NCBI GenBank assembly: GCA_051530055.1
Contig: CM121342.1
Span: forward strand, 9,873,480 to 9,937,479
Origin: Neoechinorhynchus agilis
Lineage: Eukaryota; Animalia; Acanthocephala
Direction: 5' to 3'
Length of the DNA stretch: 64,000 nucleotides
The translations under genes and the position numbers were made by a program. The stretch's first letter is position 1; each line of letters begins with the position of its first letter. Below are positions 1 to 64,000 of this stretch, piece by piece. The notes under the pieces are model-generated. The model searched no databases. It was not told where the DNA came from and was given only the letters and a program-made list of their open reading frames with translations.

Positions 1-175
1 AATCTGAACAGCGGCAAGTGCCGAACCACGCGAAGAACTTGCGCGTTAGTCCTTTGGTTGATTCGGTTGTTGGTTGTCATTTGGGTCAAAATTTGGCAAG
101 AATTTTACAGCTGGATGCCCTTCCTGACGCAAGCCCTCCTCCTTGTTCAACCGGGCTTTGAACCGTCCTTCGCGT
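1..175 (-). mobile_element. Fragment resembling the 5' UTR of RTE-clade non-LTR elements or RTE-derived SINEs
   Basis: Minus strand reads AAGCCCGG...GAGGGCTTGCGTCAGGAAGGGCATCCAGCTGTAAAA, a motif I recall from RTE-type repeats of many invertebrates and fish. No ORF seen. Recognition from memory only. Confidence 0.4.
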
Positions 176-291
176 AATTTATTTGATTAAAATTTATGAA
201 TAACTAAATAATAGAAATTAAGTACTCAATCAGTTTGAATAAAATTTAAGCAATAAACTACGCTTAGCTTTCAAAAACGTCTATTGTATCA

Positions 292-822
292 ATGAGAATT
301 TTATCTGACATGAAAAATCAAGAATCCTTTATCAAATGCATTAGGTATTGCATGGAAAAGCAGCCTTATAAAACAGATAGAATAGTTGCTGCAAAACTAC
401 AAATCGCTGGCCCAATGGAAAAGCTTTTGTGATTTGTTTTAACATCTATTTAAATTGTATGTAGTTATGGTTGCAATGAAAGAGCTTGTGAGCGAACGGC
501 AATGGCTATGCCTTTAGTAAAAGAAGCGTCGGAATCGTTTGTCATAAACTTATACACGGGAATTGGTATTTCAGAACATTCTTCGAATTATGGACGCTGG
601 GTGAATCTTATCCCCATTTAGTCTACTGAAATATCACGGATATTATATTCAATCTGTTTCGCTTTTAATTTCACACTCTTTATAATACAGCCGTGACATG
701 TAAGCATGACTAAGACTAAATGTGCTCAACCCCAAACTATAAGCTTTCGAATACGCAATGGTGTTCGAAATCTCCGAGGTTTTGGACAACGAAATTCAGT
801 TTTAAACAATGCGATCAATTAA
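292..822 (+). CDS. Putative highly divergent histone H3-like fold protein, 120 aa; predicted exons 292-428, 465-565, 698-822
   Basis: Spliced translation gives FIKCIRY (cf. ALREIRRY), LQIAGPMEKLF (cf. LLIRKLPFQRLV), AMPLVKEASESFVINLY (cf. AVMALQEASEAYLVGLF) and TISFRIRNGVRNLRG (cf. TIMPKDIQLARRIRG). Intron 1 (429-464) is GT-AG; intron 2 needs a GT-AC junction. Confidence 0.3.
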
Positions 823-968
823 AATTGTCAACTTAATTTCGCTTTAATCAAGTTCATGAAATAAAAACGGAATGTTTCCTTCGATACAATGTTAATGATT
901 AATAAAAAGCAGGTCAAAAAAATGTTGTCATTCCAACTTAATATTTCTATACAAATTTTAAGAAGCTC

Positions 969-1540
969 TCATTCAAAACGTAAATCAGAACGTATACTTG
1001 AAAGGATATAGTCTTCGTTGTCGATCCTTAGCATTACATCTTCGATTTGCAAAGTCAGTTTATAACGGATAAACGTGATGTGTTTAGCTTTAGCAATGAT
1101 CTGGCATGAACTTTTATAAAAATCCATCTCATCTTCATTTATATCATCTTGAGAGTTCAATGAATCACTACCAGATACATCTGAAAATTCATCCATTTGA
1201 CTGATATCTTCTACAATTTTCACAGCTTTTTCTTATATAATGAAAATAAATCCAGGTTTAAGTTGTAATTTTCTTACCTTCCGTCGCATGGCTCTCAAGT
1301 TCTTTTTCTTGAATAAAACATGATTATAATGCGAAAATGATATACAAATAAAACCTTTATAGACTTTTTCGCTAATTTCCGATAGTTTTTTCTTCCACCG
1401 CTATTTTAGACGATTAAACGATAGATTTTGTAGAGAAATGACTGACCTGTCTAACATGCTGTCGCTTTTCGCTATTAAGGCCATAAGTTAACATTGATTT
1501 TGTTACCGCATGAATTATGGTTTTAATTTGAATTGCCTGT
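969..1540 (-). CDS. GTF2A1: Divergent TFIIA large subunit (alpha/beta precursor); 5' end not resolved
   Basis: C-terminal KLTLQIEDVMLRIDNEDYILSSIRSDLRF aligns ungapped to TFIIA KWKFHLKDGIMNLNGRDYIFSKAIGDAEW after an acidic tract. Upstream exons give YGLNSEKRQHVRQRWKKKL (cf. GVDEQVLMELKTLWENKL). Phase-consistent GT-AG introns at 1232-1277, 1308-1354 and about 1401-1446. Confidence 0.6.
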
Positions 1541-3189
1541 CAAATCAATGAAGTCATAACCAACTTTTGCTTAATATTAATAATATTTTTCTACATGTCC
1601 TTCGTCGGCAAATATAAATTTAAAAAACAATTCCTGTATATACATTTTGTGCTTAACAGATATTTATTAGCTATTTCGAATAAATCAAAGATTATTTAAG
1701 AACTAAGGAATTATCTTCAAACAAAAGCAATTCGATCGGTTACAGTTCAAGTGTAAAATTAAAGTAACTTATATAAACTCGATGAAGACGAAATATTTAG
1801 CTTAATTATTATAATAATACTTATTCTCCGGGAATTTATATTTCAAAACCTTTAATCCGATCTCATGTTGCACTTGTGCGTTCATTTAAATAAGCTTTAA
1901 TGTCCACGTCAAATAAAAGTTTACAAATCTAAAATTTGATAAGTTTGATTTAAATGACATCAACCATGTACCATACGTTCAATAGAATTAAGTACTATAT
2001 TTATTGCGTTTTTTAACGGTGATGCCTATTAAAGACATTTTAAAAATTAATTTAACCCATATTACCGAATAAAAGATACTCGTTTAAAAACTGTATACAA
2101 GTGTGGCATTAAAAGTTAAGAACTAAATTTCTAGCCTCTTTCATCGCGTTACTTAAGCGTCTTTGCAAGTGAAAATATTTTTATTTGCGAATGAGTTTTC
2201 TAGAGCTTCAAAATTAGAAATTATGTTCATTATTCAGAAATAGAAATTCTTTAAAAATAGAAATTAAGTATTTAATTTTGAAATTCATTAACACCACTTT
2301 TACAGGCATTTACGAATATTCATGAAACCGCTCTGGATCACTCAGGTGCCATCCTGGTGTAATAATTAAAAGGAATAATTTTTTTATTTCTCTGTGATAT
2401 TTGGAATTTATTACCTGTAAGTGACTTTACTTCTTTTTCCAAAAATGCAAAAACTTATCTACCAATAAATTGTTTAAAATAATCTTCGGGCACAATAGAC
2501 GACCTTCACTGTAATTTTCTTGAAATACATTTAAGCAGCAATAACGATATCATTTAATAATTAAACGATTCCGCAGAGTTGCATACAAAGTTCTTCCAAA
2601 TAGCTTCAAATAAGCAGGTTTTTGATATCGGAAAGACGAAATTCCAGAATGTGCGCGGAAAATAATATGAGATGGAAATATGCTACAAATTAATTTAAAC
2701 ACCAAATGGGCACTCCGATTTCAAGGTATTTTGTGTTTCATCTCTTAATAATCTCAACATTTGGTCGGAAACAACCTACACTCAATAGCAAGGATCAACG
2801 GGGGGTCGAGGTCAACGGTTATGTTTCATGCTAAATTTTTCACCTTTTTTTTCTAATTAGCAAACAATTCCCGTCGATGTTGTGCGCGGAATAATAACTG
2901 AAATCCGGTGATTGAGGATCGTAGTAGAAATTGTTTCTATTTGAACGATAAGATACAATAAAGTTTGGTTAAATTTAACTATAAAGATCGCGGATGAAGC
3001 GCTCTATGCGTTCATGTTAACATTTCGAATCACCTGAACGATGTGACTTTAGAGGCAAATGTTTAAAGGATCCTGCTTATACTCGAAGAATTCGTTGTCA
3101 TGGATACACATCGTTTAGAAAAACAGCAATCTATAATTATTAAAAATGAAGGTAGCGTTTATTGAAGGACTTAAATTAGTATCCTGTTA

Positions 3190-3815
3190 GTTTTCAAGCA
3201 GTTTCCGTTTTCGAGAACACTTTAATAATGTAGATTTTATCCTGCTGTGGGAAATCAAAGATGCAATCACCTTGACGGAGTACATGATGAACGCCCGTAA
3301 ATTTTCCAATATATTTTGGATAAAATGGATTCATATCTTTTGCTCCTATTTGATTGGAATGATGGCAAACGTGAGAGACTTGTGTGCGAAGCTACAAACT
3401 AACGGTTTTTTCATTTGTAGTGGAAGATAAGTTTGACCGTTTTGATTCCGAGTATAATTGGACTTCTGAAAGTTCCTGCAATATCAAACGGCGCTTCATT
3501 CATGTCCATTGCAATTTGCTGTAAGAATATTCAAATTTTGAATTCTTTTCATGGAAGGTAAGCGAAACTCTAAAACAATAACGTTTACTTTCTAATTTTT
3601 TAGTATATTTGAGAACATCGGAATATTGATCATGGCGGTCAATATGGGAGCATTTAATCAGATAAGCGAAAGTTTTAGTCCTTATTGGAAAGTACTGATC
3701 AGTCTGTTGACTAAAATTATGGCCGTTGTTATTTATTCAATTGTCGCCGGTAATTCGTTGTTCAAATAAAAAGGATTTATATAAATTCTAACCTTTTCAG
3801 ATTTCAAAATTTAGT
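3190..3815 (+). CDS. Multi-exon hypothetical polytopic membrane protein (partial)
   Basis: Phase-consistent GT-AG introns join hydrophobic exons: FWIKWIHIFCSYLIGMMAN|WKISLTVLIPSIIGLLKV...|IFENIGILIMAVNMG...LLTKIMAVVIYSIVA. No family recognised. Confidence 0.4.
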
Positions 3816-4987
3816 GTTTTTACTTAAACTCTTAAATATTTGAGTGAATTTCGTCTGTGAATGAGTGTAGCGGATAAAATCGTTCTTACCTTTTAGTTTT
3901 TAAAACAACATTCTCCACAACCTTTGAATACAAGATAAAAGTTTCGACTCCTCTGGATGAGTTTGCTTAGGCACGTTTTGGTTTCAATAAGACTTGTCGT
4001 AAAGGAATCCGCATAATAAAGAATTACAGCCATATCCACTGATAGTTCCAAAAAGCTGCAAATTAGTATAGAGTTTCGACTGAATAATCAAATGAATGTC
4101 ACAGTAATTCATAGAATAGCTCTTCACATTCTTAAAGAAATTTCACAATTTATGCGTTTACAGAAATAAATTCCATTGTTTTTCATTGTCACCTACTTTA
4201 AAATAGTATCAATTTAGAATTTTCAAATGAACGTATTGGTAATAGATCATTGGTGAATGATGAACAAGATTCTGTAGACTACGATGATTCTCTAATTTGT
4301 TAGCAATCATTTTTCGACTTTCGTTAATAAATCGTTTTAGTTAAAATAATATCAACAATAAAAAGAATGACTATAAATGCTCTCGTGTTACGTACAATAT
4401 CTCAACTATCATCATCTAATTTCGGTCTTTGTTTATTCCCGAAAAATGGATCAATCAGCATTCGTAGTGAATTTGTAAAGTATTTATCATTATTAGCTTT
4501 TGTTATAAAAAGCAACACATTTCTCTAATTTAGTTCCGTAATATTGTTGACGTTTGGACTAGCAATCAGAAGGCAGTTGAATTGTTTATCGACGTCACCA
4601 ATGGACCCGATCATCCTATGGATAGTTGTTATGCTGAAGTTTTTCGGTCGATGCACATTTGAAATTATAAGTAGGAATTTTAGATCACATAAATAGATTT
4701 TTCGGTACAAGTCAAAACTACCTCTTCAAAACTAAATCTTTTTTTTGAATTGTGGTGAATATACCCGAAATATTTCGCGAAGACGGATAATACCAAATAA
4801 CAAAATCTTTTTAGATGACCTTTATGAGGAGAAGCTTTCTCTTCCGAAATATTTCATAACAATAAAATACGTTTTCACCGGGGGGGGGGAATCACCACAA
4901 TTCTAACCTAATCATCCAGAATTAAAAATTTATTCAACTTTTCATGAGGGTGTAATTTCTAGTAAAATGTGAATACTTATTATTTAG

Positions 4988-5247
4988 GTTCATTTCTGGT
5001 TGCTGCCACTACTCCGGCGATTTACATGAAACGAGGAACACAGAGAAACATGGCTTTGACTTCAGCACTCACAGTGCTCATCTCTAACGTATTTAGCCGT
5101 TTTCGAAACATCGAATGGATTGGATATTTTATGATTGCATTGTCATACAAACGACGACAATCACAAAAACCTTCTTTAAATCCACTAATAAACAAGGATC
5201 CCGTTCGTCGTATGATGCAAATTGACACCATATTTAATTTTGGTTAG
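4988..5247 (+). CDS. Possible exon of a small hydrophobic hypothetical protein
   Basis: Open frame after a TTTAG acceptor; hydrophobic segments; no homology recognised. Confidence 0.25.
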
Positions 5248-5495
5248 TTAAACAAATCAAATTCAGCAGTAGACTGCAACTTCGTTTTAAAAGGCATGAT
5301 CCTCTATACGGTTCTTATCGGTTATCTAGTTTCTGACATTCGGAACAGTCCATCGAGGCAATTGGTAAGTGAAACACCAGCTTAATAGATATATCCGGAC
5401 GCACACGGTAGAGATTTTCTTTAGGACCACAAATCGTCGTTCACGTAATTCAAATCGTTTAAAAACATTCGCATTTCAATGTCTTAAATACAAAT

Positions 5496-7217
5496 TCACG
5501 CTTTTTGCTTCACTTTTAACATTAATTGTCGATATTCATCACAAGAAGGCGTACTCATCTTCTCGACTCTGCTAACTGCTTGTGGTCCAGACCATTGAGC
5601 CATTGAACGTGCTAATCGTTTAGCATCCATTTCTCTAGCGCACTCATTCCTCAACTCGTAAATGTACTCCTGTTCAATTCGACGCTCAAGGTCCAAGAGT
5701 CCGGCGCCTTCCAAATCGAAATCGGGCTTGACGTAGTAGTGCACTCCAAAGTTTAAATTAGTCCGTCGACGAACTGAATATCGTTGGGTTTCATGGAAAC
5801 TGTAGAGAGGTTCGTGAAAAGTAAGGATTGGTAGCAGTATTGAAAGGGCTATGACAATTAGGGGAAGGTATTGAACAAATAGACTCGTCTGGTTGATTGG
5901 GTTGCGATTTGAATTGTTTTCCGCACGGGAATAAGTGCTTGCGCGATTGTAGCGCCGCTCACGATTCATTCTATAATTGAACATTTGAAAAAAAGAACTT
6001 TCGAGGGTTTTTTCACATCAAAACGAGCAATCAAAATATTTTTCAAATCCATACGTTCAAACAATGACTGATAAGGCCAGGTTTCCTCTTTTGAAACATT
6101 TCCTAATAAAGGAATTTTATTGCTAAGATATATTTTGAAAGAGGAAAACTAGCTTTATCACTCATTGTAAATTAATCGAATAGATCTCGCGAAATATATC
6201 TTAGCAATAAAATTCATTTTAAGCCAGTTGGGGGACCACAATTACAAAATTTACCATCCCGACGGATTTTCTTGATAAGTTTAAATAAAATATGTTTTAA
6301 TTTGATTACCCGGAGGATTATTCTCTTGAGAATTGTAAAAAATGATGGCCAAAGATGCGTGAACTTTTGTGTAATTCCAAAAAATTTCAAACAAAAACGA
6401 GTTTCCTTTTTTTCTAAGCTGCTTGGCGATAAAACGTGAGACTGCAAAAAACCCCGAGGAAAATGTAATAAATGTTCAATTTTATCGCTACGTCTCAATC
6501 TCGACATTCGATCGAGATCGGGTATTTCACCCGTGAAGAACATATGAAAAAAGTTTTGAGCCAAAAAATCATCATCTTCATCTTCAAACCACATATTGAA
6601 CCCGTTCATCTGAGTTGAGCTCGGTTGACTTCTACGATTATCCGCGGTCCGCCAATCTCCGGTTCTATCATAATCCGCTCGTTTTTGCGGATCGGATAAA
6701 ACCACATAAGCTTTTGAGACGGCCTTAAACGCTTCGTTGGCTCCGGGCGCTTTATTCTTGTCAGGATGTAAAAGAAGAGCAAGACGACGATAAGATTTCT
6801 TTAAATCCGACTCATTGGAGGTCTTTTCAACTGCCAACACTTCGTATAAAGTGCTGGCTTTACGAACGCGTTCGACGTGTTGTTCGTCGATTTTTGAGTA
6901 AGCCATAGATTTCTAGTGGCATCGAAAGCAACAAACTTAGAAATCCATTGATTTTACGGCTCATCGGGCTTTGGTCGTTTTTGAGGAGATTTTGACCGTT
7001 GGTGACCGTTCGAAGTAGTTGCTTCGTTATCTTCTTTAACGTCCCCTTGGGCGTATTTATTTGATAAGCATTCATCGAGTAAATCTTGGGCGTCTTGTGT
7101 TCGATATAGACGCAGTGATTTATTCAAATAGCGAATAGCTTCGGGAATTTTGGAATCGCGAATATACTCACGCGCAAAATTCACACAATCAATCGCGGCA
7201 ATCTTATTTGCCTCCAT
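5496..7217 (-). CDS. DNAJB12: DnaJ subfamily B member 12/14 (N-terminal helical domain, J domain, TM segment, DUF1977); 3 exons
   Basis: MEANK...A.DC...[12 protein letters not shown]-terminus; J domain LYEVL...[45 protein letters not shown]; C-terminal LYS...RRT.L.V.YYV...[17 protein letters not shown]. Introns near 6905-6957 and 5973-6483. Confidence 0.93.
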
Positions 7218-8924
7218 TTTGTTCAATGAATTCTTTAATGTCTACTAGAGAAGATGTCGGTGTGAACAACGTGTGTTCTTCCGCGGTCTATACGTCATTC
7301 TAATGACTAAAATCACAAACTTACAGAAGAATAGAAAACACGTAAACAACCTTGATCAAAAGGCATTCAAAAGATTGCCAAAACCAATCGCCAGTTTAAA
7401 ATAAAATCATTTCTTCTAAGCGCCGTAAAACAATAGAATGGGAGAGGAGCCAAGATCTTGCGGACGGTGGTGATTGCACGTTTTGTGCTTTATTGTAAGA
7501 AAAGTTAGTTTAAAAAAACAGTTAATGGAATTGATAAAATGACTGATTAAAATTAGTCGATTATTATGTATTCGTCTTTAACGCGATCCGTCCTCTTGGG
7601 TCCACTCGAACGCAATCGTCAATAAAATAAATGTTTAAGATTTAACTGTTCGTATTTGTTGATTGTTTTATTGCGCGCAGAAAATTTTTTTCTTGGAAAA
7701 CAATGCTTGAGAAGGATGCTGAGGCCTTGAAAATTCGCAAGATCGATTTCAATAAAACTCGAGTGTGTAACGATTCGCCATCGAGAATACACATCCACTC
7801 GAAGGTGGTTTCGGCGAGGCAATCGGCAGTTTAAAATTTACAATTATTTTAATTTTTACAGGCGCCATAAAACAACCAATAGAATAAATCCGTTAGTCTT
7901 AAGCGAAAGACGACGGTCAATCATTGAACGTCTTAATGGGATTGCTGCCTCTACATTGTTCTCAATCGGTTGCGGAAGGAAATCTCAAATCTCCGAAAAT
8001 CAGTTATGATCATAGGTTTAGTATTTTCCTCAATCCTTTTTAAAATCTTGCTTCGTCGATTTTTCTTTTTATTTCTAAGCAGCTTTTACGAACATTTTTT
8101 TCGTAAATAAATCTAGCCGTTATATTTCACCATAAACACGATTTTCCTTGAGAATAGAATCCTTTTTTAAGAATGTGGATACCATGAGCTCGACGTTTAA
8201 AGCAATCTCAGAATTTTATTGAAAAGCGATCACAAATTCATGTCCAAGGCTAAGAAAGGAATTCAGAAGAAGAAAATCAGGTTTCTGTCGAAAGAGCAGT
8301 AAAAATGATTTTGCCAATTATACTTTTTCTACTTGATTTGTTACGTTTGGAATACTTGTCAATACATTGTTTGGTTTCTAAAGTTTTTGCCTTCAGTCCA
8401 AGAAAATTAGAAAGCTATGCCACCATAAAGCAAACATTTATTTTTTAAATTCTTTTAACTAATTTTGTGCTCTTTAAAAGTTTTGCTGGTTTTGTTATTA
8501 AGAATTGATTAAACTACTTTTTCGTTCTATTCAGCAGCGACCAAAGTACGATCACAATGATGCTGATAAATTGATCAATCTGCAAACTGTAGAAAATTAG
8601 CGACGTTTTTTAAAGTGAAAAGTTCAATTTAGAACGATCGAATATTGGGCTAAATTATATTTTCAATAAAAGAAATAACAATGGCCCTAATTTTTGCCTG
8701 CCTCTGTTTTCATTATTTTGCTTTATATAATTTCCTATTTTATCATTTAGAACAATATCTCTTGTTTCATTTTTAAAAACTAAAAAATCATCTTTAATAT
8801 TAGATGAAAATGGTTGAATTCTTAAAAATATTAAATGTCGTTAAGCTTTTACTCTGAAGGGAACATCATAAGCATTCTGCGATTAACTCAGATTTTAGTC
8901 TAATATTTCTAAAATTTAGAATGA

Positions 8925-9355
8925 ACTTAACATTATTTACACGGACATAAACGTGATCAATGAAGCATATCTACCAGGACGACCAATGGAACTAATCGAG
9001 CTTATAAACTCATTGGGTACACAGACATTTTTTGTTATTTTTATTAACTGAATTTAGATATCGATATGCTAATCGTTCATAAATCCGAAAGCCATTCGGA
9101 GTTCGCTTTCGGAACATTCGCATACCTTTCAAAAACAACTGCTTTAAAACTCATTTGTCGACCCGAATTTCAGAATAGGCACGAAGGGTAAATATACTTA
9201 TTTAGATAATTAATTTTTTGATATAAAAATATTTAGAGTATTAATTATGTCAAAGTACATCTTTCACAATTGTTCCGGAAAAGATATTTCAATTAAAGGT
9301 GAAAACCCCAACTTCTTCAATCATTCTGGGCATATTTTTCTTTTGATCTACTGAT
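8925..9355 (+). CDS. 3' exons of a hypothetical protein
   Basis: Open exons joined by phase-consistent GT-AG introns (about 9017-9057 and 9189-9237): TDINVINEAYLPGRPMEL...|DIDMLIVHKSES...RHEG|VLIMSKYIF...IY*. Ends tail-to-tail with the 9401 ORF. Confidence 0.35.
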
Positions 9356-9400
9356 TAAAATCCTGTGAACGCAAACCCATTTTAAATTTGTCATTGTCCT

Positions 9401-10357
9401 TTAAAGAGTTATTCGCTGGTGTTTCTTAACACCATTTGCTTGCTTAGTGTAATCCACTGCACCTCCCACTGGTTCTATCGTTGAATTGATAGAAAAATGC
9501 AAGGTTTGATCAGTTGTATCTGGAGTCGAATGTATTTCATTCTGAGCGACACCATTTTCCACCGGCTCTTCAATCGCTATCGTCGAGTAAATGTCATTCT
9601 TATCTGCTTCTAATGTCACGGATTCATTTTCAGAGTTAGTTGTTACATTATCGCGATTGTTTGCTTCATCTTCAAAAGGTTTCTGGGATGTATGTTCAAC
9701 ATCATCGTTATTATTGTTATTGTTCGTTTCATTGCCCACTATAACCATCTTCTCCTCGTCTTTCTTGGTTAATTTTTCTGTAGTCTTATCTTTGTTTTTT
9801 TCATCTTCCATCATTTCGGCTTCCTTCGGGTTTTCTATTTTTGCCTGTACCTTATCGTTCTTTTTATCCTCTGGATCTTCAACCTTTTTCTTTTCCTCTT
9901 TAGAGCCCTCTTTTAAACTTGGTTTTTGGTCTACGTCTTTCTTATGATTCTCTTCATCATTCAAGTTTGAATTTTTGTCTACTGTAGATCCACCGGCCTC
10001 GCCGCTCTCCTTTTCTGTTTCTTTATTTTCCTCACTTTTAAACGACGATTTCTGGACCTTTTTGCGATTCTCACTTTCATCACTATCATTTGACTTCTTT
10101 TTCTGATTAGAACCACTTTTAACTTTCTTTTCAGAAATTTCCTTATCCGATTCGTCGTGGTTTCGGGAGCTATCCTCGGTTTCCTTTTTCGAAAGTACAA
10201 GACCCGTTTTGCCGCTTTTACGCCTGCGGAGTAATGTTTGAAAAATCGGAGAATCCTCATAAGATTCCATTATTTGCTCGCTACTTTCATTGGATCCACT
10301 TCTGTCTGAACATAAGACAAGCGCAACTACTAGCAGAGTCAAAGAAGCAAGTCGCAT
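9401..10357 (-). CDS. Single-exon secreted, K/E/D/S-rich low-complexity protein, 318 aa
   Basis: ATG start, hydrophobic signal peptide (MRLASLTLLVVALVLC), long uninterrupted ORF in AT-rich DNA, almost no Cys or aromatic residues after the signal peptide. Confidence 0.75.
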   Translation of the reverse strand: MRLASLTLLVVALVLCSDRSGSNESSEQIMESYEDSPIFQTLLRRRKSGKTGLVLSKKETEDSSRNHDESDKEISEKKVKSGSNQKKKSNDSDESENRKKVQKSSFKSEENKETEKESGEAGGSTVDKNSNLNDEENHKKDVDQKPSLKEGSKEEKKKVEDPEDKKNDKVQAKIENPKEAEMMEDEKNKDKTTEKLTKKDEEKMVIVGNETNNNNNNDDVEHTSQKPFEDEANNRDNVTTNSENESVTLEADKNDIYSTIAIEEPVENGVAQNEIHSTPDTTDQTLHFSINSTIEPVGGAVDYTKQANGVKKHQRITL

Positions 10358-10451
10358 TTTGTGTTAGCCGAGCACGTCCTCCGATGATTTCTACTTGGTT
10401 TTATATATACTTGCAAAGTGTTTATGTGTCTCGTTCTATAAAACGTGAGGA

Positions 10452-11250
10452 GTGTCATGTGCAGGGCACAATGAAAGGCCGGGCATTTGTAAGAAAGGTC
10501 AGCTACCTTCTTTAGGAATAGACATTATCACGAAGCTGGTTCATGTGTCTATTGTCAATCAATTCGGACATACAATCGCTTTTCAAGTCCTGAAAAGCGT
10601 ACCACCCTTCAAAACGAGCCGTGACCTATGCGATGAAAAAATCTTTTGTTGTCTAGCCAAAATGTATAGGTATTTATATTTTTCCTACTAAGTTCCCATC
10701 CTTTATGAAAATTAAAATCTTTAGATTCGACGCTTCGGTAACCTTAGCCATTGGGCCATCACCGAATCCCACGTGCAACCGCCATAAATCGTACATACAA
10801 ACACTCACAAATCATGATCAATCGATCGATGAACAAACTTGTGACGATTGTGTTCGTTTGTATGTGGTCAACGCAGAAAGGTCAGTTGCACGGAGTGCTG
10901 AACTTAAATTTAACAACTTTTAAGACACGTTTATGCTCGATTACGGTTGTCAAACTCTTTTAATAAATTACATTTCCTCCAATTGAAAATGAGTGGAATC
11001 AAATCGAGCATTGAGAAGATCATTGGGTCTAAGGAAACCGAAGTCAACTGCACAGTAGCCACCGCTAATTGTATTTACTTTAAAAAATTGCATAGGTTTG
11101 TTCATTGCTCCAAAAATATTTACTAATAATCTATAGGTTTGCGCAATGTGAAAAGAACAGTAATGATATTTGTATCGATCACGGGTATCCCCGGTATTAT
11201 CTTAATCGTATTAACAATCAAGCTGCTAGAAGATTACTGGATCTTGTAAA
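10452..11250 (+). CDS. Multi-exon hypothetical Cys-containing protein (boundaries uncertain)
   Basis: Exons GIDIITKLV...CCLAKMYR|FDASVTLAIG...TCDDCVRLYVVNAER joined by a phase-consistent GT-AG intron; further exon-like blocks downstream. Confidence 0.3.
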
Positions 11251-12099
11251 GTAAATTTTTACTCTTTTGAAAGCTAGCCTGTTCCTCTAAACGCTAATTT
11301 TTAAAATGTCGGTATGTGAAGAACCGGGTTATACGTTTTCGAGTGTTATTTAGGTCACTGATGATGAATCCCTTACGAGGTACGAAACGTCTTCATAAAA
11401 GCATTTACCGGGTTAAGATCTAAATAACACTTCTAATTTTTAAAATATCTAGTCTTTTTTCTACTAGATGATGTAAAAATTTCACCATTTTTTCAAAAAT
11501 TCAGACTTATTCATCGAAAGTGTGCAACAAATCATGAAATACCGTAATGTATCACACAAACCCAACTAACATAAAGGAAAAAATCACATATTTTGTTGAC
11601 TACATTTTCGCGAATAATTGTCTCCCCAACTACAAGGTGAAAAATAAGAATCCACCAAACTGATTGTTTTTAATCTTGTGAAACACTACTTGACTTTCCA
11701 GCTACATGATTGATCAAGTTTTAATTTTGAATGAACGCAGATGAACACACAAATTTGCAAGGGTGCATTTAAGATTTTGAAGCGCGGAAATCGCAGTTTT
11801 CAACGAAGCTGATGAATGTAGTGTTTCTCAAGGTTTAATTTGGATGATGTTGTGATTTCGGGGATACCTCAGAGGAAGATGTTATGTCTAGGTCCGCAGT
11901 TGGATGATATATTATTATAGTGTTTGTTGCTGCGGACGTTTCCGTGTGTTAGTTTATTAGCGCAATGAGGTGTAAATATTTTTTAAATGTTCAACTATGG
12001 CTATTTTAAGCCAAAGGATCATTCGCACCACCGCTCTGGGTGTAAATATTAAATGCTCAACAGCCGGACGAGACCTTGCGTCAATCTAGTTGAGTGGGA

Positions 12100-14510
12100 C
12101 GGGTGACGTGGGAGAGATTATTGTCGAGGTTACGTAGTAGCGTGTAAAAAGCACACACCCCTACCATCCTTCAACGACTACGTTAAGCATCCCTCGCCTC
12201 GTAAATTATCACCTTTTCATCCTTGCCTCCACTCATCTCTCATCTGCCTAAAACCACTAATCCGCACCCTACCAAATCTGGAAATTTTCGCTTCGCCCCT
12301 CAGAAGCGAAAAATACTTTGGACGCGCACACTACCTCACCTCTTACCACCACCTCTTCAACTCTCAATATCCTGCTTCCTCCCGAGTTCATCCCGCATGC
12401 TCAGTTCCCACCGTTATGGTCCCTACACTCAAATCACCCCTTACTACAGTGTCCACCATCGAATCCATTACCCCCGAACTACCCCATCGGTCAACTCCCA
12501 TCCCTTCTCTCCCTACGCAGCTTCAACCCTCTCCGTCAGTGTCCACCCCTCATGTCCCTTCTAAACTTCCCTTACGCTTCTCCTCCCGCCTTGATAAAAT
12601 TTTCTCAAACATCAGGCAATACTCGTGCACTACCAAACTCCCCCGATCGCCTCGTCTGACCATTGTTCAATCCTTCTCTCCCCCTCATCACCTCAAAAAC
12701 GTTCCCTTTCCGACCCCTACGTTTTCTGGGATAAACGTGATCACCATTCCCAATCTTTTGCTGTATGCGTCAATTCTCTTATCACGCAAAACCGCTCTAC
12801 CATCTTTAGCACCGACCCCTCGATTGCAATGGGCTCTTTGTTAAATCTAATAGAATCTGCGATGAAGGCCTCCTATCCTCGCAAAACAATACGAATCTCG
12901 AACCGCGACTCTCCATGGTTCTCGCCTTTTCTAAAAACCCTCAAATGCAGGTCACCAAAGCTTTCCGGTCAGGTAATCCCGCTTACACCTCCCTCCACTT
13001 CACACTGACAAAACTCATCCGTATAGGCCGCAAAGTATTCCTCTCATCTCGTCTCCCGTTCGCTCCCAATCGAAACTGGTGGCGTGAAATAAAAAATGTC
13101 ACTGGTCTTGGTAGATCCACCTCCTTCGCATCTCTCCCCAAATCTGATCTCCTCTCAATTCTTAGCTCCATGAATAAAAACCTCCGTCCTCCCCAAAGCT
13201 CCAATCCATTGTTCCAACCTCCCTTCTCACTTTCTGACCCGCCCATTCATACATGCCTTCCTTAGTTTCCCCTCTCGAAATCCTAGAGATCCTTAAACGC
13301 CTGCCCCGTCACCATTCGTTTCATCATCCCGGAACTTATCGATCCTCTAACACACATAACGAACCTTAGCTTTCTACTGGGCTCTTTCCCATCGTGCCTT
13401 AAGAAAGCCCGCGTCGTCCCCCTACCCAAAAACGATAAACCGATTTCCCACACATCCTTTCGCCCCATCTCTATCCTCTCACCTTTCTCTAAAATCTTAG
13501 AAAAATGTTTTAAAACCCGCCTACTTTCCTTCTTCCTCAAAAACATCTCCCCTTCCCAATTCGCTTTCCGTCCCAATTACTCTTGTTCTGATGCCCTCCT
13601 CTGCATCTACGATACGCTTGTGCGCAGCTTAGATTCCAGTCCAACATCAACCGTCCGTCTCGTACAACTGGATATTTCCAGGGCGTTCGAGTCGGTAGAT
13701 CACTCCCTTATCCTCCAATCATGTGCTTCCTTTGGCCTCCCAACCTGGCAACTCGCTTGGATTTCCTCTTTCCTCTCCAACCAACTTTTTCCTCTTCTCT
13801 GCCCATATTTAAAGGGGGTCCCCAAGGCGCCGTACTTTCCCCACTCCTCTTTGACATTTTTCTAAATGACCTCCATCCCCTCACTTCCCCTACCAAATAT
13901 TTTCTCTATGCAGATGACCTCACAGTCATTACCATCGCTTCCACCCTAAACCTCTCCCTAAATTTATCCAGATCTTTTGAGCTTGTCCCCCACATTTCCA
14001 AACGCAACCTTATCCCCGCGCCTCTCCCTCTCCCCATCCAACGCTCCTCTTCTCTCCGAATACTGGGCCCGATTTTACAAGAAAACCTAAAATGGGATGC
14101 CCACATTTCAGTTACACTCTCTAAAACAAACCCTGGTCTTTACCTCCTCTGACTCCTCCGGCGTCTTGGCGTTTCCCTAAACACCTTGCCCACTTTTACA
14201 TCCTTACATACGCTTTCCCCACTTTCCTCGCCCTTTCCGTCAATACTCTCCATTCCCTCGAAACCTTCCACAAGAGAGCAGCGAGAATATGCGGGACTTC
14301 ACTCCCTTCCCATCGACGCCCACCTCCACTCCATTTTCTCCAAAAACGCCCTCCGTCTTCTTCAACCCCCTCCACAATTTTCTTCCCTCATCTCTAAATA
14401 CTCTTCCCTCGTAAACACCCGTAACCCCAACCTTTTTCATCCGACCCTCGCTCGTGCCACCCTCAACCAAAAATCTTTCTTCCCCCAAGCCCAATCTTTC
14501 CTTAATAACC
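12100..14510 (+). mobile_element. Decayed non-LTR retrotransposon, CR1/L2 group (APE endonuclease + reverse transcriptase)
   Basis: APE motifs LDKIFSN and SSDHC; RT motifs KKARVVPLPK..FRPISILSPFSKILEK, QFAFRP, QLDISRAFESVDH, GVPQGAVLSPLLF.IFLND, YADD; many frameshifts and stops. Confidence 0.92.
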
Positions 14511-14702
14511 GGAGAACAAGGAAAGACTCCCAATCGGTCATCTCCTGTACAAAGCCTCCGATCACACATTAAAACTCCTTCAAAGACAAGTCTCACCTCC
14601 CTTGCCTCAGCATCCGACATCCAGACACCTTCAGCAAAGATAGATGCTAGTAAGTGTGTGGATCGTGCTTTTCTTAAATTAATAAAACGTGTTTTATACG
14701 AT

Positions 14703-15230
14703 GTAAAAAGTCGAAAATATTTTAGTACTTTCTTGGCGAGGATTACAGGTTGGATGAAGATTTCGTGGAGGCTGTTAATCCTTGGTGTGAATATTCCGGT
14801 AGCGAGCAAGTACTTGTCAATGGTCGACCGTGGAACCGTCGGGACGTACACGCCGAAATGAACGCAATTCTTTGTCGTGCCCCGAATAATGTGAATGCGC
14901 CCAACATCCTAGAACCGAGTGAACGGTGCCACCGTATTCCCGTCGACAATAACATAAAATTCGCCTCGGTTAAACAGGGATAGCAGAGACCGCCCCGAGA
15001 AACACAAAAAAGACAAAATACAGGGCTTGGTGCGAAATCATTATTTTATTCTCTTTGGCGTCGAGACGCTCGGATCACTTGGTACCGCGGCGCAGGATCT
15101 GGTCAATCAATTGTCCAAGAGACTGACGACGAGGAGCATTCCTCCTGCAAAACATAACTTTGGCTCTGCAACGGGAGGGAACACTACATCCGTCCTTTCG
15201 ACCGTTACACCAGGAGCAGCTGAGTGATCA
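14703..15230 (+). mobile_element. 3' fragment of a CRE-clade element with restriction-like endonuclease (RLE) domain
   Basis: HAEMNAILCRA...ILEPS, K.KY, YF.LFGVETLGSLG.AA.DLV.QLSKRL; homologous to 49262-49790 and to the C-terminus of the element at 37.5-40 kb. Confidence 0.75.
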
Positions 15231-15490
15231 TAACTGGTGGCGTGGGTGTTTACTGCTCATAATAAATGGAAACAAAATTCTGTCAAATATTTTTTGTTTC
15301 AAACTACAGTCCACGTTTTAAATAATTTTAGTTGCTTTGAATTCGGACGAATCGACTACATTTATCGTGTAGCAAATATCGCTATCCAGTGCACAAGCGG
15401 AAACGTTTCTTTAAAAACATCTTAGCTGTACCGATTTTAATCTCAACCTAATGCCTTTGTATTCTTTAGATCAATTCTCGAACACTCACA

Positions 15491-17219
15491 CTATTCTTCA
15501 TTTGCTATTTCTTGAGGTTCCGATACCTGCTCTTCTGTTGGCTTCCTCCAGATTCTACTAAACGTTGCTCTTGCACTTTGTCGTAGCCCCTTCATGTCAG
15601 AAAGCTCTGCCATCGTATGGTATTTTGTCTCAGGTAAAAATATTATCAGTATGGCAAGAAAAAGTGCAAATCCTCCAATCGAGAGCATAGTAACGAGTCG
15701 TTGAGAAGTAAGTTGCTCATTCAAGAAAGGACTTAATGCTGTTATGACTCGACTGAAAAAGATAGAAACTCCCATTCCGAATTGTCTGTATCTCGTTGGA
15801 AATAGTTCTGGTACGAATATCCAAACAAAATCAGCATTAGCCGCAGCCGAGAACTTTGCAATGTGATTGAAGACGTTCAATGCTGCATTATCGCTTGTAG
15901 GAAGGACAGCAAATATTATAGATATGAGTACAAGTAGAAGATGACTGAAAAGACTTAGAGTTTTTCGTCCGAAGAATCTCGTTGCGACGCCACATAAGAC
16001 AAATTGTGGAGCTTCAATAATAGCTGTGATAAAGAAATGGAGGTAAATGTTGGATGAGAATGCGGACGCTGATAGGGTAAATCCGAAATAACCAAAAGAA
16101 GCCAATGACATTATGAGACATCCGCAAAACAACGTGTATGGAAACAAAATTGACGAAAACATTGCTCTTAGGTTTTTCTTTAGCCGATTTAGTAACGTGA
16201 CACGGGTTTGTGCCGATGGATCATCAACGATCAGTCCGATATTGTCGTCAAGTGTACAAAATATTTGGTCCTGTGATTTCGTAGAGTTAGTTTTGTATGC
16301 TTCGGCCAATATTTTATTTACATCGGCTTGTCGTTTATGAACAGCTAGCCAAAATAAACTTTCTCTCATAATCCAATAATAGAGTACGGTGATTGCGACT
16401 GGAACATAAACTGTCAAATAAAGATTCCGCCATCCTCTAACAAAATAAGCGACTAAATCCAAGATCATCATTCCTATACCCCAAATGAAATTAGCCATTG
16501 TACACGGGATGCCCCGGTATTCGGCTGCAAAGATTTCAACGCTGAGAATATAAGAAGAGAGACCACACATCTCCCAGCATATTCCAGATAAAAATCGAAA
16601 TGCTATAAATAAATATCAAGATGATTCCGATCAATAAGAAAGATATAATGATTTTAGCTGATCGGATGCATCCTATTTAGATGGTATTTGAGAGCGCACA
16701 ACCGATTCCGCATATGATATTGAGCCAATATCCGAGAAGAGCGATTGGTTTCTTACCAAAGTTGTCGCCAAACGTTGACAAAACGGCTGCCCCGATCGCT
16801 GCTCCAATGAAGAAGGCTGACTGTGGAATATCCTTCAAGTATTCCCGATCGCAGTATAGATCAAAGGTAAACACCAGTGATCTGTCCTTGGGAAGTGGGT
16901 GCATGTAGCCGTTAGGACAGGGTATTGTTTTGTTTGATAGCGAAGTATAATTCTCAAAGACTTTACATTTTTCGAATTTTCCATCTACACCAACTGGAAT
17001 CGCGTCGCTCATTGAAACATTATCCGGGATCCAACATGTATAATCAGCATTATTCGTGAAATAATCAATGAGCGAAGTCATCGAGGTTACTATACTGTAG
17101 GATGAATTGATCAAGAACATCCAAGTCTGCCATAAACTTGTTCTAGTGAAATATAAATTAACTGTCGACATCTTCCGCAAGATACCTTCAATCTCCACAT
17201 TTGGAATCGAGTTTGACAT
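15491..17219 (-). CDS. SLC22-family organic cation/anion transporter (MFS), copy A; 2 exons
   Basis: Extracellular loop CWIP...C..F.NY...CPNG...FDLYCDR; motifs D.FGKKP, FRFLSG, VEIF...YRG, FFGRK, ELFPTRYR, FLPETK. One 64-nt intron at about 16615-16678. Confidence 0.93.
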
Positions 17220-18392
17220 TTTCGCTGGAGCCTCTTTTCTCGGGCACACTTTTTACTCTTTTTTTCTAGAGATGAATCATGAAACACTTTAACAACTCAG
17301 AACGATGAGATTTAAACGTTCTTTTTAAAACAATGGCAGTAAATAATAGAAACTAAAAAGGTTGCAATCATGTATTGACTTTACGCAGCAAGAATAGGCG
17401 GTAAGGTGATTCATAAAAAGAACACTTTGGATTTTCATTAATAATAGATCGTAGCAAAACTCGTTTCATTAGTTATCTGCGCATAAATAAAGCAGCGCTT
17501 TTAAAATTTTAGATTCATAAAAAGCTATCTTCTCAAAGATCTCGCGTTCTTGGGAAATTCACCAGTCGAGTTCGCAATTTCAAAAAAGGTAGAAACTCAA
17601 CAATGCTGGAAAATAATTTTGAATGATAAAGTAGTGAAATTCCCGTTGTTATAGAAGTTCAAGGATTGAATCGTGTAAGTATTTAGCTTCAAAATATTGT
17701 TGTAGATGAGATTACGTAAACTCTCGAGCTTGAAGATAACAATCGCTCTGTTAATATGTTTGTTAAAATTAATCACTTGGAAAATAAGGATCGCTAAAAA
17801 ATTGCGTTCAATCCGTTAGCTAACAATCAAACGCGATCGTTACTGTAATATTATCAGATGAAGAACCGCATACTGTCTTCTAGAATTCGAAGAGATCTCA
17901 ACTATGTAAACTCGAAGCTTTAGGAACATTTAAATAGAATTTTGAGGCAATTTTTAAACTTAAAAAATATTATTAAGAATAATGAACTAACCATAAAACG
18001 AAAAAAGTGCACCATACGAGTTTCATAAATATATTCAATAACAAACATTTAATAGGTAGAAAACAACAAAATTCTTTGCCTCTTAATTCGACAAATTCGA
18101 TTTGGAAAAGCTAAATTTTAATACGCATTCGAAATTAAGGAAACACGTTACAAAAGCTTTAACGATATATTTTTATTAGAATAAATGTCTCGCAACTCTA
18201 AGGAAGGAACGGGTGTAAGGCAGAAAATGCTACAGTTTTATAAGCAATAATCTTCTGCTGGATAATTATATAAACAAATGGTACTTTAGAGTGATGGTGA
18301 TCAACTCTATGGAGGGGTTTTCAGTGGTAAAAATAAAGATTTACTGTTTACGTTTTGCATTTTGCACTCGCACATACGAAACTAGCTGTCAG

Positions 18393-18740
18393 TCCTCTTC
18401 TCATTCTAAATACTTCTTGTATGCTGATGATCTTAAAATCCTTAGGCATGCACCGGTTCCACTATCACTCTCAAATACTTCTAACGAGATTTCTTACTTT
18501 CAAGAATTTTGCTCCTCTAAATGTCTTAATCTTAACTTAACAAAGTGTTTCAAAATCGTCCCCCCAATCTGAAAAAGCCCCTCAGATAAGCCGTTTCTTC
18601 TTTTTCCTATCAATCGCATCTCCTCTGCTCGTAAACCTGGTATTCATTTCCATGAAAATCTAAAATTAGACGAGCTCCATCTTCTTAAGCGCCTCCGATT
18701 CCTTGGATAATCATCTAAAAATCTTAGGTACTTTTATAAC
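18393..18740 (+). mobile_element. RT fragment of the same CR1/L2-group family
   Basis: SKYFLYADDLKIL, LNLTKCFKI, and KPGIHFHENLK (cf. ILQENLKWD in the 12-14 kb copy). Confidence 0.7.
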
Positions 18741-18743
18741 GCC

Positions 18744-21700
18744 GCGCTTAAACATGCGGCTAATTAACACTGAAATGTTGCTAGAAAATAAAAGGAGAGA
18801 TGTAGAAACTTTTCCAGATACAGGCAAATAAGCACAAAAACTCATAAGTTGACAAACACACGTGGACGCGTAAACATGTGAACACGAATCGATACGCGCA
18901 AGTGCACATAACAATGTACTCGCTAATTAACACTGAAATGTTGCTAGAAAATAAAAGGAGAGATGTAGAAACTTTTCCAGATACAGAAAAATAAGCACAA
19001 AAACTCATAAGTTGACAAATACACACACGTGGACGCGTAAACATGTGAACACGAATCGATACGCGCAAGTGCACATAACAATGTACTCGCTAATTAACAC
19101 TGAAATGTTGCTAGAAAATAAAAGGAGAGATGTAGAAACTTTTCCAGATACAGGCAAATAAGCACAAAAACTCATAAGTTGACAAATACACACACGTGGA
19201 CGCGTAAACATGTGAACACGAATCGATACGCGCTAGAAAAGCACAGAAACAATGTACTCGCTAATTAACACTGAAATGTTGCTCGAAAATAAAAGGAGAG
19301 GAGAGATGTAGAAACTTTTCCAGATACAGGGAAATAAGCACAAAAACTCATAAGTTGACAAATACACACACGTGGACGCGTAAACATGTGAACACGAATC
19401 GATACGCGCAAGTGCACATAACAATGTACTCGCTAATTAACACTGAAATGTTGCTAGGAAATAAAAGGAGAGATGTAGAAACTTTTCCAGATACAGAAAA
19501 ATAAACACAAAAACTCATAAGTTGACAAATACACACACGTGGACGCGTAAACATGTGAACACGAATCGATACGCGCAAGTGCACATAACAATGTACTCGC
19601 TAATTAACACTGAAATGTTGCTAGAAAATAAAAGAAGAGATGTAGAAACTTTTCCAGATACAGGCAAATAAGCACAAAAACTCATAAGTTGACAAATACA
19701 CACACGTGGACGCGTAAACATGTGAACACGAATCGATACGCGCAAGTGCACATAACAATGTACTCGCTAATTAACACTGAAATGTTGCTAGGAAATAAAA
19801 GGAGAGATGTAGAAACTTTTCAAGATACAGGCAAATAAGCACAAAAACTCATAAGTTGACAAATACACACACGTGGACGCGTAAACATGTGAACACGAAT
19901 CGATACGCGCAAGAGCACATAACAATGTACTCGCTAATTAACACTGAAATGTTGCTAGGAAATAAAAGGAGAGATGTAGAAACTTTTCCAGATACAGGGA
20001 AATAAGCACAAAAACTCATAAGTTGACAAATACACACACGTGGACGCGTAAACATGTGAACACGAATCGATACGCGCAAGAGCATAACAATGTACTCGCT
20101 AATTAACACTGAAATGTTGCTAGAAAATAAAAGGAGAGATGTAGAAACTTTTCCAGATACAGGCAAATAAGCACAAAAACTCATAAGTTGACAAATACAC
20201 ACACGTGGACGCGTAAACATGTGAACACGAATCGATACGCGCAAGCGCACATAACAATGTACTCGCTAATTAACACTGAAATGTTGCTAGGAAATAAAAA
20301 GAGAGATGTAGAAACTTTTCCAGATACAGAAAAATAAGAACAAAAACTCATAAGTTGACAAATACACACACGTGGACGCGTAAACATGTGAACACGAATC
20401 GATACGCGCAAGTGCACATAACAATGTACTCGCTAATTAACACTGAAATGTTGCTAGAAAATAAAAGAAGAGTTGTAGAAACTTTTCCAGATACAGAAAA
20501 ATAAGAACAAAAACTCATAAGTTGACAAATACACACACGTTGACGCGTAAACATGTGAACACGAATCGATACGCGCAAGTGCACATAACAATGTACTCGC
20601 TAATTAACACTGAAATGTTGCTAGAAAATAAAAGAAGAGATGTAGAAACTTTTCCAGATACAGAAAAATAAGAACAAAAACTCATAAGTTGACAAATACA
20701 CACACGTGGACGCGTAAACATGTGAACACGAATCGATACGCGCAAGAGCACATAACAATGTACTCGCTAATTAACACTGAAATGTTGCTAGGAAATAAAA
20801 GGAGAGATGTAGAAACTTTTCCAGATACAGGCAAATAAGCACAAAAACTCATAAGTTGACAAATACAAACACGTGGACGCGTAAACATGTGAACACGAAT
20901 CGATACGCGCTAGTGCACATAACAATGTACTCGCTAATTAACAATGAAATGTTGCTAGGAAATAAAAGGAGAGATGTAGAAACTTTTCCAGATACAGAAA
21001 AATAAGCACAAAAACTCATAAGTTGACAAATACACACACGTGGACGCGTAAACATGTGAACACGAATCGATACGCGCAAGTGCACATAACAATGTACTCG
21101 CTAATTAACACTGAAATGTTGCTAGAAAATAAAAGGAGAGATCTAGAAACTTTTCCAGATACAGAAAAATAAGCACAAAAACTCATAAGTTGACAAATAC
21201 ACACACGTCGACGCGTAAACATGTGAACACGAATCGATACGCGCAAGAGCACATAACAATGTACTCGCTAATTAACACTGAAATGTTGCTAGGAAATAAA
21301 AGGAGAGATGTAGAAACTTTTCCAGATACAGAAAAATAAGGACAAAAACTCATAAGTTGACAAATACATACACGTGGACGCGTAAACATGTGAAAACGAA
21401 TCGATACGCGCAAGAGCACATAACAATGTACTCGCTAATTAACACTGAAATGTTGCTAGAAAATAAAAGAAGAGATGTAGAAACTTTTCCAGATACAGAA
21501 AAATAAGCACAAAAACTCATAAGTTGACAAATACACACACGTGAAGGCGTAAACATGCGAACACGAATCGAAACGCGCAAGTGCACATAACAATGTACTC
21601 GCTAATTAACACTGAAATGTTGCTAGAAAATAAAAGAAGAGATGTAGAAACTTTTCCAGATACAGAAAAATAAGCACAAAAACTCATAAGTTGACAAATA

Positions 21701-24700
21701 CACACACGTGGACGCGTAAACATGTGAACACGAATCGATACGCGCAAGTGCACATAAGAATGTACTCGCTAATTAACACTGAAATGTTGCTAGAAAATAA
21801 AAGGAGAGATGTAGAAACTTTTCCAGATACAGGCAAATAAGCACAAAAACTCATAAGTTGACAAATACACACACGTGGACACGTAAACATGTGAACACGA
21901 ATCGATACGCGCAAGTGCACATAACAATGTACTCGCTAATTAACACTGAAATGTTGCTAGAAAATAAAAGAAGAAATGTAGAAACATTTCCAGATACAGG
22001 CAAATAAGCACAAAAACTCATAAGTTGACAAATACACACACGTGGACGCGTAAACATGTGAACACGAATCGATACGCGCAAGAGCACATAACAATGTACT
22101 CGCTAATTAACACTGAAATGTTGCTAGGAAATAAAAGGAGAGATGTAGAAACTTTTCAAGATACAGAAAAATAAACACAAAAACTCATAAGTTGACAAAT
22201 GCACACACGTGGACGCTTAAACATGCGAACACGAATCGATACGCGCAAGTGCACATAACAATGTACTCGCTAATTAACACTGAAATGTTGCTAGGAAATA
22301 AAAGGAGAGATGTAGAAACTTTCCCAGATACAGGCAAATAAGCACAAAAACTCATAAGTTGACAAATACACACACGTGGACGCTTAAACATGCGAACACG
22401 AATCGATACGCGCAAGTGCACATAACAATGTACTCGCTAATTTAACACTGAAATGTTGCTAGAAAATAAAAAGGAGAGATGTAGAAACTTTTCCAGATAC
22501 AGGCAAATAAGCACAAAAACTCATAAGTTGACAAATACACACACGTGGACGCGTAAACATGTGAACACGAATCGATACGCGCAAGAGCACATAACAATGT
22601 ACTCGCTAATTAACACTGAAATGTTGCTAGAAAATAAAAGAAGAAATGTAGAAACTTTTCCAGATACAGGCAAATAAGCACAAAAACTCATAAGTTGACA
22701 AATACACACACGTGGACGCGTAAACATGTGAACACGAATCGATACGCGCAAGAGCACATAACAATGTACTCGCTAATTAACACTGAAATGTTGCTAGAAA
22801 ATAAAAGAAGAAATGTAGAAACTTTTCCAGATACAGGCAAATAAGCACAAAAACTCATAAGTTGACAAATACACACACGTGGACGCGTAAACATGTGAAC
22901 ACGAATCGATACGCGCAAGTGCACATAACAATGTACTCGCTAATTAACACTGAAATGTTGCTAGAAAGCAAAAGGAGAGATGTAGAAACTTTTCAAGATA
23001 CAGAAAAATAAGCACAAAAACTCATAAGTTGACAAATACACACACGTGGACGCGTAAACATGCGAACACGAATCGATACGCGCAAGTGCACATAACAATG
23101 TACTCGCTAATTAACACTGAAATGTTGCTAGAAAAAAAAAGAAGAGATGTGGAAACTTGTCCAGATACAGGCAAATAAGCACAAAAACTCATAAGTTGAC
23201 AAATACACACACGTGGACGCGTAAACATGTGAACAACTGATACGCGCAAGAGCACATAACAATGTACTCGCTAATTAACACTGAAATGTTGCTAGGAAAT
23301 AAAAGGAGAGATGTAGAAACTTTTCCAGATACAGGCAAATAAGCACAAAAACTCATAAGTTGACAAATACACACACGTGGACGCGTAAACATGTGAACAC
23401 GAATCGATACGCGCAAGCGCACATAACAATGTACTCGCTAATTAACACTGAAATGTTGCTAGAAAATAAAAGGAGAGATGTAGAAACTTTTCCAGATACA
23501 GGCAAATAAGCACAAAAACTCATAAGTTGACAAATACACACACGTGGACGTGTAAACATGCGAACACGAATCGATACGCGCAAGTGCACATAACAATGTA
23601 CTCGCTAATTAACACTGAAATGCTGCTAGGAAATAAAAGGAGAGATGTAGAAACTTTTCCAGATACAGGCAAATAAGCACAAAAACTCATAAGTTGACAA
23701 ATACACACACGTGGACGCGTAAACATGTGAACACGAATCGATACGCGCAAGAGCACATAACAATGTACTCGCTAATTAACACTGAAATGTTGCTAGGAAA
23801 TAAAAGGAGAGATGTAGAAACTTTTCCAGATACAGGAAAATAAGCACAAAAACTCATAATTTGACAAATACACACATGTGGACGCGTGTAAACATGTGAA
23901 CACGAATCGATACGCGCAAGAGCACATAACAATGTAGTCCTCGCTAATTAACACTGAAATGTTGCTAGGAAATAAAAGGAGAGATGTAGAAACTTTTCAA
24001 GATACAGAAAAATAAGCACAAAAAACTCATAAGTTGACAAATACACACACGTGGACGCTTAAACATGCGAACTCGAATCGATACGCGCAAGTGCACATAA
24101 CAATGTACTCGCTAATTAACACTGAAATGTTGCTAGGAAATAAAAGGAGAAATGTAGCAACTTTTCCAGATACAGAAAAATAAGCACAAAAACTCATGAG
24201 TTGACAAATACACACACGTGGACGCGTAAACATGTGAACACGAATCGATACGCGCAAGAGCACACAACAATGTACTCGCTAATTTACACTGAAATGTTGC
24301 TAGAAAATAAAAGGAGAGATGTAAAAACTTTTCCAGATACAGGCAAATAAGCAGTAAAACTCATAAGTTGACAAATACACACACGTGGACGCGTAAACAT
24401 GTGAACACGAATCGATACGCGCAAGAGCACATAACAATGTACTCGCTAATTAACACTGAAATGTTGCTAGGAAATAAAAGGAGAGATGTAGAAACTTTTC
24501 CAGATACAGAAAAATAAGAACAAAAACTCATAAGTTGACAAATACACACACGTGGACGCGTAAACATGTGAACACGAATCGATACGCGCAAGTGCACATA
24601 ACAATGTACTCGCTAATTAACACTGAAATGTTGCTAGGAAATAAAAGGAGAGATGTAGAAACTTTTCCAGATACAGGCAAATAAGCACAAAAACTCATAA

Positions 24701-27700
24701 GTTGACAAATACACACACGTGGACGTGTAAACATGCGAACACGAATCGATACGCACAAGTGCACATAACAATGTACTCGCTAATTAACACTGAAATGTTG
24801 CTAGGAAATAAAAGGAGAGATGTAGAAACTTTTCCAGATACAGGCAAATAAGCACAAAAACTCATAAGTTGACAAATACACACACGTGGACGCGTAAACA
24901 TGTGATCACGAATCGATACGCGCAAGAGCACATAACAATGTACTCGCTAATTAACACTGAAATGTTGCTAGGAAATAAAAGGAGAGATGTAGAAACTTTT
25001 CCAGATACAGGAAAATAAGCACAAAAACTCATAATTTGACAAATACACACATGTGGACGCGTAAACATGTGAACACGAATCGATACGCCCAAGAGCACAT
25101 AACAATGTACTCGCTAATTAACACTGAAATGTTGCTAGGAAATAAAAGGAGAGATGTAGAAACTTTTCAAGATACAGAAAAATAAGCACAAAAAACTCAT
25201 AAGTTGACAAATACACACACGTGGACGCGTAAACATGTGAACACGAATCGATACGCGCAAGAGCAATACATAACAATGTACTGCTAATTAACACTGAAAT
25301 GTTGTTAGAAAATAAAAAGAAAAAAAAAGAAGAGACGTGGAAACTTGTCCAGATACAGGCAAATAAGCACAAAAACTCAAGTTGACAAATACACACACGT
25401 GGACGTGTAAACATGCGAACACGAATCGATACGCGCAAGTGCACATAACAATGTACTCGCTAATTAACACTGAAATGTTGCTAGAAAATAAAAGGAGAGA
25501 TGTAGAAACTTTTCCAGATACAGGCAAATAAGCACAAAAACTCATAAGTTGACAAATACACACACGTGGACGTGTAAACATGCGAACACGAATCGATACG
25601 CGCAAGTGCACATAACAATGTACTCGCTAATTAACACTGAAATGTTGCTAGGAAAATAAAAGAAGAGATGTAGAAACTTTTCCAGATACAGAAAAATAAG
25701 CACAAAAACTCATAAGTTGACAAATACAAACACGTGGACGCGTAAACATGTGAACACGAATCGATATGCGCAAGTGCACATAACAATGTACTCGCTAATT
25801 AACACTGAAATGTTGCTAGAAAATAAAAGGAGAGATGTAGAAACTTTTCCAGATACAGGCAAATAAGCACAAAAACTCATAAGTTGACAAATACACACAC
25901 GTTGAAGCTTAAATACGCGAACACGAATCGATACGCGCAAGAGCACATAACAATGTACTCGCTAATTAAAACTGAAATGTTGCTAGAAAATAAAAGGGAG
26001 ATGTAGAAACTTTTTTCCAGATACAGGCAAATAAGCACAAAAACTCATAAGTTGACAAATACACACACGTGGACGCGTAAACATGTGAACACGAATCGAC
26101 ACGCGCAAGAGCACATAACAATGTACTCGCTAATTAGCACTGAAATGTTGCTAGAAAATAAAAGAAGAGATGTTGAAACTTGTCCAGATACAGGCAGATA
26201 AGCACAAAAACTCATAAGTTGACAAATACACACACGTGGACGCGTAAATATGCGAACACGAATCGATACGCGCAAGAGCACACAAAAATGTACTCGCTAA
26301 TTAACACTGAAATGTTGCTAGAAAATAAAAGAAGAGACGTGGAAACTTGTCCAGATACAGGCAAATAAGCACAAAAACTCATAAGTTGACAAATACACAC
26401 ACGTGGACGTGTAAACATGCGAACACGAATCGATGCGCGCAAGTGCACATAACAATGTACTCGCTAATTAACACTGAAATGTTGCTAGAAAATAAAAGGA
26501 GAGATGTGGAAACTAGTCCAGATACAGGCAAATAAGCACAAAAACTCATAAGTTGACAAATACACACACGTGGACGCGTAAACATGTGAACACGAATCGA
26601 TACGCGCAAGTGCACATAACAATGTACTCGCTAATTAACACTGAAATGTTGCTAGAAAATAAAAGGAGAGACGTAGAAACTTTTCCAGATACAGAAAAAT
26701 AAGCACAAAAACTCATAAGTTGACAAATACACACACGTGGACGCGTAAACATGTGAACACGAATCGATACGCGCAAGTGCACATAACAATGTACTCGCTA
26801 ATTAACACTGAAATGTTGCTGGAAAATAAAAGGAGAGATGTAGAAACTTTTCCAGATACAGGCAAATAAGCACAAAAACTCATAAGTTGACAAATACACA
26901 CACGTGGACGCGTAAACATGTGAACACGAATCGATACGCGCAAGAGCACATAACAATGTACTCGCTAATTAACACTGAAATGTTGCTAGAAAATAAAAGG
27001 AGAGATGTAGAAACTTTTCCAGATACAGAAAAATAAGCACAAAAACTCATAAGTTGACAAATACACACACGTGGACGCGTAAACATGGAAACACGAATCG
27101 ATACGCGCAAGTGCACATAACAATGTACTCGCTAATTAACACTGAAATGTTGCTAGGAAATAAAAGAAGAGATGTAGAAACTTTTCCAGATACAGAAAAA
27201 TAAGCACAAAAACTCATAAGTTGGCAAATACACACACGTGGACGCTTAAACATGCGAACACGAATCGATACGCGCAAGTGCACATAACAATGTACTCGCT
27301 AATTAACACTGAAATGTTGCTAGAAAATAAAAGGAGAGATGTAGAAACTTTTCAAGATACAGAAAAATAAGCACAAAAACTCATAAGTTTACAAAAACAC
27401 ACACGTGGACGCGTAAACATGCGAACACGAATCGTTACGCGCAAGTGCACATAACAATGTACTCGCTAATTAACACTGAAATGTTGCTAGGAAATAAAAG
27501 GAGAGATGTAGAAACTTTTCCAGATACAGGCAAATAAGCACAAAAACTCATAAGTTGACAAATATACACACGTGGACGCGTAAACATGCGAACACGAATC
27601 GATACGCGCAAGAGCACATAACAATGTACTCGCTAATTAACACTGAAATGTTGCTAGAAAATAAAAGGAGAGATGTAGAAACTTTTCCAGATACAGAAAA

Positions 27701-28895
27701 ATAAGCACAAAAACTCATAAGTTGACAAATACACACACGTGGACGTGTAAACATGCGAACACGAATCGATACGCGCAAGTGCACATAACAATGTACTCGC
27801 TAATTAACACTGAAATGTTGCTAGGAAATAAAAGAAGAGATGTAGAAACTTTTCCGGATACAGGCAAATAAGCACAAAAACTCATAAGTTGACAAATACA
27901 CACACGTGGACGCTTAAACATGCGAACACGAATCGATACGCGCAAGTGCACATAACAATGTACTCGCTAATTAACACTGAAATGTTGCTAGGAAATAAAA
28001 GGAGAGATGTAGAAACTTTTCCAGATACAGGCAAATAAGCACAAAAACTCATAAGTTGACAAATACACACACGTGGACGCGTAAACATGTGAACACGAAT
28101 CGATACGCGCAAGTGCACATAACAATGTACTCGCTAATTAACACTGAAATGTTGCTAGAAAATAAAAGGAAGGATGTAGAAACTTTTCCAGATACAGGCA
28201 AATAAGCACAAAAACTCATAAGTTGACAAATACACACACATGGACGCGTAAACATGTGAACACGAATCGATACGCGCAAGTGCACATAACAATGTACTCG
28301 CTAACACTGAAATGTTGCTAGAAAATAAAAGGAGAGATGGTAGAAACGTTTCCAGATACAGAAAAATAAAGGTTAAAAACTCATAAGTTGACAAATACAC
28401 ACACGGACGCGTAAACATGAACACGAATCGATACGCGCAAGTGCACATAACAATGTACTCGCTAATTAACACTGAAATGTTGCTAGGAAAATAAAGGAGA
28501 GACGTAGAAACTTTTCCAGATACAGAAAAATAAGCACAAAAACTCATAAGTTGACAAATACACACACGTGGACGCGTAAACATGTGAACACGAATCGATA
28601 CGCGCAAGTGCACATAACAATGTACTCGCTAATTAACACTGAAAAGTTGCTAGAAAATAAAAGGAGAGATGTAGAAACTTTTCCAGATACAGAAAAATAA
28701 GCACAAAAACTCATAAGTTGACAAATACACACACGTGGACGCTTAAACATGCGAACACGAATCGATACGCGCAAGTGCACATAACAATGTACTCGCTAAT
28801 TAACACTGAAATGTTGCTGGAAAATAAAAGGAGAGATGTAGAAACTTTTCCAGATACAGGCAAATAAGCACAAAAACTCATAAGTTGACAAATAC
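18744..28895. repeat. 167-bp tandem satellite array, about 60 monomers
   Basis: Monomer ...CTCGCTAATTAACACTGAAATGTTGCTAGAAAATAAAAGGAGAGATGTAGAAACTTTTCCAGATACAGGCAAATAAGCACAAAAACTCATAAGTTGACAAATACACACACGTGGACGCGTAAACATGTGAACACGAATCGATACGCGCAAGTGCACATAACAATGTA recurs every 167 bp. Confidence 0.99.
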
Positions 28896-29276
28896 AAAGA
28901 AGAGATGTAGAAACTTGTACGCCAATATGAGCGAATATACGCACACAGACCGATAAAATACGCAGAGGTACCAATAAGTGGAGAAGTACGCGCATGGACG
29001 GTGAAAGATACGACCAAACGGATTCATTCGCGAGCAAAGGATGTCGATACGAGCGAGAATAGATACGAACATCTGTGCATACCAATGGGTTCACGTCGCG
29101 ATTTTAGTTTTGCTCACGATCGTTGAATTTCAAATTTTTGTGCGCTGCAATCATTACATTTTCAAGAATGGTAATTATTTATCATTAAGCAAATAAATGG
29201 TGGTTGTGAACTAAATATTGGCAGTCATATCATGTGGATGATTGATCTCCAAACAAGGATTAAAAACTATTTTCAT

Positions 29277-31204
29277 CTAAATTTCGATCATTTTTCTTAT
29301 TTGTTCAGGATACGGAAAGTATTTGAGTGCACCGATTGCACAAATGGCAGGGGGTCCTGCTGATAGCATTTTTCTCGAAACTCTGACTAGATCATCACTC
29401 GATACTGCTTCGATCATCTCCACTGATTGATTGATTGATCTGTACTCTCCTTTTCCAATAACCTGCCTTACAACATCTTCAAAATAAGCGGGTCGCTGTT
29501 CTAATCCCATTAAATACACTGAACGTAACTGATTCTTGGATCTCCTAACTTCTTCCTAATATTCTGCTGTTAAAATAGTGAAATTTGCATTCACAACTGA
29601 CCTGTGAGTATGAATTCTTTGCGATTTTAGTCAATTGGTTTGTAATCGCCTGTACCATTTGCTGGGCGTATTGTGGATAAGAACTGGCATGCACGCACAA
29701 AAGACCAATGTCACGGTATGGATGAATGGACGTAGTTGCATTATAGATAAAGCCGTGGCGATTGAGCACATTCAAGTACATTCGCGCATACATTCCTTTT
29801 CCAGGTCCACCAGAGCTGAAGGACCCACCTCCACCGAGAAGTGTGCTTAGAACACAAGTGGCATAGAAATCTTCATGAGTGAATGGTTCAGTCTTATAGA
29901 TTGAATTATGATTTTTATAGGTAGTAATATGTTTAATATGAACTGTACTTAACGTGAGCAACGTGATAAAATTTCAGAAAAGCGAATATTATTTGAATTC
30001 CCAGCATCAACGGCGATGGTTTGGGATTTACGGCTATTTAAAAAATTAATTTTAACAATTTTTCTAGGCCACCGTGTGGCTGATGCCGTGATATTTTAAA
30101 AGATCTCAGAAGCAACTTTCCTAGTTCGCCATCAAATTACCTATGGTCAAATCCAATCTCGAAGACCGATACCAAAGTGAAGCAAATCAGGAAACGGATT
30201 TGGTCCGAGACTCATCTTAGACATGTCCTTTTCAATAAGAATATCCCCGCCGGTCCATTTAGCATGCGCATGATCGACCTGCGAATTGCTTGAACCAAAC
30301 TGAAAATTCTTTTGGACACTCATGAGAAAGTCGTTTGTGGATCGTGGTGTTATTCCACAAACCAGCAACCTATTTGGGTTTCGATGTACGTTTTGTACGT
30401 ATCGATGAATGTCATCTTTTTCAACAGCGAGTATGCTATCCGGATCTGGAAGCGTAGGTATTCCTAGGGTTTTCAGACCGAAAGCAGCTTTATGGATTGC
30501 CTGAATTACAACTGGACCGAATTCGAGACATGTATGAGCATCTTCGACTTCACCGATTGCATACCGTTTTGCTTCATCGAGATTTTCGTCCGTGAAATCG
30601 GGATATAGTACACATTCAGATAACAGATGGATCATTGGTTCCATCTGAGATGAATGACATGACACTGCGTAAATTGTCAAATCTCTATTAGGCACGAGTT
30701 GAAAAGTGGATATGTTTAGGGATAAATACCTGCTTGTTTGGCAATCACAAATTGCATTCGATTTCTCTAGTAGTTCAAGTATTGATTGGTGATCACGGAA
30801 TGAAGGTGTCGGAACCATAAATGCCATTTTCGATAGAATTTGCGGTATTGGTTTTTGCGAAGAACGAGCTCCGGAATCTATTGCAACTCCGATTGTACTG
30901 AATGCCGTCGATGAGTGTAAGAAACAGCGTGGTCGTTATGAACACTTTTATAAGGACCGCAATGTTTATCTCTACCCAATGCGACGCGTGGCCCATTCGT
31001 AATATTCAGGACTTCAACGGGATCAGCAAAACGTGATTGTTGATAGGCTACTGTTGCGTTATTTTTTAAAGAACCGGAAATTGGCTTCCATGGAATCCGC
31101 ATGGATGGAATCCTTAAAAACGCAAATAGACATGGAGCCGAATTTATATAAAATTCTTGCCTTGATTTTTGTCGTCTAATTTGATGGAAAATATTTCGTA
31201 TCAT
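29277..31204 (-). CDS. PMPCA: Mitochondrial processing peptidase alpha subunit; 5 exons
   Basis: NG.RVA, FSTIGVAIDSGAR, CDCQTSRD, AKWTGG, LLGGGGSFSSGGPGKGMYARMYLNVLNRH, RSKNQLRS.YLMGLEQRP..FEDV.RQV. Introns at about 30917-30975, 30685-30729, 29896-30161 and 29556-29601. Confidence 0.96.
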
Positions 31205-31349
31205 CTAAAAATTTGACAGGAATAAACTGTAAGCGTACAAAATTTTAAGTATTTTTCAGACTTCATATTTTGTCTTAATAAAAGGCGTTCTCTAATCTAG
31301 CACCTAAATTTAAAAAATACACTGTTCACTACATAAAACATAAGCAAAT

Positions 31350-32745
31350 TTATCTACGAAACCTTCTCCGTCCGCCTCGTCTTTGACCTCTACCGAGTTG
31401 AAATCCGCGCCCTGAACTGGACGGTGGTTCAGAAAAGATTTCATTGATATTTATTTTGCGTCCTCGCCGTCCGCGTGAAGTATCGATTCCGATATCGAGA
31501 TTTTGAACACCTTGTTGAACAACATCCACAGAATTCGGTCCATAGACGTCCGCATAGGTCAGTACGGGACCCGAATAGCAATCGTTCCTTCTACTACCGA
31601 CATTTTCCTTTTTCTCTCGTCTTAAACAACAAAGATCATAGATTTGATCATAAGATTTCCGTATAATGTCAAAACAATCATTTCCACAATTAAGGTCATA
31701 AGGTTCAAATCGCTTTTGAGTGAATTGTCCACTGCCGAGTGATGCAACATCAATAACTTGCCGCCTTTTCTCTATAAAGTCTTCACTTTCTTCCCATGAA
31801 GTATTAGTATCAATAATATCGGCAAGTTTATGACCAGCGTTCCCGGTAATCGGTGTTTGTACAACTTAAAGAAGCATCAGTTTTAGTAAGACCGAGAAAC
31901 ATCGATAAAGGCATCATCACGTTACGAGAATTTAATCGCTACTTACATGAAACTCCAAATGGAACCCAAAGGGGAGGACCTTGAGTTTTGGAACACCTTG
32001 AAACTTGCGACAGAACGCTCTAAAGAATTTAAATACAAAATGCGGACACACCCGTTTAGACCTTATCAGCATTTTTAGATTGAAGACTTTTGACTTTTCC
32101 GCCAAGGATAAAACAGTTCTCCTTCATGTTTAAGATTAGGACTCGGTTTATTACCCTGACACCGATCGATAACCGAATTTTCATTCCGATTTCAAACCGT
32201 GGCATATGGCTAAATTTCAGCTCAAACAATTTTTGTAAAAACTTTGAGTTCACCTATCATCTGGCATTACAAGCGACTCCGCATGAGTCATTCCATCGTT
32301 CAATATAAGCTTTAACAATAACTTTCGAGTGTTTGATATATCATCTTCGTCTTCATCATCGTTCTCGGTTCCGGAAGGTCGGGCACAAATATTTTGAACT
32401 TTATTTATTTGAACAATAATATCTTCTTTTAAACATTTTTGGCTTAGCACTCTTGTATTAAGCACTTCATTTCCGAATTCCTTTATATCCCGCTATAACA
32501 AACGGATTATTGTAATCAAAATTTCGAAATCGTAGAAGGGACATAACAAAAAGATTTGTCGTTTCAAGGATAAGTCCGATTTCAGCCAAAAAGTGTTTAT
32601 ACTTCCAACGCATTTTAGAGGGAAAAACTAATTTGTGGGGGCGCCCGTTTAAGAATTACTAAAGCTAAAATCATTTTTCAAACTATTCGAAACCTAACAA
32701 AAAATACACTCCAGGATGAATATTATCAATATTGCTTAGCCATAG
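31350..32745 (-). CDS. TDRD3/RMI1-like OB-fold protein with RG-rich C-terminus; 5' end uncertain
   Basis: LLLKLILNDG..., IG.KIRL, V.I.N.VLIL...N..ILGGKV..L, then GPPLWVPFG (cf. TDRD3 GPPPFVPFG) and a terminal RGRRGR/RGQRRGGRRRFRR; GT-AG introns. Confidence 0.6.
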
Positions 32746-33249
32746 TCATTCTGGGTTTAAAAGCATTAAGAGTATTTCAATAGACGACTATTATCTGTCT
32801 AATGAACAAAAAGGTTTTCTAACCGCATGATTGATCAAGTTTTGTTTTTAAATTGACAATCGGGAAAGTACTGTTATAATTGAGCAAAGCACTATTCAAA
32901 ATACCACAGATACGGAGAATAAAAACTCTCGGCGCGAGTTAGGTTTGTGGCCAAGGATCCGGTGGAACTATCGCCGATGAACTACTTATATTCCGGGCAG
33001 TTGGAAGCAGATGATGTTCCATCAGACAATTCGGAGGAGAGTTCAAGCCATCAGCTATACAAAGCCACAGAACTGTTCAACAAGCAACATGAACTTTCCA
33101 CACTTCAATGTAGTTACTTTAACACACAAATTTCACATCCCCGTGCGCCTTTGTAGATTCAAGAGGAAGACGTAAGACGTCCGTCCTAGTGCTCATTTAA
33201 AAAACAAAACTTTAATAAAAAAATTTGATAACTACCACATTTTATTGGC

Positions 33250-33625
33250 GAAAACGTTAAAGTTTTATAAAAGTTCCGATTATAAAGGCGAAACACCTTT
33301 ATCCTCTATTTCACCGAGGATGCATCGAGCATTTTCCAACCTTGGTTAAAATTTCTGCGGGTCTCGCTCCGACGGCCTCAATCGTCTCCATGGCAAGAGG
33401 TTGGAAAATGTGGAGCTACGTAAAATTTAATCGTTACATATCCAAGCGATCAAAGTTCCGATCGGAACAAAGGAATATCTTTATCCCCCATTGTCTCAAG
33501 GATCCAGAGTTCCCTTTTTGAATCTCTGATTTTTTTGATAAAAATGGTTTGTTCTTACGACCAAAGATTTTCTCACTTAATTTCTGCGGTACTCGGTCCG
33601 ACGACAATAATTGTCTCATCGGCGA
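33250..33625 (+). repeat. Solo member of the 234-bp repeat family (about 1.2 units plus a diverged 5' part)
   Basis: 33349-33605 matches the unit of the 43.2-45.6 kb array. Confidence 0.95.
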
Positions 33626-35041
33626 CAGATCAAGGTATTTGTATTTCTCCTTTTTTCAACAGGGACCAGTTGCTTGTCGCAAAAATCCACAATTAAATTT
33701 TTATTACGACGAAAATCCCTTCGGTTCATAAATAGGAGCTGATGTGGGATGCTTAAAATCCAAGCACTCAAAACTCATTAAATTTCACTCGTTTTAAAAA
33801 AGGACAAACACTATACGGGGGTTTAATAAATGACAAAATTAAGTAGCCACCGTTTTCAAAAAATAAAATTCCACCTCTGAAAGAAATGTTGAATCGAAAA
33901 CCAATACTGGTAATACACGGAAGAATCGTAACGAGTCCAAAAAATACGTCAGCACCAAAAACGAGTGAAACTATTGCTGTACTCACGTTTAGGAAATAAC
34001 TGTGGAATTGTTCGTCTGTAGTGATAGATCCGTCACTCAAATGCTTCTCAATAATTGCTTGCTTGACGAACCTTTCAAAAAAACTTTATGGAAATTTTGT
34101 GGCCTAATAGGTCTACCATACCATCCACGAATCTTTAAATCAGCGTCGACTACTTCTAGACGATTCATGTTCATTAGTTTACGTCATTCTAAACGTGCCA
34201 ATTACGAGTTATTCTGATCTACGAAAGACACAATCCCAACCTGAACGATTCATAACGTTCAAAATATAAACTTAGCTTTAGTTTTTTAATAACTAACAAT
34301 TGCAAACCTTAAGAAAAAATGTCGAAATAATCCAACGTGAAATATCGGAAATAAATCATCAGTGAATTTAAATCCGGGTGGCAAAACTACCACAAATGAA
34401 CAATAAATTTAATTGTGTGATGGTTCGCTTTGATCCAAAAGAATGCCCTGATGAGTCGTTAGTGTATTTTATGTCTGCATTAGGCAATACGCTGTTTTGT
34501 TCAACAAAAAGCAATAATGAGGTCGTTGATTTTTTGTCGGCCGGAATATCCTATTCAAAACCTCCCATATTTCCTTTCTTATTTGATAAAATAAGGCGAT
34601 CGTTCTTTATTATAAAGTCAAATGTCGAACACAATTAATTACCGAGAAACGATTAAAAAACCCAACTCGCGGTACCTTGATCGCATTGTTTGCTTGACCT
34701 AGAATTTTGAACTTTTAGTCGCCATAGAATTCGCTTTTCAGTAAAAGTACCACACACAAATTCATGTGTTACGGAATAAATTGACCAATATTGATTCGCG
34801 AATAAGTTAAACTTTTTTCGCTGTCCCACAGGATGTTCACATTTGCCGATACCTTACAAAATTGTTTCGTACAATAACGGTAGAAGTTTTTCGGCTCAAT
34901 AAAATCGATTTTCATGCTGCCTAATGACGAAGCTTAATAGTCAATTTAATTTTTTAAACCAATGAAAATCCGGTTTTTTGAATTGCATCTATTTGAAAAC
35001 ATGTTTGTTGAAATTTTTAATTTGGAAATGAATAGTTTAAG

Positions 35042-36837
35042 ATGTCCGGTAACCCATACGCTCGCTCTTATCCCATCAATAAAGTAAGTTTTCAATCGAT
35101 ATTGTATTGATCTTCGGCTTCAAAATTAGGACGCCATAATATCCAAATTCCACCAAAGGAGAGTAAAAAAGCGAGAACGCACTGTTCGTTTTACAGAATG
35201 CCTTGCCTCTAAGACCGAACTGCTGAACACTGAACGTCGTGGTTTCATTCAATTTGATCCCAATGATCCAGAAGATCGCCCATTCGGAATTACCCAAACA
35301 GATATTTTGGAAGATGCGAATCTGCTCATTCGTTCAAAACGGTTTGATTTGAATTTGGATCGATTTGGACCTTACACTCCTCGTTACACTCGCAATGGGC
35401 GCCATCTTCTTCTTGTTGGAAATCTAGGCCACGCCGCTGCTTTCGATTGGCAAACTAAACATCTCCTATTTGAAATGAACACCGATGAAGAAATTAGGGA
35501 TGCAACTTGGCTTCATGATTATTCTTTTTTTGCATGTGCTCAAAAACGATGGACGTACGTTTATGATAGACAAGGAGTAGAAATCCATTGCCTGAAAAGA
35601 TTTGATCGAACTACGCATTTAGATTTTCTGCCCTATCATTTTTTGTTGACAGCCATTAACTCAAGAGGCTATCTCTCATTCCTTGACGTATCCACTGGTC
35701 AACTTATCTCTTGCATTCGAACTTCTCGGTTCGGAGTTGCTCACGCTCTAAAGCACAATCCAACAAGTGGAATTTCGGTTCTGGCTCATAGCAACGGATC
35801 CATCACAATGTGGACGCCGACTTGTTCTGAGTTTGTCGCTGAAATGCATTGTCACACTAGCTCGGTCATTGATGTTTGCTTCGATAAAACCGGAAAGTCA
35901 GTATTTCGGTCGGTTATAAAAAAAATTACGGTGATTTTTTAGCTTACTTTACACGGCTGGAATTGATGCTAAACTCAAAATATTCGACGTTCGGACGATG
36001 AACCTTTTAAAGACCCACAGAATACGTACTCCAGCGAATGGAATTTGCGTGAGCCAAACAGGTCTCGTTGGGATTGCCATGTCTGAAAATATTGAGGTTA
36101 GTCACTTTTAGTAAAGTGATTTTCTTTATCATCCATTGCCCATAAATGTCGAGTTCATTTTCAATCATTGCCGATAAGATCTATCGAATGAAAGCGTTTT
36201 AAACAATTGATTTAAAATTTAGATTTTCAAATATCTCGACCAGAAGGATGAAATAGCCGAAGCGAGGTATATGCTCCACAGTATCCCGAACGCAGGAAGG
36301 ATAAAAACTGAATTTTGCCCTTTCGAAGACGTTCTTGCGATTGGACACAGAAATGGGCTTTCAAGTATAGTGGTTCCTGGTTCCGGTGAAGCCAATTTCG
36401 ATGCTTTTGAATGTAATCCTTATCAGACTAAGGAACAACGAGCTTTCTGGGAGGTACGCGCACTTCTTGATAAAATTCAACCGGACATGATAACACTGGA
36501 ACCGGATAAACTTGCCAATGTTGACGTGGAGGCAGCTTATGATGAACTAGAAAAGAAGCATCAAGCTTTGATAAATAAACAGCCCACGTTAACGCTAAGG
36601 AAAAGAACACGACATAAAAGGAAAATCTCTAGCCGACTCGTGGCTAATAGGCAAGCTCGTGAGCGGGCCATTCGTGATGCCGTTCGAAAGTACAAAGAAG
36701 CTGCAAAGAAAGTTAAAGGACCGATTCCCTTTAATTCAAAGATGGCTAAAGCAAATCGAGCGAAAGAGAAGAAATTAAAGAAGCAAAAGCTACTAAGTGG
36801 AGAGGGATATAATATGTTTGAAAGGTTTAAAAAATAA
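35042..36837 (+). CDS. WDR46: WD repeat protein 46 / Utp7 (BING4); 4 exons
   Basis: ELLNTE..GF, FDL.L..FGPY...YTRNGRHLLL.G..GH.AAFDW, FACAQK..TYVYD.QG.EIHCLK, FCPFEDVL.IGH..G.SSI.VPGSGEANFD.FE.NPY.TK.QR...EVR.LLDKIQP.MI.L. Canonical introns 35084-35129, about 35898-35942 and 36097-36221. Confidence 0.96.
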
Positions 36838-36959
36838 GTAAATTCAGCAATTGTTGCTAATAAAAGAATGCACTGTGGGTAAATACTACTCACGTTTATC
36901 TATTTAAACCTGTATAATTTTTGAAATTCAATCAATCTTCATTTCTCGACAATTAACAC

Positions 36960-37030
36960 ACTCACCACCTCCCGCAGAATTCCAGCTTTTGTCCTTCCTC
37001 GACCGTCGCCATCACGCTGGCAGCATTGCC
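36960..37030 (+). repeat. Short dispersed repeat shared with 52812-52870
   Basis: AATTCCAGCTTTTGTCCTTCCTCGACCGTCGCCATCACGCTGGCAGCATTGC occurs at both places. Confidence 0.85.
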
Positions 37031-37514
37031 TCGTTGTACTGCTAGCGAGATATTTTGTCGAAAGAATACGCCTGCTCTTGAGTCTCCGGTTGCCTCTCTC
37101 AATTTCTTCGAGAGATCCTGGAGCAGAGAGAGTGCCGAGCTGCCGAGCGCTCCATACGTCTCTACCCCAAAGGGGACAAAATAGTGAGCCCTCGATAAGT
37201 GAAGTATTTTGTAACAATTTTTAAGAATTTAAGTAAGGCATAGTTTCTAGGTTTCCGAAAAACAGCTTATTCGTTAAACATTTTTTTATTTACACACACA
37301 ACAACAAAACGTTTCAACAATCACCACCGTCCACGAAGAAGAGCCATCGCTCTCCCCTCAGTGGTCGCGACCAAACTCGCTGCGTCTCCTGTTTGGATCG
37401 CGAGACCATCTTTCTCCTAGTTTTGCGACGGTGAGGTTCTTCATCACGATTAAAAGAAAAAGATTATTTCTGTTTTCAGATGACTCGAGTCTGAATTAGC
37501 CCTTTGTAGTCGGA

Positions 37515-40050
37515 TTTATTTTTTGTTTACTTTTTTGCTTCATTAATTTATTGGATTTTAATTTTCTTTACATCAGCGATTTGTTCATAAATTTCATTTT
37601 TGCTTTCGACACAGTCCCAAGTACGCTTGCGCCATTCCCTCTTTGTATCGCAAGCGATATGTTTTGTAGAAGAAAGGTGGGAGCTCTAATGTCAGTTGTT
37701 GCTTCAATTAACCGCTTACTCAGCTGACGAATAGAAAAGTCTTCGCCATGCGTCCAAGCGCGATCCGAAGGTCTCCACACCGAAAAGGCATAAAAATATT
37801 AGTCCGTGAGTTCGCGCCATTTTCTTAAATTCAGCTGCTGAGGCTGCTGCTCCGGATTCGACCGACGCCTCTTTCACGTTGCTGGCAGTCAAGAAATCGA
37901 CACAGGTTGCTTACCATTGCAGCAGACCATCATCGAGTCTGCATATATGGCTTGGCTCTAGGATATTCGGCGGCGCGTGTGCCGTGATTTAAAGGCGCGA
38001 CTGCTAATCATATTGTTCATTTCCGCGTGTCTCGCGAATCGACCGCTTACATGCCAGGCCATGTCTTCCTGTGGCGTCTACACGGCGATGCTACATCTGC
38101 ATGTGTATTTGGAACACAGATTGCTAATCCGAGCCTCAAGGACCGCGATTCTCAGGATTTCATTGTCCTATCGAATTCCGAGTGAAGCGACAGGGAGAGT
38201 TCTTTGCAGGATGCTTGAATCCTCTTGGTAACCTTCGGCTGATATTAATTGGATTGTCATATTTCATTGTCCTCGGGGTGAATTTGATTGTACGTTGGCG
38301 AATCCTGTCCCCCTGAAGAGGCAAGGAAAACCTTGCGAAATATTTCTTAGATAAATAAATGAGTAACGACAAAACCGGGGACAGGATTCGCCAACGTACA
38401 ATTAATTGGATTAGTGGGAGGCATCTTGTTAAGGAGGAAAGGAAGGACGGAAATACCAATTCCTCCAAAATTAACGGGACGCCTGTGTCCAACCTGAATG
38501 CGGCAGCTGTTTTAATCTGTCTTCATATTTGAAAAAGGGTACTGATCGTTTCGGTATGTATTGGCAGTTCTTAAGGAGAAATAAAGCTTCGTAAGGAGAT
38601 AATTCCGAGTCGGTTACACATGAGCTCTGTTGAAAGCTTGATCTCATTTAAATCGTCGGGTATGTTCTCATCAAGGACACAACTGCAAAGACCAGATTTG
38701 GTTATGAGCTGTATGCATGGAGCAACCTTCTCAAAATCACTCCAAATACGCCAACAGTCGTTATCTCCACAATTCAAAGCCAGTAACTCGCGTTTGCGAG
38801 CGTGTTGGAATTGGACTGGAGAGAGTGGGCCAAATGGTTGATTGTCAAAACGAAACCCAGTGGTCTCAAAGGATCCCCTGTTGGACACTGGATTGTGGCC
38901 AAATAAGATCATTTCCGAAGACAAGGAGAGTACTACAATTACAGGCTGAAGGGAAGTAGAGTAATACCTCCGGGAGATTATTACGGACTGTTTCAATCAA
39001 AGCTCCACTGTCAATTGTATTGAAGGCGTTGGCGAAGTCGCATTTGAGCACGATTTGAATATCCTTGCCAGTATTAACAAAGGTACGCAACGTATGCACA
39101 ATCGCCTCGGCTCCAGCAGCATCCGAGTTGTACTGGCCTTGGAATGTGACCCGCTTCTTCTGCTACTATTGGAAAGTATCTTGCCCGTAAGGCGGCGAAA
39201 GGTGGTGCCGATAGCAATGGGACCAATCCTACCGTCCTCCTTATTTAGAGCACAAAACGAGGCCGAGAAAAGGAAGTGCACGCCTTTCGATATTAAGCCG
39301 CCTCGAGCGATTAAATTGAGCATGGCTGTCAGTGCTTTAATGACTGATTTGGAGGCGCAGTTTGACGCGGGTGAGACAAGAAGTCCGTGACTGGAGCCAC
39401 ATGCGAAGGAGGATGGAGCTTTCTCAATATCAGCTCTTTCGATGGGTCTCAAAGATTTTCTCGGAAGCGAGGTCATTGGCCTGGATCTTGCGTCTGATGA
39501 ATGGTATTTTCGTAAAGCATCAAGTGTTACGGATGTGTGGCTATCGAATGTGTCCGTTGATGAAAGTCTTAGCTCCTCTAACGTCTCCGTCATATAGTTT
39601 TGCTGACGCGCGCACCTAATTGGCGGGTTAGATGTCGATTATCTTTGGCTTCCGAAAAGTCCGATGTAGTTGCCTCCGAGAGTTTTAGGGCATCACAGAA
39701 TTTCTCTTGGAATTGAGCGATTCTTTTCTTGAAGATGGAGGTCAACGATTCCTTTGAGGACTCTCAGGGAAAAGCGAACAAGCGCACCCATGACATTGCG
39801 TTGTCATTGGCGACACATTCATTGAGGAGTTCGGCGTAGCTCTTCCCGATTTGATACCGAGCTTTCTTTAGGAATTCGTTTGAGGACGTATTTTGGGAGA
39901 ACGCAAAGGAAATTGGTAATCAGAGACTCCCTCCGCAAGTCGTCATTTTGCCCCGATTTTGAACTAAGATAGGCGGCATTCATTTGTAGGTTTTTCCGAG
40001 CCTGCATATCGTGAAGAGCAAGGACCGCGGATGTGTAAAACATTTGATTT
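37515..40050 (-). mobile_element. Decayed CRE-clade non-LTR retrotransposon (RT + RLE)
   Basis: ALNKEDGRI.PIAIG.TFRRL..K, LKCDFANAFNTI, VQQG(D)PL, C-terminal FLLQNISLAIQRGN.ASVLGT and an A-rich 3' tail near 37515-37570; many frameshifts. Confidence 0.9.
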
Positions 40051-40315
40051 CGTCAAACTGATAGTTCTTTGACAGAAAGGGCAAGCTTCAGTGGCGACCT
40101 TGGACAAATCGATGACGTCACAATATAAATCCTGTGCTTTATGATTTCTTATGCAACGGATGGGTAGAATACATAATTGCCAATAGAGTTAAAGGTTTAA
40201 CCTTTTAAAATCTTATTTCTAGATTTAACCCTTCGATATTATTAATTTATGATGATAAAAAAGGTTTTATATTCAAGAGAAAACTTCACAAGAGTGCACT
40301 ATTTCACTCCTTTGC

Positions 40316-41345
40316 TCAGTGTTTCATGCAATTGTCGCAACTCCTGAATAGGCAATCAACAATTTGACCATGGTTTTCAAGATAACAACAATCAAATCGA
40401 TGGACTCTGCAAATCTTATAGCTATCCTTGCATATTTGTTCCAGGGTACTGATTACATTGTCCACCCCGTAGATGATATTCTCGTCAATGCAATCACGTT
40501 GATTATTGGAATGCACGTGAACAAAGTCCACTAATTTCACGGAAGCCTGGATACCATTATTGCCATTTCCGTCCAATCGATCACCGCTATGAAACAAAAG
40601 CAGAGAAACTGCATAGAACAAAAACATCCTTTGTTTAGCTAAATACGATCTCAGTTCGTTCAGTTGATCGATCATGTTTCTTACTTTGACACGTCCATAG
40701 GAAACATGCTTCTCGTGATCATCGGGAGAAAACCCCATAAAGTACGCAAGCGCATGAATCAAGTTCGCTCCGTCTATTTGCCTACAGCAGACCTTACGAT
40801 GAAGCTCAAACATATCTTTGCTTGGATGGTACTTTTGAAATCCTTTATCGGCTTCTCTTTAAGAGAGAGAGTTCAAAAATATCGAAAGAGAAATACCGAT
40901 CTACAATATGATATCCAGTTTTTTCAGAATCAGGGTACTTTGATCTCTGTCGCGAAATTTTAACTTCGTCTGCACTCGGGTCCCATGTTCTTCGACCCAT
41001 CTTTGCGTCCAGAATGTTGGGATGTGGTAGAAAAGGAACACAGAGGTTCTCTAGTCTAAGATACTTAATGTCGTTGAAATGATCGATGCCGCAAAAAGTA
41101 GGGATAATACGCCGAATAGCTAAACAGTCATCGCTTTGGTCACTGAAGACCTTTTCGTAGAATGATAGTTCGCGATGACCGTTATTTGTCGCTTCGACTG
41201 GCTTGAGGACGGTTCTGTATTTGTTGTTCTTTTCGAGAAGACCGAGTTTTCGTTTACACTTTCCATGAAAGTGGCCAGCTACCTGGTGAATCAACGGTGT
41301 ACAATCGTCCGGGACTTTAATTTCCGCAGCATCAACGGCTCTCAT
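40316..41345 (-). CDS. IPMK: Inositol polyphosphate multikinase; 2 exons
   Basis: HQVAGH, VLKP, REL.FYE, IP.F.G, YL.LENL, P.ILD.KMGRRTWDP, KYP, FYAVSLLL, VKLVDF.HV, D.NIIYGV. Intron near 40847-40904. Confidence 0.92.
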
Positions 41346-41840
41346 TTATTCTGGAAGCTAGAAGATGGAACTGCTTAAATCTTTTAAGCAAAAACATTTA
41401 AAACTGTGAGTGTTTTAATTACTTTTTCCTAATTGTTAGCAAAATGTAACCGGCTAGTCAAACATTAGATAAAATACATTGATTACTTGTTTTTAATTTC
41501 ACATTTTTGTATGTTTAAGAGCATTACGGTTAAACTCTCTCACGCATGCAAAACGCTAAACGAATATTTTGAATTCAAAAGTTAATCTTATAGTTTCGCC
41601 GGCCTCCATGGATAAAACACTATTCAAGGTTCCACCCAGGAGATCATTGGAAATTTCGCTCGTGGAATCACGGCTTATCTCGCAAGACGTGAAAAATGAG
41701 ACTTGTAATAGTAGGGAGGAGACGGCAAAAGTTTAATGGACGAATTAACTTCTTTTTTTAACTTCGTCTCAGGATTGTTTTGCCCTGCTGAAGAAGGAAT
41801 AAAAGTCAGAAATATCGGTCCAAAAACAAGTATTTCGCGT

Positions 41841-42266
41841 TTCATTCCGGTTATTGTATCACTTCCTCGGCTTTTGGCATAAGGTCACGGCAATTAAGCC
41901 ATGCCTATCCCTTACATCAGAGAAGTGATTGAATCATTTAGACTCTGATACATGCGGTAAAGAGTTTGTGCGCATCCCTTCGAATCATCAGATACCTCCA
42001 AAGGAGGAGGCGGGACTCAACAGTGAATTTCCTCTTTCCTTCAACGAGGTATTTCGTCCCTTTTTTGGTTGTGAGTCATCGGCGGTGACGGAGTCGAACC
42101 AGTTGACCCTTAACTTGGATCAATAGCATTAGTCCACTTGACCACCTCGACACAACTACGAAATCTACAACAAACTCTGCTAGTATTTATACGTCGAGGT
42201 AAGTATTGGCTTCATGCAGTGGCCTTATGCCAAAAGCCGAGGAAGGGATGTAATAACCTGAATAAA
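41841..42266. mobile_element. Fold-back (MITE-like) element with about 50-bp terminal inverted repeats
   Basis: Perfect 23-bp inverted core CTTCCTCGGCTTTTGGCATAAGG at 41862-41884 and 42223-42245, extending imperfectly on both sides. Confidence 0.85.
42081..42151 (-). pseudogene. Degenerate tRNA-Leu(CAA)-like sequence (pseudogene or SINE head)
   Basis: Box A TGGTCAAGTGG, TCCAAGT loop (cf. Leu CTCAAGT), box B GGTTCGACTCC. Acceptor and anticodon stems pair poorly. Confidence 0.55.
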
Positions 42267-43187
42267 AAAGATTCGGCTTACCATTAAAAACATTTAAGAA
42301 TTATTTCATAAAGTCAATCAAAAGGAGAACATGCGATTGAGAAACTCTCATTTTTAGATGGTCAATACTGCCGAAATTGTAGCAAGAACGAAATGGACAA
42401 GTAAGAACGGGTCGCAGTTTCTTAAAATTTCAGCTGAGTTACATTTTGAAAAGATAATTCATTGTTATTTGTCGATAGGAGAAAATAAATGAAATTAAGA
42501 TTTTATTGTTGACACTTATTTAAAAACTTACAAACAATCGCTGAAGAATATCCGAGATAGTGGATCGAAATATCGTGAAAGCAATAAAATCTTGATTTCA
42601 TTGTTCTCCTATCGATAAATAACTGAGTTACACTAAAGATCCCACAACGTGACGCCATCTCTTGAGTTCAATAAAATTCGTCATGGAGGAGGAGTGGACT
42701 TTAATATGTTTCTAAACAAGTGGCACTTAAATATCCCCAGAGACAAATTACTGAATTTAGGACTAAAAAAATTGTTACGTCTCTCAAGATGCACTTTTTG
42801 GATGTCACAATTTACGAACTGAACCTTTTCTACTTATCTTACCAATGATTTCTTGCGATCATCAAGCAAATCGAATTCGGCCGTCACTTAATTGATGCAC
42901 CACAAATTGAAAAACTATTTCGAAAGAGCATGTAATTCTTTCTTGGTCAATCAAGAATATCGAACGGAATGCAAAAATTAGGATTTGAATAGTCTAACGG
43001 CTTCCATAACGCTCAATTATTAACGAAAATGAGAAGGGATTTTCCTGGATTCGTTTTGGGAATAACTGGGGTTATGGGATGCACTCGTTTTTGAATTTTC
43101 AAAATGCCCCTTGTTTTCAAATCATTTCTTTTTTATTGTGAATGAAGAAACTAAATAGTGAGCAGGTCTCTTGTACTGACTCGCTCA

Positions 43188-45640
43188 TAGTTCCAACCGG
43201 AACGAAGGAATATCTTTATCCTCCATTGTCTCAAGGATCCACCGTTACCTTTTTGAATCTCTGATTTTCTAATAAAAATCGTTTGTTCTTACGATCAAAG
43301 ATTTTCCATTTTCGATTAAAATTTCTGCGGTACTCGGTCCGACGGCCTCAATCGTCTCCATGGCAAGAGGTTGGAAATGTGGAGCGACGTAAAATTTAAT
43401 CGTTACATATCCAAGCGATCAAAGTTCCAACCGGAACGAAGGAATATCTTTATCCTCCATTGTCTCAAGGATCCAGAGTTACCCTTTTGAATCGCTGATT
43501 TTCTAATAAAAATCGTTTGTTCTTACGACCAAAGATTTTCCATTTTCGATTAAAATTTCTGCGGTACTCGGTCCGACGGCCTCAATCGTCTCCATGGCAA
43601 GAGGTTGGAAATGTGGAGCGACGTAAAATTTAATCGTTACATATCCAAGCGATCAAAGTTCCACCCGGAACGAAGGAATATCTTTATCCTCCATTGTCTC
43701 AAGGATCCAGAGTTACCTTTTTGAATCGCTGATTTTCTAATAAAATCGTTTGTTCTTACGACTAACCATTTTCCATTTTCGATTAAAATTTCTGTAGTAC
43801 TCGGTCCGACGGCCTCAATCGTCTCCATGGCAAGAGGTTGGAAATGTGGAGTGACGTAAAATTTAATCGTTACATATCCAAGCGATCAAAGTTCCACCCG
43901 GAACGAAGGAATATCTTTATCCTCCATTGTCTCAAGGATCCAGAGTTACCTTTTTGAGTCGCTGATTTTCTAATAAAAATCGTTTGTTCTTACGACCAAA
44001 GATTTTCCATTTTCGATTACAATTTCTGCGGTCTCGCTCCGACGGCCTCAATCGTCTCTGATGGCAAGAGGGTTGGAAATGTGGAGCGACGTAAAATTTA
44101 ATCGTTACATATCCAAGCGATCAAAGTTCCACCCGGAACGAAGGAATATCTTTATCCTCCATTGTCTCAAGGATCCAGAGTTACCTTTTTGAATCGCTGA
44201 TTTTCTAATAAAAATCGTTTGTTCTTACGATCAAAGATTTTCCATTTTCGATTAAAATTTCTGCGGTACTCGGTCCGACGGCCTCAATTGTCTCCATGGC
44301 AAGAGGTTGGAAATGTGGAACGACGTAAAATTTAATCGTTACATATCCAAGCGATCAAAGTTCCAACCGGAACGAAGGAATATCTTTATCCTCCATTGTC
44401 TCAAGGATCCACCGTTACCTTTTTGAATCTCTGATTTTCTAATAAAAATCGTTTGTTCTCACGATCAAAGATTTTCCATTTTCGATTAAAATTTCTGCGG
44501 TACTCGGTCCGACGGCCTCAATCGTCTCCATGGCAAGAGGTTGGAAATGTGGAGCGACGTAAAATTTAATCGTTACATATCCAAGCGATCAAAGTTCCAA
44601 CCGGAACGAAGGAATATCGTTATCCTCCATTGTCTCAAGGATCCAGAGTTACCTTTTTGAATCGCTGATTTTCTAATAAAAATCGTTTGTTCTTACGACT
44701 AACCATTTTCCGTTTTCGATTAAAATTTCTGTAGTACTCGGTCCGACGGCCTCAATCGTCTCCATGGCAAGAGGTTGGAAATGTGGAGTGACGTAAAATT
44801 TAATCGTTACATATCCAAGCGATCAAAGTTCCGATCGGAACGAAGGAATATCTTTATCCTCCATTGTCTCAAGGATCCAGCGTTACCTTTTTGAATCGCT
44901 GATTTTTTGATAAAAATGGTTTGTTCTTACGACCAAAGATTTTCCATTTTCGATTAAAATTTCTGCGGTAGTCGGTCCGACGGCCTCAATCGTCTCCATG
45001 GCAAGAGGTTGGAAATGTGGAGCGACGTAAAATTTAATCGTTACATATCCAAGCGATCAAAGTTCCAACCGGAACGAAGGAATATCTTTATCCTCCATTG
45101 TCTCAAGGATCCAGAGTTACCTTTTTGAATCGCTGATTTTCTAATAAAAATCATTTGTTCTTACGACCAAAGATTTTCCATTTTCGATTAAAATTTCTGT
45201 GGTACTCTGACCGGCGGCCTCAATCGTCTCCATGGCAAGAGGTTGGAAAATGTGGAGCGACGTAAAATTTAATCGTTACATATCCAAGCGATCAAAGTTC
45301 CAACCGGAACAAAGGAATATCTTTATCCTCCATTGTCTCAAGGATCCAGCGTTACCTTTTTGAATCGCTGATTTTTTGATAAAAATCGTTTGTTCTTACG
45401 ATCAAAGATTTTCCATTTTCGATTAAAATTTCTGCGGTACTCTGACCGACGGCCTCAATCGTCTCCATGGCAAGAGGTCGGAAAATGTGGAGCTACGTAA
45501 AATTTAATAGTTACATATCCAAGCGATCAAAGTTCCAATCGGAGCGGAGGAACATCTTTATTCTCTATTGTCTCAAAGATTTTTCGTTCCCTTTTTGAAT
45601 CTCTGATTTTTTGATAAAAATGGTTTGTTCTTACGACCAA
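43188..45640. repeat. 234-bp tandem array, about 10.5 units
   Basis: GGATCC recurs at 43469, 43703, 43936, 44171 and onward; one CCATGG in most units. Confidence 0.99.
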
Positions 45641-45896
45641 CTGTACATTACAAAAAAACTTTATCATTACCAAAGTATTGTAAGAAATCCACATTGAAGT
45701 CCTTAATTTGATAATCCACATTGAAGTTCTTAATTTGATTTTGTTGTGTGTTTGTTTCGTTGGTTTGTATAAAAATCAAGCGCCAGAAAATAACATTTTT
45801 TAATCTAAACGGTGAGTTCTCGCTCATAACACGAAAGAGCCTCGTGACTGGTACCACTTCGCAATCCTTTTACAGATTTAGCACCCTGCTACCAAG

Positions 45897-46334
45897 ATGG
45901 CTACCAAAAGCTCACCGCTTGTGAAGAAGTTCACTCAGGCTAAAATTATCCTAAGAATCCGGGAATTCCTTCAAGGAGTAAGTTCGTTTCGTGTATACTT
46001 TTTCCATTTCTCCTATGGTTTTTTTCAGTTTCCACCTATGGATTCTCACGACTACGCGTTTGAAATGTCTCGCAGATATCCAACTGTTTCGGAAATGAGA
46101 GGCGATTATCCGTTGGATGATATTCCTTTGGACCAGCCAGCGTATCATAAAAGAGATTACCGAAATATCGATCGCATTGCTCAATCAGTTGATAATATAG
46201 AACTGTTGAGCAGTGGAGAAGGTTTAAAAGATTTGGAGAAGACACCTGAATCAAGTTGGGCAAAAAGATCTGCTGGTCGAGCACTCAGCTGGGACCCTCC
46301 GTCTTTCTGGAAAACACGTCTTGGTGGTGATTGA
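45897..46334 (+). CDS. NDUFA7 (complex I B14.5a)-like; 2 exons, intron 45978-46028
   Basis: IILRIREFLQG (cf. IIQ..RNFL.G) and YH.RDYR (cf. YY..RD.RR); size matches; canonical intron keeps the frame. Confidence 0.5.
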   Translation: MATKSSPLVKKFTQAKIILRIREFLQGVSSFRVYFFHFSYGFFQFPPMDSHDYAFEMSRRYPTVSEMRGDYPLDDIPLDQPAYHKRDYRNIDRIAQSVDNIELLSSGEGLKDLEKTPESSWAKRSAGRALSWDPPSFWKTRLGGD

Positions 46335-46945
46335 AGCATGAACTTAGTTTTAATTTTTAATATTTCTTGGTTTCAAATTAAGGTCAATTTTTACTTAGTT
46401 CAACTTTGAATTCTTTTTAATCACGAAATTAGATGCCAAATAAAGAAGTTGAACTATTTAATTGCTAGCGCAAATCATATTTTGCCGTCCGGAATGTGAG
46501 AAACCTGTCGATTGGCTCATGCCATCACATCGAATCTGATGATTTAATGATTCACCTTTTAAACGAAAATAAATAGAATTAAGGTCAGGTCAGACCCATA
46601 GACCGACATTGCAAAGTGATTGTGGCAAAAAATTAATATTAGATATAAAATTCGCAAAAAATATAATATAGTTGCAAAACTTAAAAAATAACTTCAATCT
46701 TCTAAGCAGAGAATTGCAACTTTTTCAACGGGCCGAGGATCGTGGAGCAATGATTTTTAGATGTACTCGAGACGGAAAAATTTACGAGCAAATCACCGCC
46801 ACGATAATCATGATTTTTCCATTCATTTTAAACCTTTAGTAGTTGTTTTTGGAACATAGAAGCACAAAATTTAAAGTATTTGTTATGAAAGTCGATTTCT
46901 AGATTCTCTCAAATCATCGATTTGCTTATATAATCCTGATTTCAG

Positions 46946-48886
46946 ATGTCATCGTCGCTACGGTATGAGAATGGAATGCCTGACAACTCGATTATAACGG
47001 TTCAAAACGAATGCCGGTACATATCCATCAAATTTAATCGACAAGGTACACTTTTGTCGGCGGGTTGCTTTGACGGACATGTTGCCTTTTTCGACTTACT
47101 GAACCTTGAGATAGTATGCAAGATCGAAGCATTCTCTGAAGCAGTGACAAGTATGGATTTTTCTCGAGACGGTCATTTTTTTGCGGCCGGAAGTACGAAT
47201 TACAACACCAGTTCTTATTAGCATGGGGATAGGCCTTAAATTAATGAACTGAATTGGTGTGTACACTGTCAAAGTGTATCGACTTAAGACTCGCACTTGC
47301 ATTTTCACAAAAGTATTAAACGTTCCTATCACTAGTGTCGAATTTAATTCTAGGATTTCCGATCAACTAATCGTTTGCTCGGCATTCAAAGCGCCCGTTA
47401 TGTTCGGAATTGAAAATAAAATGGAATTCTCGTTCCATACTTTAAGCCATCGATTCTTAACTTTTTTGCAAAATTATTAGAATTCCTTTCATTAAATTTG
47501 CTATAAGTAAAATATCGACTCTTACAAAAGGTCTTCAAATCAAACTTTTCGTCGCACATTTGCATTTTTCTTGGCTCTTATCAAGTGCAAGGACGAGTGA
47601 ACATTCTTATAACGACGGTTGAGAATTGATGATATATCCGAGACAGGACAATGGGGATTTAGTGCTCTTGATGACGATAGTAACAATCTTTTCTTAGCTC
47701 AGAAAAATGCTGATATTAAGAAATATGAAAAGTATTCCCAATTTTTCCGTCAATACTCACTTGCGACCTATGACCGACGCGGCAAATTTGTATTCCTTAT
47801 AAATAATAGTTTTAAGCTTTGCTTGTATTCCGTTCAAGATAATCGAGTGGTGGGCTGTGCTTATCTGGCTTCAAAATGTGGTATGATAAATCAGTCTAAT
47901 AGGCCAAGACCAGTTGAGCAGCTTAAGTACGGTCGACGAGGACATTTTATTGCTCTTAATTCAGATCGATGCATTCGTTTATATTCCTTTAAAACAATAA
48001 AGGATCTAATTGATGTCGAGGGCAAAGAAGGAATTCCAGTTGTACCGGTTTTGAGAATTTTGCAAGACGATGTGGATACTCTTTGTCTTAAGCTTGAAAA
48101 TTACATTCTAAAATTTAAAATCAAGGGGGAAAGGGAGATCTGAAGATAGTTCCTAATTTCGCGATTCGTAGAAGAGGGAAAATTTTTCAAAGTTCAGATT
48201 ACACGAAGCGGATTCTTTTGCGTGGAATGTCACGTGAGATTTAAAAATAGTCGTATTTCTCTCTAGTTTTAAACTTAATTTCTTTTAAAACAATTTCAAA
48301 GTCTAAGACGAACACTAAAGCACGGATACAGTCCTTCACGTTTTCTACTGACGGTAGCTACTTGGCATTAGTTACGGTTGATCCAAAAAAGCTGCAGATA
48401 TTCGATGTCAATAAAGGTATATCAATTTACACAATTCCAATGTCGAACAAAGAACGATTATTTGATACAGATTGGCACCCTTACAAAGCGTCATTTGCTG
48501 TTATGTGCGGGGATGTATTTAGACTTTACGGAAACACTAATTTTTGGTCACAAAAAAACAATAATCCATACGAAGCGATGTTTTGTGAACTTGAGGACAA
48601 CGTGATTTATACTGAGGTTGAATCGGAGTTTGATAACAAGCATGAGGATATAGACGGCGATCGTTCATTGCTCAGTGAATGTGAGTTTTCAGAAGAGCAT
48701 AAGGAAATCGATTTGTATAAAATTCAAATGAGTGAAGGTGTGTTGAGCAGTGATGAAGACAGTATGGATAGAGCTAGCGACTTTTATATTATGCCGATCG
48801 ATAAACCTGAAATGATGAAGACATTATCTATTATACCTTTTCCGGATGTGAGAAACGTGAATCTTAAAAGAAAAATCGATGATTGA
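46946..48886 (+). CDS. RBBP5: RBBP5/Swd1-like WD40 protein (COMPASS subunit)
   Basis: FNRQGTLLSAGC.DG, VTS.DFSRDGH, APVM, LDDD, ATYDRRG, LQD.V, FS.DG.Y, L.D.DWHP, F.ELEDNV.Y.E.ESEFD..HED. Confidence 0.82.
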
Positions 48887-49261
48887 GTTTATGTTACAAT
48901 ATAATGATTCATGATGAAAATTTCGTTTCCACTCCAGAAAATGTGGTGCATTTCCCTTAAAGCTACTACTCATAAGCTGGCAAAATTAGACAGATTGCGA
49001 AAGCTTCTCTCGAGAAAAATATTAAATACTCAATAGCCGCGACGCGACCTTGCGTCAAACGTCCTTGCCTGTGTCGTCCGGCGGTTTGAGTATCCGAAAA
49101 GCAGTATATATTTCCCTGCCAGCTTATTAGAGATCGTATGAAGCAGGTCAAAAATATCGAGTGGTGAAAGATAATGCCTTAACCATACGCGGCGGAATTA
49201 TGGTTAAAACCTCATCGTACACCACTCGATAAAACGCAACCTGCTTGAGCGACGCACACGG

Positions 49262-49790
49262 TGTAAAAAGTCGAAAATATTTTAGTACTTTATTGGCGAG
49301 GATTATAGGTTGGATGAAGATTTCGTGGAGGCTCTTAATCTTTGGTGTGAATATTCCGGTAGCGAGCAAGTACTCGTCAATGGTCGCAAACAATCAGTTT
49401 GGGATTTACTCCTGGTAGCGAGAATTCATAACTCTTTAATCTGAATACTGTGAATGCGCCAAAAATCATAGAACCGGTTGAACGGTGCCACCGTATTCCC
49501 GTCGACAGTAAGATAAAATTCGCCGCTGTTAAAGCCGGATAGCAGCGACCGCCGCTGAGGAACGCAAAAAAGACAAAATACAGGGCTTGGTGCGAAATCA
49601 TTATTTCGTTCTCTTTGGCGTCGAGACGCTCGGGTCACTTGGTACCGCGGCGCAGGATCTGGTCAATCAATTGTCCAAGAGACTGACGACGAGGAGCATT
49701 CCTCCTGCAAAACATAACTTTGGTTCTGCAACGAGAGGGAACACTACATCCGTCCTTTCGACCGTTACACCAGGATAGCAGCTGAGTGAT
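49262..49790 (+). mobile_element. 3' fragment of a CRE-clade RLE element (paralog of 14703-15230)
   Basis: YFVLFGVETLGSLGTAAQDLVNQLSKRL; direct similarity to copy A. Confidence 0.75.
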
Positions 49791-50052
49791 CCAGACCAGT
49801 TGCGTGGGTGTTTACTGCTCATAATAGATGGAAACAAAATCCTGTCAAATATTTTTTGTTTCAAACTACAGTCCACGTTTTAAATAATTTTAGTTGCTTT
49901 GAATTCGGACGAATCGATTACATTTATCGTGTAGCAAATATCGCTATCCAGTGCACAAGCGGAAACGTTTCTTTAAAAATATCTTAGCTGTACCGATTTT
50001 AATCTCAACCTAATGCCTTTGTATTCTTTAGATCAATTCTCGAACACTCACA

Positions 50053-51781
50053 CTATTCTTCATTTGCTATTTCTTGAGGTTCCGATACCTGCTCTTCTGT
50101 TGGCTTCCTCCAGATTCTACTAAACGTTGCTCTTGCACTTTGTCGTAGCCCCTTCATGTCAGAAAGCTCTGCCATCGTATGGTATTTTGTCTCAGGTAAA
50201 AATATTATCAGTATGGCAAGAAAAAGTGCAAATCCTCCAATCGAGAGCATAGTAACGAGTCGTTGAGAAGTAAGTTGCTCATTCAAGAAAGGACTTAATG
50301 CTGTTATGACTCGACTGAAAAAGATAGAAACTCCCATTCCGAATTGTCTGTATCTCGTTGGAAATAGTTCTGGTACGAATATCCAAACAAAATCAGCATT
50401 AGCCGCAGCCGAGAACTTTGCAATGTGATTGAAGACGTTCAATGCTGCATTATCGCTTGAAGGAAGGACAGCAAATATTATAGATATGAGTACAAGTAGA
50501 AGATGACTGAATATACTTAGAGTTTTTCGTCCGAAGAATCTCGTTGCGACGCCACATAAGACAAATTGTGGAGCTTCAATAATAGCTGTGATAAAGAAAT
50601 GGAGGTAAATGTTGGATGAGAATGCGGACGCTGATAGGGTAAATCCGAAATAACCAAAAGAAGCCAATGACATTATGAGACATCCGCAAAACAACGTGTA
50701 TGGAAACAAAATTGACGAAAACATTGCTCTTAGGTTTTTCTTTAGCCGATTTAGTAACGTGACACGGGTTTGTGCCGATGGATCATCAACGATCAGTCCG
50801 ATATTGTCGTCAAGTGTACAAAATATTTGGTCCTGTGATTTCGTAGAGTTAGTTTTGTATGCTTCGGCCAATATTTTATTTACATCGGCTTGTCGTTTAT
50901 GAACAGCTAGCCAAAATAAACTTTCTCTCATAATCCAATAATAGAGTACGGTGATTGCGACTGGAACATAAACTGTCAAATAAAGATTCCGCCATCCTCT
51001 AACAAAATAAGCGACTAAATCCAAGATCATCATTCCTATACCCCAAATGAAATTAGCCATTGTACACGGGATGCCTCGGTATTCGGCTGCAAAGATTTCA
51101 ACACTGAGAATATAAGAAGCGAGACCACACATCTCCCAGCATATTCCAGATAAAAATCGAAATGCTATAAATAAATATTAAGATGATTCCGATCAATAAG
51201 AAAGATATAATGATTTTAGCTGATCGGATGCATCCTATTTAGATGGTATTTGAGAGCGCACAACCGATTCCGCATATGATATTGAGCCAATATCCGAGAA
51301 GAGCGATTGGTTTCTTACCAAAGTTGTCGCCAAACGTTGACAAAACGGCTGCCCCGATCGCTGCTCCAATGAAGAAGGCTGACTGTGGAATATCCTTCAA
51401 GTATTCCCGATCGCAGTATAGATCAAAGGTAAACACCAGTGATCTGTCCTTGGGAAGTGGGTGCATGTAGCCGTTAGGACAGGGTATTGTTTTGTTTGAT
51501 AGCGAAGTATAATTCTCAAAGACTTTACATTTTTCGAATTTTCCATCTACACCAACTGGAATCGCGTCGCTCATTGAAACATTATCCGGGATCCAACATG
51601 TATAATCAGCATTATTCGTGAAATAATCAATGAGCGAAGTCATCGAGGTTACTATACTGTAGGATGAATTGATCAAGAACATCCAAGTCTGCCATAAACT
51701 TGTTCTAGTGAAATATAAATTAACTGTCGACATCTTCCGCAAGATACCTTCAATCTCCACATTTGGAATCGAGTTTGACAT
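50053..51781 (-). CDS. SLC22-family transporter, copy B; 2 exons
   Basis: Same as copy A except three visible amino-acid changes (GLSS>GLAS, SLFS>SIFS, LPTS>LPSS); intron about 51177-51240. Confidence 0.93.
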
Positions 51782-53269
51782 TTTCGTTGGAGCTTATTTT
51801 CTCGAGCACACTTTTTACTCTTTTTTTCTAGAGATGAATCATGAAACACCTTAACAACTCAGAACGATGAGATTTAAACGTTCTTTTTAAAACAATGGCA
51901 GTAAGTAATAGAAACTAAAAAGGTTGCAATCATGTATTGACTTTACGCAGCAAGAATAGGCGGTAAGGTGATTCATAAAAAGAACACTTTGGATTTTCAT
52001 TAATAATAGATCGTAGCAAAACTCGTTTCATTAGTTATCTGCGCATAAATAAAGCAGCGCTTTTAAAATTTTAGATTCATAAAAAGCTATCTTCTCAAAG
52101 ATCTCGCGTTCTTGGGAAATTCACCAGTCGAGTTCGCAATTTCAAAAAAGGGTAGAAACTCAACAATGCTGGAAAATAATTTTGAATGATAAAGTAGTAA
52201 AATTCCCGTTGTTATAGAAGTTCAAGGATTGAATCGTGTAAGTATTTAGCTTCAAAATATTGTTGTAGATGAGATTACGTAAACTCTCGAGCTTGAAGAT
52301 AACAATCGCTCTGTTAATATGTTTGTTAAAATTAATCACTTGGAAAATAAGGATCGCTAAAAAATTGCGTTCAATCCGTTAGCTAACAATCAAACGCGAT
52401 CGTTACTGTAATATTATCAGATGAAGAACCGCATACTGTCTTCTAGAATTCGAAGAGATCTCAACTATGTAAACTCGAAGCTTTAGGAACATTTAAATAG
52501 AATTTTGAGGCAATTTTTAAACTTAAAAAATATTATTAAGAATAATGAACTAAGCATAAAACGAAAAAAGTGCACCATACGAGTTTTCAAAATATATTCA
52601 ATAACAAACATTTAATAGGTAGAAAACAACAAAATTCTTTGCCTCTTAATTCGACAAATTCGATTTGGAAAAGCTAAATTTTAATACGCATTCGAAATTG
52701 AGGAAACACGTTACAAAAGCTTTAACGATAGAAAGAGAAGTCTTATTGGGCTTAAGTTAATTAACTTTTTTTTAGGCAGTATTGTTTTCTATTTGGTTAC
52801 TTTTCTTTACATTCACCACCTCCCACCAAATTCCAGCTTTTGTCCTTCCTCGACCGTCGCCATCACGCTGGCAGCATTGCTCTCGCAACTCTAAGGAAAG
52901 AACGGGTGTAAGGCAGAAAATGCTACAGTTTTGTTTTAGAGTGATGGTGATCAATTCAATGGAGGGGTTTTCGGTGGTACAAATAAAAATTTATTGTTTA
53001 CGTTTTGCATTTTGCACTCGCACATACGAAACTAGCTGTCAGCCTTTTAATATTATTTCATTTTCTTCATTGACAAAACCTTTTATTGTACATTGATGAC
53101 AATTGTTCATTATCCCATAAATGTTCAGCGACAAATCATCCGAACAAAGATTGTGTTATAAATTTATAAATTCTCACATTTTTTTTAAAGTAGTAACGTA
53201 AAAGATTTCAATATTTTAATTTTTGAATCTCTATCAATCAAGAAATAGTCAATCGCAAATGTACGAAAT

Positions 53270-56200
53270 CAATCACTCGTAGAATTTTCGCTTTCATCGA
53301 CTGTAATTTGCTTTGATTCCGACATTCCGTCCGTGCTTTCGCTCTGATTATCCTCTATTTCCGCTTTGTCTTCTTTGATTTCTTCACCTTATTAAAAACT
53401 CTTGGTTAAAGTTAGAAATTTACTAAGATCGGCAAACCATCGTGCTGATAATTTGACTTGTTTTTGACAGCATTTAAATCATTGTTAACTTCTTCAATAT
53501 TACCTTTTTCTATAATTGAGGAAATTGAATTTTTATTGTGACCTTAACACCAATCCTTGTAATTTTTTTACATAACTATATAGCAAACCTTCGCTTGTCT
53601 CCGTTGATTTGCTGTGTGGAATGTCAAAATTGGCTTTACCGATAACATTCTCGATTAAAGCATCCTTGGGATGTCCATGATCTTTATTATAATAAACTGG
53701 TTAAAAAAAATATTCCTGGAAACTAGCTGACCTTTTATAGTGCGAATTGAACGTTTCCCTTTTTCTTAAATAGTTTTTCAAATTTTTTGTTTTAATTTAA
53801 TTACGCACCTTTTTTGTTTGAAGTTAATTCATTGTCTGTATTTCTGTCTTTCTTCAGATTTTCTTTACTATTAGAACCTTTTATAAAATCACATATTGAA
53901 GTAAAAGTGAGGTTCAAGTATGAAGGAAAAATTCAAGCAGCCTTCGAGTTCGTGTTTAAGTACAATTTGTTCCTTGGTTTCCTGATGTGTTTGTTCACAG
54001 CGAAAATTGTACATGTTTTAAACGATATATTACTTAAATAGTTAAATTTAACAGCTTCACAAGATGCTACGTTTTAATTTTCATCAATACAAAAAAATCG
54101 TTCGATGTCACACATTTTAAAAGATTAATACCCTTGACGTTCTTATTAAATGACAAATCCTTAGGTGCTTCCAAATGCTGTATGTTATTTAGGGAGTTCG
54201 TGTCCCAAAATATTTAGGCAATTGATGAAGATTATTAAAAGGAAAAAATGGAACAATTTTGTGAATGTAAAGTGCGTACAATACTCGCAGTATTGATGCT
54301 ACCTCTATCCTTGTCGAATAACAAGTTGTTTGGCACTTCTGCTTCCGGTTCCGATTTAATAAGTATTGGATCATCAATGCTTGCGTTTTCATAGCCGCTA
54401 TTGAACTTCGCATCCGATATTTTTATACTCTTTTTGATTAAATCAATATCTAGTTTATTTTGTTGCGCTTAAACATTAAGATTTTGTAATTTTTAAAGCA
54501 TTGCAAACCTTCATTCATTTCCTTTGATTTTGCTGTTTTATCGCTAGTAATCTTTTTAGAAGGCTCACCAGCACCAACCTCCCCTCTCTTTAATTGCTTC
54601 TTCAAAGTTGTGCTCGCTTCTTTTTCTTTAAAAGCGAAGATTCATTAAACTTTAGCGTTGGGCGCAAAGGCTCATTCCTACGTTTATTAAGGGATTTTGC
54701 TAACTCATATTCTTTACCCGAACTAGCAACGGTCCTCCTCTTATCTTTTAAACGTATGCCATCAACATGACTAAAAGGATCTTCTAAAAACCTTAAATAA
54801 AACAAATGGAATCAAAAATCACATACCGTTTACATCGTCAATAGAAAAAATGCTCGGTCTTTGGAAGTTCGGTTCTATATTTTTACAAAGATTGATTCTT
54901 ATTTTTTTGTTAAGACTTTTCGAATATAGCCATCGATTTACCGGAAAACTAAGATTTGCCTCTTTAGCTTAATTATGTAAAACGTTTTCTTACGTTATAA
55001 TGCAATTTTCATCAACTTTCTGCAGTTCTATTTTCTCACAAAACCATCTTGAGTCACCGGTGATGTCCAGGCATAATCGATCAATCTTTTGTATGTTGTC
55101 TTAGAGCACCATTGACCAAACTAGCTCACCTGCCCGAGCATCGGCTCAACGAATTTCAAGGCAAAAACATCTCTTTGACCAGGTCCAAAAGGCGTTTTAT
55201 TAGTTAAAGAATTACTTAATCGAAAATTTCTCGAGCAGTCGTGTTTTCCTTGAAGCACGACACAAACAACGGTACCAGCTCCAGAAAAATCAGAATTATC
55301 TCTTGTGCCACTTTGCACAGTGAGCATGTAGCATCTATCCTCAAAAACTGCTCCTGTTGAATAAATATCCGCTTTTACTTTTTCCACTTTAATTACTCAA
55401 CCAATAATTTTTTTTAAATTCGCTCAACTAAACCTACGCATTTCAATATGTGAATATTCAAATGATGCCGATTTTATTAGTTTTCCTTTATATTTCTGAA
55501 TTTCATTATCTCCAGTTATTAATTTTTCAAATTTAAATCTACGAACAAAAGTTTGAATGAAAGGCTCAACGAATACCGTTCTCAAACATAAACTCTTTTC
55601 TTGCTTTCATATCCTCAATTTTAATCCATTCGCAAAACCACGAATCAGATTGTTTGCCGTTATGCCAGATTTCCAGAAAGGCTATATCTGGAATTTCTAT
55701 AACATCATGCAGCTGAAAAATGTCTATATTGTTTCTCATAAATGGATTTGAATTAAAATTGTTTCGTTCCAATTTGAGAGCTGGTCCGGAAACGATGTCA
55801 GATGAAAATTGAACAAATACAATTTGGTTTCCGTGGTGAAATCCAACTTTGTCTTGATCGCCTGTTTTAACGTAGATCCAATATTTCGTTTTTCCTATTT
55901 TGAAACTTAAAAGAATTAGTTGGCAAAGTCCACAGACCCTCATCAAGAGATCCGCCTGGAAAGACATGCAATAATCGTGAACCCAGAATACAATTTATCT
56001 GAAAGCTGTTTGGCAATAGTAAATGTAAAGAAGAACCTTTAAAATAGCTAACAAATAATCACGATTTTCTTTGAGGTCAACAATTTTGACATGGGAGCAA
56101 ACCCATGAGTTCAGTTCATCATTCAACACGGCCATGCCAATACCGTCGATCTAAGTTCAAATATGAAATAAAAGATCCAAAATTTCACATACTGTTTTTG

Positions 56201-58115
56201 TTGAAGGCCAATTAAAATATAACTTATCCTCACGTTTGGTATCGAACATATTATTATGTGTTGCAATGTTTTCAGTGATTGTAATATTTCCTGCATAAAT
56301 CTCTATTTTTATCGATGTAAGTTTGTCAATCCAGCCGACTTTTGTTCCAATAAGGACTGCGTGAGTATATCCTTTAAAACATTACAATGTAAAACTCAAA
56401 CTATTCTGTTTGCTAACCTTTTATATTTCCTTTTGAAACTTTTTTTGTTACTAAATAAAAATATAAGATTAAAGTCTTTACTGATCGGTGTAACAACATA
56501 TGCGTTAAACTATGCATAAGTAATAAAAAAATCGGTCAAATCAAAATTTAAATGCGATTTTAATATTGGTTTTCATATTGCTTTGGAAACCAATTCAATA
56601 TGCTTAACAAAATTCAATAAATAGTTAATTAACATACGTTTGTAAGGAAGGTGCTTTAAAATTCCATCCATTTGGGTGATGTATACTGTAATCGAAGAAT
56701 CTTTGGATTCTGCAGCGATTTTATTAAAGACCGGAAATCTTTAAATAATGAGGATGAAAAGTGCACATAGTAGCAAATGAACATACGATAAAGATCTCTT
56801 CTCTTGGTTGTCCATCCAATCCAACTTTATAAATTCAATATCCCATTCCTTGACACATCCATCCACATGGACAATTTCTACCGCACAAACACTGTTTAGT
56901 TTTTTTCCGTTGAACAAATAATTTTCACGCTTGTAGGCTTGAGCACTTTGTATAAAGTCGTCTTTTTCGTTAAGGTCAAAATATTCGGTCGCTTCGTTTC
57001 TGCAACCAATAAGCCGCAATACAATTGGGGAAGATTTAAGATCCCGAAACAATGATAATCCCCTTGATCCAGTTTTTATCATAACCCGGTAATCAACCCC
57101 TATCAATTTCAGTCAAACACAAATGCTTTAAAATTAGTTAAAAACATACTATCCGCTTGACCACCGATTAACTTTTCAATCAACGACTCTTGGACACTAC
57201 AGATTGTTTTTATGAGTATTTTCTTCACAGATTTACTAACCATTCTTTATCTTCCTTACATTTTTGGTTAATATCATCGATAAAACTTCGCATATTTGTT
57301 AAGATGAGATTTAGACAAACGATAACATTATCGTAACATTGTAAAAATATTGCTGTTTCTCCGATCGTCGTTATATTCTTCGCTCTATTGAAAATATAAT
57401 TTAACCTTAGCTCCAACTCACAAAGAATTGCCCGAAAGTCCATAATCTTGTTCAGTTTAATCAGCGACTCACTGTATGAAAATACTTCCTCTAATTTTTG
57501 CTCGAAACATTGTTGAATGTTTTTTGTTCCAACTTCGATTCGTACCTCATTTCTCGGACCCTTATGCCGCAGTGCGTTCAATTGACGGACTGATTGCGCA
57601 ACGTTAACATGAACCACTGACAATTTTTTTCTAAAATCCTCTAATCTACGTCCAAGAGCGGAGTCAAGTCCAATAACTTCTTTGTCTTTAGCAAACTTCA
57701 ACGGATCATTCCGTGATTCAATTTTGTCATTAACATCAGAAAACTTTGGACTATTCTTGTGGGCGGTACTTGTTTGCACACTTTGTTTAATATTTGACAT
57801 CACTTTAAATTCCTGCTCAATCTCCTTCAGTTCCGCCCTCTCGTCTTCTACAACTTTTGCTTTGATCTCGTAATGTGCACGAATTCTATCTATTTCAAAA
57901 AGATGATAATATCTTTTAACTTCTGACGATTTTAGACATTGAAGACCAAGGTCGCATAATTCTATAGATGTGGTAAATAGTTTTATGATTGATGAGTTTA
58001 ATAGATCTGTCATGCTAAAAGTAAAATGGAAAACAGTATAGAAGTTCATCTTAAGTTTACGAATAAGATTTCCATAGTTACGGTAAACTGTCTTTTTCGC
58101 TATAAATGACAGCAA
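53270..58115 (-). CDS. Multi-exon protein with an N-terminal helical/coiled-coil region and three PLAT/LH2 domains; 3' exons uncertain
   Basis: PLAT signatures DYRV.IKTG, KYWIYVKTGD...DIF.L...I..LEIWHN....SWFCEWIKIED, YMLTVQSG...V.VVLQG...F.PGQRDVF.L. Phase-consistent GT-AG introns. Whether the exons below 55 kb belong to the same gene is inferred. Confidence 0.65.
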
Positions 58116-58286
58116 TGGAGTGATGATTGAAGTTCACGAACACTCTTTTTGATCAGCAGTTCATCTTCAGTCTTTTAAAACAACAACCAACCATGTGAAT
58201 GTCACAAGTAAAAACACAATACTTAACGATAAAAAATTAATTCTAATGCTAAAACTCACACCGCTCATTATTTTTCAAAGGAGGTT

Positions 58287-59413
58287 TTATTGAATAAAGT
58301 TCTTGTTAACCATATAAATCTCTCCAAAGGTAGTAACGTACATAATCAAATCGTTTCCCGTGTAAAAACGTCCAATATCAATTTTATGATACTTGACCTG
58401 AAACTCACTATATTGGCCAGGAGCTTCGAAAAACCTTGTATCCCGGTGAAATATTCTAAAACATTGGTGCAGTCGAACCAAAGCTTTGAAATATCTGTAC
58501 GTGATGGCCATACTTATCGGACGTTCATGTTGGAGATTATGTGTTTCCAAAACAAGCTGTTTAACATGTCTACACATATAATCGATCTCTACGTTCTCCA
58601 TAAAATCAATTTCGGTTCCCTCGATATCCATTTTTACTACATCGATTATCCGTCTCTCTAGCCTTGCGTATCGAAGAAATTCCTTGAAGGTCAGCATTGA
58701 GCCTGGATTCGGAACGGAGGACGTATAATGAGCTGTTCCGTAGCCAAGGTTGTGAAAAAAAAATTTTGGTTTGTATTCCACTGTTAGTTGCTCTCCGGCT
58801 TCAAACTTTGCTTGTACTGAGATTGGAAATGAAAATGGATCTAGTGAATGCACCTCGCATCCATAAACACGATTCATTTCTTCATCGAATGTTGCGCATT
58901 GGCTGCACCCACTTATTCCATATGACAAAATAAGACAATTGTTCCTTAAGCTCCTTCTCTCTTCTTGCAAACTTGTGGAAGTTGCACAATAACGAATTTG
59001 AAGTATTTTAAATTAAAGATTCTAAAGCTAATATTTTTGCATAAAAGCCCTTGTAGCTCTAAGTACATTGAAAGAAGAGACTAACACTATTATGACTCAT
59101 CGAATCCTAAAATTATTAGTGTAGGAGGCAGAAGAGAGCCGGGCATTACCGGTCCTACACCTTTATCCATACAAACGAACCAGAGTAAATCGACCCTTCC
59201 ATGAGTTCTATTTTTGTAATATTCATCCGGATATTCGGCCTGGTCGATCAGCCCGACATCTCCAACTCGTATTTGATTCTTGCACTCGTACCCATTGATC
59301 AAATCAAGAAGATTATCTTCGACTTTGACTTTTGTGGTTGTCCTGTAATATAAGAAAAGACTTACTAGAATCAACGCTGTCCAAACAACGATTAGTGTTC
59401 TTCGAGGGGCCAT
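58287..59413 (-). CDS. METTL24-like (FkbM/Methyltransf_22-type) methyltransferase with N-terminal membrane anchor; 2 exons
   Basis: TM anchor; C....RVG; WFVC.D; CLILSYGI, FD.EM...YGCEVHS.DP, IDVVKMDIEG.E, VKQL..E.H. Confidence 0.78.
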
Positions 59414-60749
59414 GTTAAGTTCTTGTCAACTCGTGAGTAGTGAGGGAACTATGAGTTGCACAAGGAGCTTCGTTTACCGCAAAGTTATTCATTAAAATCT
59501 ACAACAAAAAAATTTCTACGCTCAAGTCAAAAAAAGTGAAGCCGTTAAATTTGTAGAACAGCAAAATAATTATAGGTTTGGCAAAGATTACCGTTCGGGC
59601 GTCCAACATTTATGCAAAGCCCATATAGCAAGCCGACTTTTTAAACTGATCAGTGAAAGTTTAAAAAGAGTGATATTCTTGAATAAATAGCGCTGAGTTC
59701 ATTTCCCAGCTTAAAATTTAAAATTACGCGTCGAACAAGTCAATGATTCATAGTTTCGGTCGCAATAATTTAGGCAGCCCGTTTTTATCCATTAAAAACA
59801 AAAAGTTTTAAAATGCGGTAGCTCTTTTCAATAAGACATCCGATTTAACATTTTTGAGAGCTTGTGACCATTGATGTATTTCCTAAGCGTTTGCACTTTT
59901 TATCAATGATATCTTTCGTAACTAACGATAGTCGGACGCATATGCAAATTGTGACCTTTGAACGTAAAAACACGGGTTAAACTCTTTAGATTTGAGTGCT
60001 CGTCTAATTTGCGCTACAGGTTTGAAAACGGATAATACGACTTTTTGATCAAAGATGATGCTCTCAATTTTTTATTAATTTTCAAAGATTAGAGATCGCT
60101 GAAAAAATTAGCTTTCACTAAGTCACCAACAAATTTAAAAGTTTGCTGACATTTATTATGATATTTTATAGCGGAACTTAATTCTCAACATTCAAATAGG
60201 ACCGCAGATGAATGTACAATTTAGAAATAATATAATCGGAATCTTGTAATAAAGAAAAGGATTATTTAAAATTCTAAACAGGTCTCATATTGCATGTTTG
60301 ATTTTTGCCATTTCCGAATGACGATACATTTCTTTTGATTTTTATACATCCTTAAACTCCTCAAGTCTTTATTAAAGGATGATTGTGGTGTTATCACTAA
60401 GGCACTAAAACAATCTTCTCTTCTCTTCAATTACTTATTGTCGATATGAATAAATTTTGTCTTCTTTACGTTAAGTCCTAGTTCGGTGCTTCTGAAAAAG
60501 ATCCATGGAAAATGAGCAGAATTGGAACTAAATTGTCAAGCAATTAAATGAGCACTAAATTTCTTTTTAATAAAAAGAGAACTAATCGGTCGTTTTCAAT
60601 CATCTTTTTTTCAAATTAGCATTGATGAATAGTGATCAAAGTTTTTATGCAATCGATTAGTACTCGATTAATAATCAAATGGGTTAAAGATAAAATCCAT
60701 GAGTATGTGGGCAAAATTATGTATCCAAGAATCACTTTAATTGAAATAT

Positions 60750-61330
60750 TTCGTCCAATCACGCTGGACATCTTCAGTCAATTATCTTAAAGGGAATTTG
60801 GAAACATCATTGTGTTATCAGGAGGTATCCTCAACTTTGAGGAATAATCTGTCTTGTTTCCTTCGAAAGTATTGGCTCCCTGAACGTACATGGCCTCGAT
60901 AATAACACGCTCAACCTTGTGGTCATTGCGTTCCAACAAATATGCGTCGTTAATATCGAAGAGTGGGAAACCACAGCGGAGTTCGTGTCCTGTTTCTTCA
61001 GTGAATAGCGATGTTCCTCCCTCCTCCCAAAGTTATTTGTCTGGCCAATATAGCATCGATCACAATCCGAGCAAGGTATTCTATATACCGCACCACTTGG
61101 GCCTTCACGATTGCTCGGACAGATCAGACCATGAAGATTCTTCCTTCGTTTGGAATAGACGAGCGTACGTTTGCTCTGGTGGCCTGCCAATAAGACCCTG
61201 AATAAACTGAATCGTCAATAAACGGCAACTCAAGAAACACACGGTTCTTATCCAATTACTACGATGTTGATTAACATCAAATGGAATCATAATATTCGCT
61301 TAGGATTAACTGGAATCGTATTGAACTATT
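60750..61330 (-). mobile_element. Penelope-like element, GIY-YIG endonuclease fragment
   Basis: GAVYRIPCSDCDRCYIGQT...R.EEH......NSAVVSH; stops and frameshifts upstream. Confidence 0.82.
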
Positions 61331-61575
61331 GCGCGGATCCATCGCAAACCACAGTTGAGCAATGTTCCAATAAATTTGTTGATTGATCTTAGTGAAGGGC
61401 AATTTCTTTTAGGAAAATATTACGATGTTCATAATTTAATTTTCGCATTTTTGACATTTTTGATTTACAAAAAAGATTTTACACTTTTCTTCACTCTCGC
61501 CACGTCCTCTCCCTCGTCAACGTCATCTATTTCGTGAACGTCCTCTAATCAATGATCAGTGAACGATAATCGGCC

Positions 61576-61944
61576 ATGTATTTCCCTCTTCTTGATGTTC
61601 CACTAAAGAAGTGCTTTGAACGAGTTACTGAAACTCTAAAGGACTCATTAATTGAAGTGATGAACCCACTTAAAGATGTATTAACGGAGGCTATTCAGTA
61701 CGAAATGGAAGTCAAAAAATGCAAAGGGAAGAAAGCTAACGGTTCAAAAAGGCAGGCAAAAGTTTCAAAGGTGAATTCTAAGAAACATACTAAAGGTATA
61801 GCAAAGGAGAATAAGGTTTTGGTAGATGCCATCAGTATGCCAAACTCGAATGAAGATTTGTTGGAAACGAATGGTGTTCTAAAGACTGAGAATATTTCGA
61901 CATCTACTTGGGATACTCAATCGTTCTATATCGACATCCTGTAA
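61576..61944 (+). CDS. 122-aa ORF directly upstream of a LINE; host exon or element ORF1 remnant
   Basis: ATG-initiated ORF with helical and K-rich segments; no family recognised. Confidence 0.3.
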   Translation: MYFPLLDVPLKKCFERVTETLKDSLIEVMNPLKDVLTEAIQYEMEVKKCKGKKANGSKRQAKVSKVNSKKHTKGIAKENKVLVDAISMPNSNEDLLETNGVLKTENISTSTWDTQSFYIDIL

Positions 61945-63455
61945 CGATCCCCCCTTAATACACTACCCGCGACGAGCAACGCAACCCCAATCTCCCTCAT
62001 TTCCGCTCCCGGTTTTCCGAAATCCGAAATTCCCTTGCCCACCGTTTTCTACTCCAATACTCGTAGCCTCCTTCCTAAACTAGCAGTCCATTTCACAGCT
62101 CCTCTGAGAAACGATCCTATATAATTCATAATTGCTGGCATCTATCGCCCTCCGGCCTCTCGTCCGGAGTCCGCTTTGCGCCAACTTGATTTTATGATGG
62201 AGCTCATAAACTCCACAAATTCACACCATTTCTTAATTGCAGGAGGCTTCAATAATCTATTTCGTCTTTTATCCTTCTCCGAGTTGTGTCAACTTATTGG
62301 CTTCCCAACTTGTCTTGACGCTCACCTCGAGAAACTGTACAAAAAATGTCGACGCCCACCCATCCGCCTTTAAATTTCTTCCCTTGCGAACTCTAACCAC
62401 TCTTCTGCCTTTATCACTTCCTTCAACCGCAACTCAGCGTGTGAAATCTCCCCGTTTTCCCGTCTGGGATAAACGTGATCATCACATCTACAATTTTATA
62501 AAACTATTTAGTTCTATGATTCGCACATTCCACTCTGACAACACAAATGACCATTCCTTGGCCATGTTCTCCCTAACCTCAATCATAGAAAATTCCCTAG
62601 CTTCGGCAATTCCCAAGAAATTCATTAGGATGTCGAACCGCGACCCTCCATGGGTAACCCCCTTCTGAAGCTTCTACAAAGGCAAGCTTCTAAGGTCCAT
62701 CGCAATAACCAACAAGAAATAAAATACTTACTCAACATGGTGGAGGGCCGTCAAAGACTCTTGGTCTACGCCACCCGGAACCTTTCCCCAATTTGCCCTT
62801 CACTGAATTAAAACAGGTTCTAGATTCCATTATTCAGAACCTCTGCCCTGACTCAATTCACAATCACTGCTCAACATCAGTCTCCAAACAATCTTTCACG
62901 CCCACACCTGAAACTTTTGTCAACTCGTCCATATTCCCCGTAGTTTCGTCATACGAAGTACTACAGCATCTCAAGTAATTATCTCACAATTCGTCCTCTC
63001 AATCCGAAATCCAAAACTGGACTCTTCGTTACATCATCCCCGAACTCATCGACCGTCTTACCAACATTATAAACCTCAGCCTTTTATATGGCATCTACCC
63101 CTCATGTCTGAAGACTGCTAAAGCTACCCTTGTTCCAAAAAAAGGACATTCGATTTCCACCGAATCATGCCGTCCAATATACTTTCTACCTGCTCTTTGA
63201 AAAATCATTGAAAAATGTTTTAAATCTCGCCTTCTTTCACTTCTCAACGAAAATTTATCGGCCCTACAATTCGGATTCCATCCCAAATTTTCTGCAACCG
63301 ATGCCCTACTTTGCATTTATGACACGTTCCTGCGCAACCTCGACAATAATCCTTTGCTTGTCACCCGTCTCATTCAACTTGATTTATCGAAAGCATTCGA
63401 CTCCGTGGATCATTCACTCCTTCTCCGGGCCTGCTCCGATTTTGGTTTCAACTTG
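61945..63455 (+). mobile_element. Decayed, 3'-truncated CR1/L2-group LINE (APE + partial RT)
   Basis: NTRSLLPKL, GIYRPP, WDKRDH, RMSNRDPPWVTP, CLKTAKATLVPKK, QFGF.P..S.TDALL, QLDLSKAFDSVDH; related to the 12.1-14.5 kb copy. Confidence 0.88.
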
Positions 63456-63459
63456 TGAC

Positions 63460-63570
63460 AGAAACGTTAAAAAAAGTTCAGATTGGAGCGGAGGAACATC
63501 TTTATCATCCAATTGCAAACCAACTCTTCCAAGGTTGCTCGATCCGACGACATCAATTGTCTCAATTGCG
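63460..63570 (+). repeat. Short diverged derivative of the 234-bp family that truncates the LINE
   Basis: AAGTTCAGATTGGAGCGGAGGAACATCTTTAT matches the last array unit (about 45533-45572); CCGACGACATCAATTGTCTC matches 33598-33617. Confidence 0.7.
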
Positions 63571-64000
63571 AGAATGTGCACGCGCCGCTTCGAGTTTTAA
63601 CATCCTTTAAGGAAGGTTTTAAACGCCACAAAAAGGTTCAATATGCGATCGTACTTTCAAATGCGTTCGGTTTTCTGAAAGAAGTACAGAAAATGGGGAA
63701 GGTGTATACGAGTTTGAGATTTAGTTTTCCGGATATCTCTGATTTGTAATCTCAACTTTAGTACCTTTTTTTCAGTTAAAGAAATGTGTCTTTTCGATTT
63801 GAACAACATGCTAATTTCTAAGATTTTGTTTACTTTAAGTACTGGAGATTATAATGCAAATCGTAACGTTAAATGGAAAAATTCAATTATGGATAGGGTT
63901 GTTAATTCAATAACAAAAATAGACTCCAATTATAATTTAAATGTTATTTATTTTCTTGCCCTATCGAAAATTGCGCTCATGTATTGCTTTCTCGATATTC

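Follow-up and report, generated by a model that had tools for sequence, protein, structure and literature searches.

Inserts that interrupt coding sequences of Neoechinorhynchus agilis are true introns: they are kept in the genomic DNA and are cut precisely from poly-A RNA. It is probably their fold, rather than a GT/AG-type sequence, that marks them for excision, and they likely originate from foldback transposons that targeted TA. The analyzed window, by which we mean the whole stretch of DNA under study, has 64 kb (CM121342.1 of GCA_051530055.1). One of its ORFs shows 99% identity to the N. agilis protein ACOME3_006896 of NCBI, which is placed on this contig. Contigs from three public poly-A RNA runs (X10, X11 and X12) were compared with this window. 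An independent WGS run (X8, ~20x), obtained from a sample different from that of the assembly, served as the DNA control; it is assumed that the X8 DNA, like the RNA, comes from whole worms. All features are listed in Table 1.

Table 1. Introns, candidate introns and related features in the 64-kb window of N. agilis.
Feature	Position	Strand	Description
DNAJB12 large intron (predicted)	5972..6485	-	511 nt, ATA direct repeat, terminal stem of at least 10 bp
DNAJB12 first intron (predicted)	6913..6957	-	44 nt, GT..TA or TA..AG, no terminal stem
SLC22 copy a intron (paralogous, predicted)	16614..16679	-	64-nt insert, one base differs from copy b
PMPCA GT-AG intron (predicted control)	29556..29601	-	46 nt, stemless; duplex -5.7 kcal/mol, p 0.3
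PMPCA non-canonical site 2 (predicted)	29900..30163	-	~260-263 nt, several possible ends; 8-bp stem near both ends
PMPCA GT-AG intron (predicted control)	30685..30729	-	45 nt, in frame, stemless; duplex -1.7 kcal/mol, p 0.9
PMPCA non-canonical site 1 (predicted)	30917..30975	-	~53-59 nt, several possible ends; frame change between ORFs
WDR46 further GT-AG candidate	35909-35941	+	33 nt
WDR46 GT-AG intron (predicted control)	36097..36222	+	126 nt, without terminal stem
IPMK hairpin intron (predicted)	40847..40904	-	52 nt at 40850-40901, GAT direct repeat; or 58-nt GT..AT
Intron of gene upstream of RBBP5	46328..46698	+	370 nt, TG..AA or GA..AT, 7-bp end stem
AG acceptor, RBBP5	46944..46946	+	immediately 5' of ATG; RNA contigs bear a foreign leader ending in AAAACTTACAAGCA
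RBBP5 gene	exons 46946-47200, 47262-47442, 47635-48076, 48316-48886	+	484-aa ORF once three inserts are removed
RBBP5 intron 1	47201-47261, slides by 4 to 47205-47265	+	61 nt, TACA direct repeat, terminal stem of at least 10 bp
RBBP5 intron 2	47443-47634, slides by 2 (to 47636)	+	192 nt, TA direct repeat, 15-bp terminal stem
RBBP5 intron 3	48077-48315, slides by 2 (to 48317)	+	239 nt, TA direct repeat, 9-bp terminal stem
SLC22 copy b intron	51176-51239, slides by 2 (to 51241)	-	64 nt, TA direct repeat, 7+9-bp interrupted terminal stem
METTL24-like interruption (candidate)	58949..59148	-	200-nt hairpin intron with TAA repeat, or GT-AG of ~196 nt

In contigs of all three runs, segments of exactly 61, 192 and 239 nt are missing from RBBP5 and one of exactly 64 nt from SLC22 copy b (SLC22b). 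The skips reopen reading frames of 484 aa (RBBP5) and 554 aa (SLC22b). The inserts bear stops or frameshifts, so that the proteins could not be made without their removal. RBBP5 was identified by PDB matches for exon 1 and exon 4, and a homologue (P0061) aligns gap-free over junctions 1 and 2. The joint of RBBP5 intron 1 has a depth of 117-203 in X10, X11 and X12 and is found in no WGS read. That of intron 3 has a depth of 109-165 in the three runs; its short side is 28+2 letters, which is the overlap expected at assembly-path branches, assuming 31-letter words. In the three RNA runs, no unspliced contig covers RBBP5 intron 1 or intron 2, and intron 3 is covered by one unspliced low-depth contig (X10, 48049-48345, depth 26). 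Within RBBP5 intron 3, there are also noise-like, low-depth joints from single runs (48100>48280, 48100>48285, 48139>48191).

Both copies of SLC22 have a stop-bearing 64-nt insert, which separates ...ALSNTI from YLFIAFRFLSG. For copy b, no DNA read is joined across it. Copy a is located within a 3.48-kb duplication (97.4% identity), and its predicted intron differs by an A to G change in the 3' arm, which converts a U-A pair to U-G. RNA supports five junctions in all; the fifth, seen in one run, is that of the 370-nt intron upstream of RBBP5, which has T as a 1-nt repeat. Its joint occurs in X10 only, with a short side of 29+1 letters, and links 46327 to an ORF running to 46836, with the frame continuing. 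The pairing of its ends is not significant (p 0.23).

At ~20x, X8 contains no read with any of the four confirmed joints, and its depth across the four inserts equals that of the flanks. As the joints are present in RNA but absent from WGS data with even DNA depth, excision acts on RNA. DNA elimination, assembly error and pseudogenes were rejected because the WGS data show neither the joints nor a loss of depth over the inserts. A preceding analysis without database searches (the sequence-only reading) had postulated non-GT-AG inserts that are closed by a stem and precisely removed, and this is supported, with the RNA joints of RBBP5 and SLC22b showing the removal. It had assumed one such insert in RBBP5; the non-GT-AG character stands, but the three RNA runs reveal three inserts. 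It had also cautioned that transcripts might use nearby GT-AG sites or retain the inserts, and that raw reads might expose assembly errors. The RNA joints are exact and non-GT-AG, with only the one low-depth unspliced contig, and the X8 reads, free of joints and even in depth, speak against misassembly.

Direct repeats allow 2-5 equivalent positions for each junction. Every equivalent position of the four junctions confirmed by RNA was listed, and neither GT-AG nor GC-AG occurs among them. The four confirmed inserts are flanked by TA direct repeats (TACA in one). The piece removed is the insert plus one copy of a short direct repeat, which is TA at four of the five junctions with RNA support, and therefore the mRNA reads as though the insert had never existed. 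The 5' ends of the confirmed introns are TACAAC, TAAGCC, TACTCT and TAAATA. A 3' end in AT or AC, by which the sequence-only reading had characterized the class, is possible for these four and for the 370-nt intron as one of the 2-5 placements. It is thus allowed, but it is not demonstrable as a defining feature because every junction sits in a direct repeat (TA, TACA), which is the simpler common feature. The idea that such elements would be GT...AC introns in either orientation fits only a candidate solution for PMPCA; no RNA-confirmed intron can be read as GT...AC. An AG..AC or AG..AT reading is available for none of the four confirmed introns at any placement, and a start in AG is possible only in RBBP5 intron 2, as AG..TA. 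Signals of U12-type AT-AC introns (5' /RTATCCTT; branch site TCCTTAAC near the 3' end) were not found in the confirmed introns, the sole TTCTTAAC-like motif lying at the 5' end of RBBP5 intron 2.

When candidates, open in-frame ones only, must have a direct repeat no shorter than 2 nt and are ordered by terminal duplex, the true junctions rank 1st, 3rd, 2nd and 1st among 857-1972 candidates. The best TA-flanked candidate is the true junction in all four cases, as read from the top seven listed. Applied to DNAJB12, this rule leads to a model that is collinear with its homologues.

The ends are paired in the MFE and centroid folds of all four confirmed introns. The terminal duplex was evaluated by pairing the first with the last 20 nt of the insert and comparing the result with 6000 random genomic segments. 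Values range from -12.8 to -19.2 kcal/mol (p 0.0003-0.009), which beats 99-99.97% of random segments (RBBP5 intron 1: -16.1, p 0.001; intron 2: -19.2, p 0.0003; intron 3: -12.8, p 0.009; SLC22b: -17.9, p 0.0005). The stem starts 0-5 nt from the junction, and unpaired nucleotides, summed over both sides, number 5, 8, 8 and 5, so that the distance between junction and stem varies. In PMPCA and WDR46, four introns predicted to be GT-AG are random-like (p 0.3-0.9), which agrees with the earlier statement that the canonical introns inspected in this window (WDR46, NDUFA7) lack the stem. One of these, the 45-nt intron of PMPCA, is taken out in NCBI model P0063. Terminal inverted repeats had been claimed for every insert; this is true of the four confirmed ones, whereas pairing is weak at the two PMPCA sites (p 0.08 and 0.23).

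A search with the Rfam covariance models over the whole window yielded no family that reaches its gathering score. No sequence is common to the introns, no second copy of any of them is present in the 64 kb, and no multi-copy transposon family was found there. TA-flanked foldbacks occur outside genes as well (e.g., a perfect 20-bp pair at 38291-38396). TA-flanked stems of at least 10 bp are not in excess over shuffles (61 versus 32-66).

Additional cases are predicted from homology. Without the 511-nt insert, DNAJB12 is a 392-aa protein that is collinear with six homologues, including the transmembrane segment, which makes this case stronger than the sequence-only reading had judged it. The IPMK insert has a bulged 13-bp terminal stem (duplex -15.4 kcal/mol, p 0.001). 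Judged by sequence, the 511-nt insert and the 52-nt IPMK insert fit the pattern of the confirmed introns. For the first intron of DNAJB12, the GT-AG pair spans 45 nt and breaks the frame, which needs the removal of 44 nt; either the assembly may be wrong by 1 nt here or the intron may be half-canonical. In PMPCA, frame and homology make two non-GT-AG sites necessary. At site 1, a 59-nt GT..AC solution retains the conserved AFSTIGV, and no in-frame GT-AG solution retains FSTIGV; pairing is weak (p 0.075). Site 2 gives p 0.008 in a contiguous-stem test and p 0.23 in the duplex test. The METTL24-like interruption is ambiguous and may be a hairpin intron or a GT-AG intron; its paralogue P0065 has 21 additional residues at this site. 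Overall, ~10-12 non-canonical introns stand against ~4-6 predicted GT-AG introns in the window.

At the 5' end of RBBP5, contigs of X11 and X12 have loose ends at 46946. The sequence of the leader is not encoded nearby, and spliced-leader trans-splicing is probable.

With these introns, N. agilis joins the organisms in which hairpin introns are known, namely protists related to Euglena, a dinoflagellate parasite and a single group of tunicates. The literature searched contains no paper describing such introns in Acanthocephala, consistent with the supposition that they are undescribed in this lineage. The parallels drawn earlier with euglenids and Fritillaria are apt. To our knowledge, an excision machinery apart from the standard spliceosome is only suspected, even in Euglena. 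Nonconventional introns make up ~70% of the introns of euglenids (Euglena gracilis, E. agilis), and their trans-acting factors are unknown (PMC12501133, PMC11170887). Common to both systems are non-GT/AG borders, terminal inverted repeats and direct repeats at the junctions that render the cut ambiguous (PMC12501133, PMC11170887). Also shared are the lack of a sequence common to the introns, the presence of conventional introns alongside (here predicted) and a suspected MITE-like origin. The confirmed introns thus have the euglenid-type features (borders other than GT/C-AG, pairing ends, direct repeats, removal from RNA), but the host is an animal rather than a protist, and the repeat is mostly TA. 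Amoebophrya is, like N. agilis, a parasite whose proteins evolve fast, and for its introner elements a hairpin is proposed to join the exon ends (PMC7789003). Its introns also have direct repeats overlapping the boundaries and no dinucleotide signature; the repeats have 3-5 nt, as compared with 2-4 nt here, and many of its elements belong to repeated families, whereas no intron has a second copy within our 64 kb. Non-canonical introns of the Fritillaria type (introners) are characterized by membership in multi-copy MITE families, the inverted repeats of which provide the splice sites. [quoted passage not shown] 2019, as cited in PMC13326754). The U2 spliceosome is required there, and U2AF is duplicated (bioRxiv 10.1101/2025.08.15.670264). 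In N. agilis, by contrast, predicted GT-AG introns with normal signals persist, and AG/AC or AG/AT is found in no confirmed intron.

The fold would be the mark for excision because the introns have no common end sequence and a helix encloses both of their ends, which would normally keep U1 and U2AF from binding. Flanking U-A steps could lengthen the helix and set the 3'-most base of one exon beside the 5'-most base of the next. It is plausible that pairing replaces 3' AG recognition, as previously suggested. The predicted GT-AG introns with T-rich 3' ends and the AG trans-splice acceptor indicate that the standard splice-site code is seemingly intact. The state may thus be nearer to the two-code condition of Euglena than to the globally shifted spliceosome of Fritillaria. 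Excision might be performed by the spliceosome core, recruited via a structure-binding factor, or by a separate endonuclease and ligase. The origin would most likely be in TA-targeting, MITE-like foldback DNA transposons, as direct repeat plus inverted repeat is their expected footprint; TA-flanked stems being no commoner than in shuffles, it is this footprint that argues for such an origin. The weak pairing of the 370-nt intron and of the PMPCA sites implies that the stem may not be obligatory.

It is tempting to speculate, though only tentatively, that hairpin-guided cutting and rejoining of RNA proceeds independently of the spliceosome in this animal and erases foldback-transposon insertions from coding exons, with helix and U-A steps placing the cuts and a ligase rejoining the ends. 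If true, this would be an animal form of "RNA IES removal". A relaxed U2 spliceosome (with altered or duplicated U2AF or a modified snRNA), operating by lariat chemistry on introns whose stems and repeats are transposon leftovers without a role in excision, is likewise possible but rather doubtful. It could account for the inconstant distance from junction to stem, for the weak pairing at some non-canonical sites and for the possibly half-canonical 44-nt intron of DNAJB12, and among animals, only the case of Fritillaria has been studied by experiment (bioRxiv 10.1101/2025.08.15.670264; PMC13326754). However, such a spliceosome would find no common end sequence to read (neither AG..AC nor AG..AT in any confirmed intron) and would face stable helices enclosing both ends, while well-formed predicted GT-AG introns persist alongside, as does an AG acceptor for trans-splicing. 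Strong stems in introns without a common sequence are, moreover, hard to square with passive old relics.

Paramecium IESs have TA at both ends, leave one TA upon removal from DNA and are thought to be of Tc1/mariner-type ancestry. The TA boundaries and the exact loss of an element together with one TA copy recall them, so that TA-bounded inserts might be cut from somatic DNA, with mRNAs copied from the processed DNA. This is very improbable, as the inserts here are retained in DNA and missing only from RNA: X8 has neither joined reads nor reduced insert depth, and one RNA run has an unspliced contig across RBBP5 intron 3. Template switching by reverse transcriptase classically occurs where a hairpin is flanked by direct repeats, and the low-depth single-run joints inside RBBP5 intron 3 do resemble such noise. 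An artefact of this kind, misassembled RNA contigs or pseudogenes can nevertheless hardly be credited as the explanation, since the skipped form is the sole or dominant one in three libraries and each skip reopens a long conserved ORF by removing stops or frameshifts. Conventional GT-AG introns whose boundaries were misplaced, with alternatives of this kind available in the METTL24-like gene (from the sequence) and in IPMK (according to the sequence-only reading), have a negligible chance: the exact RNA junctions of RBBP5 and SLC22b cannot slide onto GT-AG, a forced DNAJB12 model loses conserved sequence, and this explanation is refuted for the five RNA-supported junctions.

As a consequence of the hairpin-type intron class, published gene models are broken in this region: in the NCBI annotation, all affected genes that were checked are truncated, split or mis-joined, and the models break down precisely at the insert sites. 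RBBP5 is represented by a 148-aa C-terminal piece only and IPMK by a 165-aa C-terminal ORF only. Both copies of SLC22 are split at the intron into 152 + 359 aa. In DNAJB12, where GT-AG was forced, ~36 residues are missing at the insert, as is the 90-aa N-terminal domain. The PMPCA model begins downstream of site 1 and is split at site 2 (211 + 156 aa), and the METTL24-like gene is also split (107 + 196 aa). WDR46, for which only GT-AG introns are predicted, is annotated as one intact protein of 525 aa.

The stretch from 46100 to 52000 was compared with Logan contigs of three poly-A RNA runs (X10, X11 and X12) and with raw reads of one WGS run (about 20x), which comes from a sample other than that of the assembly. 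The public runs of the same species that match the window comprise several RNA runs from one study and WGS and Hi-C runs from another sample. Four inserts, three in RBBP5 and one in SLC22 copy b (see Table), are present in DNA and absent from mature RNA, because the RNA contigs skip them and the WGS reads do not. No read of the WGS run contains any of the four joints, and at all four sites the insert and its flanks have equal WGS depth. The inserts are removed at the RNA level, and exactly: both genes then have one open frame (RBBP5, 484 aa; SLC22b, 554 aa), and the RBBP5 homologue P0061 (33% identical) is gap-free across junctions 1 and 2. The 239-nt RBBP5 insert is also found in an unspliced contig of one RNA run (depth 26 vs 165), which is what pre-mRNA would give. 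The short side of its joint has only 28+2 letters in all three RNA runs, as expected for the overlap at assembly path branches if contigs are assumed to be built from 31-letter words. A fifth joint (46327>46698, 370 nt) was seen in one RNA run only; the frame of the gene upstream of RBBP5 runs on for 46 codons there. All five junctions found in this stretch are non-canonical. When a protein collection was searched for spliced proteins from RNA assemblies, NCBI genome models alone matched.

Table. Genes of the window with their deposited models, and confirmed or predicted introns. Duplex energies are for the first versus the last 20 nt.
Feature	Position	Strand	Length (nt)	RNA runs (contig depth)	Equivalent end pairs (direct repeat)	Duplex energy, kcal/mol (p)	NCBI model
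DNAJB12	5496-7226	-					mis-joined
SLC22 copy a	15491-17249	-					split, 152 + 359 aa
PMPCA / MPP-alpha	29280-31204	-					split, 211 + 156 aa; N-terminus missing
WDR46 (predicted GT-AG introns only)	about 35130-36837	+					one intact protein, 525 aa
IPMK	40316-41345	-					165 aa
Gene without assigned name, upstream of RBBP5	45897-46836	+					
RBBP5	46946-48886	+					148-aa fragment
SLC22 copy b	50053-51781	-					split, 152 + 359 aa
Two PLAT-domain genes	about 53269-58013	-					
METTL24-like	58287-59413	-					split, 107 + 196 aa
RBBP5 intron 1	47201-47261	+	61	3/3 (117-203)	TA..TG, AC..GT, CA..TA, AA..AC, AC..CA (TACA)	-16.1 (0.001)	
RBBP5 intron 2	47443-47634	+	192	3/3 (117-203)	TA..TA, AA..AT, AG..TA (TA)	-19.2 (0.0003)	
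RBBP5 intron 3	48077-48315	+	239	3/3 (109-165)	TA..AC, AC..CT, CT..TA (TA)	-12.8 (0.009)	
SLC22b intron	51176-51239	-	64	3/3 (31-61)	TA..AA, AA..AT, AA..TA (TA)	-17.9 (0.0005)	
DNAJB12, first predicted intron	6913-6957	-	44				
DNAJB12, large predicted intron	5972-6485	-	511		(ATA)		
IPMK, predicted intron			52		(GAT)	-15.4 (0.001)	
PMPCA, predicted GT-AG introns	30685-30729 and 29556-29601	-					
Predicted GT-AG introns, n=4 (PMPCA 45, 46 nt; WDR46 33, 126 nt)						-1.7 to -5.7 (0.3-0.9)	

The sequence-only reading had proposed introns that are not of the GT-AG type, and this holds for the transcripts: none of the four confirmed introns can be placed as GT-AG, GC-AG or AT-AC with U12 signals. 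Every confirmed junction sits in a direct repeat, so that several placements of the cut are equivalent, and the excised piece consists of the insert plus one repeat copy. A 3' end in AT or AC, also proposed, is a permitted reading in all four cases, but it is not distinguishable from the other placements and is largely a consequence of the TA repeat at the junctions. GT..AC ends, suggested for inverted repeats starting with GT, are a possible reading in none of the four (0/4). Several known routes were considered and rejected. U12-type introns are ruled out (signals absent), as is A-to-I editing that turns AU/AA ends into GU/AG (no placement is AT..AA). The flanks, inspected by eye, have no exon-exon helix of the tRNA-type bulge-helix-bulge, and IRE1-type loops and hammerhead-like cores are ruled out by the lack of a consensus and of an Rfam match.

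The intron ends pair with each other in all four confirmed introns, in MFE as well as centroid folds. Duplex energies were compared with those of 6000 random genomic segments of similar length. The terminal stem noticed from the sequence exceeds the level of random segments and of canonical introns (p 0.0003-0.009 for the hairpin introns vs 0.3-0.9 for predicted GT-AG introns), and a contiguous-stem statistic gives a ranking that agrees. When candidates must have a direct repeat of 2 nt or more and are ranked by duplex energy, the true junctions come 1st, 3rd, 2nd and 1st, the open in-frame candidates numbering 857-1972; each is the best TA-flanked candidate by reading of the top seven listed. 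The stem shows where an intron lies without defining the exact cut. The unpaired nucleotides from cut to stem, summed over both sides, number 5, 8, 8 and 5 and are thus not constant. The introns are flanked by self-complementary U-A steps, through which the helix can continue up to the junction. Searching for TA...TA with a stem of at least 7 bp at any of 36 offsets was uninformative (3421-4495 matches vs about 5900 in shuffles), and per-intron null distributions were used in its place.

We consider it fairly probable that the fold itself is the recognition signal, because the introns share no end sequence, because both of their ends are buried in a helix, and because the standard splice code seems intact alongside. 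A helix at the ends would normally keep U1 and U2AF from binding. Signs of an intact code are the T-rich 3' ends of the predicted GT-AG introns and the TTTCAG directly before the RBBP5 ATG (46944-46946), the point at which RNA contigs bear a foreign leader. The catalyst might be the spliceosome core, or an endonuclease together with a ligase. That the spliceosome has merely become relaxed, with the stems as relics, is a tentative alternative to such structure-guided recognition. Elimination of the inserts from DNA is very improbable, given the joint-free WGS reads and the even depth over the inserts. No better are the chances of an artefact. Hairpins with direct repeats do provoke template switching by reverse transcriptase (RT), but such switching cannot account for the loss of nearly all insert copies from three libraries, nor would it restore conserved frames. 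What RT noise looks like is illustrated by alternative joints inside RBBP5 intron 3 (within 48100-48285 and 48139-48191; 179, 184 and 51 nt), which have low depth, occur in a single run, have TT/TTT repeats or none, and show no stem at their ends. These joints probably reflect noise (RT or assembly) or cryptic events. Ordinary GT-AG introns with mis-set boundaries are the least credible explanation.

In all, the window is estimated to have about 10-12 non-canonical introns, confirmed and predicted, vs about 4-6 predicted ones of the GT-AG type. In DNAJB12, the repeat-plus-stem rule yields the large predicted intron, which has a terminal stem of at least 10 bp. Its removal gives a 392-aa protein that lines up collinearly with six homologues across the transmembrane segment. 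A 544-nt removal was dropped, as the 511-nt solution agrees with the homologues. In the NCBI model, which forces a GT-AG pair, about 36 residues are missing at this place, and the 90-aa N-terminal domain is absent. To join the N-terminal domain in frame, removal of the 44-nt intron is needed; it has no stem and reads GT..TA or TA..AG, the obvious GT-AG pair spanning 45 nt. Here the assembly may be wrong by 1 nt, or the intron may be half-canonical. A long palindrome of about 110-160 nt with a 26-bp stem is nested in the 511-nt intron (6061-6219), so that one foldback contains another; a related piece is found at 4836-4902.

The predicted IPMK intron is a bulged 13-bp hairpin; the alternative is the 58-nt GT..AT version from the sequence-only reading. 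PMPCA has two clean predicted GT-AG introns, the 45-nt one being used in the NCBI model, and two further sites (about 30917-30975 and 29900-30163, minus strand) where conserved residues survive no in-frame GT-AG removal. Pairing at these two sites is weak (duplex p 0.075 and 0.23; contiguous stem at the second, p 0.008), and their ends allow several placements (at least three at the first, of 53, 56 and 59 nt, and several at the second). The repeat-plus-stem rule yields only implausible deletions there. The share of PMPCA words found in the RNA runs (0.82-0.83) is compatible with insert removal but not specific to particular inserts. The METTL24-like gene has a TAA-flanked 200-nt hairpin solution and also, by reading of the sequence, a GT-AG solution; a paralogue has 21 extra residues at the interruption.

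DNA transposons of the cut-and-paste type that target TA have as their footprint a direct repeat together with a terminal inverted repeat. For the hairpin introns, such an origin is suggested rather than demonstrated, because a search for MITE families found no second intron copies within the window except in the SLC22 paralogue, and because TA-flanked stems of at least 10 bp are not enriched over the whole window (61 vs 32-66 in shuffles). TA-flanked foldbacks are present outside genes too. One at 38291-38396, in a retroelement-rich stretch, has 106 nt, a perfect 20-bp terminal inverted repeat and TA on both sides; it is likely to be a MITE that targets TA, and it may serve as a model of how hairpin introns arose. 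The inserts of the two SLC22 paralogues differ once, with pairing kept, which has no statistical weight as a compensatory change because overall identity is 97.4%. Should recognition indeed depend on the stem, these introns would offer a natural system for learning how genomes neutralise transposon insertions in exons.

As to age, RBBP5 exon 3 had two weak matches among all protein representatives, one of them P0061 (Logan run ERR13848439). The 1064-nt contig encoding it has a pyrimidine-rich stretch and AG directly before the ATG, and thus looks genomic or unprocessed. The contig continues without interruption where RBBP5 introns 1 and 2 would lie; its ORF ends some 10 codons beyond the intron 3 site, shortly before the end of the contig. 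As the contig looks genomic yet seems to lack introns 1 and 2, there are hints that these are lineage-specific.

At the RBBP5 start, contigs of X11 and X12 carry a foreign leader (14-21 nt, ending AAAACTTACAAGCA) joined exactly at the ATG; no copy of it is encoded near RBBP5. [quoted passage not shown] The gene upstream ends at about 46836, which leaves only some 110 nt to the start of RBBP5. A contig of X10 spans from an exon of that gene into RBBP5 without the leader and looks like an operon-style polycistronic precursor.

Nonconventional introns with a hairpin and direct repeats, known from euglenids and Amoebophrya, are thus found in a protostome animal phylum. The kind is already known; what is new, within the literature searched, is that transcripts prove it for a protostome animal. 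The apparent coexistence of two codes resembles the state of Euglena (PMC12501133), where the excision factors are still unknown and thought to be distinct from the spliceosome, and that of Amoebophrya (PMC7789003). Fritillaria differs: GT-AG introns are almost gone and the U2 spliceosome does the removal (bioRxiv 10.1101/2025.08.15.670264; PMC13326754), whereas predicted GT-AG introns persist in N. agilis. Fritillaria introns mostly have AG..AC/AT ends, a reading open to none of the four confirmed here. The literature searched had nothing on acanthocephalan or syndermatan intron types, in line with the earlier suggestion that the mixed state may be undescribed for this lineage. The N. agilis transcriptome paper (74 single whole worms, poly-A mRNA-seq, BRAKER annotation) nowhere mentions introns. 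A genome-wide test is feasible now, since these 74 libraries (BioProject PRJNA1223661), Hi-C/WGS data and a genome assembled to chromosome level are public.

There is a practical cost, as the deposited models of affected genes are broken: each checked gene bearing a hairpin intron is truncated, split or mis-joined. For Acanthocephala and Seisonidea, very high fractions of missing BUSCOs have been reported and massive gene loss has been claimed (PMC8351084, PMC12256650). These claims rest partly on GT-AG-based gene finding and merit re-examination by junction-unbiased mapping.

The window is AT-rich (32-46% GC) and gene-dense. One of its ORFs matches the N. agilis protein ACOME3_006896 at 99% identity (16.4-Mb record CM121342.1, assembly GCA_051530055.1). 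SLC22 and its flanks lie in a 3.48-kb segmental duplication (14698-18167 and 49258-52730, 97.4% identity). WGS depth reaches about 125x at 50828-51024; therefore, part of this duplication may have extra genomic copies. There are two satellites, at 18759-28896 (167-bp unit, 60.6 copies, 95% matches) and at 43185-45640 (234-bp unit, 10.5 copies, 94% matches). Reverse-transcriptase-like ORF fragments are found at 12000-15000, 37000-39600 and 60800-63600. The first of these lies in a GC-rich stretch whose GC skew is strongly negative (more C), and it probably represents a decayed non-LTR or Penelope-like retroelement.
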